Shown piece by piece: positions 1 through 49,213 of a stretch of DNA of 49,213 bases. How positions within the stretch are numbered: position 1 is the stretch's first letter; each line of letters opens with the position of its first letter. Both the position numbers and the translations under genes were made by a program. The notes under the pieces were generated by a model, which did not search any database, was not told where the DNA came from, and saw only the letters and a list, made by a program, of their open reading frames with translations. Origin of the DNA: a virus; IMG/VR virus record IMGVR_UViG_3300012090_000181, one strand, 5' to 3'.

Positions 1-383
1 GTCAGTATAGCAAGCGGCCGATGTGCTCGCCGAATCATAAGACGAGTCCAATGGGATCTCAGCCATTCAGCGGTGTCTGGCCAGCGTCGGAAACTTGTTC
101 AGGCAGGTCAGGCCCACCAACAGCAACAGCAGAGCTAACGCCAGGCCGGGTAATAGCGGCAGCATGCGGACACCGACAAAAGTGAGTAGGCAAAGACCGA
201 ACAAAAAGAACAGCCCTCTCTTACTCCATCCTGTCCTTTGCTCCCCGGGAGGCCAACGGAAGATCGCCATGAACGCCTCTTGCCAACTCATTTGTAGATG
301 TTGGTCGGCGCGCACATTCGCAGTGATCTTTTAGCCCCGGTGCCTTACTTGCCGGCCGGCGGCTTCTGCGGTATAATCAGATG

Positions 384-905
384 ATGATCAGCAAGATCGG
401 AGAGTATTTCGACAAGCGCTATCAAAAGCGACTGGACAAGATGCCGCGTCGGCAACGTGAAGCCTATGAGCGCGCCTGGGACTGGCGCAAACAGGCACGC
501 AAGAAAATCAAGGAAGACCGCAAGAACGGGGTTCCTGTAGATCCGTTGCGCAAGCGGATGGCCTATTCTCATCCGACCATCATCCTCTCCGATTCCGATC
601 CGGCCTCCAGGCTATCGGCCGACACTACCTGCACTGGATGCGGCGGTATCGGCACCGAGGCAACCGGCAGTGGGTTCTGCAACAGCTGTAATAACGCCCA
701 TCGGCAGGCGCGCTCTGCCCAGGCCGACAATGATGCTGTCAAAAAGTTTCTCAAGATAAGAAGAGAACAAAAAGAAGCAGCCGAGGCCCTCGCTCTGGAT
801 GATATGTCCACAAGCGTCGAAGACGATGCGGCCGGCCTTGACCCACGTCATGCATCCATGGACCCGGATGAGATCCTCTTCGGCGGGACCGCAGCAGAGA
901 ATTGA
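384..905 (+). CDS. Hypothetical protein with zinc-ribbon (CxxC...CxxC) and C-terminal DEILFG motif
   Basis: ORF 381..905; CTGC...CNSC; TTGCCG-17bp-TATAAT (349-377) lies 6 nt before ATG 384; ends MDPDEILFGGTAAEN. Confidence 0.75.
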   Translation: MISKIGEYFDKRYQKRLDKMPRRQREAYERAWDWRKQARKKIKEDRKNGVPVDPLRKRMAYSHPTIILSDSDPASRLSADTTCTGCGGIGTEATGSGFCNSCNNAHRQARSAQADNDAVKKFLKIRREQKEAAEALALDDMSTSVEDDAAGLDPRHASMDPDEILFGGTAAEN

Positions 906-1052
906 CCAGGTCGGGTTTGCCTCCTTCGCTGTCGTGTTGATGTCTTATAGCATCGGCGCGAGATTGTACGCGCATCTGCGTGGTTGCTTTATCTGCAAGA
1001 TCTGCTAGACTCTGCGTAGTCTTCTCACCCAGATTATCAGACCGAAGGAACA

Positions 1053-1346
1053 ATGATGAAAACCAATCTGAGCTATTTCTTGAATACCATCGGTGACGCC
1101 GTCATGGACCAGGCCGCACACATTGAAGAAGCCGGCGGTTCAGAACACGAAAATGAGGCCCTTGCCCTTCGAGATTACGCCTCACAGCTGTGGGCGGTCG
1201 GCGATGCCTGCGATGACGATGAACGCATCGATTGGAGCCGGCTGGTGGACAAGATCGGCATCGACCTCATCGAGGATGAGGAGAACGGCGATACCGACAG
1301 GGAGAAGCCGCAGCTGCTGTTCGACAAACTGGTCAGTATCAGCTGA
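1053..1346 (+). CDS. Acidic hypothetical protein
   Basis: 97-aa ORF with GAAGGA Shine-Dalgarno just upstream. Confidence 0.7.
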   Translation: MMKTNLSYFLNTIGDAVMDQAAHIEEAGGSEHENEALALRDYASQLWAVGDACDDDERIDWSRLVDKIGIDLIEDEENGDTDREKPQLLFDKLVSIS

Positions 1347-1484
1347 ACCTGTATCCTGGGGTCGATGATCACGAGCCGATGGAGAACGGCCTCGTCCCTG
1401 ACTTGTCATGGTCGCCTGGATCTGCTATCCTTGATATAATCAACCAGATCGTCCGCAGATGGCGGACAGGCAAAAGGAGACGTA

Positions 1485-1718
1485 ATGTATAAGAGCACGA
1501 TCACGCTGACGGTTCTCTCAGAGGATCCTATCCCTGATGACATGGACATCAGCACCATCGTCATGGAGGCCGAAGTCGGGGATTACTCGATGGACAGCGA
1601 GATCACCAGTCGGAAGATCAGCAACGAGCAGATGGCCGAGTTGGCCGTCGCCCAGGGCAGCGATCCGGAGTTCTTCGGTATCACCGAGACGGGCGAGCCG
1701 GTCAGCGTCGGTTGTTGA
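1485..1718 (+). CDS. Small acidic hypothetical protein (phage-like)
   Basis: 77-aa ORF, AAGGAG SD, TATAAT upstream at ~1435. Confidence 0.75.
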   Translation: MYKSTITLTVLSEDPIPDDMDISTIVMEAEVGDYSMDSEITSRKISNEQMAELAVAQGSDPEFFGITETGEPVSVGC

Positions 1719-1803
1719 CAGCGCCGGCGAAAGCTGCTAGGCTTCGACCATCTGAACAACCTCCGATAAAATTCAACCATTCAAACCAGAAAGAGAAAGA
1801 AGA

Positions 1804-2043
1804 ATGACCCTGAAAAGCTACAGCGATGCCGCGACCGACTTTGCCTCTGTGAGCAAGGCCGTGACCAAGGCCCGCAAGGTGATCAAGAATACCCGCGAGC
1901 TGGCCGCCCAGCACGGCAACAGTCCGGAGATGCTGGAGACGGTTCGCCCGCTCGAGGAACTGCTCGGCTACTACGAAGTCGACCCCGGTTCGGTCAGCGT
2001 CGAGGAGATCCGCACTGCTCTGGCCGAGGTCGGAGCAGCCTGA
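1804..2043 (+). CDS. Small hypothetical protein
   Basis: 79-aa ORF with GC3-rich codons, purine-rich leader, followed by a terminator. Confidence 0.75.
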   Translation: MTLKSYSDAATDFASVSKAVTKARKVIKNTRELAAQHGNSPEMLETVRPLEELLGYYEVDPGSVSVEEIRTALAEVGAA

Positions 2044-2059
2044 AACATCGAATGAAGCT

Positions 2060-2100
2060 CGGGGCCACAGACTGAGTATCTGTGGCCCCGTTTGTTTTTC
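2060..2100 (+). terminator. Rho-independent terminator
   Basis: CGGGGCCACAGA-7nt-TCTGTGGCCCCG perfect 12-bp stem followed by TTTGTTTTT. Confidence 0.85.
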
Positions 2101-2107
2101 TTTGATC

Positions 2108-3034
2108 ATGCTGACTCCGAAACTGAAACTCACTCAGGCTCCTGAGAAAGAGCAGATCCAAGAAGCTCTGGAAAGGCCGGCGACTGATGGGTTGTCGGCG
2201 ATCACAGATGGCCTCGGCCAGGTCCAGGCGGTCATCTTCAGGGGCGGGCCTGATGTCGCCACCCAGCTGGCCAAGCCGTTGAGCAAGGCGATAGCTTCGA
2301 TGCGTTCGACGGGACAGCCTCCCAAGCTGCAAGCCGTGGCCGAAATGAGCAGAGAACAGATAGACACTCTGCGGCATTCGATCGAAACGGGTGTCCCGGC
2401 GATGATCACAGATGACAAGGGAAAGGTCACCGCCTTGTTCCTGGTTGATCATCCGGCGATCGCGCAGAGGATGATCACGCCGCTGACCACCTGGATCGAT
2501 CGTATCGAGGCAATGGCAGAACTTCCTTTGTCGAACCCCGAGCGTCCAGTCTACAAAGTAGGCGATCAGGTCCTATTCCATGATTATTCTGCGACCTCCG
2601 ATCGACTGACGCTGGGAAAGATACTCTCTGTGGAATGGGGATGCCGAAGAGCAGCTCCGCTGATCTGGAATGATCGCAAGGAACATACCGGAGAAGTCAG
2701 CGAGAATGTCTACACGATCGAGTATGGCAAACGTGAGCTTGTCCGCTCGGAGTCCGAGCTTCTTCTGCCGACTGCTGCCGAGATACGCCAGATCGACAGC
2801 TTCTGTGATTGGTTGTGCGGGCTTCAGGATGGCGATCATGTCGAAGCCCAGATCAGCGACAGGATGGGACGCGGCAGACAGATCGTCACCGGAGCGCTGA
2901 AACGAGGCGGGCCGGCGGCGGCATTCAACGATTATCCGAATGTCATCGCCGACGATGAATCCAGCCTCGTCTCGGCTTCGAGCAGCTACGATCTGCTGAT
3001 CGGGCCGCTCGGCCTGCAACCGGTACGGTTGTAA
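2108..3034 (+). CDS. Hypothetical protein
   Basis: ~309-aa ORF; YKVGDQVLF segment suggests an SH3/Tudor-like module (weak). Confidence 0.7.
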   Translation: MLTPKLKLTQAPEKEQIQEALERPATDGLSAITDGLGQVQAVIFRGGPDVATQLAKPLSKAIASMRSTGQPPKLQAVAEMSREQIDTLRHSIETGVPAMITDDKGKVTALFLVDHPAIAQRMITPLTTWIDRIEAMAELPLSNPERPVYKVGDQVLFHDYSATSDRLTLGKILSVEWGCRRAAPLIWNDRKEHTGEVSENVYTIEYGKRELVRSESELLLPTAAEIRQIDSFCDWLCGLQDGDHVEAQISDRMGRGRQIVTGALKRGGPAAAFNDYPNVIADDESSLVSASSSYDLLIGPLGLQPVRL

Positions 3035-3049
3035 GTCCCCCGGCAGTTC

Positions 3050-3493
3050 CTATTCCAGTGGCTCGACCGTGTCGACAAGCAGGTTTCGCATCGAGACGTT
3101 GCCATCCGGATGATATTCCATCTTGGCCGCAAATGATACTTTGCACAAGGCGGCGATCAGATCCTCGGAAGACAACTCACCGGAGAAAGGGGTACCGTCA
3201 GCCGATGGAAAGAGCCTATTGACCAACTTGCGCAATATGAAGGAACCGGGGTCGGCCGGAATCCTTACCGTGACCGGTGCCCCCTGATGTTCGCCGGAGC
3301 AGATGACCATCTTCAAGAGCATCAGCCTGGCTCCGCGTCTTTCTTCGGCGAGCAGGCCTTCCTCCCCTTGCTCGTCCTCGATCAGCGTCACCCTGGCGGT
3401 GAAGACATCCGGATCGAGTATTTCATCAGGATCCTTGCAGACAGTTTGTCTGGCAAAAGAACCATAGAGGATGTCGGTGCCGCTGTCCATCAT
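3050..3493 (-). CDS. ILYG-tagged DUF669-like (OB-fold-like) protein
   Basis: Starts MMDSGTDILYG; core FTARV...LLKMVICSGEHQG resembles DUF669 pattern; ATGA overlap with upstream paralog. Confidence 0.65.
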   Translation of the reverse strand: MMDSGTDILYGSFARQTVCKDPDEILDPDVFTARVTLIEDEQGEEGLLAEERRGARLMLLKMVICSGEHQGAPVTVRIPADPGSFILRKLVNRLFPSADGTPFSGELSSEDLIAALCKVSFAAKMEYHPDGNVSMRNLLVDTVEPLE

Positions 3494-3942
3494 AGCGGCT
3501 CCGCCGAGTTGCTGATGAAGCAGTCAACCCATAGTCCGAGCGCCGGATGATCTTCTATATCTACCATGACCGAATACTTCTCGAGACCGTCGGACAACCA
3601 TTTTTCATAACTGATGAAGCGTTGTGTCCTCTCGGAGACAGGATGGACAGCAGCTCCCCCGAAAGCAGCTACCGCCGCGTAGTACTTCTCTTCACCGAGG
3701 CCTTCAATCCGCAGGCATACCTTGACCTTCTCCCCTTCATACGGACCCTCACAGATGGCGAGATCAAAGAACACCAGGGGCTGACCATCCTGGCTCTCGT
3801 CGTAACACAGTTCGGTTCCGGGCCAGGCTTTCACCCGGGCCTGAAAGAAGTCTGCCTCCATAGATCCGTCGCCATGCGTGTTCGAGATCACTCGCGTATG
3901 CTCACGCGTATGCTCACCATAGAGAATCTCCATCGCCTTCAT
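3490..3942 (-). CDS. ILYG-tagged DUF669-like (OB-fold-like) protein
   Basis: Starts MKAMEILYG; FQARVK...SQDGQPLVFFDLAICEGPYEGEKV; TAGAAT 6 nt before ATG. Confidence 0.7.
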   Translation of the reverse strand: MKAMEILYGEHTREHTRVISNTHGDGSMEADFFQARVKAWPGTELCYDESQDGQPLVFFDLAICEGPYEGEKVKVCLRIEGLGEEKYYAAVAAFGGAAVHPVSERTQRFISYEKWLSDGLEKYSVMVDIEDHPALGLWVDCFISNSAEPL

Positions 3943-3991
3943 ATGATGATTCTAGCTCTTGACGATGATCAGGCCTGAAGAGGTCGGCTGG

Positions 3992-4570
3992 TCAGTTCTT
4001 GAAGAACATCCGGTGCAGCCAGGACGGAGCCAACACCTTCTCCGGGATAGTCTGCACTCCGGTGATCGCCCCTATCTGCTTTGACAGGTGGAGTGGTGTC
4101 TCGACCAGCGGTACGCGATAACGCAAAGCAGCTGCCTCGACAAGCTCGTGCAGCGGCTGATCCTCATGGACCAAGGACAAAGCCAGGATCTGTGCCTCGG
4201 CAGCCCGAAATCCTTGCTGATGGATCTGCACGGATCCTCTACCGGCGATGGCCCCGAGCGCGATCGTATATTCACGAACATAGGTTCGCGGGCCTCGCGT
4301 ATCATAACCGAGTTCGATGTAGTTCCAGGCGGTCTCGTAGGCCCGATCCAGTCGATGATAGGCGTTGAAGCCGCAATGGCATTTCGCTCCCGGGGCCTGA
4401 TGCCCGTCGACGGTGGCTTCATATGGGCGCACCATGCCGCCTGGATGACAGGAGGCCCGGTTCACTCCAGGCTGCCAGGCCGGACCTGCAGAGAGCGGGA
4501 GCAGCAACTGATCTCTGACCATCCAGGCGCGAAAGCCCAATGCAGCGTGTGGATAGGTCGGAGCTGCCAT
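3992..4570 (-). CDS. Hypothetical protein with HxAPxxxCxCG motif (paralog of 27082..28014)
   Basis: LGFRAW...GPAWQPGVNRASC...HQAPGAKCHCGFNAYH...GFRA shared with the 27-kb ORF. Confidence 0.8.
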   Translation of the reverse strand: MAAPTYPHAALGFRAWMVRDQLLLPLSAGPAWQPGVNRASCHPGGMVRPYEATVDGHQAPGAKCHCGFNAYHRLDRAYETAWNYIELGYDTRGPRTYVREYTIALGAIAGRGSVQIHQQGFRAAEAQILALSLVHEDQPLHELVEAAALRYRVPLVETPLHLSKQIGAITGVQTIPEKVLAPSWLHRMFFKN

Positions 4571-4745
4571 CAGTGACCAGCTTACTCTTGAAGCAGAATG
4601 CCGGCATTTCTTTCATCTTCTCCTTTCCTGAGATGAGTCCCAAAGCCGGAACTATCTGTCATCCGCCTTTGATCAAGGAGCCTCTGTCCGAGCCGGCTGT
4701 TCGGTGAGTAGGCATCTTCGCCGTTCTGTCTGCTATCATCAGTTC

Positions 4746-5117
4746 ATGGCCAGAGGATGTCAAGAAAGCACGGACACCATCCTCTATGGAGCCACTGGCC
4801 CTCGCGGTCAGGCTTGCGAAGGTGGTATTCCGACGGTGGCGCGGGTGCTGCTCGGCCCCATGATCAAAGGGCCTCATCGGCGCGACTTCAACATAGTACT
4901 GAAGAAGAACGTCGATCTTACAGGCCGAGGATGGGATGCAACCGATACTGATCAGATCCTCAGATTCACCGGAAATATCCGGCGCGCGATCAACTGTGCT
5001 CAAAAGTTGGTTCAAGAAGCCGGAGGCGGCCAGATCCAGGTCTGCAATAACGTAGGAGAGGTGGCAAGCACCTATATCGTGCATCCGGATAGCTCTCGGG
5101 ATCTGGAAAGAGCATGA
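4746..5117 (+). CDS. ILYG-tagged protein with DUF2188-like C-terminus
   Basis: MARGCQESTDTILYG; AINCAQKLVQEAGGGQIQVCNNVG; TATCAT 6 nt before ATG 4746. Confidence 0.7.
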   Translation: MARGCQESTDTILYGATGPRGQACEGGIPTVARVLLGPMIKGPHRRDFNIVLKKNVDLTGRGWDATDTDQILRFTGNIRRAINCAQKLVQEAGGGQIQVCNNVGEVASTYIVHPDSSRDLERA

Positions 5118-5193
5118 TCACGATCATACCCGGTGGGGCAGCCGTAGATGCCAGACGCTTGCGATCTCTGCCATGATCAGCTATACTGAGCGC

Positions 5194-5595
5194 ATGGCGC
5201 GAGGCACCGGCACACAAGCAGATTGTCTTTCGGGAGAAGCCGGGACCAACGCCGATTCTATTCTCTACGGCAGTCTCGCCGCCGCTCCCCGACGAAAGTC
5301 TTCGAGTGCGGTAGCAGGTCTGAACCTCGGCCGGGTCCAGCGTGCCTGCCTGATGCTGTTCAATGAAGCTGAGGAGATCGGTGGGCCTGATTGCCCTGCC
5401 GGGGAGATCGGCAGCATGGCGATCCGTAATCGCATCGAGGCAAAGGGCTTCGGTACCCGCCAGGTCAACCAGGCCTTGAACAGCCTGGAACGCCATGAGC
5501 TGATCAAGTCGGTTCGTTATCCTGACCATTATACTTTCACCTTTGCCCTGACCGAGACCGGCAAAGAGGCGCTGGCAGTCCTGAACCAAAGCTGA
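5194..5595 (+). CDS. ILYG-tagged winged-helix-like protein
   Basis: MARGTG...ADSILYG; VNQALNSLERHELI...FALTETGKEAL wHTH signature; TATACT 6 nt before ATG. Confidence 0.75.
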   Translation: MARGTGTQADCLSGEAGTNADSILYGSLAAAPRRKSSSAVAGLNLGRVQRACLMLFNEAEEIGGPDCPAGEIGSMAIRNRIEAKGFGTRQVNQALNSLERHELIKSVRYPDHYTFTFALTETGKEALAVLNQS

Positions 5596-5632
5596 ACTTG
5601 CAGGCCACGCTTCATCCTGCTATGATCTGATG

Positions 5633-5947
5633 ATGCCCCGGCAACCGCTGGACAGCGAGACCATCCTTTACGGGACCACGCCCTCACGTAAAGTCGTGCC
5701 GTCACTGGTGACCTACCGGGTTCATCACATTCGCTGGGCGCAGGGATGGCGTGTGACGCTACAGCCTGAGATAGCAGGTTGGGTGCCGTCAGATGACGAT
5801 GAGCATCTGGATGTCGCCGATTTTGCCTCGGCTATCAATACAGCCACCCGTATGGTCGAAGCGTCCGGTGGCGGCTTCGTGGAGGTCTGGGGCAAGGACG
5901 GAACCGTCTTCCACACCCGTCGCCGGGTGTCTGTCCCGACCTGCTGA
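5633..5947 (+). CDS. ILYG-tagged protein with DUF2188-like C-terminus
   Basis: MPRQPLDSETILYG; SAINTATRMVEASGGGFVEVWGKDG; TTGCAG-17-TATGAT 6 nt before ATG. Confidence 0.7.
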   Translation: MPRQPLDSETILYGTTPSRKVVPSLVTYRVHHIRWAQGWRVTLQPEIAGWVPSDDDEHLDVADFASAINTATRMVEASGGGFVEVWGKDGTVFHTRRRVSVPTC

Positions 5948-6001
5948 AAATCTCCAGATTTTCAGGTAAATCTGATTGCACTGAAATGCACCGCAATGCA
6001 C
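5944..6001. promoter_or_regulatory. 22-bp palindrome plus three 10-bp-phased TGCAC repeats upstream of the adenine MTase
   Basis: CTGAAAATCT-CC-AGATTTTCAG (5944-5965); TGCAC at 5977, 5987, 5997. Confidence 0.45.
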
Positions 6002-6027
6002 GAAACCCGGCCGGGGTCGCCGCCGTC

Positions 6028-7152
6028 ATGGATACTGACAGGGTGAAGACCTTGTTCAAGTGGCCAGGCGGCAAAGGCCAGGAATTGCCGCAGATCAGCC
6101 CGCGCATCCCCGACTATCAACGGTTCATCGAGCCATTCGTCGGTGGAGGGGCCGTCTTCTTCGATCAGGAGCCGCAGCAGGCAGTGATCAACGACGTCAA
6201 TGCAGTCTTGATCGATGCCTACCAGATGATCGGCGAGAAGCCGAAGGAACTGGAAGCGCAGATGCGGCTCTATGCTGCTGCCCGTAAACAGGCGCAGCTG
6301 TTCGCCGAGGAGTTCGCTCCGAAGGCTCTACCGGTGCAGCGCCAGATGCAATCTCTGGATGATGCAGCTGCCAAGACGGCAGCGCAGAAATGCGCCGGCA
6401 AATATGAAAAGGAGTTCATTGCCTGCTCACAAAACAACTGGCCGCCTTCCAAAGAGATGTGGCCGACGATCGTCAATGTGGTCACGGCCAAGATGATGCG
6501 CGTGCGTAAGCTTCAGGCCAAGGAGAGTAACTGGGCTGATGAAGGCATCCTAGGACAGTTGCAGACAGCGATCCATTCCGGCCTTTATACCTGGATCCGT
6601 GATGCATACCAACCCGCTGATGATCTGAACATCGCCGCCAAGTTCCTCTACTTACGTGAGTTCGCCTATGGGGCGATGTTCCGCTATAACCGTAGCGGCG
6701 GGTTCAACGTTCCTTATGGCGGCAAGTCTTATGACATGAAGAGCCTGACCGACAAGCTTGATTACTGGTTCTCAGATCCCGTGGTCGAGCTACTTGAACG
6801 GACTGAAAAGCATTCATCGTCTTTCGAACAACTGTTCGAGACCGTCGGCTTGAAGTCCGATGACTTCATCTTTCTGGATCCGCCTTATGACAGTGTGTTC
6901 AAGAGCTATGACCAGGCCGCCTTCGAGCGCACGCAGCAGGAACTGCTCGCCGAGTGGTACGCCAAGCTACCCTGCCCGGCGTTGATGGTCATCGGCAAGA
7001 CAGATTTCATCGAAGATTTATATGAGCGCGCTGCCAAGACAAATTCTGAGATATGCATCGAAGAGTACGAGAAGACCTACGCGGCCAACATCAAGCAGCG
7101 CTACGACAGAGGCATCACCCATCTGGCGATCAGAAACTATCCGCTGTCTTGA
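6028..7152 (+). CDS. DNA adenine methyltransferase, Dam/D12 (alpha) class, with a large internal helical insertion
   Basis: FKWPGGKG, FIEPFVGGGAVFF, INDVN, FRYNRSGGFNVPYG, FIFLDPPY; GTG 6043 is an alternative start. Confidence 0.93.
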   Translation: MDTDRVKTLFKWPGGKGQELPQISPRIPDYQRFIEPFVGGGAVFFDQEPQQAVINDVNAVLIDAYQMIGEKPKELEAQMRLYAAARKQAQLFAEEFAPKALPVQRQMQSLDDAAAKTAAQKCAGKYEKEFIACSQNNWPPSKEMWPTIVNVVTAKMMRVRKLQAKESNWADEGILGQLQTAIHSGLYTWIRDAYQPADDLNIAAKFLYLREFAYGAMFRYNRSGGFNVPYGGKSYDMKSLTDKLDYWFSDPVVELLERTEKHSSSFEQLFETVGLKSDDFIFLDPPYDSVFKSYDQAAFERTQQELLAEWYAKLPCPALMVIGKTDFIEDLYERAAKTNSEICIEEYEKTYAANIKQRYDRGITHLAIRNYPLS

Positions 7153-7252
7153 ACACGGGAGTATCTGAATGATCCGTCAGCCGCAGACAGGCTGCTCAGT
7201 TCTTCTGCGCAAAAATACTGTTCGCTCTGGGAGTAGCCCCAATCATCAGAAG

Positions 7253-7714
7253 ATGGACAAGAGACCCGGCTGGTATCCAGATCCTGATCATCCGCAGCTG
7301 CTCCGTCGGTGGGATGGAAGCACATGGTCTGGCCTGTCGAGGCCGGACGATGGAGAAACACGCATCGGCCCTGACCGTATGGCGAAAACCTTGCGTTGGT
7401 GGGGCTACTTGTTATTGGTCGCAATCACTTTCTTGGTCTCCGGTATGGTGTGGTTCTTCTGTTTCCTGGTCGGTCTGGCGCTGAGCATTCCTGATGATCC
7501 GCCTCCTCCGGATGCCTGGCAGACCTTTGTCGCGCATCACTGGCTGGTGCTGCCGCTACTGGTTTCGGCATTGGTCATCCAGATCGGCCTTATCACTTTT
7601 GACCTGAAAAGCAAGTTCTTTGGGACCTTGATCGGATTGTGTTGCGGATATGTGATCCCGTTGGTGGTCGGCTTCACCATATTTTACATCATTCAGCCAA
7701 ATGCACACATGTGA
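7253..7714 (+). CDS. DUF2510 domain membrane protein
   Basis: PGWYPDPDHPQLLRRWDGSTWS is the DUF2510 signature; three hydrophobic segments follow. Confidence 0.85.
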   Translation: MDKRPGWYPDPDHPQLLRRWDGSTWSGLSRPDDGETRIGPDRMAKTLRWWGYLLLVAITFLVSGMVWFFCFLVGLALSIPDDPPPPDAWQTFVAHHWLVLPLLVSALVIQIGLITFDLKSKFFGTLIGLCCGYVIPLVVGFTIFYIIQPNAHM

Positions 7715-7797
7715 CAGATCAGAACTGAAGACGTAAGTGCTTCCTGCATCATCCTCGCGCATCACCAGTAAATCCCTACCAGCTTTCGATGCCGGCC

Positions 7798-8151
7798 TCA
7801 AAGCTCGAAGATGACCGGCCAGGGATTGGCGACGATGGCATCGCCGGCCTCTCTATGTGACCCCGGTTTCTTGGCGATCGCGGTGACGATGACAGCGGCT
7901 GTCGGGTCACGAAACTCACGACTGGGAAAGGTCTCCTCCAGATGCTGAGGATCCAGTTCGGCCAACCAGGCCTCTATCTCTTCGACCAGGCCCGCCGGAT
8001 CGGTCCATTGCTCACGGTTCAGATCACCAAGTAACGGATCAACACTGAGCCAGACGAAGAAGGACCCGTTCTTCAGCCCCTGATTCAATACATCGCGTAG
8101 CTGTATATGCAATACACTCTCACGCGTTTCTGCTTCTTCTCTCCCGGTCAC
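7798..8151 (-). CDS. Hypothetical protein
   Basis: 117-aa ORF; TATGCT 6 nt before GTG. Confidence 0.6.
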   Translation of the reverse strand: MTGREEAETRESVLHIQLRDVLNQGLKNGSFFVWLSVDPLLGDLNREQWTDPAGLVEEIEAWLAELDPQHLEETFPSREFRDPTAAVIVTAIAKKPGSHREAGDAIVANPWPVIFEL

Positions 8152-8191
8152 ACAGACAGCATAGGCGGCCGACTTGTTTCAGGACCTGATT

Positions 8192-9274
8192 TTACTTCTT
8201 CTTGGCGGATTTGCGCTGACGCAGAAGTTGCGTCAACAGTTGCTCTTGCTGCTCTTCACTCATGTCAGCGAAGGCTTCTGTCAGCAGATCAGGGTTGGTG
8301 CTCAACCGATAAGGCTTGCAGGCACTGGCCCAGGCTTTCTTCAGATCATCGTAGGCCAGTCCGTCTTCGAGCAACGGCTCCCAGAAATCAGCCCCAGCCT
8401 TGAACAACTCCTTTGGGAAAGTCTTGCTGAGTGAGGTATTCGGATTTATACCCTCGAAAGCCTGGGCAGCATAGACTTTGATCCGACAAGGATGATCCAA
8501 CAGTGCCAGTCTGGCCTTGAGGACGTTGCTGAGTGCGTGCTTGACATTGTTACTGTCGAGCTTGCCGCTGCTCTTCATCTCGATCAGTTGAAGTTCTCTG
8601 CGTCGTCCTCGAGAGTCACTGATCTCATCGGCGATGTCGATCACGTAACCTTTAGGCTTTGCCTCATACTCAGAGGGGTCGATCGCGCGCAGTTCGGCGA
8701 CGGCGCTGTTTATCATCTCGTTCAATGCAGCAAAAGTCTTTTCTTCCGGTGGTAATGAGGTGAAACGTTCCTTGATCTCATTGGCCAGATCAACGACCCG
8801 ATTTTTCGGCAGGCGCGACCAGATGACCGATTGTTTTGATCCGTCGGCGTAAGTTGCTCCGTAACGCGAGGGTAGCTCCAGCTTGTCGTCAGCGGAGGCT
8901 CCCGGGCCGAACAGATCCTGCGGGCGATGATGCCCTTCCTTCTTGTCGATCAGGACCGTAGCGATGTTCTCCAGGGCAGTCCCCTGCCTGACATGGAGTG
9001 ATTGCACGCTACTGCCGATCTGGCGGGTAGCATCCGAGATCAACGGGATGACCGCCCAGTTGTCAGCGTCAGCCTTGTTGCGCCCCTTGGCTTCCTGATG
9101 GTAATATCTGGCCACCTGATCAAGACGACGTTTCAACCGCTCCCGAGTATTCTTACGCTGTTTGCGATCTGCTTCTGAAGCCTTATCAGCTTGACCACCA
9201 GTACGGCCTCGGTGACGGAGGCTGCTACCAGCCCCGGTAGCGGATTCTGTGATGTTGCTCGCGCCTCGGCCCAT
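8192..9274 (-). CDS. Putative PD-(D/E)XK restriction endonuclease
   Basis: GTALENIA helix, then VIDIADE...LIEMKSSG catalytic-type motif; near and convergent with the adenine MTase. Confidence 0.6.
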   Translation of the reverse strand: MGRGASNITESATGAGSSLRHRGRTGGQADKASEADRKQRKNTRERLKRRLDQVARYYHQEAKGRNKADADNWAVIPLISDATRQIGSSVQSLHVRQGTALENIATVLIDKKEGHHRPQDLFGPGASADDKLELPSRYGATYADGSKQSVIWSRLPKNRVVDLANEIKERFTSLPPEEKTFAALNEMINSAVAELRAIDPSEYEAKPKGYVIDIADEISDSRGRRRELQLIEMKSSGKLDSNNVKHALSNVLKARLALLDHPCRIKVYAAQAFEGINPNTSLSKTFPKELFKAGADFWEPLLEDGLAYDDLKKAWASACKPYRLSTNPDLLTEAFADMSEEQQEQLLTQLLRQRKSAKKK

Positions 9275-9392
9275 AGTTTCATCCTAGCTTATTCGCGCTC
9301 GCCTGCCTGCTTTTCGACCGCAGGCATAGTTTAGCAGCTTGGCAGCGAAGACCAAATGCAGATGCTGCAATGGAACGATGTATGCTGATCGT

Positions 9393-9758
9393 ATGGCCAG
9401 AGGCAGCGGGATCAAAGAACAGGATGCTTTGTCACCAGAAGCAGTTCTCTACGGACGGCTTCTACCTGGATCGCCGCAGCCCGCCGGCAACTCCGATGAG
9501 CAGTCTCCTGCTCATCTTGGTCAGAACCAGCTGCGTGTGCTGAAGGCGTTGAACTCGTACTCAGGTGAGTACGGCTCAGCGCTCGACATCGACATCCATC
9601 AGCTTGTCGAGCGATCAGGGATCCGAGCCTTGAGTCACATCGGAGGAGTGCTCACAGTGCTGAACTCATTGAAGAAGCACGATCTGGTCACGAGCAACGA
9701 TAGGGAATGGCAGATCACCGAGCTGGGTAAGAAGACGTTGGATACTCATTCACTCTAG
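9393..9758 (+). CDS. ILYG(VLYG)-tagged winged-helix-like protein
   Basis: MARGSG...PEAVLYGRL; VLNSLKKHDLV...WQITELGK; TATGCT 6 nt before ATG. Confidence 0.75.
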   Translation: MARGSGIKEQDALSPEAVLYGRLLPGSPQPAGNSDEQSPAHLGQNQLRVLKALNSYSGEYGSALDIDIHQLVERSGIRALSHIGGVLTVLNSLKKHDLVTSNDREWQITELGKKTLDTHSL

Positions 9759-9811
9759 GACAAGCGATGAAGAAGTCATCTCTGTCGAAGAACTGCTATC
9801 ATCTTCCGAAG

Positions 9812-10039
9812 ATGAAGCCGACGGACACAACGGGGATGATCTTGGAATGGCGCCTGCGGACATTACGCCATAACATCATATCCATCGCCGATGCCAGGGT
9901 CGAGCTCGAAGACGGCCATCCTGACGCCGGCCGTCGAAAACAGCTTCAGGATCAGATCACCCGCCTCAAAAGCCAGGAACCCGAACTGGTATCTGCGATC
10001 AACCAGCTGGAGCAGTTTCCTTCTTCGCCGCAGGCATAA
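9812..10039 (+). CDS. Small coiled-coil hypothetical protein
   Basis: Heptad-like LQDQITRLKSQEPELVSAINQL; TATCAT upstream. Confidence 0.5.
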   Translation: MKPTDTTGMILEWRLRTLRHNIISIADARVELEDGHPDAGRRKQLQDQITRLKSQEPELVSAINQLEQFPSSPQA

Positions 10040-10076
10040 TCACGGTCTTGCCTCCCGCCCCGACTATACTTCTTGC

Positions 10077-10445
10077 ATGGCTCGTGGAGCAGGTATGAAA
10101 GAAGTAACCGGTCTTGCCGCCGAGGACATCCTCTATGGTCGCCTCGATCCGGCAGCCACGCCGACAGACACAGAAGCTCGGACGAAGAGCCGCTACAAGA
10201 AGCTGGGTAATCGCCAGCGCGCAGTCTTGAAGCTGCTCGATCCGGATGACTTCACCGCCCAGCACTCGTCATTACAACTGGCCGTAGATGAGATCCATCA
10301 GAAACAACCAGAAGTCTTCGCCAGCGCCAGCGCCGTCGAGACGGTTCTGTACTCATTACGCGACCGAGAACTGGTCGAGACCAACGGGATCGACTGGAAG
10401 ATCACCGAGCTGGGATCACAGGTGATCTCGGAGCTGACTTCCTAG
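10077..10445 (+). CDS. ILYG-tagged winged-helix-like protein (paralog of 9393..9758)
   Basis: MARGAG...AEDILYGRL; VLYSLRDRELVETNGIDWKITELG; TATACT 6 nt before ATG. Confidence 0.78.
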   Translation: MARGAGMKEVTGLAAEDILYGRLDPAATPTDTEARTKSRYKKLGNRQRAVLKLLDPDDFTAQHSSLQLAVDEIHQKQPEVFASASAVETVLYSLRDRELVETNGIDWKITELGSQVISELTS

Positions 10446-10583
10446 TTCCGTAGCAAGCTTCAATCAGTGCGTTGATGCTTTCCAGGCCAAACAGGTTCCG
10501 ACCACGATCGGCAATGTTGACATCCTGATCGGGACTTGCTAGAGTCCATCGGGTAACTGTCAAGCCCAAGACGAGGAAGACCC

Positions 10584-11117
10584 ATGCCGAGAAATATCCG
10601 ACGCCATCTGCAACGACTGATCTTCACCCTACTGATCATCGCTCTTTTCGCCGTCGTCCATGCCTATCAGGACGGCAAGTTCGACAATCTGCTCGGCCAA
10701 TCACAGACGCAGAAGAACCTTCCGGGTCACACGCTCTACGGGCATAAAGAGGCCGCCGACCCTTCCGACTGCACGCTGGTCAAGAATGCCGTCGCCATCA
10801 ACATCGATCCGTCACGTTATCCGGCGACCGCCAAGCATGCTGAGGATGCGATCAAGGCTGGTGAGCCTAAAGTTTTGCACTTGGATCGGGAAGCGCCGGA
10901 TGAGAATCGTAAGTATTCCCTGGCCGGGGTTGCTACTAAACCGGGTGATGATCGTGATGAGTACCCTCCCGCAGCGACGATGGAGGGCGGTCAAGGCGCT
11001 GATATTCGCTTGATCCCGAGTGCCGATAATCGTGGGGCCGGTAGCTCGATGGGCGCGCAACTCAGCGGCTTTTGTTCCGGACAGGCTTTCGTCCTAACCT
11101 ACGTGCCTGGCGGCTGA
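10584..11117 (+). CDS. NucA/NucB-family membrane-anchored deoxyribonuclease
   Basis: N-terminal TM/signal; RYPATAKHAEDAI, DRDEYPPA, EGGQGADIRLIPSADNRGAGS; TTGACA-type promoter and GAGGA SD upstream. Confidence 0.9.
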   Translation: MPRNIRRHLQRLIFTLLIIALFAVVHAYQDGKFDNLLGQSQTQKNLPGHTLYGHKEAADPSDCTLVKNAVAINIDPSRYPATAKHAEDAIKAGEPKVLHLDREAPDENRKYSLAGVATKPGDDRDEYPPAATMEGGQGADIRLIPSADNRGAGSSMGAQLSGFCSGQAFVLTYVPGG

Positions 11118-11169
11118 CAGCTCCTCTCGGTTTCCGTTCGAGAGCAAGGCCTGACCTATACTATCGGTA

Positions 11170-12141
11170 ATGGATCCGATCGACTTTGATGACCTTGGCT
11201 TCATGGTGAGTTGCACTCGTACTATTCCCGACCCGGAGACCGAAGAAGAGACTACCGTCTCGGTCGTCCCGATCATCCATCCTATGCTGTACGGTGATCT
11301 TATCGCTGAATACGAGCACCATCCCGACCTTGATGACATCGGGGCCTACATAGAGTTCATGCAAGGCCGGGTCGAGAACGCGCGTGAGGCTGCGATGTCG
11401 TTTGACGATGTGTCTTCCCAGATTTTCCTGGCACCACTGATCAGTTGGGATGAGTACGAATGGGATGAGAGTGCCGATGAAGATGCCGAAGACCGGTTCG
11501 AGCTTCAGATGGAAGCATTGGAACAATGGACACAGGATTGCCCGGCTGAGCTTCTCAGCAGATGCGACGGTCATGTCGTCGATTCTCTCAGAAGCTGGGA
11601 TCTTCAGCAGCTGATCGCGGACCATATGATCAGCAATCATGCGGGCATCACCGATGAGCAGGAATACGTTGATGCTGTCGAAAGCCTTAGCGATGAGATA
11701 TTGGCGAAAGCGTACGCATTTCTTGACCAGGAGATCCGGCCCATGATTCGAGACCATGCCCACCTTACGTACAACGTAACCGTCCAAACAGCTGATCGTT
11801 CGTTTCCGTTCATCGGTACTGTCGGCCTGTCAGATGATGATTTCATCGACACGAATGATGGTATGATGGCGATCGGTGCCGGCGAACATGCACTGTATGC
11901 TGTGGCAGCACTATTGTTGAGACAAGGCAGCGTGATACTGCGGACGATGCAGCTGGATGAGCACGGTAAAAGCAACGAGGATGTCAGCGGATGGATTGTC
12001 ATCGAGAACCGAGTTATTCGTCTGTCCAGCGGTGAGATCTTTTCAGCCCAGTGCACGGCTCCTGACGGTGAGCCGATCCCGCCAGAGCCCGGAGTGAGCT
12101 ATCTCGGCCCGGATACGAATGAAGAAGTTCAGCTCATCTGA
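11170..12141 (+). CDS. Highly acidic hypothetical protein
   Basis: 323-aa D/E-rich ORF; TATACT 7 nt before ATG. Confidence 0.8.
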   Translation: MDPIDFDDLGFMVSCTRTIPDPETEEETTVSVVPIIHPMLYGDLIAEYEHHPDLDDIGAYIEFMQGRVENAREAAMSFDDVSSQIFLAPLISWDEYEWDESADEDAEDRFELQMEALEQWTQDCPAELLSRCDGHVVDSLRSWDLQQLIADHMISNHAGITDEQEYVDAVESLSDEILAKAYAFLDQEIRPMIRDHAHLTYNVTVQTADRSFPFIGTVGLSDDDFIDTNDGMMAIGAGEHALYAVAALLLRQGSVILRTMQLDEHGKSNEDVSGWIVIENRVIRLSSGEIFSAQCTAPDGEPIPPEPGVSYLGPDTNEEVQLI

Positions 12142-12255
12142 GCAGAACTGTGACTGTTGCTCTGGACAGGCTTTCGTTCTGACCTGCATGGCATGGCGGT
12201 TGAACCCGACGATTGTTTGCCAGTCAGATACCAGACAGTACCTTATGATCGTCAT

Positions 12256-12861
12256 ATGAGCTTACTTGAAGATGCTGTCAAAACCCGAAAGAAAGAAAAG
12301 CAGCTGAGCATCGACGCGGCCAATGCTGCATTCACCGCCGCCGATGCCTGTCGCCTGCTGAAAGATAAAAGCAACGTGGTCTGTGAAGCAGACGAGTTGA
12401 TCGAGGATGTAGACGCTCGAGGATATAGAAGCTGGGCCTACAAACTGAACTCGGTGATCGAGGATGGAGGCGAGCTGCTGGCGCATCGTTCAGGGGAGGT
12501 GTTCTACCAGCCGCCGGATTACCTGGCTGACGCTCTGATCGGACCGGGGCCGACACGTGCTCCGATGCCAGAGTCGCCGATGAAGCTGCAAGGATCGTTC
12601 GACCCGGTGATCAGCTATCTGGAGAACAGCTACAAGAGGGCTGGTAACGGCCTGAGCAATCGCATAGTCCTCTGCTGGGCGTTCACGCTGTTCGCCCTTT
12701 TCTTCACCGGATTGAGCCTCCTGGCGGGTTCGTCAGCGACGATCACCGCTCTGATCGGAGGCATACCGGCTCTCTGGGCGGGTGTCTGCTTGCTCGGGGC
12801 CTGGATGTCGAAAAACATCATCGATCGTCTCGATCCGTTGTTCAGTCCGAGCACCCTCTAA
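12256..12861 (+). CDS. Hypothetical membrane protein (paralog of 13123..13707)
   Basis: AFTAADAC...WAYKLNSVIEDGGELL; two C-terminal TM helices; TATGAT 6 nt before ATG. Confidence 0.8.
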   Translation: MSLLEDAVKTRKKEKQLSIDAANAAFTAADACRLLKDKSNVVCEADELIEDVDARGYRSWAYKLNSVIEDGGELLAHRSGEVFYQPPDYLADALIGPGPTRAPMPESPMKLQGSFDPVISYLENSYKRAGNGLSNRIVLCWAFTLFALFFTGLSLLAGSSATITALIGGIPALWAGVCLLGAWMSKNIIDRLDPLFSPSTL

Positions 12862-12980
12862 GATAGTCAGGTATTCACAAGTCCGACGATCAGGTACTGA
12901 TCTTGACGACAGACAAAGATGGTTCTCAGTTGCCGGGCTTATGGAGGTCTGGCCGGACGAGGTCTCGTCATAGTATCGTC

Positions 12981-13016
12981 TGCTGTCAAGTTTTCTTGCA
13001 ATAAAACTTGACAGCA
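12981..13016. repeat. 36-bp near-perfect palindrome
   Basis: TGCTGTCAAGTTTT-C-TTGCAA-T-AAAACTTGACAGCA. Confidence 0.85.
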
Positions 13017-13122
13017 TTCCAGATTATGTAGCTTCATCCTAGTGCCGGAAGGAGCGCTTCAGTGCGCCGAGCAAAGATGAACCAGGTCCTATGGCGTTTC
13101 TTTTTTGCCTTATGATTCTCCT

Positions 13123-13707
13123 ATGAGTGATGTCCTCGAACAGGCGGTAGTGGATTATCAGCAGCGGACGATAGCTGCCGATCAAGCCTTTACCGCCACC
13201 GAAGCATGTACCACCCTCAACGAATCTTTCCCTGCACTGGTCTGCAGTCCGTCTGACCTGATCAGAGATGACAGCCGCCATGATGGGGTGAGGCGTTGGG
13301 CCTATCGACTGAACTCCCTGCTGGAAGACGGCGGCGAGCTGCTGGTCGATAAAGAGGGCGGGGTCGAATACCGTTGTCCGCGTTTTCTTCTGCAAGGGTA
13401 TTTCTCCTCCAACGGCGGTGCCGCACCGGCCAGATTGTCGGGTTCCTTGGATCCGATCGTCAGGTATCTTCTCGTCGCTCAGGAGAGCCTGAAACAGAGC
13501 CTCCGCTTCAGCCGGCAGAACGTGTTGTTCTGGTCGATCGTGTTGCTGTTGTCCGTGGCCGGGGCGGTCCTGATCAACCAGGCCTTCTTCGTCTGTGTCA
13601 TCATCGCCGGGGTGGCCTTACCCTGTTCTCTCCTGGCAAGCTACATACAGGGGCGCAAGCTCCGGCGGCTGCAACCCCTGTCGGCTTTCCGGCCCGTCGG
13701 CGATTGA
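13123..13707 (+). CDS. Hypothetical membrane protein (paralog of 12256..12861)
   Basis: AFTATEAC...WAYRLNSLLEDGGELL; two C-terminal TM helices; TATGAT 6 nt before ATG. Confidence 0.8.
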   Translation: MSDVLEQAVVDYQQRTIAADQAFTATEACTTLNESFPALVCSPSDLIRDDSRHDGVRRWAYRLNSLLEDGGELLVDKEGGVEYRCPRFLLQGYFSSNGGAAPARLSGSLDPIVRYLLVAQESLKQSLRFSRQNVLFWSIVLLLSVAGAVLINQAFFVCVIIAGVALPCSLLASYIQGRKLRRLQPLSAFRPVGD

Positions 13708-13765
13708 TTCAAGGCATCTGATCAACACATCCGGAACGCGGATCGTCAAGGTGTAATCTGGATAC

Positions 13766-14503
13766 ATGCTCAGGAAGATATGGAACCGGCGTGGCCTGCG
13801 ACAGATCAGCCTGTTCCTCGTGGTCTATCTGCTCTACCTGGCTGCTCGCTGGATCTTCGTCGGAGATTATGCCGCCGCCGAAGAGCACGCCAAACTGATC
13901 TTCGGCCTGGAGCAATCAGGCGGCCTCGCCGTCGAACAAGGCCTGCAGAAAGCTTTCTCGGCCGGTTTCTGGCCTGACCTGTTCAGCAGCATCTACCTGG
14001 CTGCGCAGCTGTTCATCCTGCCGCTGAGCCTGATCTGGCTCTGGTTCCGAAAAGGTAAACGGCGTAGTTATTACTGGCTGCGGAATACGATCTGCGCCAC
14101 CTGGATGATCTCGATACCGATCTTCGCCCTGTTCCCGGTCGCGCCGCCGCGTCTCGACGCCATCGGACTGGCCGATACCGTATCCGACAACGCGGGCAGC
14201 GTCCTGACCGGGCACTCAACCATCTTCTACAATCCGTTCGCGGCGATGCCCAGCCTCCATGTCGGCTTCGCCTTCGCCATCGGGATCGCCGTCGCCTCGG
14301 CGATCGACAACAAGATCCTGAAAGGCCTGGCCTTGTCCTGGGGACCATTGGTCGCCATCGCGGTCATGGTCACCGGTAATCATTTCCTGCTTGACGCGAT
14401 CGCCGGGATCAGCGTGACCATCGTCGGTGCGTTGGTCGGCTACCTGGTCAATCGCTATGGTCTGCGCGCGTTCAACTCCGAGCAAGCCGGCTTCGGGGGC
14501 TGA
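13766..14503 (+). CDS. PAP2-superfamily membrane enzyme (Aur1/inositol-phosphorylceramide-synthase-like)
   Basis: FPVAPPRL, NPFAAMPSLHVGFA, TGNHFLLD motifs; multiple TM helices. Confidence 0.9.
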   Translation: MLRKIWNRRGLRQISLFLVVYLLYLAARWIFVGDYAAAEEHAKLIFGLEQSGGLAVEQGLQKAFSAGFWPDLFSSIYLAAQLFILPLSLIWLWFRKGKRRSYYWLRNTICATWMISIPIFALFPVAPPRLDAIGLADTVSDNAGSVLTGHSTIFYNPFAAMPSLHVGFAFAIGIAVASAIDNKILKGLALSWGPLVAIAVMVTGNHFLLDAIAGISVTIVGALVGYLVNRYGLRAFNSEQAGFGG

Positions 14504-14882
14504 TCTTATCGTGGAGCTGCCTGGATCGCTCCGATCCGCCCCTGCGCCCTCGATTCCTCAGGATGGCCTTATATCCTCAGAGAAGAATGGCTGGCGGATG
14601 CAGGCAAGGTCTGCGGCTTCAGCCGGAACCTGCGCGCCCAGAGGCTGAACTGGCTTCGTGATACCAGATATCGCGACCATGTGATTCTCGTGGATCGATC
14701 TGAGCGTAAGGCCGTCGCCGCCATCAGGTTGTTCACCGATGCCGACATCAGCGAAGAGATGAGCTGATCGCTGCCAGCAGGTGCGTAAGCTTCTGTATCG
14801 TACGCGAAGCCTTGAAGAGAACTAAAAGCAAGCTTCTTTCTAGCATGCAATTATCTTGCTCTAAAACTGAAATCATCAGAAA

Positions 14883-14958
14883 GTCATAGATCTATTATGC
14901 AACAAAAGAGTAGAATTCGGAAAAATTCTACTCTTTTGTTGCATAATAGATCTATGAC
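14883..14958. promoter_or_regulatory. Perfect 35-bp inverted repeat over the promoter and start of the AbiE-like operon
   Basis: GTCATAGATCTATTATGCAACAAAAGAGTAGAATT-cggaaa-AATTCTACTCTTTTGTTGCATAATAGATCTATGAC; includes CATAAT -10 and ATG 14954. Confidence 0.85.
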
Positions 14959-15709
14959 CATTTCAAGTGGTAGGCCTATATCAGAACCCGATTCCAGACA
15001 GCTTCTGTCAATCATGCAGAATGGTGGCGTGTTCACTGTGGCACATTTTCAGAAAATCTTTCCCTTGTCCAGATATTCGATACTTCGACGCTTGGGACAG
15101 CTAGAGAGGCAAGAAGAGATCGTTCAAATCTCCAAAGGCTCTTATCAAGCTCCCATAGAATCCCTTTCCATCCCTGATGCTGTCAAAGGGATCCTGGATG
15201 ATCTTGATGCTTTTGCTCTGGAGGCTCATGTGACAGGGCTGGATATCCTCATCCCTTACACTCATCAATTCATAAAACATTATCCGCATATCGTCTACGT
15301 TGATCCGCTTCATCTTGATGCCGCTGAGGATGCCCTGGCATCTGATCAGCATATAATAGTCAGATTGAATGCGGCAACCAGGATACCAATGGTAGATAAC
15401 CCGTCGGATGTCATACTGTTGAGAAAACAATCTAACTCAGCGCAATATGGTTGTCATGGGATGCTTGCCCCTCCTGAGAAAGCATGGGTGGACACTCTAC
15501 GCGAAACTCATCGAGGGCACATCAAAATAGAATTCATGGAGCTCGGCCGTATCTTGCACAATCTCATCGATTCTGGGGCCGATCTGAAAAAGCTAAAAAA
15601 CTATGCAAGACGTATGGGGTACCTCGATTGGATTCAATATGCGTCAGGAGAACTGGTTGCACAGAGAGCTCCTGCATTCCAAGCTCTGAAAGCGGGTTAT
15701 GATTCATGA
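14954..15709 (+). CDS. abiEi: Type IV TA antitoxin, AbiEi-like (N-terminal wHTH)
   Basis: GGVFTVAHF...LGQLERQEEIVQISKGSY wHTH; PEKAWVD C-terminal motif; ATGA overlap with downstream NTase; lower GC. Confidence 0.72.
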   Translation: MTISSGRPISEPDSRQLLSIMQNGGVFTVAHFQKIFPLSRYSILRRLGQLERQEEIVQISKGSYQAPIESLSIPDAVKGILDDLDAFALEAHVTGLDILIPYTHQFIKHYPHIVYVDPLHLDAAEDALASDQHIIVRLNAATRIPMVDNPSDVILLRKQSNSAQYGCHGMLAPPEKAWVDTLRETHRGHIKIEFMELGRILHNLIDSGADLKKLKNYARRMGYLDWIQYASGELVAQRAPAFQALKAGYDS

Positions 15710-16917
15710 CAAGACCGGTACAGTCATTGATCGCCGAGCATTCAGATCTCTTTTTCACAGACTGGGTTACTGATCCTTCTTCTGTTCAAGAAAGCGCAGC
15801 TGAGCATGGAATCAAAAATGATTTCACGTTGGAGATATCAGCCTGGTGCTCCGAATTTCATATGCAATTACAAAAACTTGCTGAAGAGCAATCATTGGAC
15901 CTTATCTTGATGGGAGGGAACGCTATAGCCATTCGCATGAATGTCTCAGCTCAACGGGGGAGTCGGGACAACGACTATATAACCAGTGCGACCGAGGATG
16001 AGATAGTACATTTGCTGGAAAAGTTCAAGGCACGTTTTTCTGATTTTCCAGACCCCTTTTTCTGTTATGATCCGCTGATACCCGCCAAAAGTAATAATCT
16101 ACCGTTATTCTCATATAAAATCTACGCGCCGGCTTTGCTCACCCGGCCTATTGACGGAGACACGATACAGGTGAAGGTTGAGTTTCACCAAGGAGCAGCT
16201 TCAATAATGCCCGATACGGAACGAGTCACAGGGCGTTTCTTGACAAGTAGTCACGTTATGAATGCCCGGATTCCTAAACCTCCTTATCAATTTGCGCTCA
16301 AATCAGTAGCTCTGAGTGCTCCTCCCGTGGGCATCCCGCCGGAGCGTGAAGAAGATATTCCTAAGAATCTATACGATCTGGATCTCTTGCTCCCGCAAAT
16401 AACGAATCATGAGAGTTGGCTCGACCTCTTGAAATACTCATCGAGTCACTATCAGATAGAATGTGGATACTGCAAGATCACGCCTCGTGCTGGAGATAAC
16501 TGGCAAGGATTTATAGATCGCCTGGAGGCCTGGAACGATTGTGCAAGCAAAGACACCCAGCACTGGAAGACAATAGATAAGTTTCAGTCTGTCCAGTTGG
16601 CAAAACCCAGTTGGACCACCAGCACCAAATGGTTCGCGAGGGTCAGCCGTCTTCAGTTTTTAGGCCAATGCCTACTACAAGATGAACCAGGATGGGCAGA
16701 ATGGGATGCTGCTCTCAAAATGTCACAACGGCTGCTACCAGTCTCTGGAAAGGACCTACGCGAGCAAAAGAAAGTATTGGCTGATGCAACGAATACTTAT
16801 CACAAGATGATAGTGGATGTTCAAGCTCATTTTTGGAAAAGTCTTGCATCAGAGAGTGACCCTACAGCTCGTTCTCTGATGTTACAAAATTTAGACGCAA
16901 ACGTTTCAACTGCATAG
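15706..16917 (+). CDS. abiEii: AbiEii/AbiGii-family nucleotidyltransferase toxin
   Basis: LILMGGNAI...RGSRDNDY (pol-beta NTase GG/DxD), VKVEF, KNLYDL; lower GC. Confidence 0.78.
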   Translation: MTRPVQSLIAEHSDLFFTDWVTDPSSVQESAAEHGIKNDFTLEISAWCSEFHMQLQKLAEEQSLDLILMGGNAIAIRMNVSAQRGSRDNDYITSATEDEIVHLLEKFKARFSDFPDPFFCYDPLIPAKSNNLPLFSYKIYAPALLTRPIDGDTIQVKVEFHQGAASIMPDTERVTGRFLTSSHVMNARIPKPPYQFALKSVALSAPPVGIPPEREEDIPKNLYDLDLLLPQITNHESWLDLLKYSSSHYQIECGYCKITPRAGDNWQGFIDRLEAWNDCASKDTQHWKTIDKFQSVQLAKPSWTTSTKWFARVSRLQFLGQCLLQDEPGWAEWDAALKMSQRLLPVSGKDLREQKKVLADATNTYHKMIVDVQAHFWKSLASESDPTARSLMLQNLDANVSTA

Positions 16918-17099
16918 GACAACGGCTTGTTTATCGAAGGCAGTCATCATAATACGGCAGAAGCACAATCCAGGCACATATTTGGGAATAGAAGCGTGAC
17001 CTTGCCCCGGCTATCCAAGCCAACCGCTATTTTGTCAACGATCTCGTAATCATAGAGGGTTCCTTGCCGATGATGAACCTTGGTCTAGAACGCGCTGCA

Positions 17100-17372
17100 T
17101 CAGGTTTGGCTTGTGCCATCCAGCTTCTTGCTCATCATGAACCAGACGGATAGCACTGCGATCAAGGTGATCAGCACCACCGCCCAGACCATCCACTCGG
17201 ACAACGGGATGAGCAACAAGGTCACGATGAAAGTCACGAGAGCAGCGACGCTCAAGATCGTGAAGAATATGTTCTGCTCTTTACGCCTTGCGTTCTGCCA
17301 CGACCGATATAAGCGTCGAGCTGCCACCAGATCATCCTCTGCATTCTTTTGCACCGGTTTCCGGCTGCTCAT
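17100..17372 (-). CDS. Small two-TM membrane protein
   Basis: Two hydrophobic helices; overlaps the stop of the upstream ORF. Confidence 0.7.
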   Translation of the reverse strand: MSSRKPVQKNAEDDLVAARRLYRSWQNARRKEQNIFFTILSVAALVTFIVTLLLIPLSEWMVWAVVLITLIAVLSVWFMMSKKLDGTSQT

Positions 17373-17887
17373 AGGGCATCTATCGCATCGACACCAAGCA
17401 CCTCGCCGAGGATCGCATCAGCGTCTGCAACGGCCTGGATGATCTTGTTCCTGTCTGCGGCCGCAGCGTTCATCTCGGCAAGCAGGGCATCTGCATTCTG
17501 CTGGGCACGTTCGATCTCCTTGCGCGTGGCTCGTTGATTGGCGTATTGGACGGCCGGCAGCAGATAGTTCTCGGCAAAATCACGGAGAGCCTCATCCTGA
17601 TGAGCGACCAGAAAACCGACAGTTCGCGAACCCTGGACGAAGAATGATCCGATGTTGTCGGTCAGCGTCGGGACGATGATGCTGTCTCCAACAGAAGCCC
17701 TTCCGGAAGTCTCGGAGCGGGCCTCCTGGCCGAGATCGTTGAAGCGATCCACGAACAACTGCCGCCAGTCCATGCTGGTCTCGGGATCAAGATGGACCAG
17801 CAACTTCAGCCGATCCGGCCGACCGGCTTCACCAGGCAGGATCACCGGTGCCACCTGATAGCTTTTCACTCTGACGATCGTCCCCAT
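17369..17887 (-). CDS. Hypothetical protein
   Basis: 172-aa ORF with C-terminal coiled coil; TATGTT 6 nt before ATG. Confidence 0.7.
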   Translation of the reverse strand: MGTIVRVKSYQVAPVILPGEAGRPDRLKLLVHLDPETSMDWRQLFVDRFNDLGQEARSETSGRASVGDSIIVPTLTDNIGSFFVQGSRTVGFLVAHQDEALRDFAENYLLPAVQYANQRATRKEIERAQQNADALLAEMNAAAADRNKIIQAVADADAILGEVLGVDAIDAL

Positions 17888-18021
17888 TCAGGAAACATAC
17901 CGCAACCACGATCTTGAGGATGATGCTCGATGGATAGGATGACATCGCCTGTCGTCAGGCACAGCTCTACCTGAAAACCAGGATGACCAGATTGCGGGAT
18001 GTCGTCTACGCTATACTTCAG

Positions 18022-18417
18022 ATGATGCCCGCAGCCGATACTCACAGCCTGGAAGCTGATGCCGTCCTCTATGGCCGCCTGACTCCCGTGATCGTCTACG
18101 ACCCGGATCTACTTGACGAAGCTCGACAGCGCCTTGACAACCTGGACGACGATGCTCGCAGTTTCCTACAGAAGCTTGTCGAGCAGAGGCAACCGATGAC
18201 TTTCATGGAGTTGGATCAGCTGATCAACGGGCCACGAAAGAAGAACGTCTGGGAAGATCCCAGTGATGAGCTGATCTGGCAGGATTATGTCAGTCCTATC
18301 CTGAAGAAGTTGATCTTGACGGGGATGGTCAGCAGCTATGACAGTATGGCATACCCGCTCGCTCGCTGGATTCCCACTCCACGCGGTCGTGCGGCAGCGC
18401 ATCTGCTGGCGGAATGA
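18022..18417 (+). CDS. VLYG-tagged winged-helix-like protein
   Basis: MMPAADTHSLEADAVLYGRL; ILKKLILTGMV...WIPTPRGRAAA; TATACT at 18012. Confidence 0.72.
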   Translation: MMPAADTHSLEADAVLYGRLTPVIVYDPDLLDEARQRLDNLDDDARSFLQKLVEQRQPMTFMELDQLINGPRKKNVWEDPSDELIWQDYVSPILKKLILTGMVSSYDSMAYPLARWIPTPRGRAAAHLLAE

Positions 18418-19025
18418 CACCGCGTCTCGACAAGTGACGTCCTGATCACCGTTCTTTCATGTATCTTTCAACGATGCCATCAAGGCAAGACAATCCGCAG
18501 CCATCTACTCCACGCGTCGGCCCGGCTCAATACCAGGTGATCCTCGCCTATCGGATGTTGCGCCGGGCCTTGTCGGTAACGGCAGCCGGGGTGATCGCCG
18601 GGATCATCCTGGTCAGATGGTGTCGTCGTAGCTGAAGATACTCGGACAGTCGATAAACCAGCGGCGACACCAGCATCCTGGCTAGACTGAGAAGATGTCG
18701 CCACTCCGTCTGCTATCGAGTATCTGCCGTCGCCTGCAATCTACTGTCGAGGGCGACGTTGAGCAGACAAACAGCGCTTCTGCTGATGCGGAACAATGCT
18801 CGAAGCAGGCCCCGCCACCGCCACCACCTCCGACCCCGGACATCGGCCTACCGGAGACGACAGGAGGTCTTGGCTGGTGGACCAGATGAGCGTCAGATCA
18901 CTCCGAACGGGTTTCGAGGTCTGAAGTGAGTCCAACTGTTTCGTTCAGATGCTTTGTTCGTAGTGCCTCCTAAAACGCGTCCAGGTGCCCAACACTTGCG
19001 GAGTGCTCAGTATGGACATGATACT

Positions 19026-19391
19026 TTATCCTCGCAGAAGTTCTTCTGCTATCAGCACCTCGGCTGGGGTGGCCGGCCGAGCGACGTATTGTGCTTCACT
19101 CATGTGCTTGACGAAGGCGGGCTCGGGGACCACTCCGTGCCGGCTTAGGTAGAACGCCAGCTCGGCCGACCAGAGCCAGGAACCGTCGGTTCGAAAACCT
19201 ACCGGCACGACGGCGGCGTGATCAGGGCTGAGCCAGTCTTCGGTCAATCCCGATGCTCTCAGCACTACGGAGCCGCCTTCGAGGAACCGCAAGATCTCGG
19301 CCTTCGGCGACTTCTCATCGGCAATACCGAGAGTCGGATCGAGGACCGGAGCACCGTCCTCCAGGTACGACCAGAGACGCGCAACCTTCAT
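19026..19391 (-). CDS. Hypothetical protein with TDGxWxW motif (possible toxin-immunity-type protein)
   Basis: ILRFLEGG...VPVGFRTDGSWLWSAELAFYLSRHGVVP resembles an actinobacterial family I associate with secreted-toxin loci. Confidence 0.6.
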   Translation of the reverse strand: MKVARLWSYLEDGAPVLDPTLGIADEKSPKAEILRFLEGGSVVLRASGLTEDWLSPDHAAVVPVGFRTDGSWLWSAELAFYLSRHGVVPEPAFVKHMSEAQYVARPATPAEVLIAEELLRG

Positions 19392-19609
19392 TGTCCGATT
19401 CCCTTCGCCACAATCGTGATGATAGACCACGCACCGGGAATAACCCGGATCAGCGATCTTTGATGATCTTCGGCCAGATTCTGCAAGAAAGGATCAGGGC
19501 AGTGGATACGAGGCCGCAATGAGAACGTGGCGCCCGCGAAAGATGCGCCCGCGATGCTTGTATGATCGCCGGTTGAACCGAAAGGCGCACTCTGCTAAAC
19601 TTTGTCGTT

Positions 19610-19960
19610 ATGGCCACCAGCAGTCCTAGCGAGATCACGGCAGAGCAGATCCTCTATGGCCGCCGCCTGCCTGCGATGCAGGCGGAGCAGGCCGCCGGAC
19701 TGCAAGCAGGCCTGCGCATCGGATCGCGTGAGCTGAAACTGCTCAACTACCTGGCCGGGTATCATGACCCGACGCATCCGGGTCATAAACATTTCATCCA
19801 CACCAGTATCCTCAAGGCCGATGTCAGCAGCGGCGCATTGGCCTCATTGAAGCGGATGGTCGAGAAGGGCTGGATCGAGCAAGATAGCACCGGCGGCATG
19901 ACCTCATCCTGGACGATCACTCCCGAGGGCTATGCTCTGTGGGAGCAGCAAGGTGTCTGA
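19610..19960 (+). CDS. ILYG-tagged winged-helix-like protein
   Basis: MATSSPSEITAEQILYGRRL; SLKRMVEKGWIE...WTITPEGYAL. Confidence 0.78.
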   Translation: MATSSPSEITAEQILYGRRLPAMQAEQAAGLQAGLRIGSRELKLLNYLAGYHDPTHPGHKHFIHTSILKADVSSGALASLKRMVEKGWIEQDSTGGMTSSWTITPEGYALWEQQGV

Positions 19961-20015
19961 AAGGCGTACAGCCAGAATCAGCGGATACCAGAACAAATCT
20001 GTTATATTGTCGCTG

Positions 20016-20276
20016 ATGAGCCTGATCTCCCGCATCGACGAGATACTGGATCGCCGGCCCCGCTGGGAGCAGCTCGGTGACACGACCATTGCTTCGGCCA
20101 TCGGGTCGGCAGTCATCGTAGGATCGTTCGCCGGGACGATCGGGGCGATCGTAGGAGCTGTCGCCGGAGCCCTGTTCGGGGCAACGTGGTCATGGCGGCA
20201 CCTGTATCACGGTGGAGCAGAGAAGCGAGCAGCGGCACGGGCAGCGGCGATCAGCTCCCGACAGGAGGAAAGATGA
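20016..20276 (+). CDS. Small glycine-zipper membrane protein
   Basis: GSAVIVGSFAGTIGAIVGAVAGALFG; TATATT 7 nt before ATG. Confidence 0.65.
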   Translation: MSLISRIDEILDRRPRWEQLGDTTIASAIGSAVIVGSFAGTIGAIVGAVAGALFGATWSWRHLYHGGAEKRAAARAAAISSRQEER

Positions 20277-20671
20277 CTCATGATCTTGACGGAGATGCTG
20301 TCCTGTACGGCGCTCTCCTGCCGACCGGTCTCCGGATTCATCCGGAGGCTGCGGGCAACGAAGGTGATGGGGAGCAGAGCCTCGGTTCTGTGCCGCTGTC
20401 CCCGCAGATGAAGAATATCATCGACGTCTTGGATCAGGTGCCTGGTTGCACCACTGCCACTCTCCATGCCAAAGTACGGCCGACGATCAGCGGGCCGCGC
20501 TATCTCCAGGGCGAGAACGGTGTCGAAGGTCAGCTCCGACAGGCTGAAGCGGACGGGCTGGTCCGCAAGATGCACACCAATCCATTGTCGCAGGCACATA
20601 CTTCCGGCCCTGATGACACCCATTGGGTCCTGACCGAAGCCGGACTAGAGATGGCAGAAAAGCATCGTTGA
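20273..20671 (+). CDS. VLYG-tagged winged-helix-like protein
   Basis: MTHDLDGDAVLYG; QLRQAEADGLV...WVLTEAGLEMA; GGAGG SD and ATGA coupling. Confidence 0.75.
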   Translation: MTHDLDGDAVLYGALLPTGLRIHPEAAGNEGDGEQSLGSVPLSPQMKNIIDVLDQVPGCTTATLHAKVRPTISGPRYLQGENGVEGQLRQAEADGLVRKMHTNPLSQAHTSGPDDTHWVLTEAGLEMAEKHR

Positions 20672-21043
20672 GCAGATGGCGAGATTCGCGGCTGAGGCTC
20701 CCGTGTAGACGTCGGAGGTTCAGGGACACCTCGAGGCGTGTGAAAATATCTCAGAGCGGCGCTGAGCTGGATCTACGGCCCCTTTCTGATGTCAGAATCT
20801 CGAGTGTTTGCCGATGGAGAAAAGCTGATACCGGAAAGATCGCCCTGATTCGGTCTCTGAGCAGCTCCCCCTCGCCGGAAAGGAAGTCTCGGTGTCAGCG
20901 CGGTCCTCTGAAATCGCCTGGAGAGGTGGTCTGGTGTCAAGGTGTGTTTTTGAGTGATCAACTGCTCATGGTCACAAGAAGCTTATTCTTGTTTCTCCGA
21001 GAGATAGAGGTTCGGACATCGAACTCTGCCTTACGTTTCCAGT

Positions 21044-21502
21044 ATGATCTACCTGCGCTATCTCGGCTATCTGCTGAAACATAAGTACCATGTCTGGTGC
21101 CAAGGCCGCAAGCTGGGTCTGGCTAGATGGCGCATGTTGATACATGACTGGTCCAAGTTCAGCCCGTCCGAGTACGGGCCTTGGTCTCGTCGTCATGCCA
21201 ATGGGCGCGGCGGAGTTATGGATATGCGTAAAGATCCGGACGAGTTCCATCGGGCCTGGGTGCATCATCGTGAGCATAGCCCACATCATTGGGAGCACTG
21301 GTTACGCACGGATGCCGAAGGTCGAGAGCGGCCTGATGATATTCCTGAGACCTACATCCGTGAGATGGTCGCCGACTGGCGTGGAGCCTCTTTGGCGCGG
21401 AACCGGGGCCTGGATGTGCGCCCTTGGTATCTGGAGCACCGTGACCAGATGAAGTTGTCACCCAAGACCAGAGCCAGAGTAGAAGAACTGATCGAATTGT
21501 GA
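21044..21502 (+). CDS. DUF5662-like HD-type protein
   Basis: HK...IHDWSKFSPSEY...AWVHHREHSPHHWEHW...EMVADW. Confidence 0.82.
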   Translation: MIYLRYLGYLLKHKYHVWCQGRKLGLARWRMLIHDWSKFSPSEYGPWSRRHANGRGGVMDMRKDPDEFHRAWVHHREHSPHHWEHWLRTDAEGRERPDDIPETYIREMVADWRGASLARNRGLDVRPWYLEHRDQMKLSPKTRARVEELIEL

Positions 21503-21584
21503 TCCTGGCCGGGTGGTCTCGACCAGATCGAGAAAGGCCTGAGTCCTTGTAGCACTCGCATCACCTGTAAGACCGTGGATCAGA

Positions 21585-21881
21585 TCAGCTGTCGTCTGCT
21601 GTCATCCGGGCCAGCTGTTGATCGAATGCTTCTGCATCAGCAGCGATCAACGCGCCGAAATCGATCTGAAGTGCCTGCGCGATACTGGCGATCTGATGCA
21701 ATCCCGGAGAAAGTATGCTGCCCTGTTCAAGACGTGAGATCCCGGATTGGTCGATCCCGACTGACGCAGCAAGCTCCCCCTGACTTAGTCTCCTACTCTC
21801 ACGCACTTGGCGGAGACGCCGAGCCAATGTCGCAGTGTCGGCTATGTCAGGGGGAGAAGTGCATGCGTTGATGTTACTCAT
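21585..21881 (-). CDS. XRE-family helix-turn-helix regulator
   Basis: LRQVRESRRLSQGELAASVGIDQSGISRLEQG...IAQAL. Confidence 0.9.
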   Translation of the reverse strand: MSNINACTSPPDIADTATLARRLRQVRESRRLSQGELAASVGIDQSGISRLEQGSILSPGLHQIASIAQALQIDFGALIAADAEAFDQQLARMTADDS

Positions 21882-21895
21882 CGGCCTTTCAAGCT

Positions 21896-21909
21896 ATGCA
21901 AATATGCAT
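21896..21909. promoter_or_regulatory. Possible XRE operator
   Basis: ATGCA-aata-TGCAT palindrome 15 nt upstream of the XRE start. Confidence 0.35.
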
Positions 21910-22168
21910 GAAACTAAATGGCTGCCCCCAGATTTTCGCTTGGTTGATCGAATTTTTCTGAAATCAACGGCAAAGAACTCACTCGAGCATTTACTCAAAT
22001 AGCGCTGAGCGCCGGCCGAGACGCGGCTGCATCATGCCTTCATCTTGCTCATTTTGAGGCCCTGTCTGACACGCCTCAAGATCATATTACTTATTTATCA
22101 GTAGCAACTTATACTCGATAATCAGCAACGAAAAGCCCGCAATCGCCGATAAATGCTACATTTTAGAC

Positions 22169-22441
22169 ATGACCGATTGGCAAGACATCGTGTTCTCCAG
22201 CGGAGCCATCGTCCTCAGCCTGGCGCTGCTGCCCTCGATCTTCGGCATCACCAAGCCGGCTCTGAGTACCAGCTGCCTGACCGCCGGGACCTTGACCTTG
22301 TTCGTGATGGCTTTCGCCAGCCTTGGTCTCTGGTATTCGGCCGGAGCCAACAGCGTCTCCTGTCTGCTCTGGCTGATCCTGGCCTTCCAGGTCTGGAGAA
22401 AAGAGCAGAGGACGATCAGGCAACAGGTAAAAGCAGAATAG
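22169..22441 (+). CDS. Small three-TM membrane protein (PQ-loop/SemiSWEET-like size)
   Basis: Three hydrophobic helices; TACATT 6 nt before ATG. Confidence 0.7.
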   Translation: MTDWQDIVFSSGAIVLSLALLPSIFGITKPALSTSCLTAGTLTLFVMAFASLGLWYSAGANSVSCLLWLILAFQVWRKEQRTIRQQVKAE

Positions 22442-22446
22442 GCCAG

Positions 22447-23418
22447 CTAGCTATTGACTATTGTTTGCTGCTGTTTCGTGTTGGTCGCTTGTTCACTCAC
22501 AACCTTTGCTACTGCCGTGAGAGCGGTCAGATCATCGCTCATACCTTCAAGTCCTTCGGCTATCTTGTCTAGCAGTAGCCGGTGGGCATCTGGCAACAGC
22601 CGATATTTTTGCATCAAACCACGCATAGCATCGGGTAAGGTCTTGTTCAGCTTGTCCAGGTAATCGAGTACCTTTTCCACTATGAACTGGCGCGCTTCAT
22701 CAGCGTTTCTGAATTCTTCGACCAGCTGAAAATCCGCGTTCCTGGTTTGGAAACCATTCTCAGAATTGGCTACGAGGTCCCCATCTCTCAGCTGCGTTAC
22801 GGGAGCACAACGCAGTGTCCCTTCTGCTTCATTCCATACAACTAAGAAGTAGTCCCGAAACTCGCCGTCGAGCAATGGCAGAGCATTCCTAGCGAGCTGT
22901 TCCAATTCTTTTTTAAGGAAAAACGGTTTGAGCAAGGGGTCGGCCATCTTGTGCGGAGCTCCCAACAGATGGCCGAAGATAGCCATGCCGCCTATGTTAT
23001 CCTTTTGGCTCTTCTTATCGCCTTTGGTAAACTTAGCATTACAGGGGATTCTGTGGCCTGCCCACTCAATGCCGAAATCTACCCAATGATCGTCAGAAAG
23101 TTTCCAGCTGCCGCGAACATGATCAACAAATTTTATAGGACGACCTTTGTAATAAACTCCCTGCTTGCAGGCCGCTTTGAGATGCTTCTTGATAAAGTTC
23201 TCTACCTTTGGGGCTTTACCCCTTCTCGATGCACCTTTTTCGCATTTTGACCGTTTGATTTCTTCAGCCAGGAGTTTAGTATCAATATGAGAACACACAG
23301 CAGCAAATATGTCGAGAGCATGTTCGCAATACTCCGGATGGCTTTCTATACGGGCAGCGATTGTAAGTGCTTCCTGCACCATGTCCGGTAATATAGCGCA
23401 TTCTGCGCCGTAGGTCAA
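22447..23418 (-). CDS. Putative type II restriction endonuclease
   Basis: Directly downstream of the N6-MTase on the same strand; lower GC; VENFI...VDFGI...PCNAKFT (PD-(D/E)XK variant); start uncertain. Confidence 0.6.
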   Translation of the reverse strand: MTYGAECAILPDMVQEALTIAARIESHPEYCEHALDIFAAVCSHIDTKLLAEEIKRSKCEKGASRRGKAPKVENFIKKHLKAACKQGVYYKGRPIKFVDHVRGSWKLSDDHWVDFGIEWAGHRIPCNAKFTKGDKKSQKDNIGGMAIFGHLLGAPHKMADPLLKPFFLKKELEQLARNALPLLDGEFRDYFLVVWNEAEGTLRCAPVTQLRDGDLVANSENGFQTRNADFQLVEEFRNADEARQFIVEKVLDYLDKLNKTLPDAMRGLMQKYRLLPDAHRLLLDKIAEGLEGMSDDLTALTAVAKVVSEQATNTKQQQTIVNS

Positions 23419-23422
23419 GCAG

Positions 23423-25027
23423 CTATTGCAGCAGCTGACCGATCAGGATATCTATTTCGTTCAGCTTGCCTTGATCGAGTTCTGTCCCGGAAGCTTGGAC
23501 AGTGAGTTCCTTGGCCAGTCTGGCGATCTGATCTCGCAGTTTGATTTCAGCGTCGGCTGCGACGTCGATCTCCCGATAAGGAATCTGGCTGACATATGCT
23601 TGTGTGTATCGGGTTCGATGGCCAGTTCTGGATCCTTTGACCCGATACCAGTCCTGGACCCAACTGCTGTTCAGCCATCCGAGCAGGTAGTAGAGTGTCT
23701 GTTCATCGGCTCCGGCATTGCTCAGACAGAGAACATCACCGGCAGCGTAGACCTCATCGGTGGTCAAGCAGAACCTGGAGACCGGGCTGCGATCTATACA
23801 GGGAACGAAAATCTTCGGCTTGGAGGCGTTGTTCTTGAACACGTCCAGATTACGCACTGTCGCCCACTCCCACCAGCGATCGCTTCTACTGCCGTACCTC
23901 GCGTCCAGTTTCTCACTATGGCCGAGCAGGTGCTTGTGTATCCACGGGTATCGCTTCTTCAGCTCGGCTTCATCGGACACGGCCTCGGGAAAGATCATCG
24001 GAGAGGTGGCTCCGAAGTCGAAGGGACGACATGAACGGGCCTTGGCGAATGAATGCATCAGTTTGCGCTCGTTGCTCGGGACCGACTTCAGCTGTTCCGC
24101 ATCCAGCAGATATGCTTTGTCATAACCGCTGACGATGCCGACCGAGACCTCGAAAGCATCGGCGATGGTCTTTCCTTTGGTTGCCTTCTCCAGCTTGGAT
24201 ACTGTCCTTTCTTCTTTCGGGGTCGCCAGATACCATAGGCCCTTCGCCGGCATCTGGCGGCTGGTGAAAAAGCGCCAGCCATCAGCAGAGTGAGCTGACA
24301 ATCTGGTAGGATCGAGCTTGTCCGTTTCTCGTCTCAACGTCTGGAGTAGTTCCTCTGTCTTTCCGGTTCTCGGCTCGAACTCGGCGACTTTGACATAGGG
24401 TGATTTCTTCGCGCCGCGTCGGTACTTGAAGATCAGAGCGTTGGGAGCACAATCAGAGAACAGCTTGTACTCGCTGAAATGAGCCAATAGCTCGAAGTGG
24501 CCATGATCAGCCAGGTATTTACGCAAAGAGGCGGCATAGGTGGAGTTGAACCAATTGTAAGGGACGACAAGGATCAGCTCGCCTTGGTCTTCGAGCTTCT
24601 CGACGCTCCAGATGATGAAGGCATAAAGCAGATCCCATTCGCCATTGACGTACTGCTTCCAGAATGGATCGGTTCGCAAGTACTCACGGACTTCTGGGGC
24701 GACATTGTTCCATTGGACATATGGCGGATTGCCGATGATCAGTTCATAGCGTTCGTCGGCCGGACTGTCCAGGTAGTTGCCACAGCGAGCATCTACCTTG
24801 TCGCCGAACTTCTTGCTGACAAAACGATGATTCTCCGGATCGAGATCGTAACCGGTCAGGTCAGTATGGCCGGCATCCACCAATGCTTGCAGGAAGACAC
24901 CCTGACCATAGCCGGCCTCGAGCACGGGAGCATCCTTCGGTTGATCGGATAAGCTGACCATATATTCGGCAACCGCCGGTGAGGTATAGAACTGTCCCAG
25001 GCGGATCTTTTTATCGGATCGGGTCAC
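23423..25027 (-). CDS. N6-adenine DNA methyltransferase, gamma class (TaqI/Eco57I-like) with C-terminal target-recognition domain
   Basis: LGQFYTS, VLEAGYGQGVFL, YDLD, IIGNPPY, YLLGWLNS. Confidence 0.93.
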   Translation of the reverse strand: MTRSDKKIRLGQFYTSPAVAEYMVSLSDQPKDAPVLEAGYGQGVFLQALVDAGHTDLTGYDLDPENHRFVSKKFGDKVDARCGNYLDSPADERYELIIGNPPYVQWNNVAPEVREYLRTDPFWKQYVNGEWDLLYAFIIWSVEKLEDQGELILVVPYNWFNSTYAASLRKYLADHGHFELLAHFSEYKLFSDCAPNALIFKYRRGAKKSPYVKVAEFEPRTGKTEELLQTLRRETDKLDPTRLSAHSADGWRFFTSRQMPAKGLWYLATPKEERTVSKLEKATKGKTIADAFEVSVGIVSGYDKAYLLDAEQLKSVPSNERKLMHSFAKARSCRPFDFGATSPMIFPEAVSDEAELKKRYPWIHKHLLGHSEKLDARYGSRSDRWWEWATVRNLDVFKNNASKPKIFVPCIDRSPVSRFCLTTDEVYAAGDVLCLSNAGADEQTLYYLLGWLNSSWVQDWYRVKGSRTGHRTRYTQAYVSQIPYREIDVAADAEIKLRDQIARLAKELTVQASGTELDQGKLNEIDILIGQLLQ

Positions 25028-25170
25028 TCACCTGAAGATAGCCGGCCGCTGCTGCGTCGGAGAGCTTTTCGACAGCTCAGGTCGCGCGTAGGCCTCGGAG
25101 CTGAAAGATCATCTGGCCTTGGAAAATAAGAACAGTGACAACAATCTCTCAGACCAGGATGAGGAGATTT

Positions 25171-25530
25171 TCATGCATCAGAAGAGGCCGAGGAGGTCTC
25201 GGGCAAGGGGCAATCCACGTTGCTGCAACCATCAGGTCCGGGCGGATAAGTGCAGACAGAACACTCCGGGAGTGTGCTCGGGTCGATGCCGTTCTCGGCG
25301 CAGTATTGTTCATGATCCTGGCGGCGCATCTCCGGGCGGATCGCTTCGAGCAAGGAAAGACAGCGGGCATACTCGCCGGCTTTGCCACCCGAGGCGAAAC
25401 CGATGAAATCATCTCCGAACTTGTTCAGCCGCTTTTCCTCACCGGCCTTGAGACCATCGGCTCGTTCTTGCAAAGCTTCACAGATCGTGTTCCAGTCATT
25501 GAAGTCCCGAGTTATCGTGATCTCGCTCAT
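25171..25530 (-). CDS. Hypothetical protein with C-terminal Cys cluster
   Basis: CSVC...CSNVDC; TATCAT 6 nt before ATG. Confidence 0.65.
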   Translation of the reverse strand: MSEITITRDFNDWNTICEALQERADGLKAGEEKRLNKFGDDFIGFASGGKAGEYARCLSLLEAIRPEMRRQDHEQYCAENGIDPSTLPECSVCTYPPGPDGCSNVDCPLPETSSASSDA

Positions 25531-25557
25531 ATCGTAATGATAGCGGCTTTCCCACGT

Positions 25558-26079
25558 TCAAGATTTTCCCGGATTGATCCGGTAGAGCCAGCCCTCTGCC
25601 TTCGCTGCCAGCTGATGCATATCGGCCTCTACGCACTGCCGCCGGATCTCCTCAAGGCGATCAACAGCGTCTGCTATCTCACCACGTCTGAAGAGGTCGG
25701 CAGCACCATCGATCGCCTCGCCGATGAACTCTTCGATCTCCTGGCGTTCAGGACGCGATGGTAATGGATCATCTTTTCCCAGAGACAGGTGCCGCCCCAG
25801 CTCAGAACGTCCGGCCAGGGTCAGGGCATAGACAGGTTGCGTCCGGGTCTCAGCATTGGTAGCCGACGAAGAATAGACCAGTCCCTCAGCGATCAGCTCC
25901 GACAGTTTGCGCCGGACCGGCTCTTTGCCTGCTTCTACCCGCCGGGCCAGATCAGCAGGTGAGGCGGGGCTGTCGCCAAGCGCGATCAGCAGCTGCCGTC
26001 GGAGCGGGAACTGCTCCGCCTGAGCGATCTCATCGCGTTCTGCCTTGAGACGTTTCCTTGCCGCCTCTGCTTCGGTCAT
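25558..26079 (-). CDS. ArsR/MarR-like winged-helix regulator
   Basis: PLRRQLLIALGDSPASPADLARRV...LSELIAEGLV...YALTLAGR; TACAAT 6 nt before ATG. Confidence 0.8.
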   Translation of the reverse strand: MTEAEAARKRLKAERDEIAQAEQFPLRRQLLIALGDSPASPADLARRVEAGKEPVRRKLSELIAEGLVYSSSATNAETRTQPVYALTLAGRSELGRHLSLGKDDPLPSRPERQEIEEFIGEAIDGAADLFRRGEIADAVDRLEEIRRQCVEADMHQLAAKAEGWLYRINPGKS

Positions 26080-26150
26080 ATAGAGATTGTATCGTCTCCT
26101 TCAAGGCACGGCGATGTTCGCCCTGCATGGACCGGAAGGGACTACGCCGG

Positions 26151-26369
26151 TCAGCAGGAACCTTGGTCTGAAGGCTGGTCCTGGATCTCAGACCAGGAAG
26201 CACCGGCGAAGTCGACCGCCAGCCCGTTCTCCTCGAAGATCTTTATAGCTGCCTGCGTGGCGCTGATCGCCGGATCATCGGCGGCCTGGGCCAGATCCTG
26301 ATCGGTGACGTAGATCGAGATCCGCAGGCGATGGCCCCAGGGCCGAGCTTCCTGACCAGGACCGTTCAT
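26151..26369 (-). CDS. Small hypothetical protein
   Basis: ATGA-coupled to the upstream ORF. Confidence 0.6.
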   Translation of the reverse strand: MNGPGQEARPWGHRLRISIYVTDQDLAQAADDPAISATQAAIKIFEENGLAVDFAGASWSEIQDQPSDQGSC

Positions 26370-26554
26370 AGTTCCGGCTTCTCGTGCGCCCGTAGTCCGA
26401 TCACGGTCAGACAGACAAAGCCGACCAGACCGATCACGATACCGAAGACCATCATCGCGCCTCCGTTCGGGATCGCGCCGAAGGCGAAACCGAGGCAGAA
26501 GATGAAAGCCAAGGCCAGGAAACCGTTCGTATTCACCGCGTCACCTTGGCCCAT
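26366..26554 (-). CDS. Small two-TM membrane protein
   Basis: Hydrophobic ORF in an overlapping gene run; GTG 26536 is an alternative start. Confidence 0.6.
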   Translation of the reverse strand: MGQGDAVNTNGFLALAFIFCLGFAFGAIPNGGAMMVFGIVIGLVGFVCLTVIGLRAHEKPEL

Positions 26555-27018
26555 AGCTCCCGCTCATACAAGGCATCGGCGCTGTTGCACCAGCGGATCG
26601 TCTTCTTGCAGTCGGAGTTATGGATCACTCGTTCGCCGGCATCGGTCAGAATCTGGTAGATCAGCGTGCCATCACCATCCCAATACCAGACGACGTTGAT
26701 CGTCGCTCCGGCGACCTCGAAAGTATAGCCGGTGGAAGTGTCGATCTCTTCCTGACGATAACCCCAGTCATCAGGATCGTCCTCGGGACCAAAAGCAGCG
26801 GCGAGGATCTCGGCCCGCGCGTCCTTGTCCAGGGGGCGGGCATCCTCGATGACCTCGAAAGTACTGTAGCAACCCAGGCCCCAATCAGTCTCATCCGTGT
26901 TGTTGGCCGGGAAGGTCAGTCCGCGTAGCAACTCACCGGCGACGTCTGCCGAGGTGTTCAGGAAGACATCGGCATCGGACCCTTTGACCATCTGCTTGGC
27001 ATCGTGATGACTGATCAT
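26533..27018 (-). CDS. Acidic hypothetical protein (WDGDG...NSDCKK motif)
   Basis: TATAAT 6 nt before ATG 27018 (MISHHDAK...). Confidence 0.72.
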   Translation of the reverse strand: MISHHDAKQMVKGSDADVFLNTSADVAGELLRGLTFPANNTDETDWGLGCYSTFEVIEDARPLDKDARAEILAAAFGPEDDPDDWGYRQEEIDTSTGYTFEVAGATINVVWYWDGDGTLIYQILTDAGERVIHNSDCKKTIRWCNSADALYERELWAKVTR

Positions 27019-27081
27019 GGCCTGATTATAGCATATCGGATCGGACACGACCTGGGAGGGCAGATGCCTTATGTTTTTCAC

Positions 27082-28014
27082 ATGGCAAGCAGCACAGAAC
27101 GAGCCGAACCCGAAGATAAGACCTACCCGAAGGCCTTGTTGGGCTATCGGGCCTGGTTGTTGAGCGAAGGCGAGCTGCACCCGCTCCATTCACGGGCCGC
27201 GCCTGCCTGGCGGCCGGGAGAAAACATCGCTGTCTGCACGTCGATCGGGTCTGCGCTTCATCCGCATCAGGCCCCGAAGCATGATTGCCGCTGCGGTTTC
27301 AACGTCTATCATTCGCTGGGCATGGCCATCGGCGAGTACCAGAACTGGCTGGGGCGCTGGCAGGCAGAGAAAGGCGGTATCCCTCCGGTCACCCTGCTGC
27401 TGGGAGCGGTTGCCGGCAAAGGCAAGATCGAGATACATAGTGATGGTTTCCGTTGTGAGAGCGCGCAGATTCTTGCCTTGTTCTCGCCGAAATGCCCAGA
27501 TAAGCAGGTGCCAGACGATCTGGATCTTGTCGCCGATCACTATGGTGTAGCTCTTTATCGCCTTCACGCTCACGAAGATCTGGACGCGGCGATAAAGACT
27601 TTCGAGACGGCGGTTGAGGCGATCAAGCAGAAACACTCACTGATTTCCGCTGCTGATGATATCCCGACGATGATCCCGCCACAGGCCGATCCGACGGAGT
27701 TGGTGCTGTTGCAATGCAGACAATGCGGGTACATGGAACGAACTTTCAGGCATGTCGCTCATTCGACCTGGTGCCCTTATTCGATACATCCCGGACGGCT
27801 CCGGACGGACGGCCTGCATCCGACCCAGCTGATGGAAGCGTGTGACCTGAGCAAGGGCTGGACGCCCTGGAATCCAGACACCGGCGAACCGCGCAAGCGG
27901 CCTGCGCTGTCGAAGTCGTATCTGCCTGAGGACAGGATGGCTTTCTATGTGGCAGTGGTCATCCTGCTGGCGATGCTGATCGTTGCGGCCCAGGATCTCG
28001 TTCCGAGACTCTAG
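27082..28014 (+). CDS. HxAPxxxCxCG-motif protein with added Cys/His module and C-terminal TM anchor
   Basis: LLGYRAW...PAWRPGENIAVC...HQAPKHDCRCGFNVYH; CRQC...WCP; terminal hydrophobic helix; TATGTT 6 nt before ATG. Confidence 0.8.
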   Translation: MASSTERAEPEDKTYPKALLGYRAWLLSEGELHPLHSRAAPAWRPGENIAVCTSIGSALHPHQAPKHDCRCGFNVYHSLGMAIGEYQNWLGRWQAEKGGIPPVTLLLGAVAGKGKIEIHSDGFRCESAQILALFSPKCPDKQVPDDLDLVADHYGVALYRLHAHEDLDAAIKTFETAVEAIKQKHSLISAADDIPTMIPPQADPTELVLLQCRQCGYMERTFRHVAHSTWCPYSIHPGRLRTDGLHPTQLMEACDLSKGWTPWNPDTGEPRKRPALSKSYLPEDRMAFYVAVVILLAMLIVAAQDLVPRL

Positions 28015-28073
28015 ACGGCCCAGGATCCTATCGGACTCTGGTCGGCCCAGGATCCTATCGGACTCTGGTCGGC
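27986..28073 (+). repeat. 27-bp tandem repeat (two exact copies plus one degenerate copy)
   Basis: CGGCCCAGGATCCTATCGGACTCTGGT at 28016 and 28043; degenerate copy at 27986. Confidence 0.9.
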
Positions 28074-28101
28074 ACCGGTCTTACTGTATTGACCGACAGG
28101 G

Positions 28102-28578
28102 TCAATCGGACACTCGCCGACAGGCGTTGACGTAGATCCGCTCGGCCTGACGATAGCGATCGGCGGGCAAGACCTCACGCATCTCCGCCAGAAACTGATC
28201 CGGATCGGAGGCTTTGCGCAGTGGCAGCTCGCGCAAGAACTTGTCGATGCCGGCTTCGGCCTGTTCGTATTCCGGACTTCCTGGTGAAAGCATCTCCAAT
28301 ACGCCGCCGGCGACCTCCTCCAACGGGACGTTCCGCAGTTGGATAGCGGCTGTAAGCAGCTCGGATAAGCTCAGTTCCTCTTCGACCGACCGTAAGGAGC
28401 GGCCAAGCACTCTGGACAATGTCTCCTGATCGACTTCAAGCAGCACCGCAGCCTGATCCGAGGTAATCATCGGTTTTGGCGTCGCTTCTCTCTCCATCAA
28501 CAGATCATACAGTCCTTGCCTTGTCCTCGATCGGATTCTCTGTGCGGGCTCAGGTGCTTCGTCAGCCTGCAAGCTCAC
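28102..28578 (-). CDS. Hypothetical protein with possible HTH
   Basis: ITSDQAAVLLEVDQETLSRVL; overlaps the upstream ORF end. Confidence 0.65.
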   Translation of the reverse strand: MSLQADEAPEPAQRIRSRTRQGLYDLLMEREATPKPMITSDQAAVLLEVDQETLSRVLGRSLRSVEEELSLSELLTAAIQLRNVPLEEVAGGVLEMLSPGSPEYEQAEAGIDKFLRELPLRKASDPDQFLAEMREVLPADRYRQAERIYVNACRRVSD

Positions 28579-29233
28579 GCATCTGTTTCAACAACTCCGA
28601 CGGCCCTGTCCTGAGGCGCAGGCAAGCAGTCTGCAGCGCCATATCGAAAGCCTCTTGGTCTTTGAGCGCCCGTAGATAAAGCAGCCGACGCAAGGCCCGT
28701 TGCCGGTAGTCGATCGTGGTCGCGACACCGAACACTGTCAACGCGGCCGCCGCCTGAGGATCATCGATTCCTGATGGGATCAACCGATCGAAAACCTGCA
28801 AGGCAGCTGCTGCGAACCGATGCTGAAGCTGCTCATGCTCGGTCATAGAAGTCGGCAAGCATAGACTGCCATCCTCGGCCATGAAAGTGCCTCTTGCCTC
28901 TATTTCCGCATGTAGCTCATCGAGCATCTGGTCCATATCTGGATCGCCGATGACCTCGATCGCCTCCAGATACTCCGGACCGAATACGCTGATGCCTTGT
29001 GGTGGGCGTATGGTGATCGGCTTGTCGAAATGCTCGATCTCGATGGCGTCGATCTTTGTCGTCCGGTAGTCACCGAGCTGCTCGATGTTTTCCCAGCCCT
29101 CGGCGATGACCACCCGCATCGGGGCGACCTCTACCGCCGCCCAGGCAAATCGGAGTGCGTCCTCCCCGCCTTGAAGATATAGATCTATCCCGACAGCAGT
29201 GCACGCTTCCTGATCACGATTTGCTTCGCCCAT
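28562..29233 (-). CDS. Hypothetical protein
   Basis: 223-aa ORF; TAGATT 6 nt before ATG. Confidence 0.7.
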   Translation of the reverse strand: MGEANRDQEACTAVGIDLYLQGGEDALRFAWAAVEVAPMRVVIAEGWENIEQLGDYRTTKIDAIEIEHFDKPITIRPPQGISVFGPEYLEAIEVIGDPDMDQMLDELHAEIEARGTFMAEDGSLCLPTSMTEHEQLQHRFAAAALQVFDRLIPSGIDDPQAAAALTVFGVATTIDYRQRALRRLLYLRALKDQEAFDMALQTACLRLRTGPSELLKQMRELAG

Positions 29234-29269
29234 ACGAAAAATCTACGGCAGCAGCGCCAGCTGGGCGGC

Positions 29270-29860
29270 TCAACGCGAGCTGTTCATGCGGACGTAAGCA
29301 TGAACATGCCGATGGCGCCCGAGATGGACCAGAAAATGGTCTTCGACTACATCGTTGACCTGGCAACTGTACTGATACCAGCAGGGAATATCCAGATGCT
29401 GCTCCAGGAACCCGACGACATCGTGGTTGATCGTCAGCAGCCTGTTCGGCTCGCGCCGTTCTTTCTTCACCTGGCATTGCACCTGGTCATCGACACGATG
29501 CAGCTCGGTCGGACGGAGAACATCTCCATTCTCGATCTCCTTGGCCAGGATCTTGTTCTGACGCGCGAAAGCAGAGTCGGGTGCCGACATCGGGAAGAGG
29601 CTCTCGTCGCCGATGATCTCCTGCGGCAATGAACGATTGCGCACAGCCCAGAACAAGGTCCCACTCCAGCCATCTTGATCCAGGCAATAATGATCGCCAT
29701 GTGGAAACAGCGTCGACAGCATGACCGGCTCCAGACAATCATGCAGCGCGGCATAGGAATGATCTCCTGGGGTCTTCGGAAATGATCCATAGAGGATCTG
29801 ATCCACTGATGCATTCAGGCCGATATTCTGTGCACCTCCTTGATCACTGATGCCGGTCAT
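29270..29860 (-). CDS. ILYG-tagged protein, 'GxxxWAV' family
   Basis: ...ASVDQILYGSF; GWSGTLFWAVR; HDVVGFLEQHL; TAACAT 6 nt before ATG. Confidence 0.75.
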   Translation of the reverse strand: MTGISDQGGAQNIGLNASVDQILYGSFPKTPGDHSYAALHDCLEPVMLSTLFPHGDHYCLDQDGWSGTLFWAVRNRSLPQEIIGDESLFPMSAPDSAFARQNKILAKEIENGDVLRPTELHRVDDQVQCQVKKERREPNRLLTINHDVVGFLEQHLDIPCWYQYSCQVNDVVEDHFLVHLGRHRHVHAYVRMNSSR

Positions 29861-30029
29861 CCATCCATGTTAGCAGGTCCCGGAGCCGGCTTTTCGCTGT
29901 TATCGCCGGCTACGGTAATCCGACTGCAGATCGTCAGCTCTGGTCAGCCAGTACGATGGCCAATAGAAGAACCGATGACTGATGATCTGCTTCTGAAGCT
30001 TGAAAGAGGAAAGCCCGCCGCCAAAACAA

Positions 30030-30749
30030 CTAGATCGCTTTAGATCTTGCCTTAGCTGCCGTCTTGCCTTCGGCCAACTTATTGAAGACAAGGAAATACG
30101 AATGATTCTTTCGAGCGTGTACTTGCTTTTTCAATCGGCTGACTCCCGGCGCGTTCTGCCGGACCACGACGAAGAGGTCCCTCGTGTAGAAACCCATCTG
30201 CTCATAGGCATTGATCAGCTCGACATGCGTAAGACACTGACGGTTTGCACTGACTTCGTCCTGGCATTTGACGATGAAGGTTCCGCCCTCTCGTAATACT
30301 CGTCGGGCCTCCGTTCCCGCACTTAGATACAGATCGATAACCGCAGCATGCCATTTCGGCCCTGACTGAGTACTTTCCTCATTAGAATAAAATGACCTGA
30401 ACGCTTTATGGGTGCCGGAGCCCGCCATCTCAGCGGTGTTCTTACGGAATAATCCTTCCATATAAGGCGGGTCAAGAACCACACTGTCTATACTGCAATC
30501 GTCGTAGGGCAGATCTCGACAATCCACGCCAGTAGCAATATCTGTAGCTAGGAGTTTGTAATCGGTGTCGCTGATGTTCCTCCAAAAGACACCGGACCCG
30601 TAAGTAACATCCGCAACCGTGGAGCCTTTAGGCACATGTAGTCCCAAAACTTGGGGGAAAATCTCAGCGTTTCCAGCTATAGACGCAGACAAGACGAGAT
30701 CTGTGGTCGGCTTTCCTCCCTGCGTTCTTTTCACCTTTTGCGCGGCCAT
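30030..30749 (-). CDS. Orphan amino (N4/N6) DNA methyltransferase-like protein
   Basis: [15 protein letters not shown]-binding loop; VVLDPPY; [18 protein letters not shown]; lower GC. Confidence 0.85.
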
Positions 30750-30816
30750 TTATGAGATACTGTCAAAGGGGTATAGGTGGCTCAGGCTTTTATCTTGTGT
30801 TGCGCTCCGCTGATGA

Positions 30817-30850
30817 TTACCCGTATAAAACCGTTACCCGTATAAGACCG
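30817..30850 (+). repeat. 17-bp tandem direct repeat upstream of the orphan MTase
   Basis: TTACCCGTATAAAACCG / TTACCCGTATAAGACCG. Confidence 0.8.
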
Positions 30851-30868
30851 TCAGATCGCCGGCTTTCT

Positions 30869-31519
30869 TCAGTATTCGATGAAGTCGAAGCGGACGTATC
30901 CCAGCAGGTTTCCATCATCCAGCTTGAGTAGAAAGCCATTCGCTGCTTTCTCCTCGGTCATCAGCACCTTGAACTCTCCTCGGCCTTGCAACGTCTGCTC
31001 GATGAAAGCCACCTGGTCGAGATTGGCCATACCCAGATCAGCCCCGGAAACCTGGACCCGCAGGCGCGGATAGAACCCATGAGCATCCTGATGCCGATAG
31101 ATATGCGCGTCGGCCAACGCCGGCAGCGATCCATCGGAAGGCTGAAACATCAGGGCAGCATGAACCCTGGTGAGCTCTTGCGTATACAACGCGAGCGGGT
31201 CGAGTTTGCGTATCGCTCCGAGGATCTCGGCCGGCCTCGGTGCTGCATCGGTCACAGCATCAACACGCGCTTCCGGATGTGACAGCGCTTCTGCCAGGCT
31301 TTCGGCCCGGACCGCCCAGCCGCTGGTGCCGACAAAACCACCTGGCTGCTGCCAGTAGTAATCAGCATGCTTGAAAAGCTGCGAGTAGGCGATCTCATCC
31401 GGGAACCAATCCGGCCACAGAGGAGACACGCTTACTGCCCCTGAACGAGCGTGATCGCCATAGAGGATGCTGTCACTGTTCGCATTCCTCGGCTTCGCCA
31501 TTTCAACTCCTTCGGGCAT
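30869..31519 (-). CDS. ILYG-tagged protein, 'GxxxWAV' family
   Basis: ...NANSDSILYG; GFVGTSGWAVR; LDQVAFIEQTL; NLLGYV; TATGCT 6 nt before ATG 31519 (31501 alternative). Confidence 0.75.
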   Translation of the reverse strand: MPEGVEMAKPRNANSDSILYGDHARSGAVSVSPLWPDWFPDEIAYSQLFKHADYYWQQPGGFVGTSGWAVRAESLAEALSHPEARVDAVTDAAPRPAEILGAIRKLDPLALYTQELTRVHAALMFQPSDGSLPALADAHIYRHQDAHGFYPRLRVQVSGADLGMANLDQVAFIEQTLQGRGEFKVLMTEEKAANGFLLKLDDGNLLGYVRFDFIEY

Positions 31520-31568
31520 GCGCGCAGCATAGCAGCTGCTTGCCGAAGATCGCGCTTCAACGGGAACA

Positions 31569-32162
31569 TCAGAGCAACCAACCACTGGTGTAACCGATCA
31601 GATTCTTGTTCTTCTCGTCCCAATAGATCAGGAACTGGATAAGGTCATTGTCCGATTCCCAGTCTTCCTCGCCGGGAAGGAGCATCCAGCTACCGGGCCA
31701 AGCGGCATTCTGTTCGATGAAGGCCATCTGATCCGTACTTGCCTCGCGAACCACGCCGCTGCCGCTGAAATAACACTTCCGGTCATCATGCTCGATATGG
31801 GTATGAGCCTCGACTCGGACCAGAGTGTCCTCTCCGACGGTCTCTACCCTCCGCTTGACGTTCTCGACCATCTGCGCATAACCTTTATTATGCCCTGGCC
31901 CCAGCTCCCGATAGCCGCCAGGAGTGGTGCGTAATCCGCCGAGATCACCGAACTGCGACGGGCCGAACCAGACGGCCCATTCATTGGCACCGATGAAGTC
32001 ATGGTAATCTACCCAATAGCAGGCATCGCCGGCGATCAGGCGAGAACACTCGACCGGATGATCTCGTAAGATGCCCGCCAGCGCCTCCGGCTGTGCCGGC
32101 CGAATACCGGCGTTGCCATAAAGGATACGATCTCCGTCTGCTCCACGACCAGGCATGGACAT
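31569..32162 (-). CDS. ILYG-tagged protein, 'GxxxWAV' family
   Basis: MSMPGRGADGDRILYG; DFIGANEWAVW; TDQMAFIEQNA; NLIGYT. Confidence 0.75.
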   Translation of the reverse strand: MSMPGRGADGDRILYGNAGIRPAQPEALAGILRDHPVECSRLIAGDACYWVDYHDFIGANEWAVWFGPSQFGDLGGLRTTPGGYRELGPGHNKGYAQMVENVKRRVETVGEDTLVRVEAHTHIEHDDRKCYFSGSGVVREASTDQMAFIEQNAAWPGSWMLLPGEEDWESDNDLIQFLIYWDEKNKNLIGYTSGWLL

Positions 32163-32234
32163 ATCCTATCATGGTCTTGTGTGGCCATGGCGTCTCTGCT
32201 ATCATCTGCAGAACAGCAGAAATCTTCACCGGAA

Positions 32235-32462
32235 ATGACCATGCCATCGGAACACAACGTAGAAACTCAACGCTTGGAGCTTGAGCAGTTGATCGAGATC
32301 GAAGAAGCACTGGCCTGCGAGGCCGTTCTTGCCGATCAGCCGACCGATGTGCTGCTGGAGATGTATCGCTACTACGTCTCTGATCAGCTTCCATATGGGG
32401 AGCGTGATCTATCGGTTGGCATCCGCCGTGTCTTGACCTCCCGCCAGGTCGATGTATCCTGA
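32235..32462 (+). CDS. Small hypothetical protein
   Basis: Acidic helical ORF; start uncertain. Confidence 0.5.
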   Translation: MTMPSEHNVETQRLELEQLIEIEEALACEAVLADQPTDVLLEMYRYYVSDQLPYGERDLSVGIRRVLTSRQVDVS

Positions 32463-32524
32463 CGGCAGCCCAGGCAGAAAGCAGATTTCCATGCTCGCCG
32501 GCGATCGGCCTGTATCTTGTCTGT

Positions 32525-32806
32525 ATGTTGCGGAAGATCAAGAGCCTGACCGGAGTTGTGCCTGCCGATGCTCCTGGCGGCTCTCTCGGTGATGTCAATA
32601 TGCAGGCGCGGGCAGCGGACCTGTCGACGCGCCTCAAACAAGCCCATGAGCTGAAGCCGGCCGAGATGGAACAGGAAGCAACCTCTTCCGGGCTGCCGCT
32701 GCTGTATCAGGCCGACCTGGACGAGCATCGGCGGCATCCGGTCGTGGCCGATCGGCTACGAAGAGTGCAGCAGATCAGTATCCGCAGACAATACCGGCGC
32801 TTGTAA
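32525..32806 (+). CDS. Small hypothetical protein
   Basis: TATCTT 6 nt before ATG. Confidence 0.5.
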   Translation: MLRKIKSLTGVVPADAPGGSLGDVNMQARAADLSTRLKQAHELKPAEMEQEATSSGLPLLYQADLDEHRRHPVVADRLRRVQQISIRRQYRRL

Positions 32807-32827
32807 TCCTTGCCGACAACAGTATCT

Positions 32828-33481
32828 TCATCCGACGGTAGCTGCTGAGCCGGCAGCGTGTGCACCCAGCCATCCGATCAAAGCGGCCGGATCGAGCTCG
32901 CCGGCAGCCAGGCCGTGCTCGTCAAGATCTTCGAGAAACCCCTGACCACACTCCTCGATCAACTCCGGCTTGATCTTACCGGCGCTGATCAGCCTCCAGA
33001 TCGGATCAGCGGCCGGCAGGGCCGGATGGCCGTCGAAGACGATACTGCACCAGGCCCGCCTGGCCATGATCGTCGCCACCAGGTCTTGCTCGGTGCTGTC
33101 CAACGGCAGGCGAAGATGATCAAGTGCCCAGAGCCAGGCCTGGCCCTCGCAGCGAAACTCTTCCGGGGCACCATGTGTAGCCGCAGAGGCATGGTGAAGA
33201 TGCAGATGGCCGAGCTCATGCAGAGCGATCAGCTCGCTGAACGGAAGCTCCAGCGGAGCAAGATGGAGCTTGGCCCGCTGGGCAAACTGCGGCTTGGCCG
33301 GCGAGGCCGAACAGCTCCAGACGTCGAAGTCGCGGGTATGGATGAAAATATCGGCATCGACGGCAGATGCCAGATGATGGATATGCTGCTCGGCTGCTGA
33401 GCCGGGTCTGGTCAGGCGAAAGATCCCGGCTTCGTCCAGGGTCATTCCATGTTGAGCTTGTGTTTGTTGGCTCTCAGCCAT
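32828..33481 (-). CDS. HExxH zinc metallopeptidase-like protein (ImmA/IrrE-like)
   Basis: IALHELGHLHLHH...CEGQAWLWA; TAAACT 6 nt before ATG. Confidence 0.7.
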   Translation of the reverse strand: MAESQQTQAQHGMTLDEAGIFRLTRPGSAAEQHIHHLASAVDADIFIHTRDFDVWSCSASPAKPQFAQRAKLHLAPLELPFSELIALHELGHLHLHHASAATHGAPEEFRCEGQAWLWALDHLRLPLDSTEQDLVATIMARRAWCSIVFDGHPALPAADPIWRLISAGKIKPELIEECGQGFLEDLDEHGLAAGELDPAALIGWLGAHAAGSAATVG

Positions 33482-33600
33482 CTTGGAAGTTTAGCAGGTG
33501 AGGCGATGATTTCAGTCCCAGCCTAGATGAACATTCCTACCGGCCCAGACTTGTGTTTCCACATTAGAGCTGCTATACTGTCTCTCACCAAGGAGAACCC

Positions 33601-34056
33601 ATGTCTTATTGCATTGAACAATCTGGCCCTGGAGCAGCTTCTTATCCCGAGCGTGCAGGCACCGAGAAAAATCTGCGTGACATCTTCGCAGCCGTCGGGA
33701 TCGACCTGGACGAGGCTACGCTGTCAGCTGCCTTCACCGAGGCTGACAAGCATGGCCATGCCGAGATCAGCATCTCGACCGACTGGAACGTACGATCGAC
33801 GATAAAGGTTTCCCGCGACCCGGCCCTGAGCGAGGACAGCGGGTATAGCCTGGTGCATGGCCCAGGTGTCCATTCCGGCCTCAGTCGAAAGCAGGTCGAA
33901 AAGGAAGTGGCTCGTATCTTCGACGGGAACGGTGTCGTTCTGGAGGATGCCGAATTCAGTGATCTCTTCGACAGACTTCGGACCACCGAGGAGACGGTGC
34001 TGACGCGGACTGTAAAGCTTCCGGTCCGCGAGACGGTGATCCTCAGGAAAGATTGA
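33601..34056 (+). CDS. Hypothetical protein with two internally similar halves
   Basis: AAGGAG SD, TATACT promoter; SYCIEQSGPG...IF / GYSLVHGPG...IF repeat. Confidence 0.78.
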   Translation: MSYCIEQSGPGAASYPERAGTEKNLRDIFAAVGIDLDEATLSAAFTEADKHGHAEISISTDWNVRSTIKVSRDPALSEDSGYSLVHGPGVHSGLSRKQVEKEVARIFDGNGVVLEDAEFSDLFDRLRTTEETVLTRTVKLPVRETVILRKD

Positions 34057-34120
34057 GTGCCTTTCTCCCGGCGCTCATAGCCTCGCCATGCGCTGAGACT
34101 TCCTGCCGTATGATCTGAAG

Positions 34121-34669
34121 GTGAGTGAGGATCATACATCTGCTGATGACAAGCCGGTGGAAACGGAGCTGCCAGCCGATGAGCAGCGTGAAACTGCTGT
34201 CGAGGCATTGAAAACCCGGTTACAGGACAAGCTGATCAGCTTTCCGGATGATCCGCCCAGGTTCGTCCCGACCGAGACCGAATACGAGCATGACGGTAAG
34301 AACCGGGTTCGCTACTGGATGCAGCCGAGTGAGTTCGGGGCCTACGTCCATTATCGGGATTATCGACAGAAGGTACATCAGTTGCTCCATCCTATTGGCC
34401 TGGCAGCCCATGCCTGGGATGGCCATGATGGCGAAGGTGATGATCTGGAGACCTGGCGGGTCAATATCGAGCATGATCTATTTGATCCGGATGGTGATTT
34501 TGTCGTCGTCCTCGCGGTCGATTACTCCGAGGAAGTGGGGGCCAAATCAGTTCTTGCCCTGGCAACCCCGACCCCGGAGCAGGCCCGGGAGATGGCGGAT
34601 GCCTTGCGGGTCTATGCCGATATGGCCGAGAGACAGAACCGACAACGCCAAGATGAGAATGAGAGCTGA
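34121..34669 (+). CDS. Hypothetical protein
   Basis: 182-aa ORF; TATGAT 6 nt before GTG. Confidence 0.72.
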   Translation: MSEDHTSADDKPVETELPADEQRETAVEALKTRLQDKLISFPDDPPRFVPTETEYEHDGKNRVRYWMQPSEFGAYVHYRDYRQKVHQLLHPIGLAAHAWDGHDGEGDDLETWRVNIEHDLFDPDGDFVVVLAVDYSEEVGAKSVLALATPTPEQAREMADALRVYADMAERQNRQRQDENES

Positions 34670-34671
34670 TC

Positions 34672-35541
34672 TTGACCGGTGGCTTGCAACCCGAGCGATC
34701 TGAGCCGGGAGGCGCATCGGCCGACACTTCTCGCCCCAGCGTCTCGGTCTGGATCGGACTTGTCGCTGTCGTCACCTACTTATCGCTCCTGTTCATCTTC
34801 TCCAAGATCGGCGCAGTGCATTATGATGCCTTGTCCTCGTCGGAACACGATGTCTTCTGGGGCCTGATCTTTCCGGTCGGATCGACCGTGATCTGCATGA
34901 TCGTCCTGACCAGCTACCTGCGCCTTTGGCGGCCGGTGCTGTTTGAGACCCGCTCATCCGACACCAAGGGCTGGGGCGCGATAATCGTGTTCGTGGCAGC
35001 CGCTACCGTGACCCTGGTCGGTGGGAATCTCGGGGCCTGGCCTCCGGCGACGATCATCATGCTGGTGATCGGCACCTGCCTGGTCGGCTTCGGCGAGGAG
35101 CTGACGACCAGAGGGTTGCTTTTGACGGCCTTGCGCCGCCGATACGCCGAGATATGGGTCTGGCTGATCTCCACCGGAGCCTTCGCGGTGATGCATTCGG
35201 TCAACCTACTCAGCGGGCAATCGCCGGGAAAGACCTTGGCCCAGGTCGCTGGCACCTTCTGTCTCGGCTCGGTGCTCTATGTCTCCCGGCGGGTCAGCGG
35301 GACACTGTTCGTACCGATGGCCTTGCATGCCTTCTGGGATTTCTCGGTGTTCATCAACCGAGGCCCGACTGTCGGTGGAGCCGCAGCCGCTTCGCCATTG
35401 GCTTCAGGCTTGGTCTTCGCCGCCGTCACCCTGGCGGCATTGTTCATCATCCAGCTGGGTTCCGGACAGCATCAGCCGAGGCTGGAGGCACCCGATGCAT
35501 ATCTGCCCGAGGAGAGCCTGATCACCGAGACCGGAGCCTGA
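34672..35541 (+). CDS. CPBP-family (CAAX/Abi) intramembrane glutamic endopeptidase
   Basis: GFGEELTTRGLL, FAVMH, ALHAFWD; multiple TM helices. Confidence 0.9.
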   Translation: MTGGLQPERSEPGGASADTSRPSVSVWIGLVAVVTYLSLLFIFSKIGAVHYDALSSSEHDVFWGLIFPVGSTVICMIVLTSYLRLWRPVLFETRSSDTKGWGAIIVFVAAATVTLVGGNLGAWPPATIIMLVIGTCLVGFGEELTTRGLLLTALRRRYAEIWVWLISTGAFAVMHSVNLLSGQSPGKTLAQVAGTFCLGSVLYVSRRVSGTLFVPMALHAFWDFSVFINRGPTVGGAAAASPLASGLVFAAVTLAALFIIQLGSGQHQPRLEAPDAYLPEESLITETGA

Positions 35542-35556
35542 GATCGCCTTTAGGGC

Positions 35557-36153
35557 TCAAGGCCCAGCGATCTTACAGAGGAGAAAAGAAGCATCGTATT
35601 CTCCAGGGCCGAGCAGCCGCAGTGAAGCGGGCGCGACCACCTTATAGGTGGCAGCGGTCTCGGTCAGCAAGATCGCCGCCGAGTTCAGATAGCTGTTGGC
35701 CAGTAGGGATCGGGCCGACAGATCGACACCTGGAATGTACCGCCGCAGTGCGTCATCTGCCCATTCGTGACCACGATCCCAGTCGAGCACCCCGTCATCA
35801 CCGACATAGATACCGGCATCGGACAGGCAAAGAAGATCAGCAAGCAGTGGGTGATCGGAGACGTCGGCCAGCCAGACATCGTAGGCGGCATCAGAGAGAC
35901 TGCGGAAAGAAAGTGCTGCGGAGCAACCAGGCAGATCGCTCAGGAAGATCGTCGGAAGGGGATAATGATCGTTGAAGTGATCATCGGGGCTGAAGCTTTC
36001 GGGATGATGATTGCCAGGAACCAGCCCTTCTGCCTTGATCTGATCGCGGAGTTCTGCCGGGGCCAGATGATACATCTGCCGCTGTTCGTAATAGGCCGCT
36101 CCGGTAAAGGCAGCAGCGGAAGGTGCCTTCGGTTGTCGGTGTTCGGACGGCAC
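35557..36153 (-). CDS. Putative ADP-ribosyltransferase-fold protein (Tpt1/KptA-like motifs)
   Basis: MYHLAP...IKAEGLVPG, IFLSD, VWLADV, terminal VAPASLRL match the ART-fold pattern. Confidence 0.55.
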   Translation of the reverse strand: MPSEHRQPKAPSAAAFTGAAYYEQRQMYHLAPAELRDQIKAEGLVPGNHHPESFSPDDHFNDHYPLPTIFLSDLPGCSAALSFRSLSDAAYDVWLADVSDHPLLADLLCLSDAGIYVGDDGVLDWDRGHEWADDALRRYIPGVDLSARSLLANSYLNSAAILLTETAATYKVVAPASLRLLGPGEYDASFLLCKIAGP

Positions 36154-36162
36154 TCGGCTATC

Positions 36163-36336
36163 TCAACGGACGGCGTTGGCCAAGGTCATCTGGCCGCTGG
36201 TGTCGACCTCGACAGCGCAGACACCGGCTTCGCAGCAAGGGGCGGCTTCCTCTACCTGGCCGCCAGGGCTGATATGTTTCCATCCGGCTGAGGTCAGAGC
36301 GACCGGGCGCAGGTGATGACAGACGAAAATTTTCAT
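36163..36336 (-). CDS. Small Cys/His-containing hypothetical protein
   Basis: TATCAT 6 nt before ATG 36336 (MKIFVCHH...). Confidence 0.5.
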   Translation of the reverse strand: MKIFVCHHLRPVALTSAGWKHISPGGQVEEAAPCCEAGVCAVEVDTSGQMTLANAVR

Positions 36337-36430
36337 GTCTTGATGATAGCAGAGGCGCGGGCGGCGGTCAAGTACCGACCACCCGGAATTTTGGGTTGAC
36401 TTCTTGCCGGGATGCGCTAATATGTGCGCC

Positions 36431-36760
36431 ATGGAACTGAGCAAGAATTTCGGAAAGATGCCCTGGCAGCGCAAACGCTATCTGGTCGAGGGTGACGCGG
36501 ACGGAGTATATGCCGGCCTCAGCTACGCCTTCCGCAGCCTGCCCAAGGCGCAACAGGCGCTCAAGGATCGCTGCGTCGACTGCGTGCTTGAAAATCAGCA
36601 GCTGGCTCTGATCGGACAGGCGAATCAGCCGTCGATCTGGCACCTGCGCGATCTGGAGACGGACACGATCCTGAAAAGCTTCGAAGCCGGTGCCTACAAG
36701 CCGGTTTCGGCCGAGCGCGCGGTTCGCAACCTGGCCCGAGCGGTCGGTTACCGGGTCTGA
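36431..36760 (+). CDS. Hypothetical protein
   Basis: GC3-rich ORF; TTGACT/TAATAT promoter-like elements upstream. Confidence 0.7.
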   Translation: MELSKNFGKMPWQRKRYLVEGDADGVYAGLSYAFRSLPKAQQALKDRCVDCVLENQQLALIGQANQPSIWHLRDLETDTILKSFEAGAYKPVSAERAVRNLARAVGYRV

Positions 36761-36798
36761 GATTGACGTCGGATAACCTATCTGTTAGGATGGAGACC

Positions 36799-37140
36799 AT
36801 GAGCTTCAATCGTGAAAATATCGTCTGGCCGAGCAAAGACGGAAGCTGGAATCGAGGCTTCTTCACTTTCTACAACACCAGCTCCGGTGAGGACCACGAT
36901 CCGGAGTGGGACGTGGACTATGACTGGAACAGCTTCTGGTGGGTCAGTACCGGGCACGCTACCGAAGACGAGGCTCATGCGGCCTGGGACGGGGCCAATC
37001 CTGGCGGTTGTCAGCTGGTTCATGCCTACGCCGACGATCCGGAGTGGTGCGATCAGTTGGACAAGATGGCCGCTGATCTGCAAGAGTACCAGCGGCAGCG
37101 CAAGAAAGAAAACTGGCCGGTCGGCCGCACCCTCTACTGA
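36799..37140 (+). CDS. Trp/Asp-rich hypothetical protein (paralog of 38249..38620)
   Basis: MSFNRENIVWPSKDGSWNR...EWDVDYD...AWDGANPGG...LDKMAA. Confidence 0.82.
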   Translation: MSFNRENIVWPSKDGSWNRGFFTFYNTSSGEDHDPEWDVDYDWNSFWWVSTGHATEDEAHAAWDGANPGGCQLVHAYADDPEWCDQLDKMAADLQEYQRQRKKENWPVGRTLY

Positions 37141-38105
37141 GCAGCGCCGGACTGATCGGCTTCGATCTTATTCAGGATCGCCCTGCCGACGAACTCGGCC
37201 AGATTGACCGGGACGGCATTGCCGATCATCTGCTCAAGGTTGGTCTTGCTGATCGGCTTATGTTCCTGGCCATCGGCATCTACATAGGCTGATGGTAGCC
37301 AGTTGAAATCTTTGGGAAAGGTCTGGATATAGCTGCGTTCGATCGTCGTCAGCGGGCGTAATCCCGGGGTGGTATGCGGCGCGGTGTCACCACGATGCCC
37401 TTTATAGCCCTTGGGCAACGGCCGATTGACCCCACGGACGGTAGGCGATGGCTCGTCTATGCTGTAGATCCCACGCCGATTGTAGTTGCGTGGATGCCGA
37501 TAATAGTGTTCGATACCGAGTGAGCTACCCAGGTAGTCGCGAATAGTCATCGACCTTTTCGAGAATGCCTGCTCCAGATAAGGGCGCAGAGCATCATCGT
37601 CCCCGGCTCGCTCGGCAATCATGAACAAGCGTTTGCGCTTCTGTGGCACCCCGCAGCGGGAAGCATCGAGGACGATCAGAGTGATCCCGTAACCGGCAGC
37701 TCTGATCTTGGCGACGGCGCTCTGATAGGTCGGGCTTTTCAGCGCCTGATCGACATTCTCCATGATCACCCATTGCGGTCGTAAGGAGATGACGACGTCT
37801 GCAAACGTCGGGGTCAGATTCGCCCTGGCTCCATCATGATCGCGCAGACCGGCCGAGGAGAAATCCTGACAGGGCGGCCCACCGGCGATGACCGTGGGTT
37901 TATAAGCAGCTATCTCTGAATAATCGCCTGACAGCGAAGCCATGTCCGCGTCGATCATCGGGTGATCAAAGTTGGCTCGATAGACCTCGATCGCCGGTTG
38001 CCAATGATCGAAAGCGGCGACTATCTTGAACCCGGCCTGTTCCAGGCCCTTGGACAGACCGCCACAACCGGCGAAGAGATCGACCGTATCCAGTATAGGC
38101 ACCAT
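37134..38105 (-). CDS. DNA (cytosine-5) methyltransferase, orphan
   Basis: DLFAGCGG, GGPPCQDFS, MENV, PQKRKR, RPLT, IGNAV; TRD YYRHPRNYNRRGIYSIDEPSPTVRGVNRP recalls GRCGYC-type enzymes (from memory). Confidence 0.95.
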   Translation of the reverse strand: MVPILDTVDLFAGCGGLSKGLEQAGFKIVAAFDHWQPAIEVYRANFDHPMIDADMASLSGDYSEIAAYKPTVIAGGPPCQDFSSAGLRDHDGARANLTPTFADVVISLRPQWVIMENVDQALKSPTYQSAVAKIRAAGYGITLIVLDASRCGVPQKRKRLFMIAERAGDDDALRPYLEQAFSKRSMTIRDYLGSSLGIEHYYRHPRNYNRRGIYSIDEPSPTVRGVNRPLPKGYKGHRGDTAPHTTPGLRPLTTIERSYIQTFPKDFNWLPSAYVDADGQEHKPISKTNLEQMIGNAVPVNLAEFVGRAILNKIEADQSGAAQ

Positions 38106-38248
38106 CAAACCGATGATAGCCGGCCGCCGAGGTCTGATCACTGCTTTGGCTTGACCTCGTCCGGCATCTCTGCTAGACTGGTCGAGAACCTATTCCCGCC
38201 AAGCTCAACTTGGCTTCGAGAAAACGACAGACAAGAAAGCGCAGACAA

Positions 38249-38620
38249 ATGAGCCTCAATCGTGAGAACATCATCTGGCCTAGTAAAGACGGCACCTGGA
38301 ACCGGGCCTTCTACGATTTCACCCCGGAAGACTGGAAGGATGATTACGATTACGAGTGGGACGTCGATTACGATTTCTCCCGCTTCAACTGGGTCTGCAC
38401 CGGACTGCCGACGCAGGAGGCTGCTGAAGAGGCCTGGGATGGGGCCAATCCCGGTGGTTATGAAATCATCGAAAAGTATCATGGCAACGCCAAAGAATGC
38501 AGACGCCTGGACAAGATGGCGGCGACGTTCAAGAAAGAAGCCCGTAAAGAACGCAGTGCTCGTCCTTATCAGTCGGTAAGTAGGCTAAGTCCGGTCTATA
38601 ACTACCGCAGTCGCTGGTAA
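38249..38620 (+). CDS. Trp/Asp-rich hypothetical protein (paralog of 36799..37140)
   Basis: MSLNRENIIWPSKDGTWNR...EWDVDYD...AWDGANPGG...LDKMAA. Confidence 0.82.
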   Translation: MSLNRENIIWPSKDGTWNRAFYDFTPEDWKDDYDYEWDVDYDFSRFNWVCTGLPTQEAAEEAWDGANPGGYEIIEKYHGNAKECRRLDKMAATFKKEARKERSARPYQSVSRLSPVYNYRSRW

Positions 38621-38626
38621 GCTGAA

Positions 38627-38932
38627 GTGATGAGCAGCTATTCTCCTCCTGATCCGTCTGCACTGGAAGCCGACTTGCTCGATTACCTGACCAGGCAAAC
38701 CCGGGTCGTGGATTTCTTGGAGATCAGTGATCATCTGTTCAATCTCTATCTCGATCCGGCCGGTGAGATGGGAGAGAAGGACTTCGAGCGCCTGACCTTG
38801 TTCGAGGATCATCAACTACCAGACCTGCTCGATCATCTTGTCGCAGATGGCAAGCTGCTGGTGTCCGCAGATGCGGACGGGTTTTGTAATCGCTACCAGA
38901 TGGCAGGCGCTGTTCCCGTGGCCGGCAACTGA
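38627..38932 (+). CDS. Small winged-helix-like hypothetical protein
   Basis: LLDYL...FLEISDHL...LLDHLVADGKL...RYQM. Confidence 0.6.
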   Translation: MMSSYSPPDPSALEADLLDYLTRQTRVVDFLEISDHLFNLYLDPAGEMGEKDFERLTLFEDHQLPDLLDHLVADGKLLVSADADGFCNRYQMAGAVPVAGN

Positions 38933-39129
38933 GCACTACATGGTCATCTCTTCGAGGGCGGCCTTGACCGGCTCCTTGGCGAGGCCGGTGCGCCGAGATC
39001 TGGAGCCTTACGGCTCCTTACCGAATTCTCGTAAAACCTCGTAAGAAGCAGCCAAGCTCCCCAGTCCTCGGGAGAACCTGAGTTCTCGGCGGCACCCGGC
39101 GAACAGCGTCAAGATGTGCTATGATACGT

Positions 39130-39362
39130 TCAATCGGGGGCACGCCCCCGGAGGAGCATGAATATGTGGAGCTTTCAGAAAAGCAGCGCATCAAAAATGC
39201 TCAGCCAATAATGGTTGATCGCAGGACAAACAGGAGTTCTTACCAGGGCGGGCAAGAAATGCTTGTCGGTGAATCTCGGAAGTCCTAGGATCGTATCCAT
39301 TTTTGATTGAGGTAAAGGCCCTGGAAACTATGAATGCCCCGTCATTGCGGCGGGGTATTTTA
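39130..39362 (+). ncRNA. Putative structured non-coding RNA
   Basis: TGCTATGAT extended -10 (39117-39125), no long ORF, many complementary segments, terminal intrinsic terminator. Confidence 0.55.
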
Positions 39363-39363
39363 T
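39333..39363 (+). terminator. Rho-independent terminator
   Basis: AATGCCCCGTC-attgc-GGCGGGGTATT followed by further T residues. Confidence 0.75.
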
Positions 39364-39782
39364 CGACTCAGGCCGGTGGTTCGGCAGGTAGATGGTTCAG
39401 CAGCTAAGCAGGTAGGCTAAGCAGAATAGCAGCTAAGCACATATTTTGCTGCCGAGATCCGTGGTTTCTCACCGCCTTGCAACGAACTCGAAGCTGTGCT
39501 ATACTGATGGAGATCCACGGGTCGTAGTCGACTGCGATCCCAGGAGGAACATATGTTCAGCGGAAGCTGGTTGGTCCGGAACAGGATGGCGCTCTTTTGA
39601 GAGGGTCCGGCAAAAACTGATTTGTCTTCGCGGTCCATCCGACCCGGTACTGTATCCACTTCACGTCATAAGCGGCCCTATAGAATGCCCCGGCTATCGG
39701 GGCATTCTCATGTCTGAAGGAGGAACAACGATACTGTTTGAGCAAGCCGTATCACTGCCTACGGTATAAGTCTGCATCGTCC

Positions 39783-40232
39783 TCAACTGCTGGTGCGATC
39801 CCGGCCCAGGAAAGCAGTCACCTTACCGACCAGTTCCTCGGAGGCGTCCATCGCTGCCTGATCCAGTGTTGCCATCACTCTCAGACGACCGACGCTCGGA
39901 GAAAACAGGTCCTGATAGACGGCAGCCACGTCTATGCGAGCTGTCGCCTTGATCGTCGGCCAAAGGAGCTGAGACAGCTGCTTCAGCATCTCATCGGCAT
40001 CGTCTTCCTCAGCGGCCAAGGGGATCTCTGCCAGCAGGCGTCTGACCGGATAGGACCCATCCAACACCTGAAGATCGATCACCAGCTTGCGCCTGGTGTT
40101 TCCGCTGCTGCCGATGGAGTCGGTGAAACGAGCGCCGATGACATGAGCCACAAGCTCCTGCTGAAATGCCGCCTTTGTCATCGCCGGCAGACTGCCATAC
40201 AAGATGTCATCGGCGCCCGGAGAACTGTTCAT
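39783..40232 (-). CDS. ILYG-tagged DUF669-like protein
   Basis: MNSSPGADDILYG; VAHVIGARF...SSG...KLVIDLQVLDGSY; TATCTT 6 nt before ATG. Confidence 0.7.
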   Translation of the reverse strand: MNSSPGADDILYGSLPAMTKAAFQQELVAHVIGARFTDSIGSSGNTRRKLVIDLQVLDGSYPVRRLLAEIPLAAEEDDADEMLKQLSQLLWPTIKATARIDVAAVYQDLFSPSVGRLRVMATLDQAAMDASEELVGKVTAFLGRDRTSS

Positions 40233-40399
40233 AGCTGAAAGATACTGCTTTCTTCGGCCGTAGATGTTCGGAACAAATAAGCTTCTTGAAGCTTATCCTG
40301 CCGTCGCCTGCTTCACCTGATGACCCGGGTTGAGTTGTTCTCTGCTGCCAGGCTCCAGATGATAAAGAAGCCATACTGCCTGGCAGCAGAGAATGATAC

Positions 40400-41560
40400 C
40401 TATCTGACGTGCTTCAGCTTCAGCCGCTTGAAGACTGTCTTCGTCTGTTTATGCTGCTTACCGTGATGCCGCACGATCCGCTCCCTGACCAGTACTTTCT
40501 TGGCCTTGGCCAGTTTTCTGACACCGAGTGGCTTCAGCTTGAGCGCGACGACTTTCGACTTCTTGGCCGGAACCCGGAACCGTGAGGGCCTCGACAATGT
40601 CTTGCCATGTTTGCGTTTGGTCAGCGCCCAGGCTCGGGTCACGCAACTACCCGGCTTACGGACAGCACATTTGACCCGTACGTACAGACGCTTATGGTAG
40701 ATGACCGCTTGATTAGGTCCTACCCCGGCTTGAAGAACAGCCGCCGGAATGCCATTGGTTCCATTATTCCCATTCCCATTGTTGCCGTTATTACCGTTGC
40801 CCTTGTTTCCATTACCGTTGTTATCGTTGCCGCTATTTCCATTGTTCCCACTGTTTCCGTTGTTTCCGGTTCCAGTGCTGCTGGTCGATGTCGCCAATGA
40901 GACATTGTCGTAGCCGACACTGCCTGCGGGTAGGAACGCAGCCGACGTATCGAATACCGAGGTGATCTGTATCGAGTACTGATGGCCGATGACCAACTGG
41001 GTCGGATTGACGGATGAACTGAACGAAGTCCAGTTGTCGGGAACGCCAGCCAAGGTAGTCTTGTTGGCCACCGATACGTTGTTGCCGCCAGAATGATCTA
41101 TAAGCATAATGCTGTAACTGGCGCTGGCCCCTGGGACATTCAGGAAATCGGCCAGGTTGGAAAGAATATCCAGCTTGATCGCAGCCGTGTCTGCCAGGGT
41201 CCCATCTACGCCATCATAGGTGAAAACAGGGCTCTCATATATTCCTGATGATGTGGCAGCGATCCCTGCCGAGACCAGACCGCCTTCTGACGTCTGTAGA
41301 TAGCCGTCGCTCTGACCGCCCGAACCCCCGCTCGGCTGATATGAGTTGGTGATCGTCGGGCAGGTCAGCCCGGAGACGCATAGGCTTGAAGCTGAAGTAG
41401 AACTTGTCCAGCCTCCATCGGAGGTACTGAACGTCTGGCTCTCCTGGTTCTGCGGATATACTGCATCGGCTGCCTTGGCCGGGGCGAGCTCGAAGAAAGA
41501 TACAGCCAGACAGATACCGATGATGATCGTTGCTGAGATAAGTCTTGAGTTTTTCATCAT
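40400..41560 (-). CDS. Secreted/surface protein with S/T/G-rich beta domain, GNN-repeat linker and basic C-terminal domain
   Basis: Signal peptide ending APAKA; (GNN/GNS)n at ~40760-40870; K/R-rich tail VRVKC...GSC...VALKLKPLG. Confidence 0.88.
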   Translation of the reverse strand: MMKNSRLISATIIIGICLAVSFFELAPAKAADAVYPQNQESQTFSTSDGGWTSSTSASSLCVSGLTCPTITNSYQPSGGSGGQSDGYLQTSEGGLVSAGIAATSSGIYESPVFTYDGVDGTLADTAAIKLDILSNLADFLNVPGASASYSIMLIDHSGGNNVSVANKTTLAGVPDNWTSFSSSVNPTQLVIGHQYSIQITSVFDTSAAFLPAGSVGYDNVSLATSTSSTGTGNNGNSGNNGNSGNDNNGNGNKGNGNNGNNGNGNNGTNGIPAAVLQAGVGPNQAVIYHKRLYVRVKCAVRKPGSCVTRAWALTKRKHGKTLSRPSRFRVPAKKSKVVALKLKPLGVRKLAKAKKVLVRERIVRHHGKQHKQTKTVFKRLKLKHVR

Positions 41561-41920
41561 AGTTCCAAACTATGTAACTGATCAGTGTGCACGCGTCTTT
41601 TCAAGGGCGCCTGGAGAATCGATCCGGCTTCAACCGAGCAGCCTGCCTGGACGAAACAGGGCAAAATGTTCTGTCTTGTCCAGGCAGGCTGCTCGGTTGG
41701 GACTACGGCTCTGCTACAGGCTCGGAACCGGGATAGACACTGCATTGTAAAGTAGTAGTCCGTACTACAGTGCTTCGACACAGCTCAGCCATGCAGCCCC
41801 GCCCCGGCATCCGTTTCAGGCGCGCATCGGACTTGCTTGTTCGCGGCGAAACTGCTAGAATAACTGGACTGCATGGCAAGTCGCTGAGTTCAGCCCAGTC
41901 CAAGATAAAGGAACGAGAAG

Positions 41921-42124
41921 ATGATCAGACAGAACTGTCGAGAGTTTGCCGCCGAGGCCAAGGAGATCTATCATGTCGGTTGTGAGATGATCTGCGAGGA
42001 AATGGAACAGGGTAACGATCCGATCGGAGACTATTTCGACGGCCTGGCCAAGATAGGCCTGCTGGCTGCCGGCGGGGCGCTCCTGTTCATCGCCGCTGTC
42101 ATCGCACTGATGATGCTGATCTAG
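41921..42124 (+). CDS. Small membrane protein
   Basis: C-terminal TM helix; AAGGA SD. Confidence 0.6.
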   Translation: MIRQNCREFAAEAKEIYHVGCEMICEEMEQGNDPIGDYFDGLAKIGLLAAGGALLFIAAVIALMMLI

Positions 42125-42155
42125 ATCGGACCCGGAAAGAGCCTATAATCAGATC

Positions 42156-42437
42156 ATGGCCTTGAAGCAGACGCATCTCGAACTACCCGGTGAGACCCAG
42201 CTCAAAGAGGGAAGGACCGTACTGGCTGTCATCAGTTTCGTGTCCGCCTTCTGGCTCGGTGGTGCCGTGGCGCTCATACTGCTGCTTCACCAGCTCGATC
42301 TCAACGCCTGGGTAGGTATCGGTAGTTGCCTGTTATTGTCGCTGTTGTCTCTGTTCGGCCTATATGTCGAGTTGCAGATACAACGCAAGACCTACCAGGA
42401 GCGTCAGCAGGCTTTCGAGAGGATGATCGGAGAATGA
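42156..42437 (+). CDS. Two-TM membrane protein
   Basis: TATAAT 6 nt before ATG; two hydrophobic helices. Confidence 0.7.
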   Translation: MALKQTHLELPGETQLKEGRTVLAVISFVSAFWLGGAVALILLLHQLDLNAWVGIGSCLLLSLLSLFGLYVELQIQRKTYQERQQAFERMIGE

Positions 42438-43105
42438 GCCAGGCGATCATGATGATGGGTATCAGCGCCCGTAGGGTCCCGATGGATTTCGACTGGCCGC
42501 AGAACAAGACTTGGAAAGGATACGTCGGGCCGACATCAAGACGTTGCCCTGCAACTGATTGCGAGAACGGACAGATCAGCGCTCGACGAGCTGCCGAACG
42601 TGTCGTCAGCCTGCTGATGTTACTGGCCGAAGACAGTGATCGCGGCCGGCTGCATCCTTGGCTCGAGGACAGTCTTGATGTCGTCCCCGGTCCGGAGATC
42701 AAAGAACTGACCAGTGGCCTGGCCGGTCGTGAGCCAAGAATGTTCGGGCATGATTCTTCTGACAACTGGCAGGCGCTGAAGAAAATCATCGCCGCCGCCG
42801 GTTTGCCCGAAGACTGGGGTATCTGCCCGGTCTGTCATGGGCGTGGCTCCCATCCTGACGATCAGGCCCGAGCAGATGAATGGGAATCTTATGATCCGCC
42901 CGATGGTGACGGTTACCAGCTATGGGAGACGATCAGCGAGGGGTCACCTGTCTCCCCGGTCTTCGCCACGCCATCAGAACTGGCCCGCTGGACAGAAGCC
43001 AATCCTCCGGGGAACTACAGTACCTTGACCTATTCCGATTGGCTGGGAGTGATAACCGGCAGGGTCATGGGAACGGACCTGGCCAGCGGCAAGCCCGTCA
43101 CTTGA
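42434..43105 (+). CDS. Phage-like hypothetical protein with DnaJ-type CxxCxGxG zinc knuckle
   Basis: RRVPMDFDWP, CPATDCENG, CPVCHGRG, GYQLWETISEGSPVSPVF; ATGA coupling. Confidence 0.8.
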   Translation: MSQAIMMMGISARRVPMDFDWPQNKTWKGYVGPTSRRCPATDCENGQISARRAAERVVSLLMLLAEDSDRGRLHPWLEDSLDVVPGPEIKELTSGLAGREPRMFGHDSSDNWQALKKIIAAAGLPEDWGICPVCHGRGSHPDDQARADEWESYDPPDGDGYQLWETISEGSPVSPVFATPSELARWTEANPPGNYSTLTYSDWLGVITGRVMGTDLASGKPVT

Positions 43106-43160
43106 AATGAAATGCGCTTTCAGGATAAGGTGTCCTGCTTTCCGGAGTGACTGATAAGGT

Positions 43161-44558
43161 TCAGCTCAACGGGCCGGCGGCAAAACCTGTCAGCTGCACG
43201 TGAGTTCCACCACCGCTTCCTTCTACGCCGGCGTATCCGCTGGAGTAAGTATTATCATCAGCGGTGATCACTGTTGCCCATTGAGTACCGCCGCCTGAGA
43301 GGCTGCCTCCGGTGGAATGATAAGCTTTGACTGTTCCAAAAGCCGGGTTAACCACCAAAGCCCATTTACCGCCAGTACTTCCTGGATCATAAGCGCCGGA
43401 CGGAGAATACCCGCCGAGGATGGTCGGCACTCCATTGACCCACTTTGTCAAGACTACCACGAAACTGACATAACCGCTAAAACCGGATACGAAAGATAGT
43501 TGATAACCGTTCTCAGAATTACTTGGAGAGCTTCCTCCTGGACTCGGCATAGCCGCCCAAAGTGCGACGTACGTTCCTTTTGTATTGCCTTGCCCGTCTC
43601 CAAAAGTTGCTTGGGTGGCGAAACCGGCGTTGCCGCCGGCGCTGATGCTTCCCCCAGCACTCCAATACGAACCTTCAGCTTTTGAAGGACTCGATCCTCC
43701 ATCTGGATACCAGCCAGTAGTCGTATTCGTTTGAAAGTTTCCTTTCTGGTTGGCTGCAGTGCTGTAACTCGTCACCGCCGTATAGCTGATAGCCGGAGTA
43801 TAAGGAGTGGCTGTATTCAAATCTACCTCATTCCAACTGGTTCCGGTGGTCAAAGGAGTCCATTGGTCAGCATGGAAGAAAGGATTGTCTGTCATCGAAG
43901 GATTCAGCCCATTCAAGCCTGTACTGACCTGAGTATCCGTTGGGGAAGAAGGCGTACCACCATCATCTCCTGTTCCACCATCGCCTGGATCACCACTACC
44001 ACCATCATCTCCAGTGCCACCGCCTGATCCCTCGGCAGCCCATTCAGCAGCGCTCTTACAACCCAGGTAATGCAGTTGCGAGTAGTTGGTCACTTCCAGC
44101 TTACAGAGATCACCAGATTGGGATAAGACTGCAGCATTGAATGTTGTCGCCGTATCGTCCGAGGTCAGATAAACGTAATCCGGTTGCATCGCTGTCGGAG
44201 TACCATCATAATCATCCGGAGTGATCGTGCCGATACTCTTGGCAGAGATCACAAAAGTCAGTTCGGGTTCGCTCTTGTCCAATGCTGATTTCATGCTTGT
44301 CAAAGGATAATCAGCAGTGACCAGATCCCCGCCTTGACCGGTGGCGACACTTCTGGCCACCTTGTAAGTCGTGTTCAGGGCAACCAGGGCCTTCGTGTTA
44401 TTGGCTTTATCTTGCTGATTCAAGAAAGTAGGTAAGGCGATCGCCAAGAGAATACCGATGATCAAGATAACGACCAACAGCTCGACCAAGGTAAAGCCGT
44501 GTTGCTCGTTCGAGAACTGATCATGTCTGCGGCTGCTGAAGCGCCTTATCACCTTCAT
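43161..44558 (-). CDS. Type IV pilin-like protein with C-terminal beta-rich domain (copy 1)
   Basis: Prepilin cleavage/methylation motif G|FTLVELLVVILIIGILLAIALPTF; Cys pair; G/D linker. Confidence 0.92.
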   Translation of the reverse strand: MKVIRRFSSRRHDQFSNEQHGFTLVELLVVILIIGILLAIALPTFLNQQDKANNTKALVALNTTYKVARSVATGQGGDLVTADYPLTSMKSALDKSEPELTFVISAKSIGTITPDDYDGTPTAMQPDYVYLTSDDTATTFNAAVLSQSGDLCKLEVTNYSQLHYLGCKSAAEWAAEGSGGGTGDDGGSGDPGDGGTGDDGGTPSSPTDTQVSTGLNGLNPSMTDNPFFHADQWTPLTTGTSWNEVDLNTATPYTPAISYTAVTSYSTAANQKGNFQTNTTTGWYPDGGSSPSKAEGSYWSAGGSISAGGNAGFATQATFGDGQGNTKGTYVALWAAMPSPGGSSPSNSENGYQLSFVSGFSGYVSFVVVLTKWVNGVPTILGGYSPSGAYDPGSTGGKWALVVNPAFGTVKAYHSTGGSLSGGGTQWATVITADDNTYSSGYAGVEGSGGGTHVQLTGFAAGPLS

Positions 44559-44605
44559 AAGACAACGATTGCAGGTAAGTAATGCGTACGAGCTTTTTCT
44601 TCTTA
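44559..44605 (-). promoter_or_regulatory. Conserved pilin upstream element
   Basis: TAAG..GAAAA...CTGCAATCGT-6nt-ATG; same spacing at 45972-46018 and 47627-47673. Confidence 0.6.
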
Positions 44606-44699
44606 GAGAAAACTAAAATCATCGTGAACTCACAACATCGCCTGGCATTTGTCGGACGCTTCATCTGTATTTCCGTGCTTTTCCTGCCGGGTCGATATT

Positions 44700-45971
44700 T
44701 CAGTTCAATGAGCCGGCTGCCAGGCTCATGATGCCCATGGTGTTGCCACCGCCCTGCATTGCTGCGTACCCACTGGTGTAGGTTGAATCTGAGGCATCGA
44801 GCACCTTCGTATAAGCGGAGCTCCCTGTGTTGGGATTGACCCAGGCAGACACGTCTCCATTGTATACGACCAGTGCGATCTTGCTTTGACTGGCGATCGA
44901 TATCGAAGAGTTACTGTCAAGAATGGTCATCACCCCATTGGTCCATTTTGCCAGGACCAGGCTATACGGGCCGCTGGTCGTCCCGCCATTGCCGGCGGTC
45001 CAGGAAAGCTGATAGCCAGATTCCGTATTTGCCGGATCAGGCATGGCTGCCCACAAGGCGGCGAAGCGGCCAAGGCAGCTACCGCCAGTGCATTCGTCTG
45101 GCTTCAATGCCAACGTCGCCAAGCCTTTCGCTCCTTGAGAGAACGATCCACCCGATGGGGCATTCCAATAAAGACCTGATGTCAGCGAGCTGGTGTTGCC
45201 ACTGGCATCTTTGTTGTCATAGCCCGCCTTGAAGATACCCGGTGTCCAAGCCCAGCCCGTTGATGCCCAGATGCTTCCTGTCTGGGTCGCCCATGACATC
45301 GAAGTCCAGTTGTTTCTACTTGAAACAGGAAGGCCGTCCAGACTGTCACTGATTTGTTGTGCTGTCGGACTGCTGCCTCCAGATCCATCATCACCTGAGC
45401 CTCCGTTGTCTCCTGTTCCACCGTCATCACCGGTCCCGCCATCGCCAGGATCGCCTGATCCCTCGGCAGCCCATTCAGCAGCGCTTTTACATCCCAGATA
45501 ATGTAGTTGCGAGTAATCGGTCACTTCCAGTTTGCATAGGTCACCGGATTCGGACAAGACCGCAGCGTTGAAAGTAGTCGCGGTATCGTCCGAGGTCAGG
45601 TAAACATCGCCTGGCTGCATCGCTGTCGGAGTACCATCATAATCATCCGGGGTGATCGCGTCGATGCCTTTGGCGGCGATCACGAAAGTCAGCTCAGGCT
45701 CGCTCTTATCCAGGGAAGCTTTCATGTCAGTCAGTGGATGATCAGCGGTAACCAGATCCCCGCCTTGTCCCGTGGCTACGCTTCGAGCGACCTTATAGGT
45801 TGTGTTCAAGGCAACAAGCGCCTTGGTGTTATTGGCTTTATTCTGTTGATTGAGAAAAGTGGGTAGAGCTATCGCCAGCAAGATACCGATGATCAAGATC
45901 ACAACCAGCAGCTCGACCAAGGTGAAACCGTGCTGTTTATCCTGATCACGCCAGCTCTGTAACCGCCCCAT
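44700..45971 (-). CDS. Type IV pilin-like protein with C-terminal beta-rich domain (copy 2)
   Basis: Same prepilin motif and conserved N-terminal ~170 aa. Confidence 0.92.
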   Translation of the reverse strand: MGRLQSWRDQDKQHGFTLVELLVVILIIGILLAIALPTFLNQQNKANNTKALVALNTTYKVARSVATGQGGDLVTADHPLTDMKASLDKSEPELTFVIAAKGIDAITPDDYDGTPTAMQPGDVYLTSDDTATTFNAAVLSESGDLCKLEVTDYSQLHYLGCKSAAEWAAEGSGDPGDGGTGDDGGTGDNGGSGDDGSGGSSPTAQQISDSLDGLPVSSRNNWTSMSWATQTGSIWASTGWAWTPGIFKAGYDNKDASGNTSSLTSGLYWNAPSGGSFSQGAKGLATLALKPDECTGGSCLGRFAALWAAMPDPANTESGYQLSWTAGNGGTTSGPYSLVLAKWTNGVMTILDSNSSISIASQSKIALVVYNGDVSAWVNPNTGSSAYTKVLDASDSTYTSGYAAMQGGGNTMGIMSLAAGSLN

Positions 45972-46028
45972 GCATTGACGATTGCAGACAAGAAAAGAGC
46001 ATGAAGATTTTCGCCTTATTTCCTAGGG

Positions 46029-46238
46029 TCAAAAGTCTTGACTGGTCCTGAGAAGCATGGCGAGCTCGGCTACGGCAGGATCAGCATCATCGCATTCTCC
46101 AGCTGCGTATGAGCTTTTGAACTCGGCGACGGTCAAACCGGTCAATGCTTTGGCTTGGGTTTCCAGCCAATCCATATATTCTTCGATGGTAGGCTCATAA
46201 ACATCCGTGCCTGCATCTGTCGTGTAAGCCTTTTTCAT
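46029..46238 (-). CDS. Small acidic hypothetical protein inserted in the pilin array
   Basis: 69-aa ORF; TACAAT 6 nt before ATG. Confidence 0.6.
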   Translation of the reverse strand: MKKAYTTDAGTDVYEPTIEEYMDWLETQAKALTGLTVAEFKSSYAAGECDDADPAVAELAMLLRTSQDF

Positions 46239-46288
46239 GATCAGATTGTAGCAGATTTTACACGACAGGCTATACCCGTTTTACTGAG

Positions 46289-47626
46289 TCAGCTCAATGG
46301 GCCGGCCGCGAAGAGACTCAGCGTTCCGGCCAGGAAGCCCTCACGACTGTCTTCTATCGCAGAGAACCCATGCGAGTAACTGGTATCATCAGCTTCGATG
46401 CGCTTGGTCCAAGCACCACCACCGGAGGCTTTCAACCAGGCAGAAACTGTACCGTCTGTAGGATTGACCACCAATGCATAGTCTTGAGAGCCTGCACAGC
46501 TCAGATTGTCGTTGTATTCACCAAGGACTGATTGGGTACCGCCTGTCCATTTGGAGAGAACAACCAGCCAACCTACCGATGCTGCGTTCCTGATCCAGGC
46601 CAGCTGATACCCGTTCTCGGAATTCGATGGTGAGTTGCCTCCGGGTGTCGGCATCGCTGCCCAGATCGCAGCATAAGAATCTGTTGAGGGTGCGGCGCAG
46701 ACGAAATGCACCTTCGTGGCAAGCCCAAGGCTACCTGTGCTACTGAGGTCGCCACCTTGTTGCCAGTACGCACCTCGGCTGGTCTTGTCCCAGTTATCAC
46801 CGCCGCCACCGGCCCAGCCTGCATTCGTAGCATTGAAACTGCCCACCCCAGAATAGATCGTCGGTGCAGGTGTATGAGCAGGGTTGAAAGGTGGCACGTT
46901 GCTGTTCGCTGCTGCGCCATTCCATGCACTGCCACTCGTCAGCTTCGCCCACTGTGAAGCATCAATCAGTGGGTCCGGGTTCGGAGGTGTCAGATTATCG
47001 AGAGCATCTCCTGTTTGACTATCATCATTGCCAGTATCGCCATTACCAGGATTATCGCCACCGTCACCAGGGTCACCGCCTCCAGTATCACCACCTGATC
47101 CCTCGGCAGCCCATTCGGCAGCACTCTTACAACCTAAGTAAGACAGTTGCGAGTACTTGATCACTTTCAGCTTGCAGACATCACCTGAAGCTGATAAGAC
47201 AGCTGCATTGAACGTGGTCGCTGTATCGTCTGAAGTCAGGTACACGGTGTTCGTGATCATCGGATCCGGGCTGGGAGGATTTGGGGTTGTGCCGGCTACG
47301 TCAGGCGTGATCGTGTCTATCGTCGCTGATGAAAGAAGAAAATCAAGCTCGGGTTCGCTGGCATGCAACTGCGCTTTCATGTCAGTCAGCGGATGATCAG
47401 CAGTGACCATATCTCCACCCTGTCCAGTTGCAACACTACGCGCGACCTTATAAGTCGTATCCAGGGCGACAAGAGCCTTGGTGTTGTTCGCTTTATCCTG
47501 CTGGTTCAGGAAAGTCGGGAGCGCGATCGCCAAGAGGATGCCGATGATCAAAATCACCACGAGTAACTCGACCAAGGTGAAACCACGCTGTCTGTCTCGC
47601 TCGCACCATCTATGCAGTCGCTCCAT
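46289..47626 (-). CDS. Type IV pilin-like protein with C-terminal beta-rich domain (copy 3)
   Basis: Same prepilin motif and conserved N-terminal domain. Confidence 0.92.
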   Translation of the reverse strand: MERLHRWCERDRQRGFTLVELLVVILIIGILLAIALPTFLNQQDKANNTKALVALDTTYKVARSVATGQGGDMVTADHPLTDMKAQLHASEPELDFLLSSATIDTITPDVAGTTPNPPSPDPMITNTVYLTSDDTATTFNAAVLSASGDVCKLKVIKYSQLSYLGCKSAAEWAAEGSGGDTGGGDPGDGGDNPGNGDTGNDDSQTGDALDNLTPPNPDPLIDASQWAKLTSGSAWNGAAANSNVPPFNPAHTPAPTIYSGVGSFNATNAGWAGGGGDNWDKTSRGAYWQQGGDLSSTGSLGLATKVHFVCAAPSTDSYAAIWAAMPTPGGNSPSNSENGYQLAWIRNAASVGWLVVLSKWTGGTQSVLGEYNDNLSCAGSQDYALVVNPTDGTVSAWLKASGGGAWTKRIEADDTSYSHGFSAIEDSREGFLAGTLSLFAAGPLS

Positions 47627-47670
47627 ATATCAACGGTTGCAGGTAGGAAACCAGTATGAGGGTTTTCGCC

Positions 47671-47699
47671 TTAGAAACTCTGTTAGAAACTCTGTTAGA
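47671..47699 (+). repeat. 12-bp tandem repeat abutting the pilin upstream element
   Basis: TTAGAAACTCTG x2 plus TTAGA. Confidence 0.8.
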
Positions 47700-47764
47700 T
47701 GAGGAACCCGAACAGAAATTCCAAGATAACGTCTCTGACCCGGTCAGTATTCGGTGATCCTCGC

Positions 47765-49213
47765 TCAGGATCCGAAGGCACCAGTGGTAAAGAAATCCAT
47801 GGCGCTGGCCTGTAAGCCTTTTTGGCTGCCTTCAACGCCGGCATAGCCGCTGCCGTATTCTGGACCTCCAACATTATCGGCAGCTGACAGACCGGAAGGA
47901 TTCTGCCAACTTGTAGGAACACCCGGAGTCAGTGATCCAGTAGTGTTGTTACCCGGGTCTGCATCAGTCGGCGGGTTGATCCAGGCAGATACGGTATGGG
48001 CGACCGGATCGACAACCAAAGCAAATATGGTTCCATCCACGCACATCTCTGATACTCCGGTACAGTTATAAGCTCCCAAGACAGTCTGCACACCATTATC
48101 CCAGCGTGACAGCTGTAAGTTGAAAGTATAAGAAGTATTGCAGTTCCCAGTACAAGCCCCGACCCAAGCAAGCTGATATCCCTGTTGGGCCGTGGATTGA
48201 ACGCCGCCACCGGGGCTGGGCATTCCGAGCCAAAGGGCACCCCAGCTGTTCTGATTGAGGACACCCTTTGACCTGATCAACCGTCCTTCGACCGCCAGCG
48301 CCTGATCTGTCGAAGGAGTCACCGACTGGTTATAGTACATCCCTTGGATCTTGCCCGTTGATGGGTTGGCCTCCCAGCCGGTCAACGGATCGTGAGTGCC
48401 ATCCTTGACGGTGCCATTCCAGGCTGAGGTAGTCGCCTGATACTGGGTCAGATTGAGGGTGCTTGCACTTTGACCGAGCCAGCTGTTGGCACCGGTATTA
48501 CTGGTCAGGTCTTTCCAGGTCGATTGGTTGGCGAAAAGGTTCGGCCCGTCTAATAGAGTATCCAGACCAGTATTCACCTGCTGAGATGTCAATGGTGCCG
48601 GCGGGGTCGGGCCGGTGCCGCCTCCATCACCTGGATCACCGCCATCGCCTGGATCGCCGCCGTCACCAGGACCTGTTGAGCCTTCGGCTGTCCATTCAGC
48701 AGCGCTCTTGCAACTTAGAGTAGATATTTGTGAGTACTTGACCACTTCGAGTTTGCAGATGTCACCGGACTGAGACAGGACCGCCGCATTGAATGTCTTG
48801 TTCGTATCGTCCGAGGTCAGGTACACATCATCCGGGATCATCGGATCGTCTCCGGTGATAGCCGGTAATGTTCCGGCAGCATCAGGGGTGATCGTATCTA
48901 TCGTCGCCGATGAGCGGACAAAGGTCAGCTCTGGCTCGCTGGTATGCAGTTGAGACTGCATACTCGTCAGCGGATAATCTGTGGTGACCAGATCTCCACC
49001 CTGTCCGGTGGCGACACTTCTCGCTACTTTGTAAGTCGTGTTCAAGGCAACCAGGGCTTTCGTGTTGTTTGCCTTGTCCTGTTGATTGAGAAAGGTAGGC
49101 AAGGCAATCGCCAACAGGATGCCGATGATCAGGATGACCACGAGCAGCTCGACCAGAGTGAAACCGTGGTCCTGCTTATATCTGCTTATTTGCCGCCAGC
49201 TTGCCAGATTCAC
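47765..49213 (-). CDS. Type IV pilin-like protein with C-terminal beta-rich domain (copy 4, at window edge)
   Basis: Same prepilin motif; GTG start falls on the last base of the window. Confidence 0.9.
   Translation of the reverse strand: MNLASWRQISRYKQDHGFTLVELLVVILIIGILLAIALPTFLNQQDKANNTKALVALNTTYKVARSVATGQGGDLVTTDYPLTSMQSQLHTSEPELTFVRSSATIDTITPDAAGTLPAITGDDPMIPDDVYLTSDDTNKTFNAAVLSQSGDICKLEVVKYSQISTLSCKSAAEWTAEGSTGPGDGGDPGDGGDPGDGGGTGPTPPAPLTSQQVNTGLDTLLDGPNLFANQSTWKDLTSNTGANSWLGQSASTLNLTQYQATTSAWNGTVKDGTHDPLTGWEANPSTGKIQGMYYNQSVTPSTDQALAVEGRLIRSKGVLNQNSWGALWLGMPSPGGGVQSTAQQGYQLAWVGACTGNCNTSYTFNLQLSRWDNGVQTVLGAYNCTGVSEMCVDGTIFALVVDPVAHTVSAWINPPTDADPGNNTTGSLTPGVPTSWQNPSGLSAADNVGGPEYGSGYAGVEGSQKGLQASAMDFFTTGAFGS

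Follow-up and report, generated by a model that had tools for sequence, protein, structure and literature searches.

The window analysed here, a stretch of 49,213 nucleotides from an uncultivated actinobacteria-like bacterium, encodes a short peptide tag with the core [IV]LYG near the N-terminus of 14 small proteins. The tag exists as a translated, modular and disordered element under peptide-level selection, and is a short linear motif specific to this lineage. Probably it is a motif that some common reader recognises at the level of the peptide. The literature searched has no account of it, and it has the look of a docking or address label not described before.

Census, placement and consensus of the tag

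A six-frame scan of the window returned 17 occurrences of [IV]LYG, whereas mononucleotide shuffles of the window averaged 1.55 and never gave more than 5. Fourteen of the 17 are the tags listed below, which agree in position, frame and N-terminal placement with the original prediction. All 14 lie in frame, 6-23 residues past the most plausible start, in open reading frames of 104-216 aa, and all carry the predicted acidic residue, D/E at -1 or -2. Enrichment at N-termini over background had been set beforehand as a test: across the 71 called genes of the window, 14 occurrences of [IV]LYG were observed in the first 45 residues for 0.08 expected, and none was found beyond the N-terminal region in any called protein. 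The pilin, methylase, membrane and AbiE-like proteins of the window lack the tag, as had been claimed for the membrane, methylase and defence proteins. The tagged genes, followed by a gene with a C-terminal copy, are:

3050..3493, minus strand: DUF669-like tagged gene; TDILYG at 3461-3472; coupled, its start overlapping the upstream gene's stop
3490..3942, minus strand: DUF669-like tagged gene; MEILYG at 3916-3927; leaderless, TAGAAT 6 nt before ATG
4746..5117, plus strand: tagged gene of the DUF2188-like pair; MARG...TDTILYG, tag 4779-4790; leaderless (TGCTATCAT)
5194..5595, plus strand: winged-helix tagged gene; MARGTG...ADSILYG, tag 5260-5271; leaderless (TATACT)
5633..5947, plus strand: tagged gene of the DUF2188-like pair; SETILYG at 5663-5674; leaderless (TGCTATGAT)
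9393..9758, plus strand: winged-helix tagged gene; MARGSG...PEAVLYG, tag 9444-9455; leaderless (TATGCT)
10077..10445, plus strand: winged-helix tagged gene, AF2-modelled; MARGAG...AEDILYG, tag 10128-10139; leaderless (TATACT)
18025..18417, plus strand: divergent winged-helix-like tagged gene; ADAVLYG at 18064-18075; leaderless (TATACT)
19610..19960, plus strand: divergent winged-helix-like tagged gene; AEQILYG at 19649-19660; TAAACT 8 nt before ATG
20273..20671, plus strand: divergent winged-helix-like tagged gene; GDAVLYG at 20300-20311; AGGAGG ribosome-binding site before ATG
29270..29860, minus strand: family A tagged gene (about 200 aa, alpha/beta); VDQILYG at 29786-29797; leaderless (TGCTAACAT)
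30869..31519, minus strand: family A tagged gene, AF2-modelled; SDSILYG at 31457-31468; leaderless (TGCTATGCT)
31569..32156, minus strand: family A tagged gene; MPGRG..GDRILYG, tag 32115-32126; leaderless (TAGGAT)
39783..40232, minus strand: possible third DUF669-like tagged gene; ADDILYG at 40194-40205; leaderless (TATCTT)
384..905, plus strand: zinc-ribbon protein with a C-terminal motif copy; …DPDEILFGGTAAEN running to the stop codon, at 873-884, after an acidic tail

The DNA flanking the window on the same 1.1-Mb contig contains 14 further tagged genes. Across window and flanks, 28 of the 29 copies are N-terminal and one is C-terminal; the tag starts at residues 6-25 in 27 of the 28 N-terminal cases, the remaining one (L009:1003-1476) having no assigned position. 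The zinc-ribbon protein uses the motif codons ATC CTC, as in N-terminal tags. In a second organism, represented by a JGI contig fragment, one tag is present on protein P0009, an ortholog that retains it at only 49% identity.

Window and flank tags share the extended consensus A-[DE]-x-[IV]-L-[YF]-G-x3-4-R. The G of the core is invariant and is repeatedly followed, at G+4 or G+5, by an Arg, in many cases within G-P-R or A-R; the residue directly after the core G shows no conservation among the tags. F stands in place of Y in two copies, a hint at packing of the aromatic ring as opposed to chemistry at the hydroxyl. About half of the tags have M-[AG]-R-G ahead of the core, at the extreme N-terminus of the protein; this Arg-Gly element lies at a variable spacing of 4-18 residues from the core and is missing from the other half.

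Translation, protein bodies and codon choice

In 23 of the 71 genes, the called ATG is preceded by a TAnnnT hexamer ending exactly 6 nt upstream, compared with 2.3% of all ATGs. Among the tagged genes, 12 of 14 carry this hexamer 6-8 nt before the ATG, and the remaining two have translational coupling (3050..3493) or an AGGAGG site (20273..20671). Most tagged genes are thus leaderless, with a -10 box ending 6 nt before the ATG, and the tag is therefore translated; the leaderless share is 12/14 for tagged and 15/57 for untagged genes (p=7e-5). The called starts, rather than possible true starts downstream of the motif, receive independent support from TAnnnT placement, coupling or AGGAGG.

BLAST of the bodies of the 14 tagged proteins gave a four-family split, and in hhalign comparisons between families the aligned columns were the 12-21 tag columns only, which places the tag on four unrelated families, as predicted, and not on a single family homologous over its full length. 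AF2 assigned pLDDT < ~50 to residues 1-35 of a winged-helix member (10077..10445) and residues 1-34 of a family A member (30869..31519), with a folded body in each case. Pro (9.1% against 5.1%) and Arg (9.1% against 5.4%) are enriched over the 20 residues that follow the tag, where aromatics are depleted; the stretch before the tag has a net charge of 0 to -3. Models and composition together place the tag in a predicted intrinsically disordered, net-acidic N-terminal tail, joined to the body by a Pro/Arg/Ser-rich flexible linker; with the BLAST and hhalign results, they bear out the earlier description of a modular, translated short linear motif before unrelated bodies. None of the 27 tails scored has a hydrophobic signal core: their maximum 12-residue Kyte-Doolittle mean is <=1.55, compared with 2.9-3.75 for the real signal or TM segments of the window's pilin, DNase and 40400 protein. 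A Sec/Tat signal peptide, which needs a hydrophobic h-region (for Tat also a twin-arginine box) within the first 30-50 residues, was rejected for want of such an h-region.

The claim that the tagged proteins are nucleic-acid-associated stands in part. The bodies of 5194, 9393 and 10077 have a winged-helix fold (MarR/PadR-like) by AF2 and Foldseek (AF2 body pLDDT ~80); the top PDB matches of the winged-helix body in Foldseek were all of MarR/MepR/RosR type, yet at E ~0.02 and TM ~0.5, and Pfam matches for these bodies were sub-threshold. For several bodies, likeness to DUF669 (phage SSB) is a weak lead, the ESM Atlas giving a feature score of 0.88-0.89 and a TM of 0.39 to DUF669 clusters. Pfam hmmscan lent no support to the DUF669 and DUF2188 labels of the original prediction: bodies 3050, 3490 and 39783 had no match to PF05037 (DUF669) at E<=0.1, and the DUF2188-like label was a reading of the sequence by eye. 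The family A body has a phage-like alpha/beta fold; its clamp-like look comes from matches at Z 3.3-4.0 only, below a trustworthy level, and found no backing from Foldseek or the Atlas.

Selection on the peptide had been argued from mixed codon use, which is literally true but incomplete, as the synonymous positions of Leu, Ile and Val are biased. Of the 14 window tags, 10 use CTC for Leu, a codon at 17% across the called genes of the window (p=1e-5), and 25/27 tags use CTC or CTT, a pair at 28% in the window's genes as a whole (p=5e-9, calculated on the first 21 tags). Ile and Val codons always end in C or T, Tyr is written TAT in 19 of 26 cases and the third base of Gly is unconstrained; the exact 11-mer ATCCTCTATGG is common to six of the 14 window tags. 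Because this synonymous-site constraint goes beyond a pure peptide model, the peptide-only argument needs correcting.

Proposed docking and alternative roles of the tag

Our preferred reading, held tentatively, is that the tag is an uncleaved docking peptide for a DNA-associated hub, this version being favoured because several bodies are DNA-binding or phage-replication-like. We infer that the tag binds a partner, which might, more speculatively, be DNA-bound or clamp-like. In this model, a single partner common to the tagged proteins would accept the Ile-Leu-aromatic triad, with the acidic residue next to it, in a hydrophobic pocket, and a whole range of small proteins would thereby be tethered to one hub through the flexible linker; the hub could be a DNA-associated tool-belt, much as T4 gp43, gp55 and gp33 ride the gp45 sliding clamp. 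Docking is favoured by the position independence of the C-terminal copy after the acidic tail (384..905) and by recurrence of the tag on the 14 flank genes and on P0009 of the second organism. Against it, at least 28 clients in 87 kb is far above the number served by any phage clamp known to us, and the synonymous-site constraint counts against pure peptide docking. No recognisable hub protein was found in the ~87 kb of annotated context on the 1.1-Mb contig, nor any reader, secretion, capsid or conjugation gene. A broader proposal, which we regard as rather improbable, is that the tag marks the clients of a protein-sorting or tool-belt system not described so far and specific to the uncultivated actinobacteria-like lineage. 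Upwards of 50 small proteins would use this system, amounting to roughly between a fifth and a third of the genes in an island of at least 90 kb; its reader would belong to no known family, and the tag would be dual-coded, with a synonymous-site signal acting on leaderless mRNAs.

The near-exclusive N-terminal position is explained equally well by an address signal, directing export, injection or packaging by a dedicated machine such as a contractile injection system, a secretion ATPase or a capsid or nanocompartment shell; overall, we judge this role somewhat unlikely. It would suit the narrow range of tag starts (residues 6-25 in 27/28 N-terminal tags), the bipartite look of M-[AG]-R-G plus the ILYG core, and the nature of the clients: these belong to orphan families, specific to the lineage and expanded, that cluster in a single island. 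Encapsulin cargo-loading peptides have the core h-x-h-G-S-L, and a minority of tags can be read similarly as ILYG-S-L/F. However, Pfam searches of the ~87 kb detected no gene for secretion, injection, a capsid, a protease or a shell, nor any Linocin/encapsulin match; capsid, portal, terminase and prohead protease genes were likewise absent from window and flanks by Pfam or PHROGs. The tails have no hydrophobic core (<=1.55 vs 2.9-3.75), the bodies are typical cytoplasmic DNA binders and one copy is C-terminal.

A degron or processing site is an unlikely third reading, in which the tag would be recognised by a protease or its adaptor and the small regulators would be unstable, or be matured, as a set. 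The enzyme could be an unfoldase of Clp/Lon type or an endopeptidase that cleaves close to Y-G or behind the conserved Arg found 4-5 residues further on. Bacterial degrons are usually hydrophobic patches within a disordered terminal tail and act at either terminus, consistent with the C-terminal copy, and the invariant G and the Arg at G+4 or G+5 could mark a processing site. A CPBP/Rce1-like intramembrane protease is encoded at 34672-35541, but there is no link between it and the tag, and the signals used by the CPBP family are C-terminal or close to the membrane. Genes for a cytoplasmic protease or an adaptor are absent from the vicinity, and no residue immediately after the G is conserved. 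The linker past the motif is long, which would be purposeless beyond a cleavage site, so a tether fits better.

The codon bias could also reflect an element acting at the nucleic-acid level, either a signal in the RNA, close to where leaderless mRNAs begin, or an operator lying within the first 20-75 nt of the transcript, with the peptide as by-product or second layer. The preferred Leu codons (25/27), the C/T wobble of Ile/Val, TAT in 19/26 Tyr codons with the Gly wobble free, the exact 11-mer in 6/14 window tags and the excess of leaderless tagged genes (12/14 vs 15/57) all point this way. We nevertheless consider it improbable, as 28 of 28 copies lie in the coding frame with substitutions conservative in protein (I/V, Y/F), the element lies anywhere between 15 and 72 nt from the 5' end, the flanking A, D/E and downstream R are conserved as amino acids with varied codons, and no alternative-frame ORF was found. 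Least probable of all is a 5' module without common function (promoter plus first codons), inherited or spread by recombination and marking young island genes: identical nucleotides in some tags and lineage-restricted families would agree with it, but tag-flanking codons and promoters differ outside the core, the four core residues are invariant amid diverged surroundings, and the tag is retained in the second organism at 49% identity.

Comparison with known systems

Double-glycine leaders carry Gly-Gly/Ala/Ser at the cleavage site and have a C39 peptidase ABC transporter nearby. The tag was rejected as such a leader (C39/PCAT), since its -2 residue is an invariant aromatic (Tyr, in one case Phe) rather than Gly, Ala or Ser, and the sole nearby ABC gene has an ABC_tran domain without a peptidase domain. 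Nor does the Q-L-x-L-F register of the bacterial clamp-binding motif QL[SD]LF fit the tag sequence.

The T4 capsid-targeting sequence, eCIS/T3SS cargo signals and encapsulin cargo-loading peptides are likewise N-terminal, disordered, 10-50 residues long and borne by unrelated cargo. They have, however, either no sharp consensus, the eCIS/T3SS signals being far less sharply conserved than the tag, or a nearby machine (capsid with prohead protease, eCIS cluster or shell gene). As to the L/I-x-E cleavage site of T4-type capsid targeting, no conserved x-E follows the tag.

ParB proteins activate ParA through a short, conserved, unstructured N-terminal motif, the peptide of which engages its partner alone; this motif is aliphatic and positively charged, with a central Arg/Lys (PMC12462528). 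The tag likewise is short and conserved and lies in an unstructured N-terminus, some 35 residues long, of DNA-binding proteins, about half of the tags starting with M-[AG]-R-G. A ParA-binding peptide of this type was rejected, as the tag core is flanked by Ala-Asp/Glu, the charge before it is 0 to -3, and the Arg-Gly element occurs in only about half of the tags at variable spacing.

The SSB C-terminal tip DDDIPF also unites an acidic run with an Ile/aromatic docking tip on the flexible tail of a DNA-binding protein. Three tagged proteins weakly resemble DUF669 proteins, phage SSBs whose prophage forms bear a DDDIPF docking tip (PMC13687109). The SSB tip differs in lying at the extreme C-terminus and using the free carboxylate; moreover, one SSB protein bears the motif and many partners the pocket, whereas here many proteins carry the tag, which implies one pocket.

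Closest in design is the T4 gp45 clamp epitope [ST]LDFL[FYL], read from AF158101 as gp43 SLDFLFG, gp55 SLDFLYEAND and gp33 TLDFLL, each ending at the stop codon. The tag differs from it in being N-terminal in 28/29 copies, in having the acid one residue more distant from the triad (-2 as against -1 in T4), in its conserved Ala at -3 and downstream Arg, and in having dozens of clients where the T4 clamp has three or four. Both nevertheless combine an acid, a hydrophobic residue, L and an aromatic (and G), and in both the motif lies in a disordered terminal tail with a divergent flexible linker common to unrelated proteins; the T4 epitope joins unrelated, interchangeable bodies in this manner (PMC2988020). 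By AF2, composition and hhalign, the tag has the same traits of a hydrophobic/acidic peptide, disordered tail, flexible linker and unrelated bodies, and its one C-terminal copy (384..905) lies near the C-terminus, as in T4 gp55.

Occurrence, anatomy and translation of the tag

A six-frame scan of the 49-kb window returned 17 matches to [IV]LYG, compared with a mean of 1.55 and a maximum of 5 in shuffled sequence. Fourteen of these coincide exactly with the sites of the original prediction, all in frame near the start of open reading frames of 104–216 codons, and the other three lie within short non-coding frames. Across 71 genes called with a self-trained codon score, the motif occurs 14 times within the first 45 residues, against 0.08 expected, and never further into any called protein, which bears out the N-terminal enrichment. 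A very acidic 323-residue orphan (11170–12141) has MLYG at residue 39 (…VVPIIHPMLYGDLI…), which was not counted as a tag because it lacks the Ala-Asp context.

The window corresponds to positions 905,014–954,226 of a contig of 1,102,643 bp (ENA ERZ27241870 k141_311054), and flanks added from the same contig supply 14 more N-terminal tags: two downstream of an array of pilin-like genes and 12 in the 30 kb upstream. This gives 28 N-terminal tags in approximately 87 kb, or about one gene in five. Position-by-position alignment of the first 21 tags places Ala at −3 in 12 and Asp or Glu at −2 in 19. Among 27 tags, the first core residue is Ile in 23, Val in three and Leu in one, and the third is Tyr in 26 and Phe in one; Leu and Gly are invariant. 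An Arg, frequently within G-P-R or A-R, recurs four to five residues past the Gly, and about half of the tagged proteins begin M-[AG]-R-G, 4–18 residues ahead of the core. The net charge ahead of the core is 0 to −3. In the 20 residues that follow the core, Pro and Arg are over-represented and aromatics scarce. One further copy is C-terminal: a zinc-ribbon protein (384–905) ends …DPDEILFGGTAAEN behind an acidic tail, with approximately 0.02–0.07 matches expected in the last 15 residues of the 71 proteins by a rough estimate from composition.

The organism makes leaderless mRNAs, so start positions can be checked. A TAnnnT hexamer, often in the extended −10 form TGCTAnnnT, ends precisely 6 nt upstream of the start called for 23 of the 71 genes, versus 2.3% of all ATG triplets. 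Examples of such boxes lie at 5185–5193, 10068–10076 and 31520–31531, and most small genes, on both strands, appear as their own transcription unit. In 12 of the 14 tagged genes the ATG ahead of the tag has such a box 6–8 nt upstream. Of the remaining two, one has a start that overlaps the upstream gene's stop codon and one an AGGAGG site. With starts fixed in these ways, the tag begins at residues 6–23 and is translated. The case that the true starts lie downstream of the motif, named beforehand as one that would refute the prediction, is thus contradicted by the promoter boxes, which place the tag inside the translated region. Leaderless starts are commoner in tagged genes (12/14) than in untagged genes (15/57; p = 7e-5), the untagged starts being crudely called. 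An untagged 360-residue orphan (8192–9274; MGRGAS…) is also leaderless (TAGGAT) and opens with M-[AG]-R-G although it has no ILYG core.

Protein families behind the tag and their genomic setting

BLAST of the post-tag bodies reproduced the four-family split: the DUF669-like genes 3050, 3490 and perhaps 39783 (named by lower coordinate); the DUF2188-like genes 4746 and 5633; the winged-helix genes 5194, 9393 and 10077 with, more distantly, 18025, 19610 and 20273; and family A, comprising 29270, 30869 and 31569. Profile–profile comparison aligns the families only over 12–21 tag columns, contrary to the refuting case of a single homologous family. The labels fared unequally. An AlphaFold2 model of 10077, with six paralogues as input, has a confident winged-helix body preceded by residues 1–35, including the tag, at low confidence; the top PDB neighbours of this body are all of MarR/MepR/RosR type, upholding the winged-helix label, though at E ~0.02 and TM ~0.5. 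The DUF669 label, a family of phage single-strand-binding proteins (PMC13687109), gained no Pfam support and only weak Atlas leads from features and shape, and the DUF2188 label was read from sequence, with none detected by Pfam. A tblastn search of 3490–3942 against phages and PDB sequence searches with two queries, A5 and the family A body (A8, residues 36–216), returned nothing meaningful, and for the tagged and large unknown proteins no above-threshold match came from Pfam, NCBIfam, PADLOC or PHROGs.

The family A model, built from nine sequences, reaches pTM 0.67 with residues 1–34 disordered. Foldseek found no match to it in the PDB; BFVD yielded uncharacterised phage proteins of ~150–230 residues (E 5e-3 to 7e-2), and Atlas one unnamed Bacillota cluster (TM 0.5). 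An exhaustive aligner run VIA-wide listed mostly DNA sliding clamps at Z 3.3–4.0, beneath the tool's trust level. Because the clamp Z scores do not exceed 4.0, the PDB search was empty and BFVD and Atlas gave only unnamed proteins, we refrain from labelling family A a clamp and treat the likeness as no more than a lead. When the tag segment (A6) was co-folded with the family A body, the score was 0.00, a value obtained without controls that speaks neither for nor against binding.

The families are narrowly distributed. A word-based search of 5.8 billion proteins found no relatives of family A or the winged-helix family off this contig. With family A as the query, full HMMER profile searching across 1.84 billion representatives returned seven proteins, five on this contig and two on a 1,250-bp JGI contig from another sample. 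One of these two, P0009, begins MIPAAEDILYG, so at least one related organism retains the tag; the other, P0008, is 49% identical to 30869 and was called without a tag, its start being as annotated only. A word-based search with P0009 returned only itself or its own contig. Scans of metagenome contigs with family A and of genome contigs with a pilin revealed no relatives, megablast of 25 kb against plasmid and phage collections gave no DNA match, and the window has no tRNA or Rfam matches.

The organism is uncultivated and known from metagenomes only. A neighbouring ABC ATPase is 61–63% identical to genes of Streptomyces and other actinobacteria, and nearby genes encode DUF2510, a YkuD transpeptidase, a surface protein of >3,000 residues with CLIPPER (PF01345) repeats, CysS and a Y-family polymerase. 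The cysteinyl-tRNA synthetase gene makes the contig chromosome-like, and the stretch resembles a chromosome that contains a tag-rich island more than it does a phage or plasmid. On the flanking piece L009, the intervals 7700–8746 and 5104–5931 lie ~21–24 kb upstream of the window; a BRCT-like protein there ends …PALFGSN, with the cysteinyl-tRNA synthetase gene next.

Several other genes accompany the tagged ones. Positions 43161–49213, together with 6889–8145 of the flanking piece L004, hold at least five long type IV pilin-like genes in tandem (418–482 residues), in which Pfam sees only N_methyl; the N-terminal methylation helix is near-identical and the C-terminal halves are divergent. The 49 kb also encode four DNA methyltransferases, each of its own class, and Pfam called no recognisable restriction partner for them:

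5986–7152, D12 N6-adenine methyltransferase
23423–25027, Eco57I/TaqI-like methyltransferase
30030–30749, N4/N6 methyltransferase
37134–38141, C5-cytosine methyltransferase

The C5 gene is flanked on the opposite strand by untagged paralogues (36790–37140 and 38249–38620; N-termini …NRENI[VI]WPSKDG[ST]WNR…). Overlapping genes at 14897–16917 form a weak AbiEi/AbiEii-like antitoxin/nucleotidyltransferase toxin pair (PADLOC E 1e-4 and 2e-3). At 34121–35541, a leaderless 182-residue acidic protein is directly followed by a CPBP/Rce1-like intramembrane protease (34672–35541), considered as a tag-processing enzyme and set aside, as no link to the tag was seen.

A proposed docking motif and its alternatives

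Shared peptide tags route many proteins through one machine in cells and phages. Signal peptides, clamp-binding motifs, capsid-targeting sequences and cargo-loading peptides each exposed a machine and gave a portable engineering handle. The present tag is unusually sharp and unusually frequent. Its architecture, a translated peptide of sharp conservation that lies in a disordered tail and is joined by a flexible linker to unrelated bodies, with Tyr-to-Phe tolerated and one C-terminal copy, is by analogy that of a tethered docking motif. It is very probably a motif by which some shared reader recognises these proteins at the peptide level. We tentatively propose that this reader is a DNA-associated hub onto which the tag would dock many small proteins, a possible reading that we favour since the bodies that can be recognised are of DNA-binding or phage-replication-like kinds. 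Among the annotated proteins of approximately 87 kb no candidate reader was found, Pfam, NCBIfam, PADLOC and PHROGs being blind to nearly every protein here, and there is a real chance that the reader is itself something new. Once found, it would give function to dozens of orphan genes together, and could expose a sorting route, or a hub on DNA, that is new.

An address signal for export or packaging would also be a peptide shared by unrelated bodies, but we consider it unlikely; no hydrophobic segment of signal-peptide strength occurs in the tails scored. A degron or processing site could likewise occupy a disordered N-terminal tail, and appears improbable.

The codons bear on a further alternative. 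The original prediction took their mixture to mean that the peptide alone is selected. Peptide selection stands, with 28 of 28 tags in frame and replacements conservative; "alone" does not, as synonymous sites are constrained too. Inside the tag the codons follow RTY CTY TAY GGN. Of 27 tags, 25 encode the Leu by CTC or CTT, whereas in the window genes CTG is commonest (44%) and CTY makes up 28% (p = 5e-9 for the first 21 tags). The Ile/Val wobble base is always a pyrimidine and Tyr is TAT in 19 of 26, while the Gly wobble shows the same mixture as genes overall. The 11-mer ATCCTCTATGG is identical in six window tags, and the C-terminal copy (873–883) likewise has ATC CTC. The constraint could stem from codon-specific decoding, from an operator or from an RNA signal close to the 5' end of leaderless transcripts; as a separate matter, a signal peculiar to leaderless mRNAs may lie within the coding region. 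Coding in an alternative frame from the T-ATG-G within the tag was rejected, the frames spanning just 3–31 codons and, in one case, 107. Given the peptide-level selection, a mainly nucleic-acid-level element is very improbable. A functionless inherited module is the least credible reading.

Comparison with known systems

A full-text literature search for "ILYG" gave only OCR noise, with no mention of the motif. The tag lacks the defining features of a Sec/Tat signal, of a double-glycine leader and of the ParB N-peptide, and the registers of other known motifs (the lambda O N-terminal ClpX signal, EPIYA/Src-substrate, YxxPhi sorting and SspB-binding sites) do not match. For encapsulin cargo peptides and capsid-targeting sequences the picture is mixed: a minority of tags read G-S-L/F, no Linocin/encapsulin match by Pfam occurs in approximately 87 kb, no x-E is conserved behind the tag, and Pfam and PHROGs show no gene for a capsid, portal, terminase or prohead protease in the window and flanks. 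The Y-family polymerase (L009:7700–8746), examined as a source for the lineage's clamp-binding motif, stops right after its little-finger domain, without a C-terminal clamp-binding tail.

The closest verifiable design is the clamp-binding epitope of phage T4. As read from AF158101, gp43 ends SLDFLFG, gp55 SLDFLYEAND and gp33 TLDFLL; these termini are highly similar, hydrophobic and acidic, are borne on divergent flexible linkers and are freely interchangeable between proteins (PMC2988020). The tag likewise joins a hydrophobic-Leu-aromatic(-Gly) core to an adjacent acid, but differs from the T4 epitope in the position of the acid, its N-terminal site and the number of its clients.

Follow-up and report, generated by a model that had tools for sequence, protein, structure and literature searches.

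A gene-free spacer between two convergent genes raises the question of what, if anything, it encodes. The DNA analysed here, called the window throughout, is a 49,213-nt stretch catalogued as virus record IMGVR_UViG_3300012090_000181, and the original prediction had placed in the spacer either a structured RNA that stands alone or one that comes with a small peptide. That still seems the best reading, and it has since gained a sibling unit, a promoter type in common with the real genes nearby and a few compensatory base changes. We tentatively suggest, at a probability of roughly 0.45, that the unit first predicted (U1) and a second unit downstream of it (U2) are tandem paralogous sibling small RNA genes, possibly dual-function, each forming its own transcription unit. 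Judged by sequence, they would lie outside every described RNA family and make up a new, unproven candidate family of an ordinary kind. If real, this would be a new small RNA family in a lineage whose isolation shows in three proteins that match only themselves, and it would offer a clean case of sibling RNAs amid genes otherwise expressed as leaderless mRNAs; at present U1 and U2 are a reasonable candidate, not a discovery.

The locus and its host

The window is part of a 1.1-Mb contig (k141_311054) of the ENA metagenome assembly ERZ27241870, and its DNA is present also in Logan contigs of run SRR6448512. A search of 5.8 billion proteins with the products of the two genes that border the spacer (38630-38932 and 39783-40232) and of a tagged paralogue (29270-29860) returned, for each, a match to itself only. 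The host's PAP2 protein had one match, 53% identical, in a MAG labelled Solirubrobacter, and DUF2510 was found in the host DNA; both fit an uncultured, actinobacteria-like host, which appears to be an orphan lineage. Orphan, fast-diverging paralogues crowd the host region, and a gene of more than 3,000 aa with CLIPPER-type repeat domains starts ~5 kb beyond the window end (L132:1-3359).

The convergent gene downstream of the spacer is a real gene; it carries the genome's N-terminal tag and a leaderless-type promoter and shows weak similarity to a paralogue, and a plus-strand ORF at 39738-40238 overlaps it. The predicted model of the protein encoded upstream resembles small winged-helix proteins (MC2, DsrD and Fur/BlaI-like, TM 0.6-0.7), a likeness that may be taken as a lead only. 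The spacer itself looks non-coding, and none of its ORFs matched Pfam. A 55-aa ORF at 39121-39288 was considered as a protein and set aside: it has neither promoter nor RBS, begins within the -10 box and has no counterpart in U2, and it neither matched Pfam nor had a relative among 1.84 billion representative proteins.

Promoters and layout of the two units

Most called genes in the window lack an SD sequence and instead place a -10 box 6-7 nt ahead of the ATG, which is the mark of leaderless mRNAs. Gene starts follow this design rigidly, with TGCTAnnnT, exactly 6 nt and ATG (e.g., 4731, 5618, 22154, 27033(-), 29875(-), 31534(-), 33496(-), 36351(-) and 46253(-)). The window holds 27 TGCTANNNT sites, and at 12 of them an ORF of at least 50 aa starts 6-9 nt further on (mostly exactly 6). 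Because about 24 such boxes would be expected by chance, the box alone is weak evidence, which its conservation between U1 and U2 strengthens. Both units have perfect boxes of the leaderless type with no start codon at +7, and the RNAs predicted to start at 39132 and 39512 would be leadered or non-coding. The U1 promoter has no -35 match, and the start of the U1 RNA was placed by the 6-nt spacing of the neighbouring leaderless genes.

The original prediction had described in U1 a TG-extended -10, a CGGGGG/CCCCCG hairpin, a 17-codon ORF after GGAGGAG and a closing intrinsic terminator, and each of these was found in the sequence (Table 1); the terminator hairpin was absent from the list returned by a simple terminator scan. 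U2 has a promoter-type box and a terminator hairpin as well, and the two predicted RNAs share one order of elements: a 5' hairpin, a GGAGGA-AUG pairing, a long stem, an apical hairpin, a short tail and the terminator. The masking helix of U1 covers the RBS-proximal bases and the first AUG, and encloses a 37-nt hairpin insertion (39160-39196) that only U1 has. The long stem of U1 is predicted to consist of 39207-14/39297-304, a 1x3 internal loop, and the helices 39216-20/39289-93 and 39223-27/39282-86, with an apical hairpin around 39247-39267 at its tip. In U2, the corresponding parts are 39563-70/39656-62, the same 1x3 loop, 39572-79/39644-52 and 39584-89/39635-40, with two apical hairpins. 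The helix at 39223-27/39282-86 is the AGGAC/GTCCT pairing of the original prediction, whose GGCAAG/CTTGTC pairing (39251-56/39262-67) is present too.

Three short direct repeats lie between the units and could possibly be protein-binding sites. They are overlapped by a promoter-like 9-mer, TGCTATTCT, on the minus strand at 39431, which would transcribe antisense to U1.

Table 1. Coordinates of the units, their neighbours and the sequence blocks they share (positions in the window; transcripts, helices and sites are predictions).
Feature	Position	Strand	Basis or remark
Upstream gene	38630-38932	+	100 aa
Gene-free spacer, 850 bp	38933-39782		holds U1 and U2; 0 genes called by the source assembly
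U1 promoter, TG-extended -10 of TGCTAnnnT type	39117-39125	+	sequence
Predicted U1 transcript, ~231 nt	39132-39362	+	fold and local promoter spacing
U1 5' G/C hairpin, 6 bp	39135-39150	+	mean pair probability 0.79
U1 GGAGGA, ribosome-binding-like site	39150-55	+	sequence
U1 masking helix	39154-59/39197-202	+	6 bp; pair probability 0.97
U1 short frame, 17 codons	39158-39211	+	15 codons from second AUG at 39164
U1 long irregular stem	39207-39304	+	pair probabilities 0.96-1.00
U1 possible long-range or pseudoknot pairing	39243-49/39318-24	+	7 bp; inverted-repeat listing
U1 intrinsic terminator hairpin	39332-39360	+	T-rich tail; pair probability 0.97
Three short direct repeats, core GCTAAGCA	39399-39439	.	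between U1 and U2
U2 promoter: -35-like hexamer, 17-nt spacer, TG, -10	39477-39505	+	9/12 promoter matches
Predicted U2 transcript, ~205 nt	39512-39716	+	alignment to U1; fold
U2 5' hairpin	39519-39540	+	same place as in U1, sequence unrelated
U2 short frame, 15 codons and stop	39553-39600	+	5 nt after GGAGG
U2 long stem	39560-39666	+	pair probabilities 0.71-0.95
U2 terminator hairpin	39682-39708	+	perfect 11-bp palindrome; poor T tail; faces gene 39783-40232
Downstream convergent gene	39783-40232	-	149 aa
Shared block, promoter	39111/39491	+	11/12 bases (39111-39122)
Shared block, RBS	39146-39159/39539-39552	+	86% identical
Shared block, 24 nt, starts with AUG	39197/39553	+	repeat finder
Shared block, 10 nt	39293/39652	+	repeat finder
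Shared block, first 10 bases of terminator	39332/39683	+	identical

U1 and U2 are paralogues

Under a divergence-tolerant score, the local alignment of U1 with U2 ran end to end over both units and scored 274, whereas the 1,598 real window segments used for comparison reached 235 at most (z ~6.3), and none of 500 dinucleotide shuffles scored as high. Stricter scoring schemes gave a z of only ~2.7, which indicates that the units are old, indel-rich paralogues. A repeat finder returned five collinear blocks common to U1 and 39491-39716 (Table 1), and no similarity was seen in the flanks on either side. Since the similarity stops at the promoter and at the terminator, the duplicated module runs exactly from promoter to terminator, and this speaks in favour of two independent transcription units. 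The alignment places at least two homologous putative small RNA genes in one genome, as is the case for sibling sRNAs.

Sibling small RNAs that lie in tandem, each with a promoter and a terminator of its own, have been described before, for example OmrA/OmrB in E. coli, PrrF1/PrrF2 in P. aeruginosa and AbcR1/AbcR2 in Agrobacterium and Sinorhizobium (PMC4211561). Like these, U1 and U2 are two related small genes in one intergenic region, each with its own predicted promoter and terminator; diverged sequence parts their conserved blocks, and their predicted folds resemble each other. They have no sequence or Rfam relation to those siblings, however, and at 205-231 nt are 2-3 times longer than OmrA/B, PrrF1/2 and AbcR1/2 (roughly 80-120 nt). 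Unlike siblings of the OmrA/B type, they also carry an RBS-like site with a short frame and belong to an orphan actinobacteria-like lineage, in which no Hfq-type mechanism is to be assumed.

Evidence for a shared fold

In both independently predicted folds, the two blocks of highest conservation are paired and make up the base of the long stem (P 0.97 in U1 and 0.90 in U2). Because these blocks were set by conservation alone and their pairing was found afterwards, the argument is not circular. The 1x3 internal loop is identical in the two units, and the upper stem helices that correspond to each other differ in sequence. In both units the GGAGGA and AUG region is predicted to pair with the first bases of the conserved block that follows; in U2 the RBS/AUG palindrome closes on itself as a 4-bp hairpin, compared with the 6-bp helix of U1.

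Three compensatory changes were counted at places where identical flanks fix the alignment of these two sequences (n=2): G39156-C39200 in U1 is replaced by A39549-U39556 in U2, A39218-U39291 by G39574-C39650, and G39256-C39262 by A39614-U39621, the last in a register that the U1 ensemble disfavours. One more pair goes from G-C to G-U. Four of the five pairs with unambiguous changes still pair, for which we estimate, from two sequences, a chance of about one in ten.

A hand alignment of the units, fitted by eye to the helices and 52% identical, gave a consensus energy of -30.4 and an SCI of 0.69, with 18 pairs unchanged, 1 half-changed, 11 doubly changed and 0 broken, and column shuffling gave a z of -12.5. 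The consensus energy of a MAFFT alignment was only -5.4, so the shared fold rests on the hand-fitted alignment. A covariance model built from the U1 core (R1) neither detected U2 at E<=10 nor aligned it, and the tree-edit distance of the predicted folds was uninformative because a truncated U1 segment flips to a competing hairpin. A structure common to U1 and U2 is suggested by the predicted folds, not demonstrated.

Stability and competing folds of U1

The plus strand of 39128-39363 folds with an MFE of -91.7 kcal/mol (z -5.46), and none of 200 shuffles was as stable; the minus strand of the same segment gave a z of -1.76. U1 taken from its predicted start without the terminator had a z of -4.05, its hairpin segment in isolation (39150-39206) one of -3.36 and its core (39197-39310) one of -3.0. 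The stability of U1 is a property of the plus strand only. U2 is no more stable than its own shuffles, with a z of -1.8 with the terminator, -0.24 without it and -0.33 for the core.

The original prediction had added further pairings to U1, and all of them occur where it had placed them, but most are alternatives that U2 does not keep. A 10-bp pairing is perfect in the sequence (39190-39199/39298-39307) and falls in a segment missing from U2; TCAGCCA/TGGTTGA forms 7 bp including one G-U (39201-07/39212-18); and TCAATC/GATTGA forms an outer pairing (39130-35/39305-10), an inverted repeat that U2 has not kept and whose 5' arm loses two bases with the predicted start at 39132. In the full-length U1 ensemble each of these three pairings has a probability of ~0, and in these models they are competing folds rather than parts of one fold. 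Of the added pairings, only the crossing CCAGGGC/GCCCTGG pair, which is present in U1 (Table 1) and may be a pseudoknot, appears to have a counterpart at the aligned positions of U2 (39602-07/39674-79; 6 bp, one of them G-U, as judged by reading the sequence).

Short frames: coding or not

In both units an RBS-like site stands at a workable distance from a start codon that opens a short frame; the spacing from GGAGG to AUG is 3 or 9 nt in U1, for 17 or 15 codons, and 5 nt in U2, for 15. The strong GGAGGA of both units stands out in a region where most genes lack an SD sequence, and a 15-codon reading is possible for both frames. These features would suit ordinary leadered mRNAs for two proteins of 15-17 aa, in which RNA structure served only stability and termination, and small proteins are described as common in actinobacteria (PMC4633059). 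We regard such mRNAs as unlikely, although they are the alternative that survives best. The predicted peptides, polar or mixed in character, have only ~3/15 residues in common, the indels between the units do not preserve the frame, and the alignment shows no protein-like similarity between U1 and U2. The conserved start block has a single substitution (C/U at 39200/39556), which is matched in the paired RBS-side strand, and this compensation points to constraint at the RNA level rather than at the peptide level. Moreover, ~150 nt of structure in conserved order lie beyond the U1 stop codon, and 15-17 codons are about what a random AUG would yield at this G+C. The constraint on U1 and U2 looks to be on the RNA, and the short frames may still be translated.

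In the preferred reading, that of sibling small RNA genes, each unit would be transcribed from its TGCTAnnnT extended -10 promoter to its intrinsic terminator, and the RNAs are inferred to act as regulatory RNAs on whatever targets they may have. The frames of 15-17 codons may also be translated, which would make the RNAs dual-function sRNAs. Ribosome access would then depend on the opening of the masking helix, translation of the short frame would itself unpair the long stem at its base, and the short tail of each RNA could pair back into the stem. A strong RBS on a small RNA is unusual among leaderless genes and, if real, could mark a translation-linked regulator.

SgrS/SgrT and RNAIII/delta-haemolysin are dual-function sRNAs, that is, structured RNAs of a few hundred nt with a short, ribosome-accessible frame. 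U1 and U2 resemble them as structured RNAs with a short frame, whose translation is only predicted; their peptides (15-17 aa) are shorter than SgrT and delta-haemolysin and show no conservation from U1 to U2. Type I toxin mRNAs (hok, tisB and ibs) are highly folded small mRNAs with a masked RBS and a short frame, and U1 and U2 are like them in these respects and in lying in an accessory or defence-rich region. A type I toxin-antitoxin pair was considered and rejected, as the U1 and U2 peptides are polar or mixed and not membrane-spanning; beyond the one promoter-like 9-mer on the minus strand, no antisense unit was evident.

Searches for families, homologues and targets

No family reached its gathering score when the window was searched against Rfam, a check that the original prediction had proposed. 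Its statement that U1 is neither a tRNA nor a tmRNA was borne out by ARAGORN, which found 0 genes in the window, and by the Rfam result; RNase P and SRP likewise had no match among the 4227 Rfam 15 covariance models, and neither did 6S RNA, known riboswitches or ribozymes. At E<=10, the segment 38900-39800 (901 nt) gave three chance-level matches, to the rimP leader (E 5.4), a human lncRNA (E 0.96) and a Brucella sRNA (E 7.2). The raiA motif RNA, to which the original prediction had loosely likened short segments of U1, is a multi-stem RNA of ~200 nt found in actinobacteria and often ended by a terminator. U1 is like it in size, multi-stem form and terminator, but the resemblance did not hold at the level of the model, as no raiA match appeared even at E<=10, and no raiA-type gene lies beside U1 and U2.

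Searches for relatives gave a similar picture. The segment 38900-39800 had no blastn match among phages and plasmids, and blastn of the locus against the Solirubrobacter-labelled MAG returned nothing significant. Patterns based on the conserved blocks matched viral contigs 96 times, which amounts to chance plus one unrelated conserved coding gene, and metagenome contigs 25 times, about the chance estimate, with only the pattern bases alike; a stricter three-block pattern had 0 matches in viral contigs, where the tagged family, searched as an alignment, had no relatives. Model R1 found nothing at E<=0.001 in the Solirubrobacter-labelled MAG and 100 relatives (101 genomes, including the unpublished G004 and G090), a negative that means little because R1 misses even U2. 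The best non-self match of the hairpin-rich RNA model, at 21 bits, was a long, perfect palindrome at the start of an AbiE-like cassette (14883-14958), a generic hairpin match only. No third copy was present in the window, in the spacer flanks or in ~36 kb of adjoining contig (~8.4 kb downstream and ~27.5 kb upstream of the window), ~85 kb in all.

The units might also have no function, being either a decaying duplicate (e.g., of the promoter and 5' portion of a gene since lost) or hairpins that arose by chance in the spacer of a fast-evolving accessory island. A host region full of orphan, rapidly diverging paralogues would suit this explanation, as would the ordinary stability of U2, the lack of homologues in any collection searched and the lack of a third copy in ~85 kb. 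It sits poorly, however, with a pattern in which the promoter, RBS block, paired blocks and terminator are conserved and the rest has diverged with many indels, with 0 helices broken in U2 in the hand alignment, with the absence of frame-preserving or protein-like similarity between the units, and with the strand-specific stability of U1. We consider it unlikely too, and place it behind the small-protein mRNAs.

Neither unit showed an excess of complementarity to the mRNA regions that encode the shared N-terminal tag. The conserved stem block has GATCAACCA as its complement, and this sequence was counted 7 times in the window, compared with 0.85 expected from shuffles. Five extra sites (2442, 9997, 13572, 21941 and 29424) lie inside coding regions and have no link to gene starts, and the enrichment is probably a codon-usage effect.

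Terminators and the question of cis-acting control

Attenuators with a uORF or leader peptide, such as the whiB7 leader of mycobacteria, combine a promoter, a short translated frame, competing pairings and a terminator. U1 and U2 are like whiB7-type leaders in the order of these elements, but no gene follows them on the same strand: U1 is followed by U2 with its own promoter, and U2 by the convergent gene, and a leader-peptide attenuator was rejected. The absence of a sense-strand gene after either terminator argues against a classical leader or attenuator in general. A variant in which translation of the short frame or the long-range pairing tunes read-through of the terminator, antisense into gene 39783-40232, would act in the style of such an attenuator with no sense-strand gene downstream, and we judge this form of cis-acting control improbable. 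It would draw on the short frame, competing pairings and terminator that follow in that order in both units, on the U2 terminator with its poor T tail 75 nt from the stop codon of the convergent gene, and on the 39243/39318 pairing, which adjoins the terminator and has its U2 counterpart. That pairing does not overlap the terminator stems, though, so that no antiterminator is evident, and the frames are not enriched in any single amino acid.

A retron msr-msd RNA was also considered and rejected, as the flanking ORFs contain no reverse transcriptase family and U2 lacks the outer inverted repeat. It is very improbable that U1 and U2 are instead the first members of an undescribed class of pseudoknotted structured RNAs, protein-binding or catalytic rather than base-pairing sRNAs, in a tag-bearing accessory island and perhaps controlled by the winged-helix-like protein encoded upstream.

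Just past the U2 terminator, at 39718-39769, the 10-nt RBS block of U2 (AGGAGGAACA) occurs for the third time, without a mismatch. This copy is not followed by an ATG and has no further likeness to U1 or U2, and it may be a remnant or a chance match.
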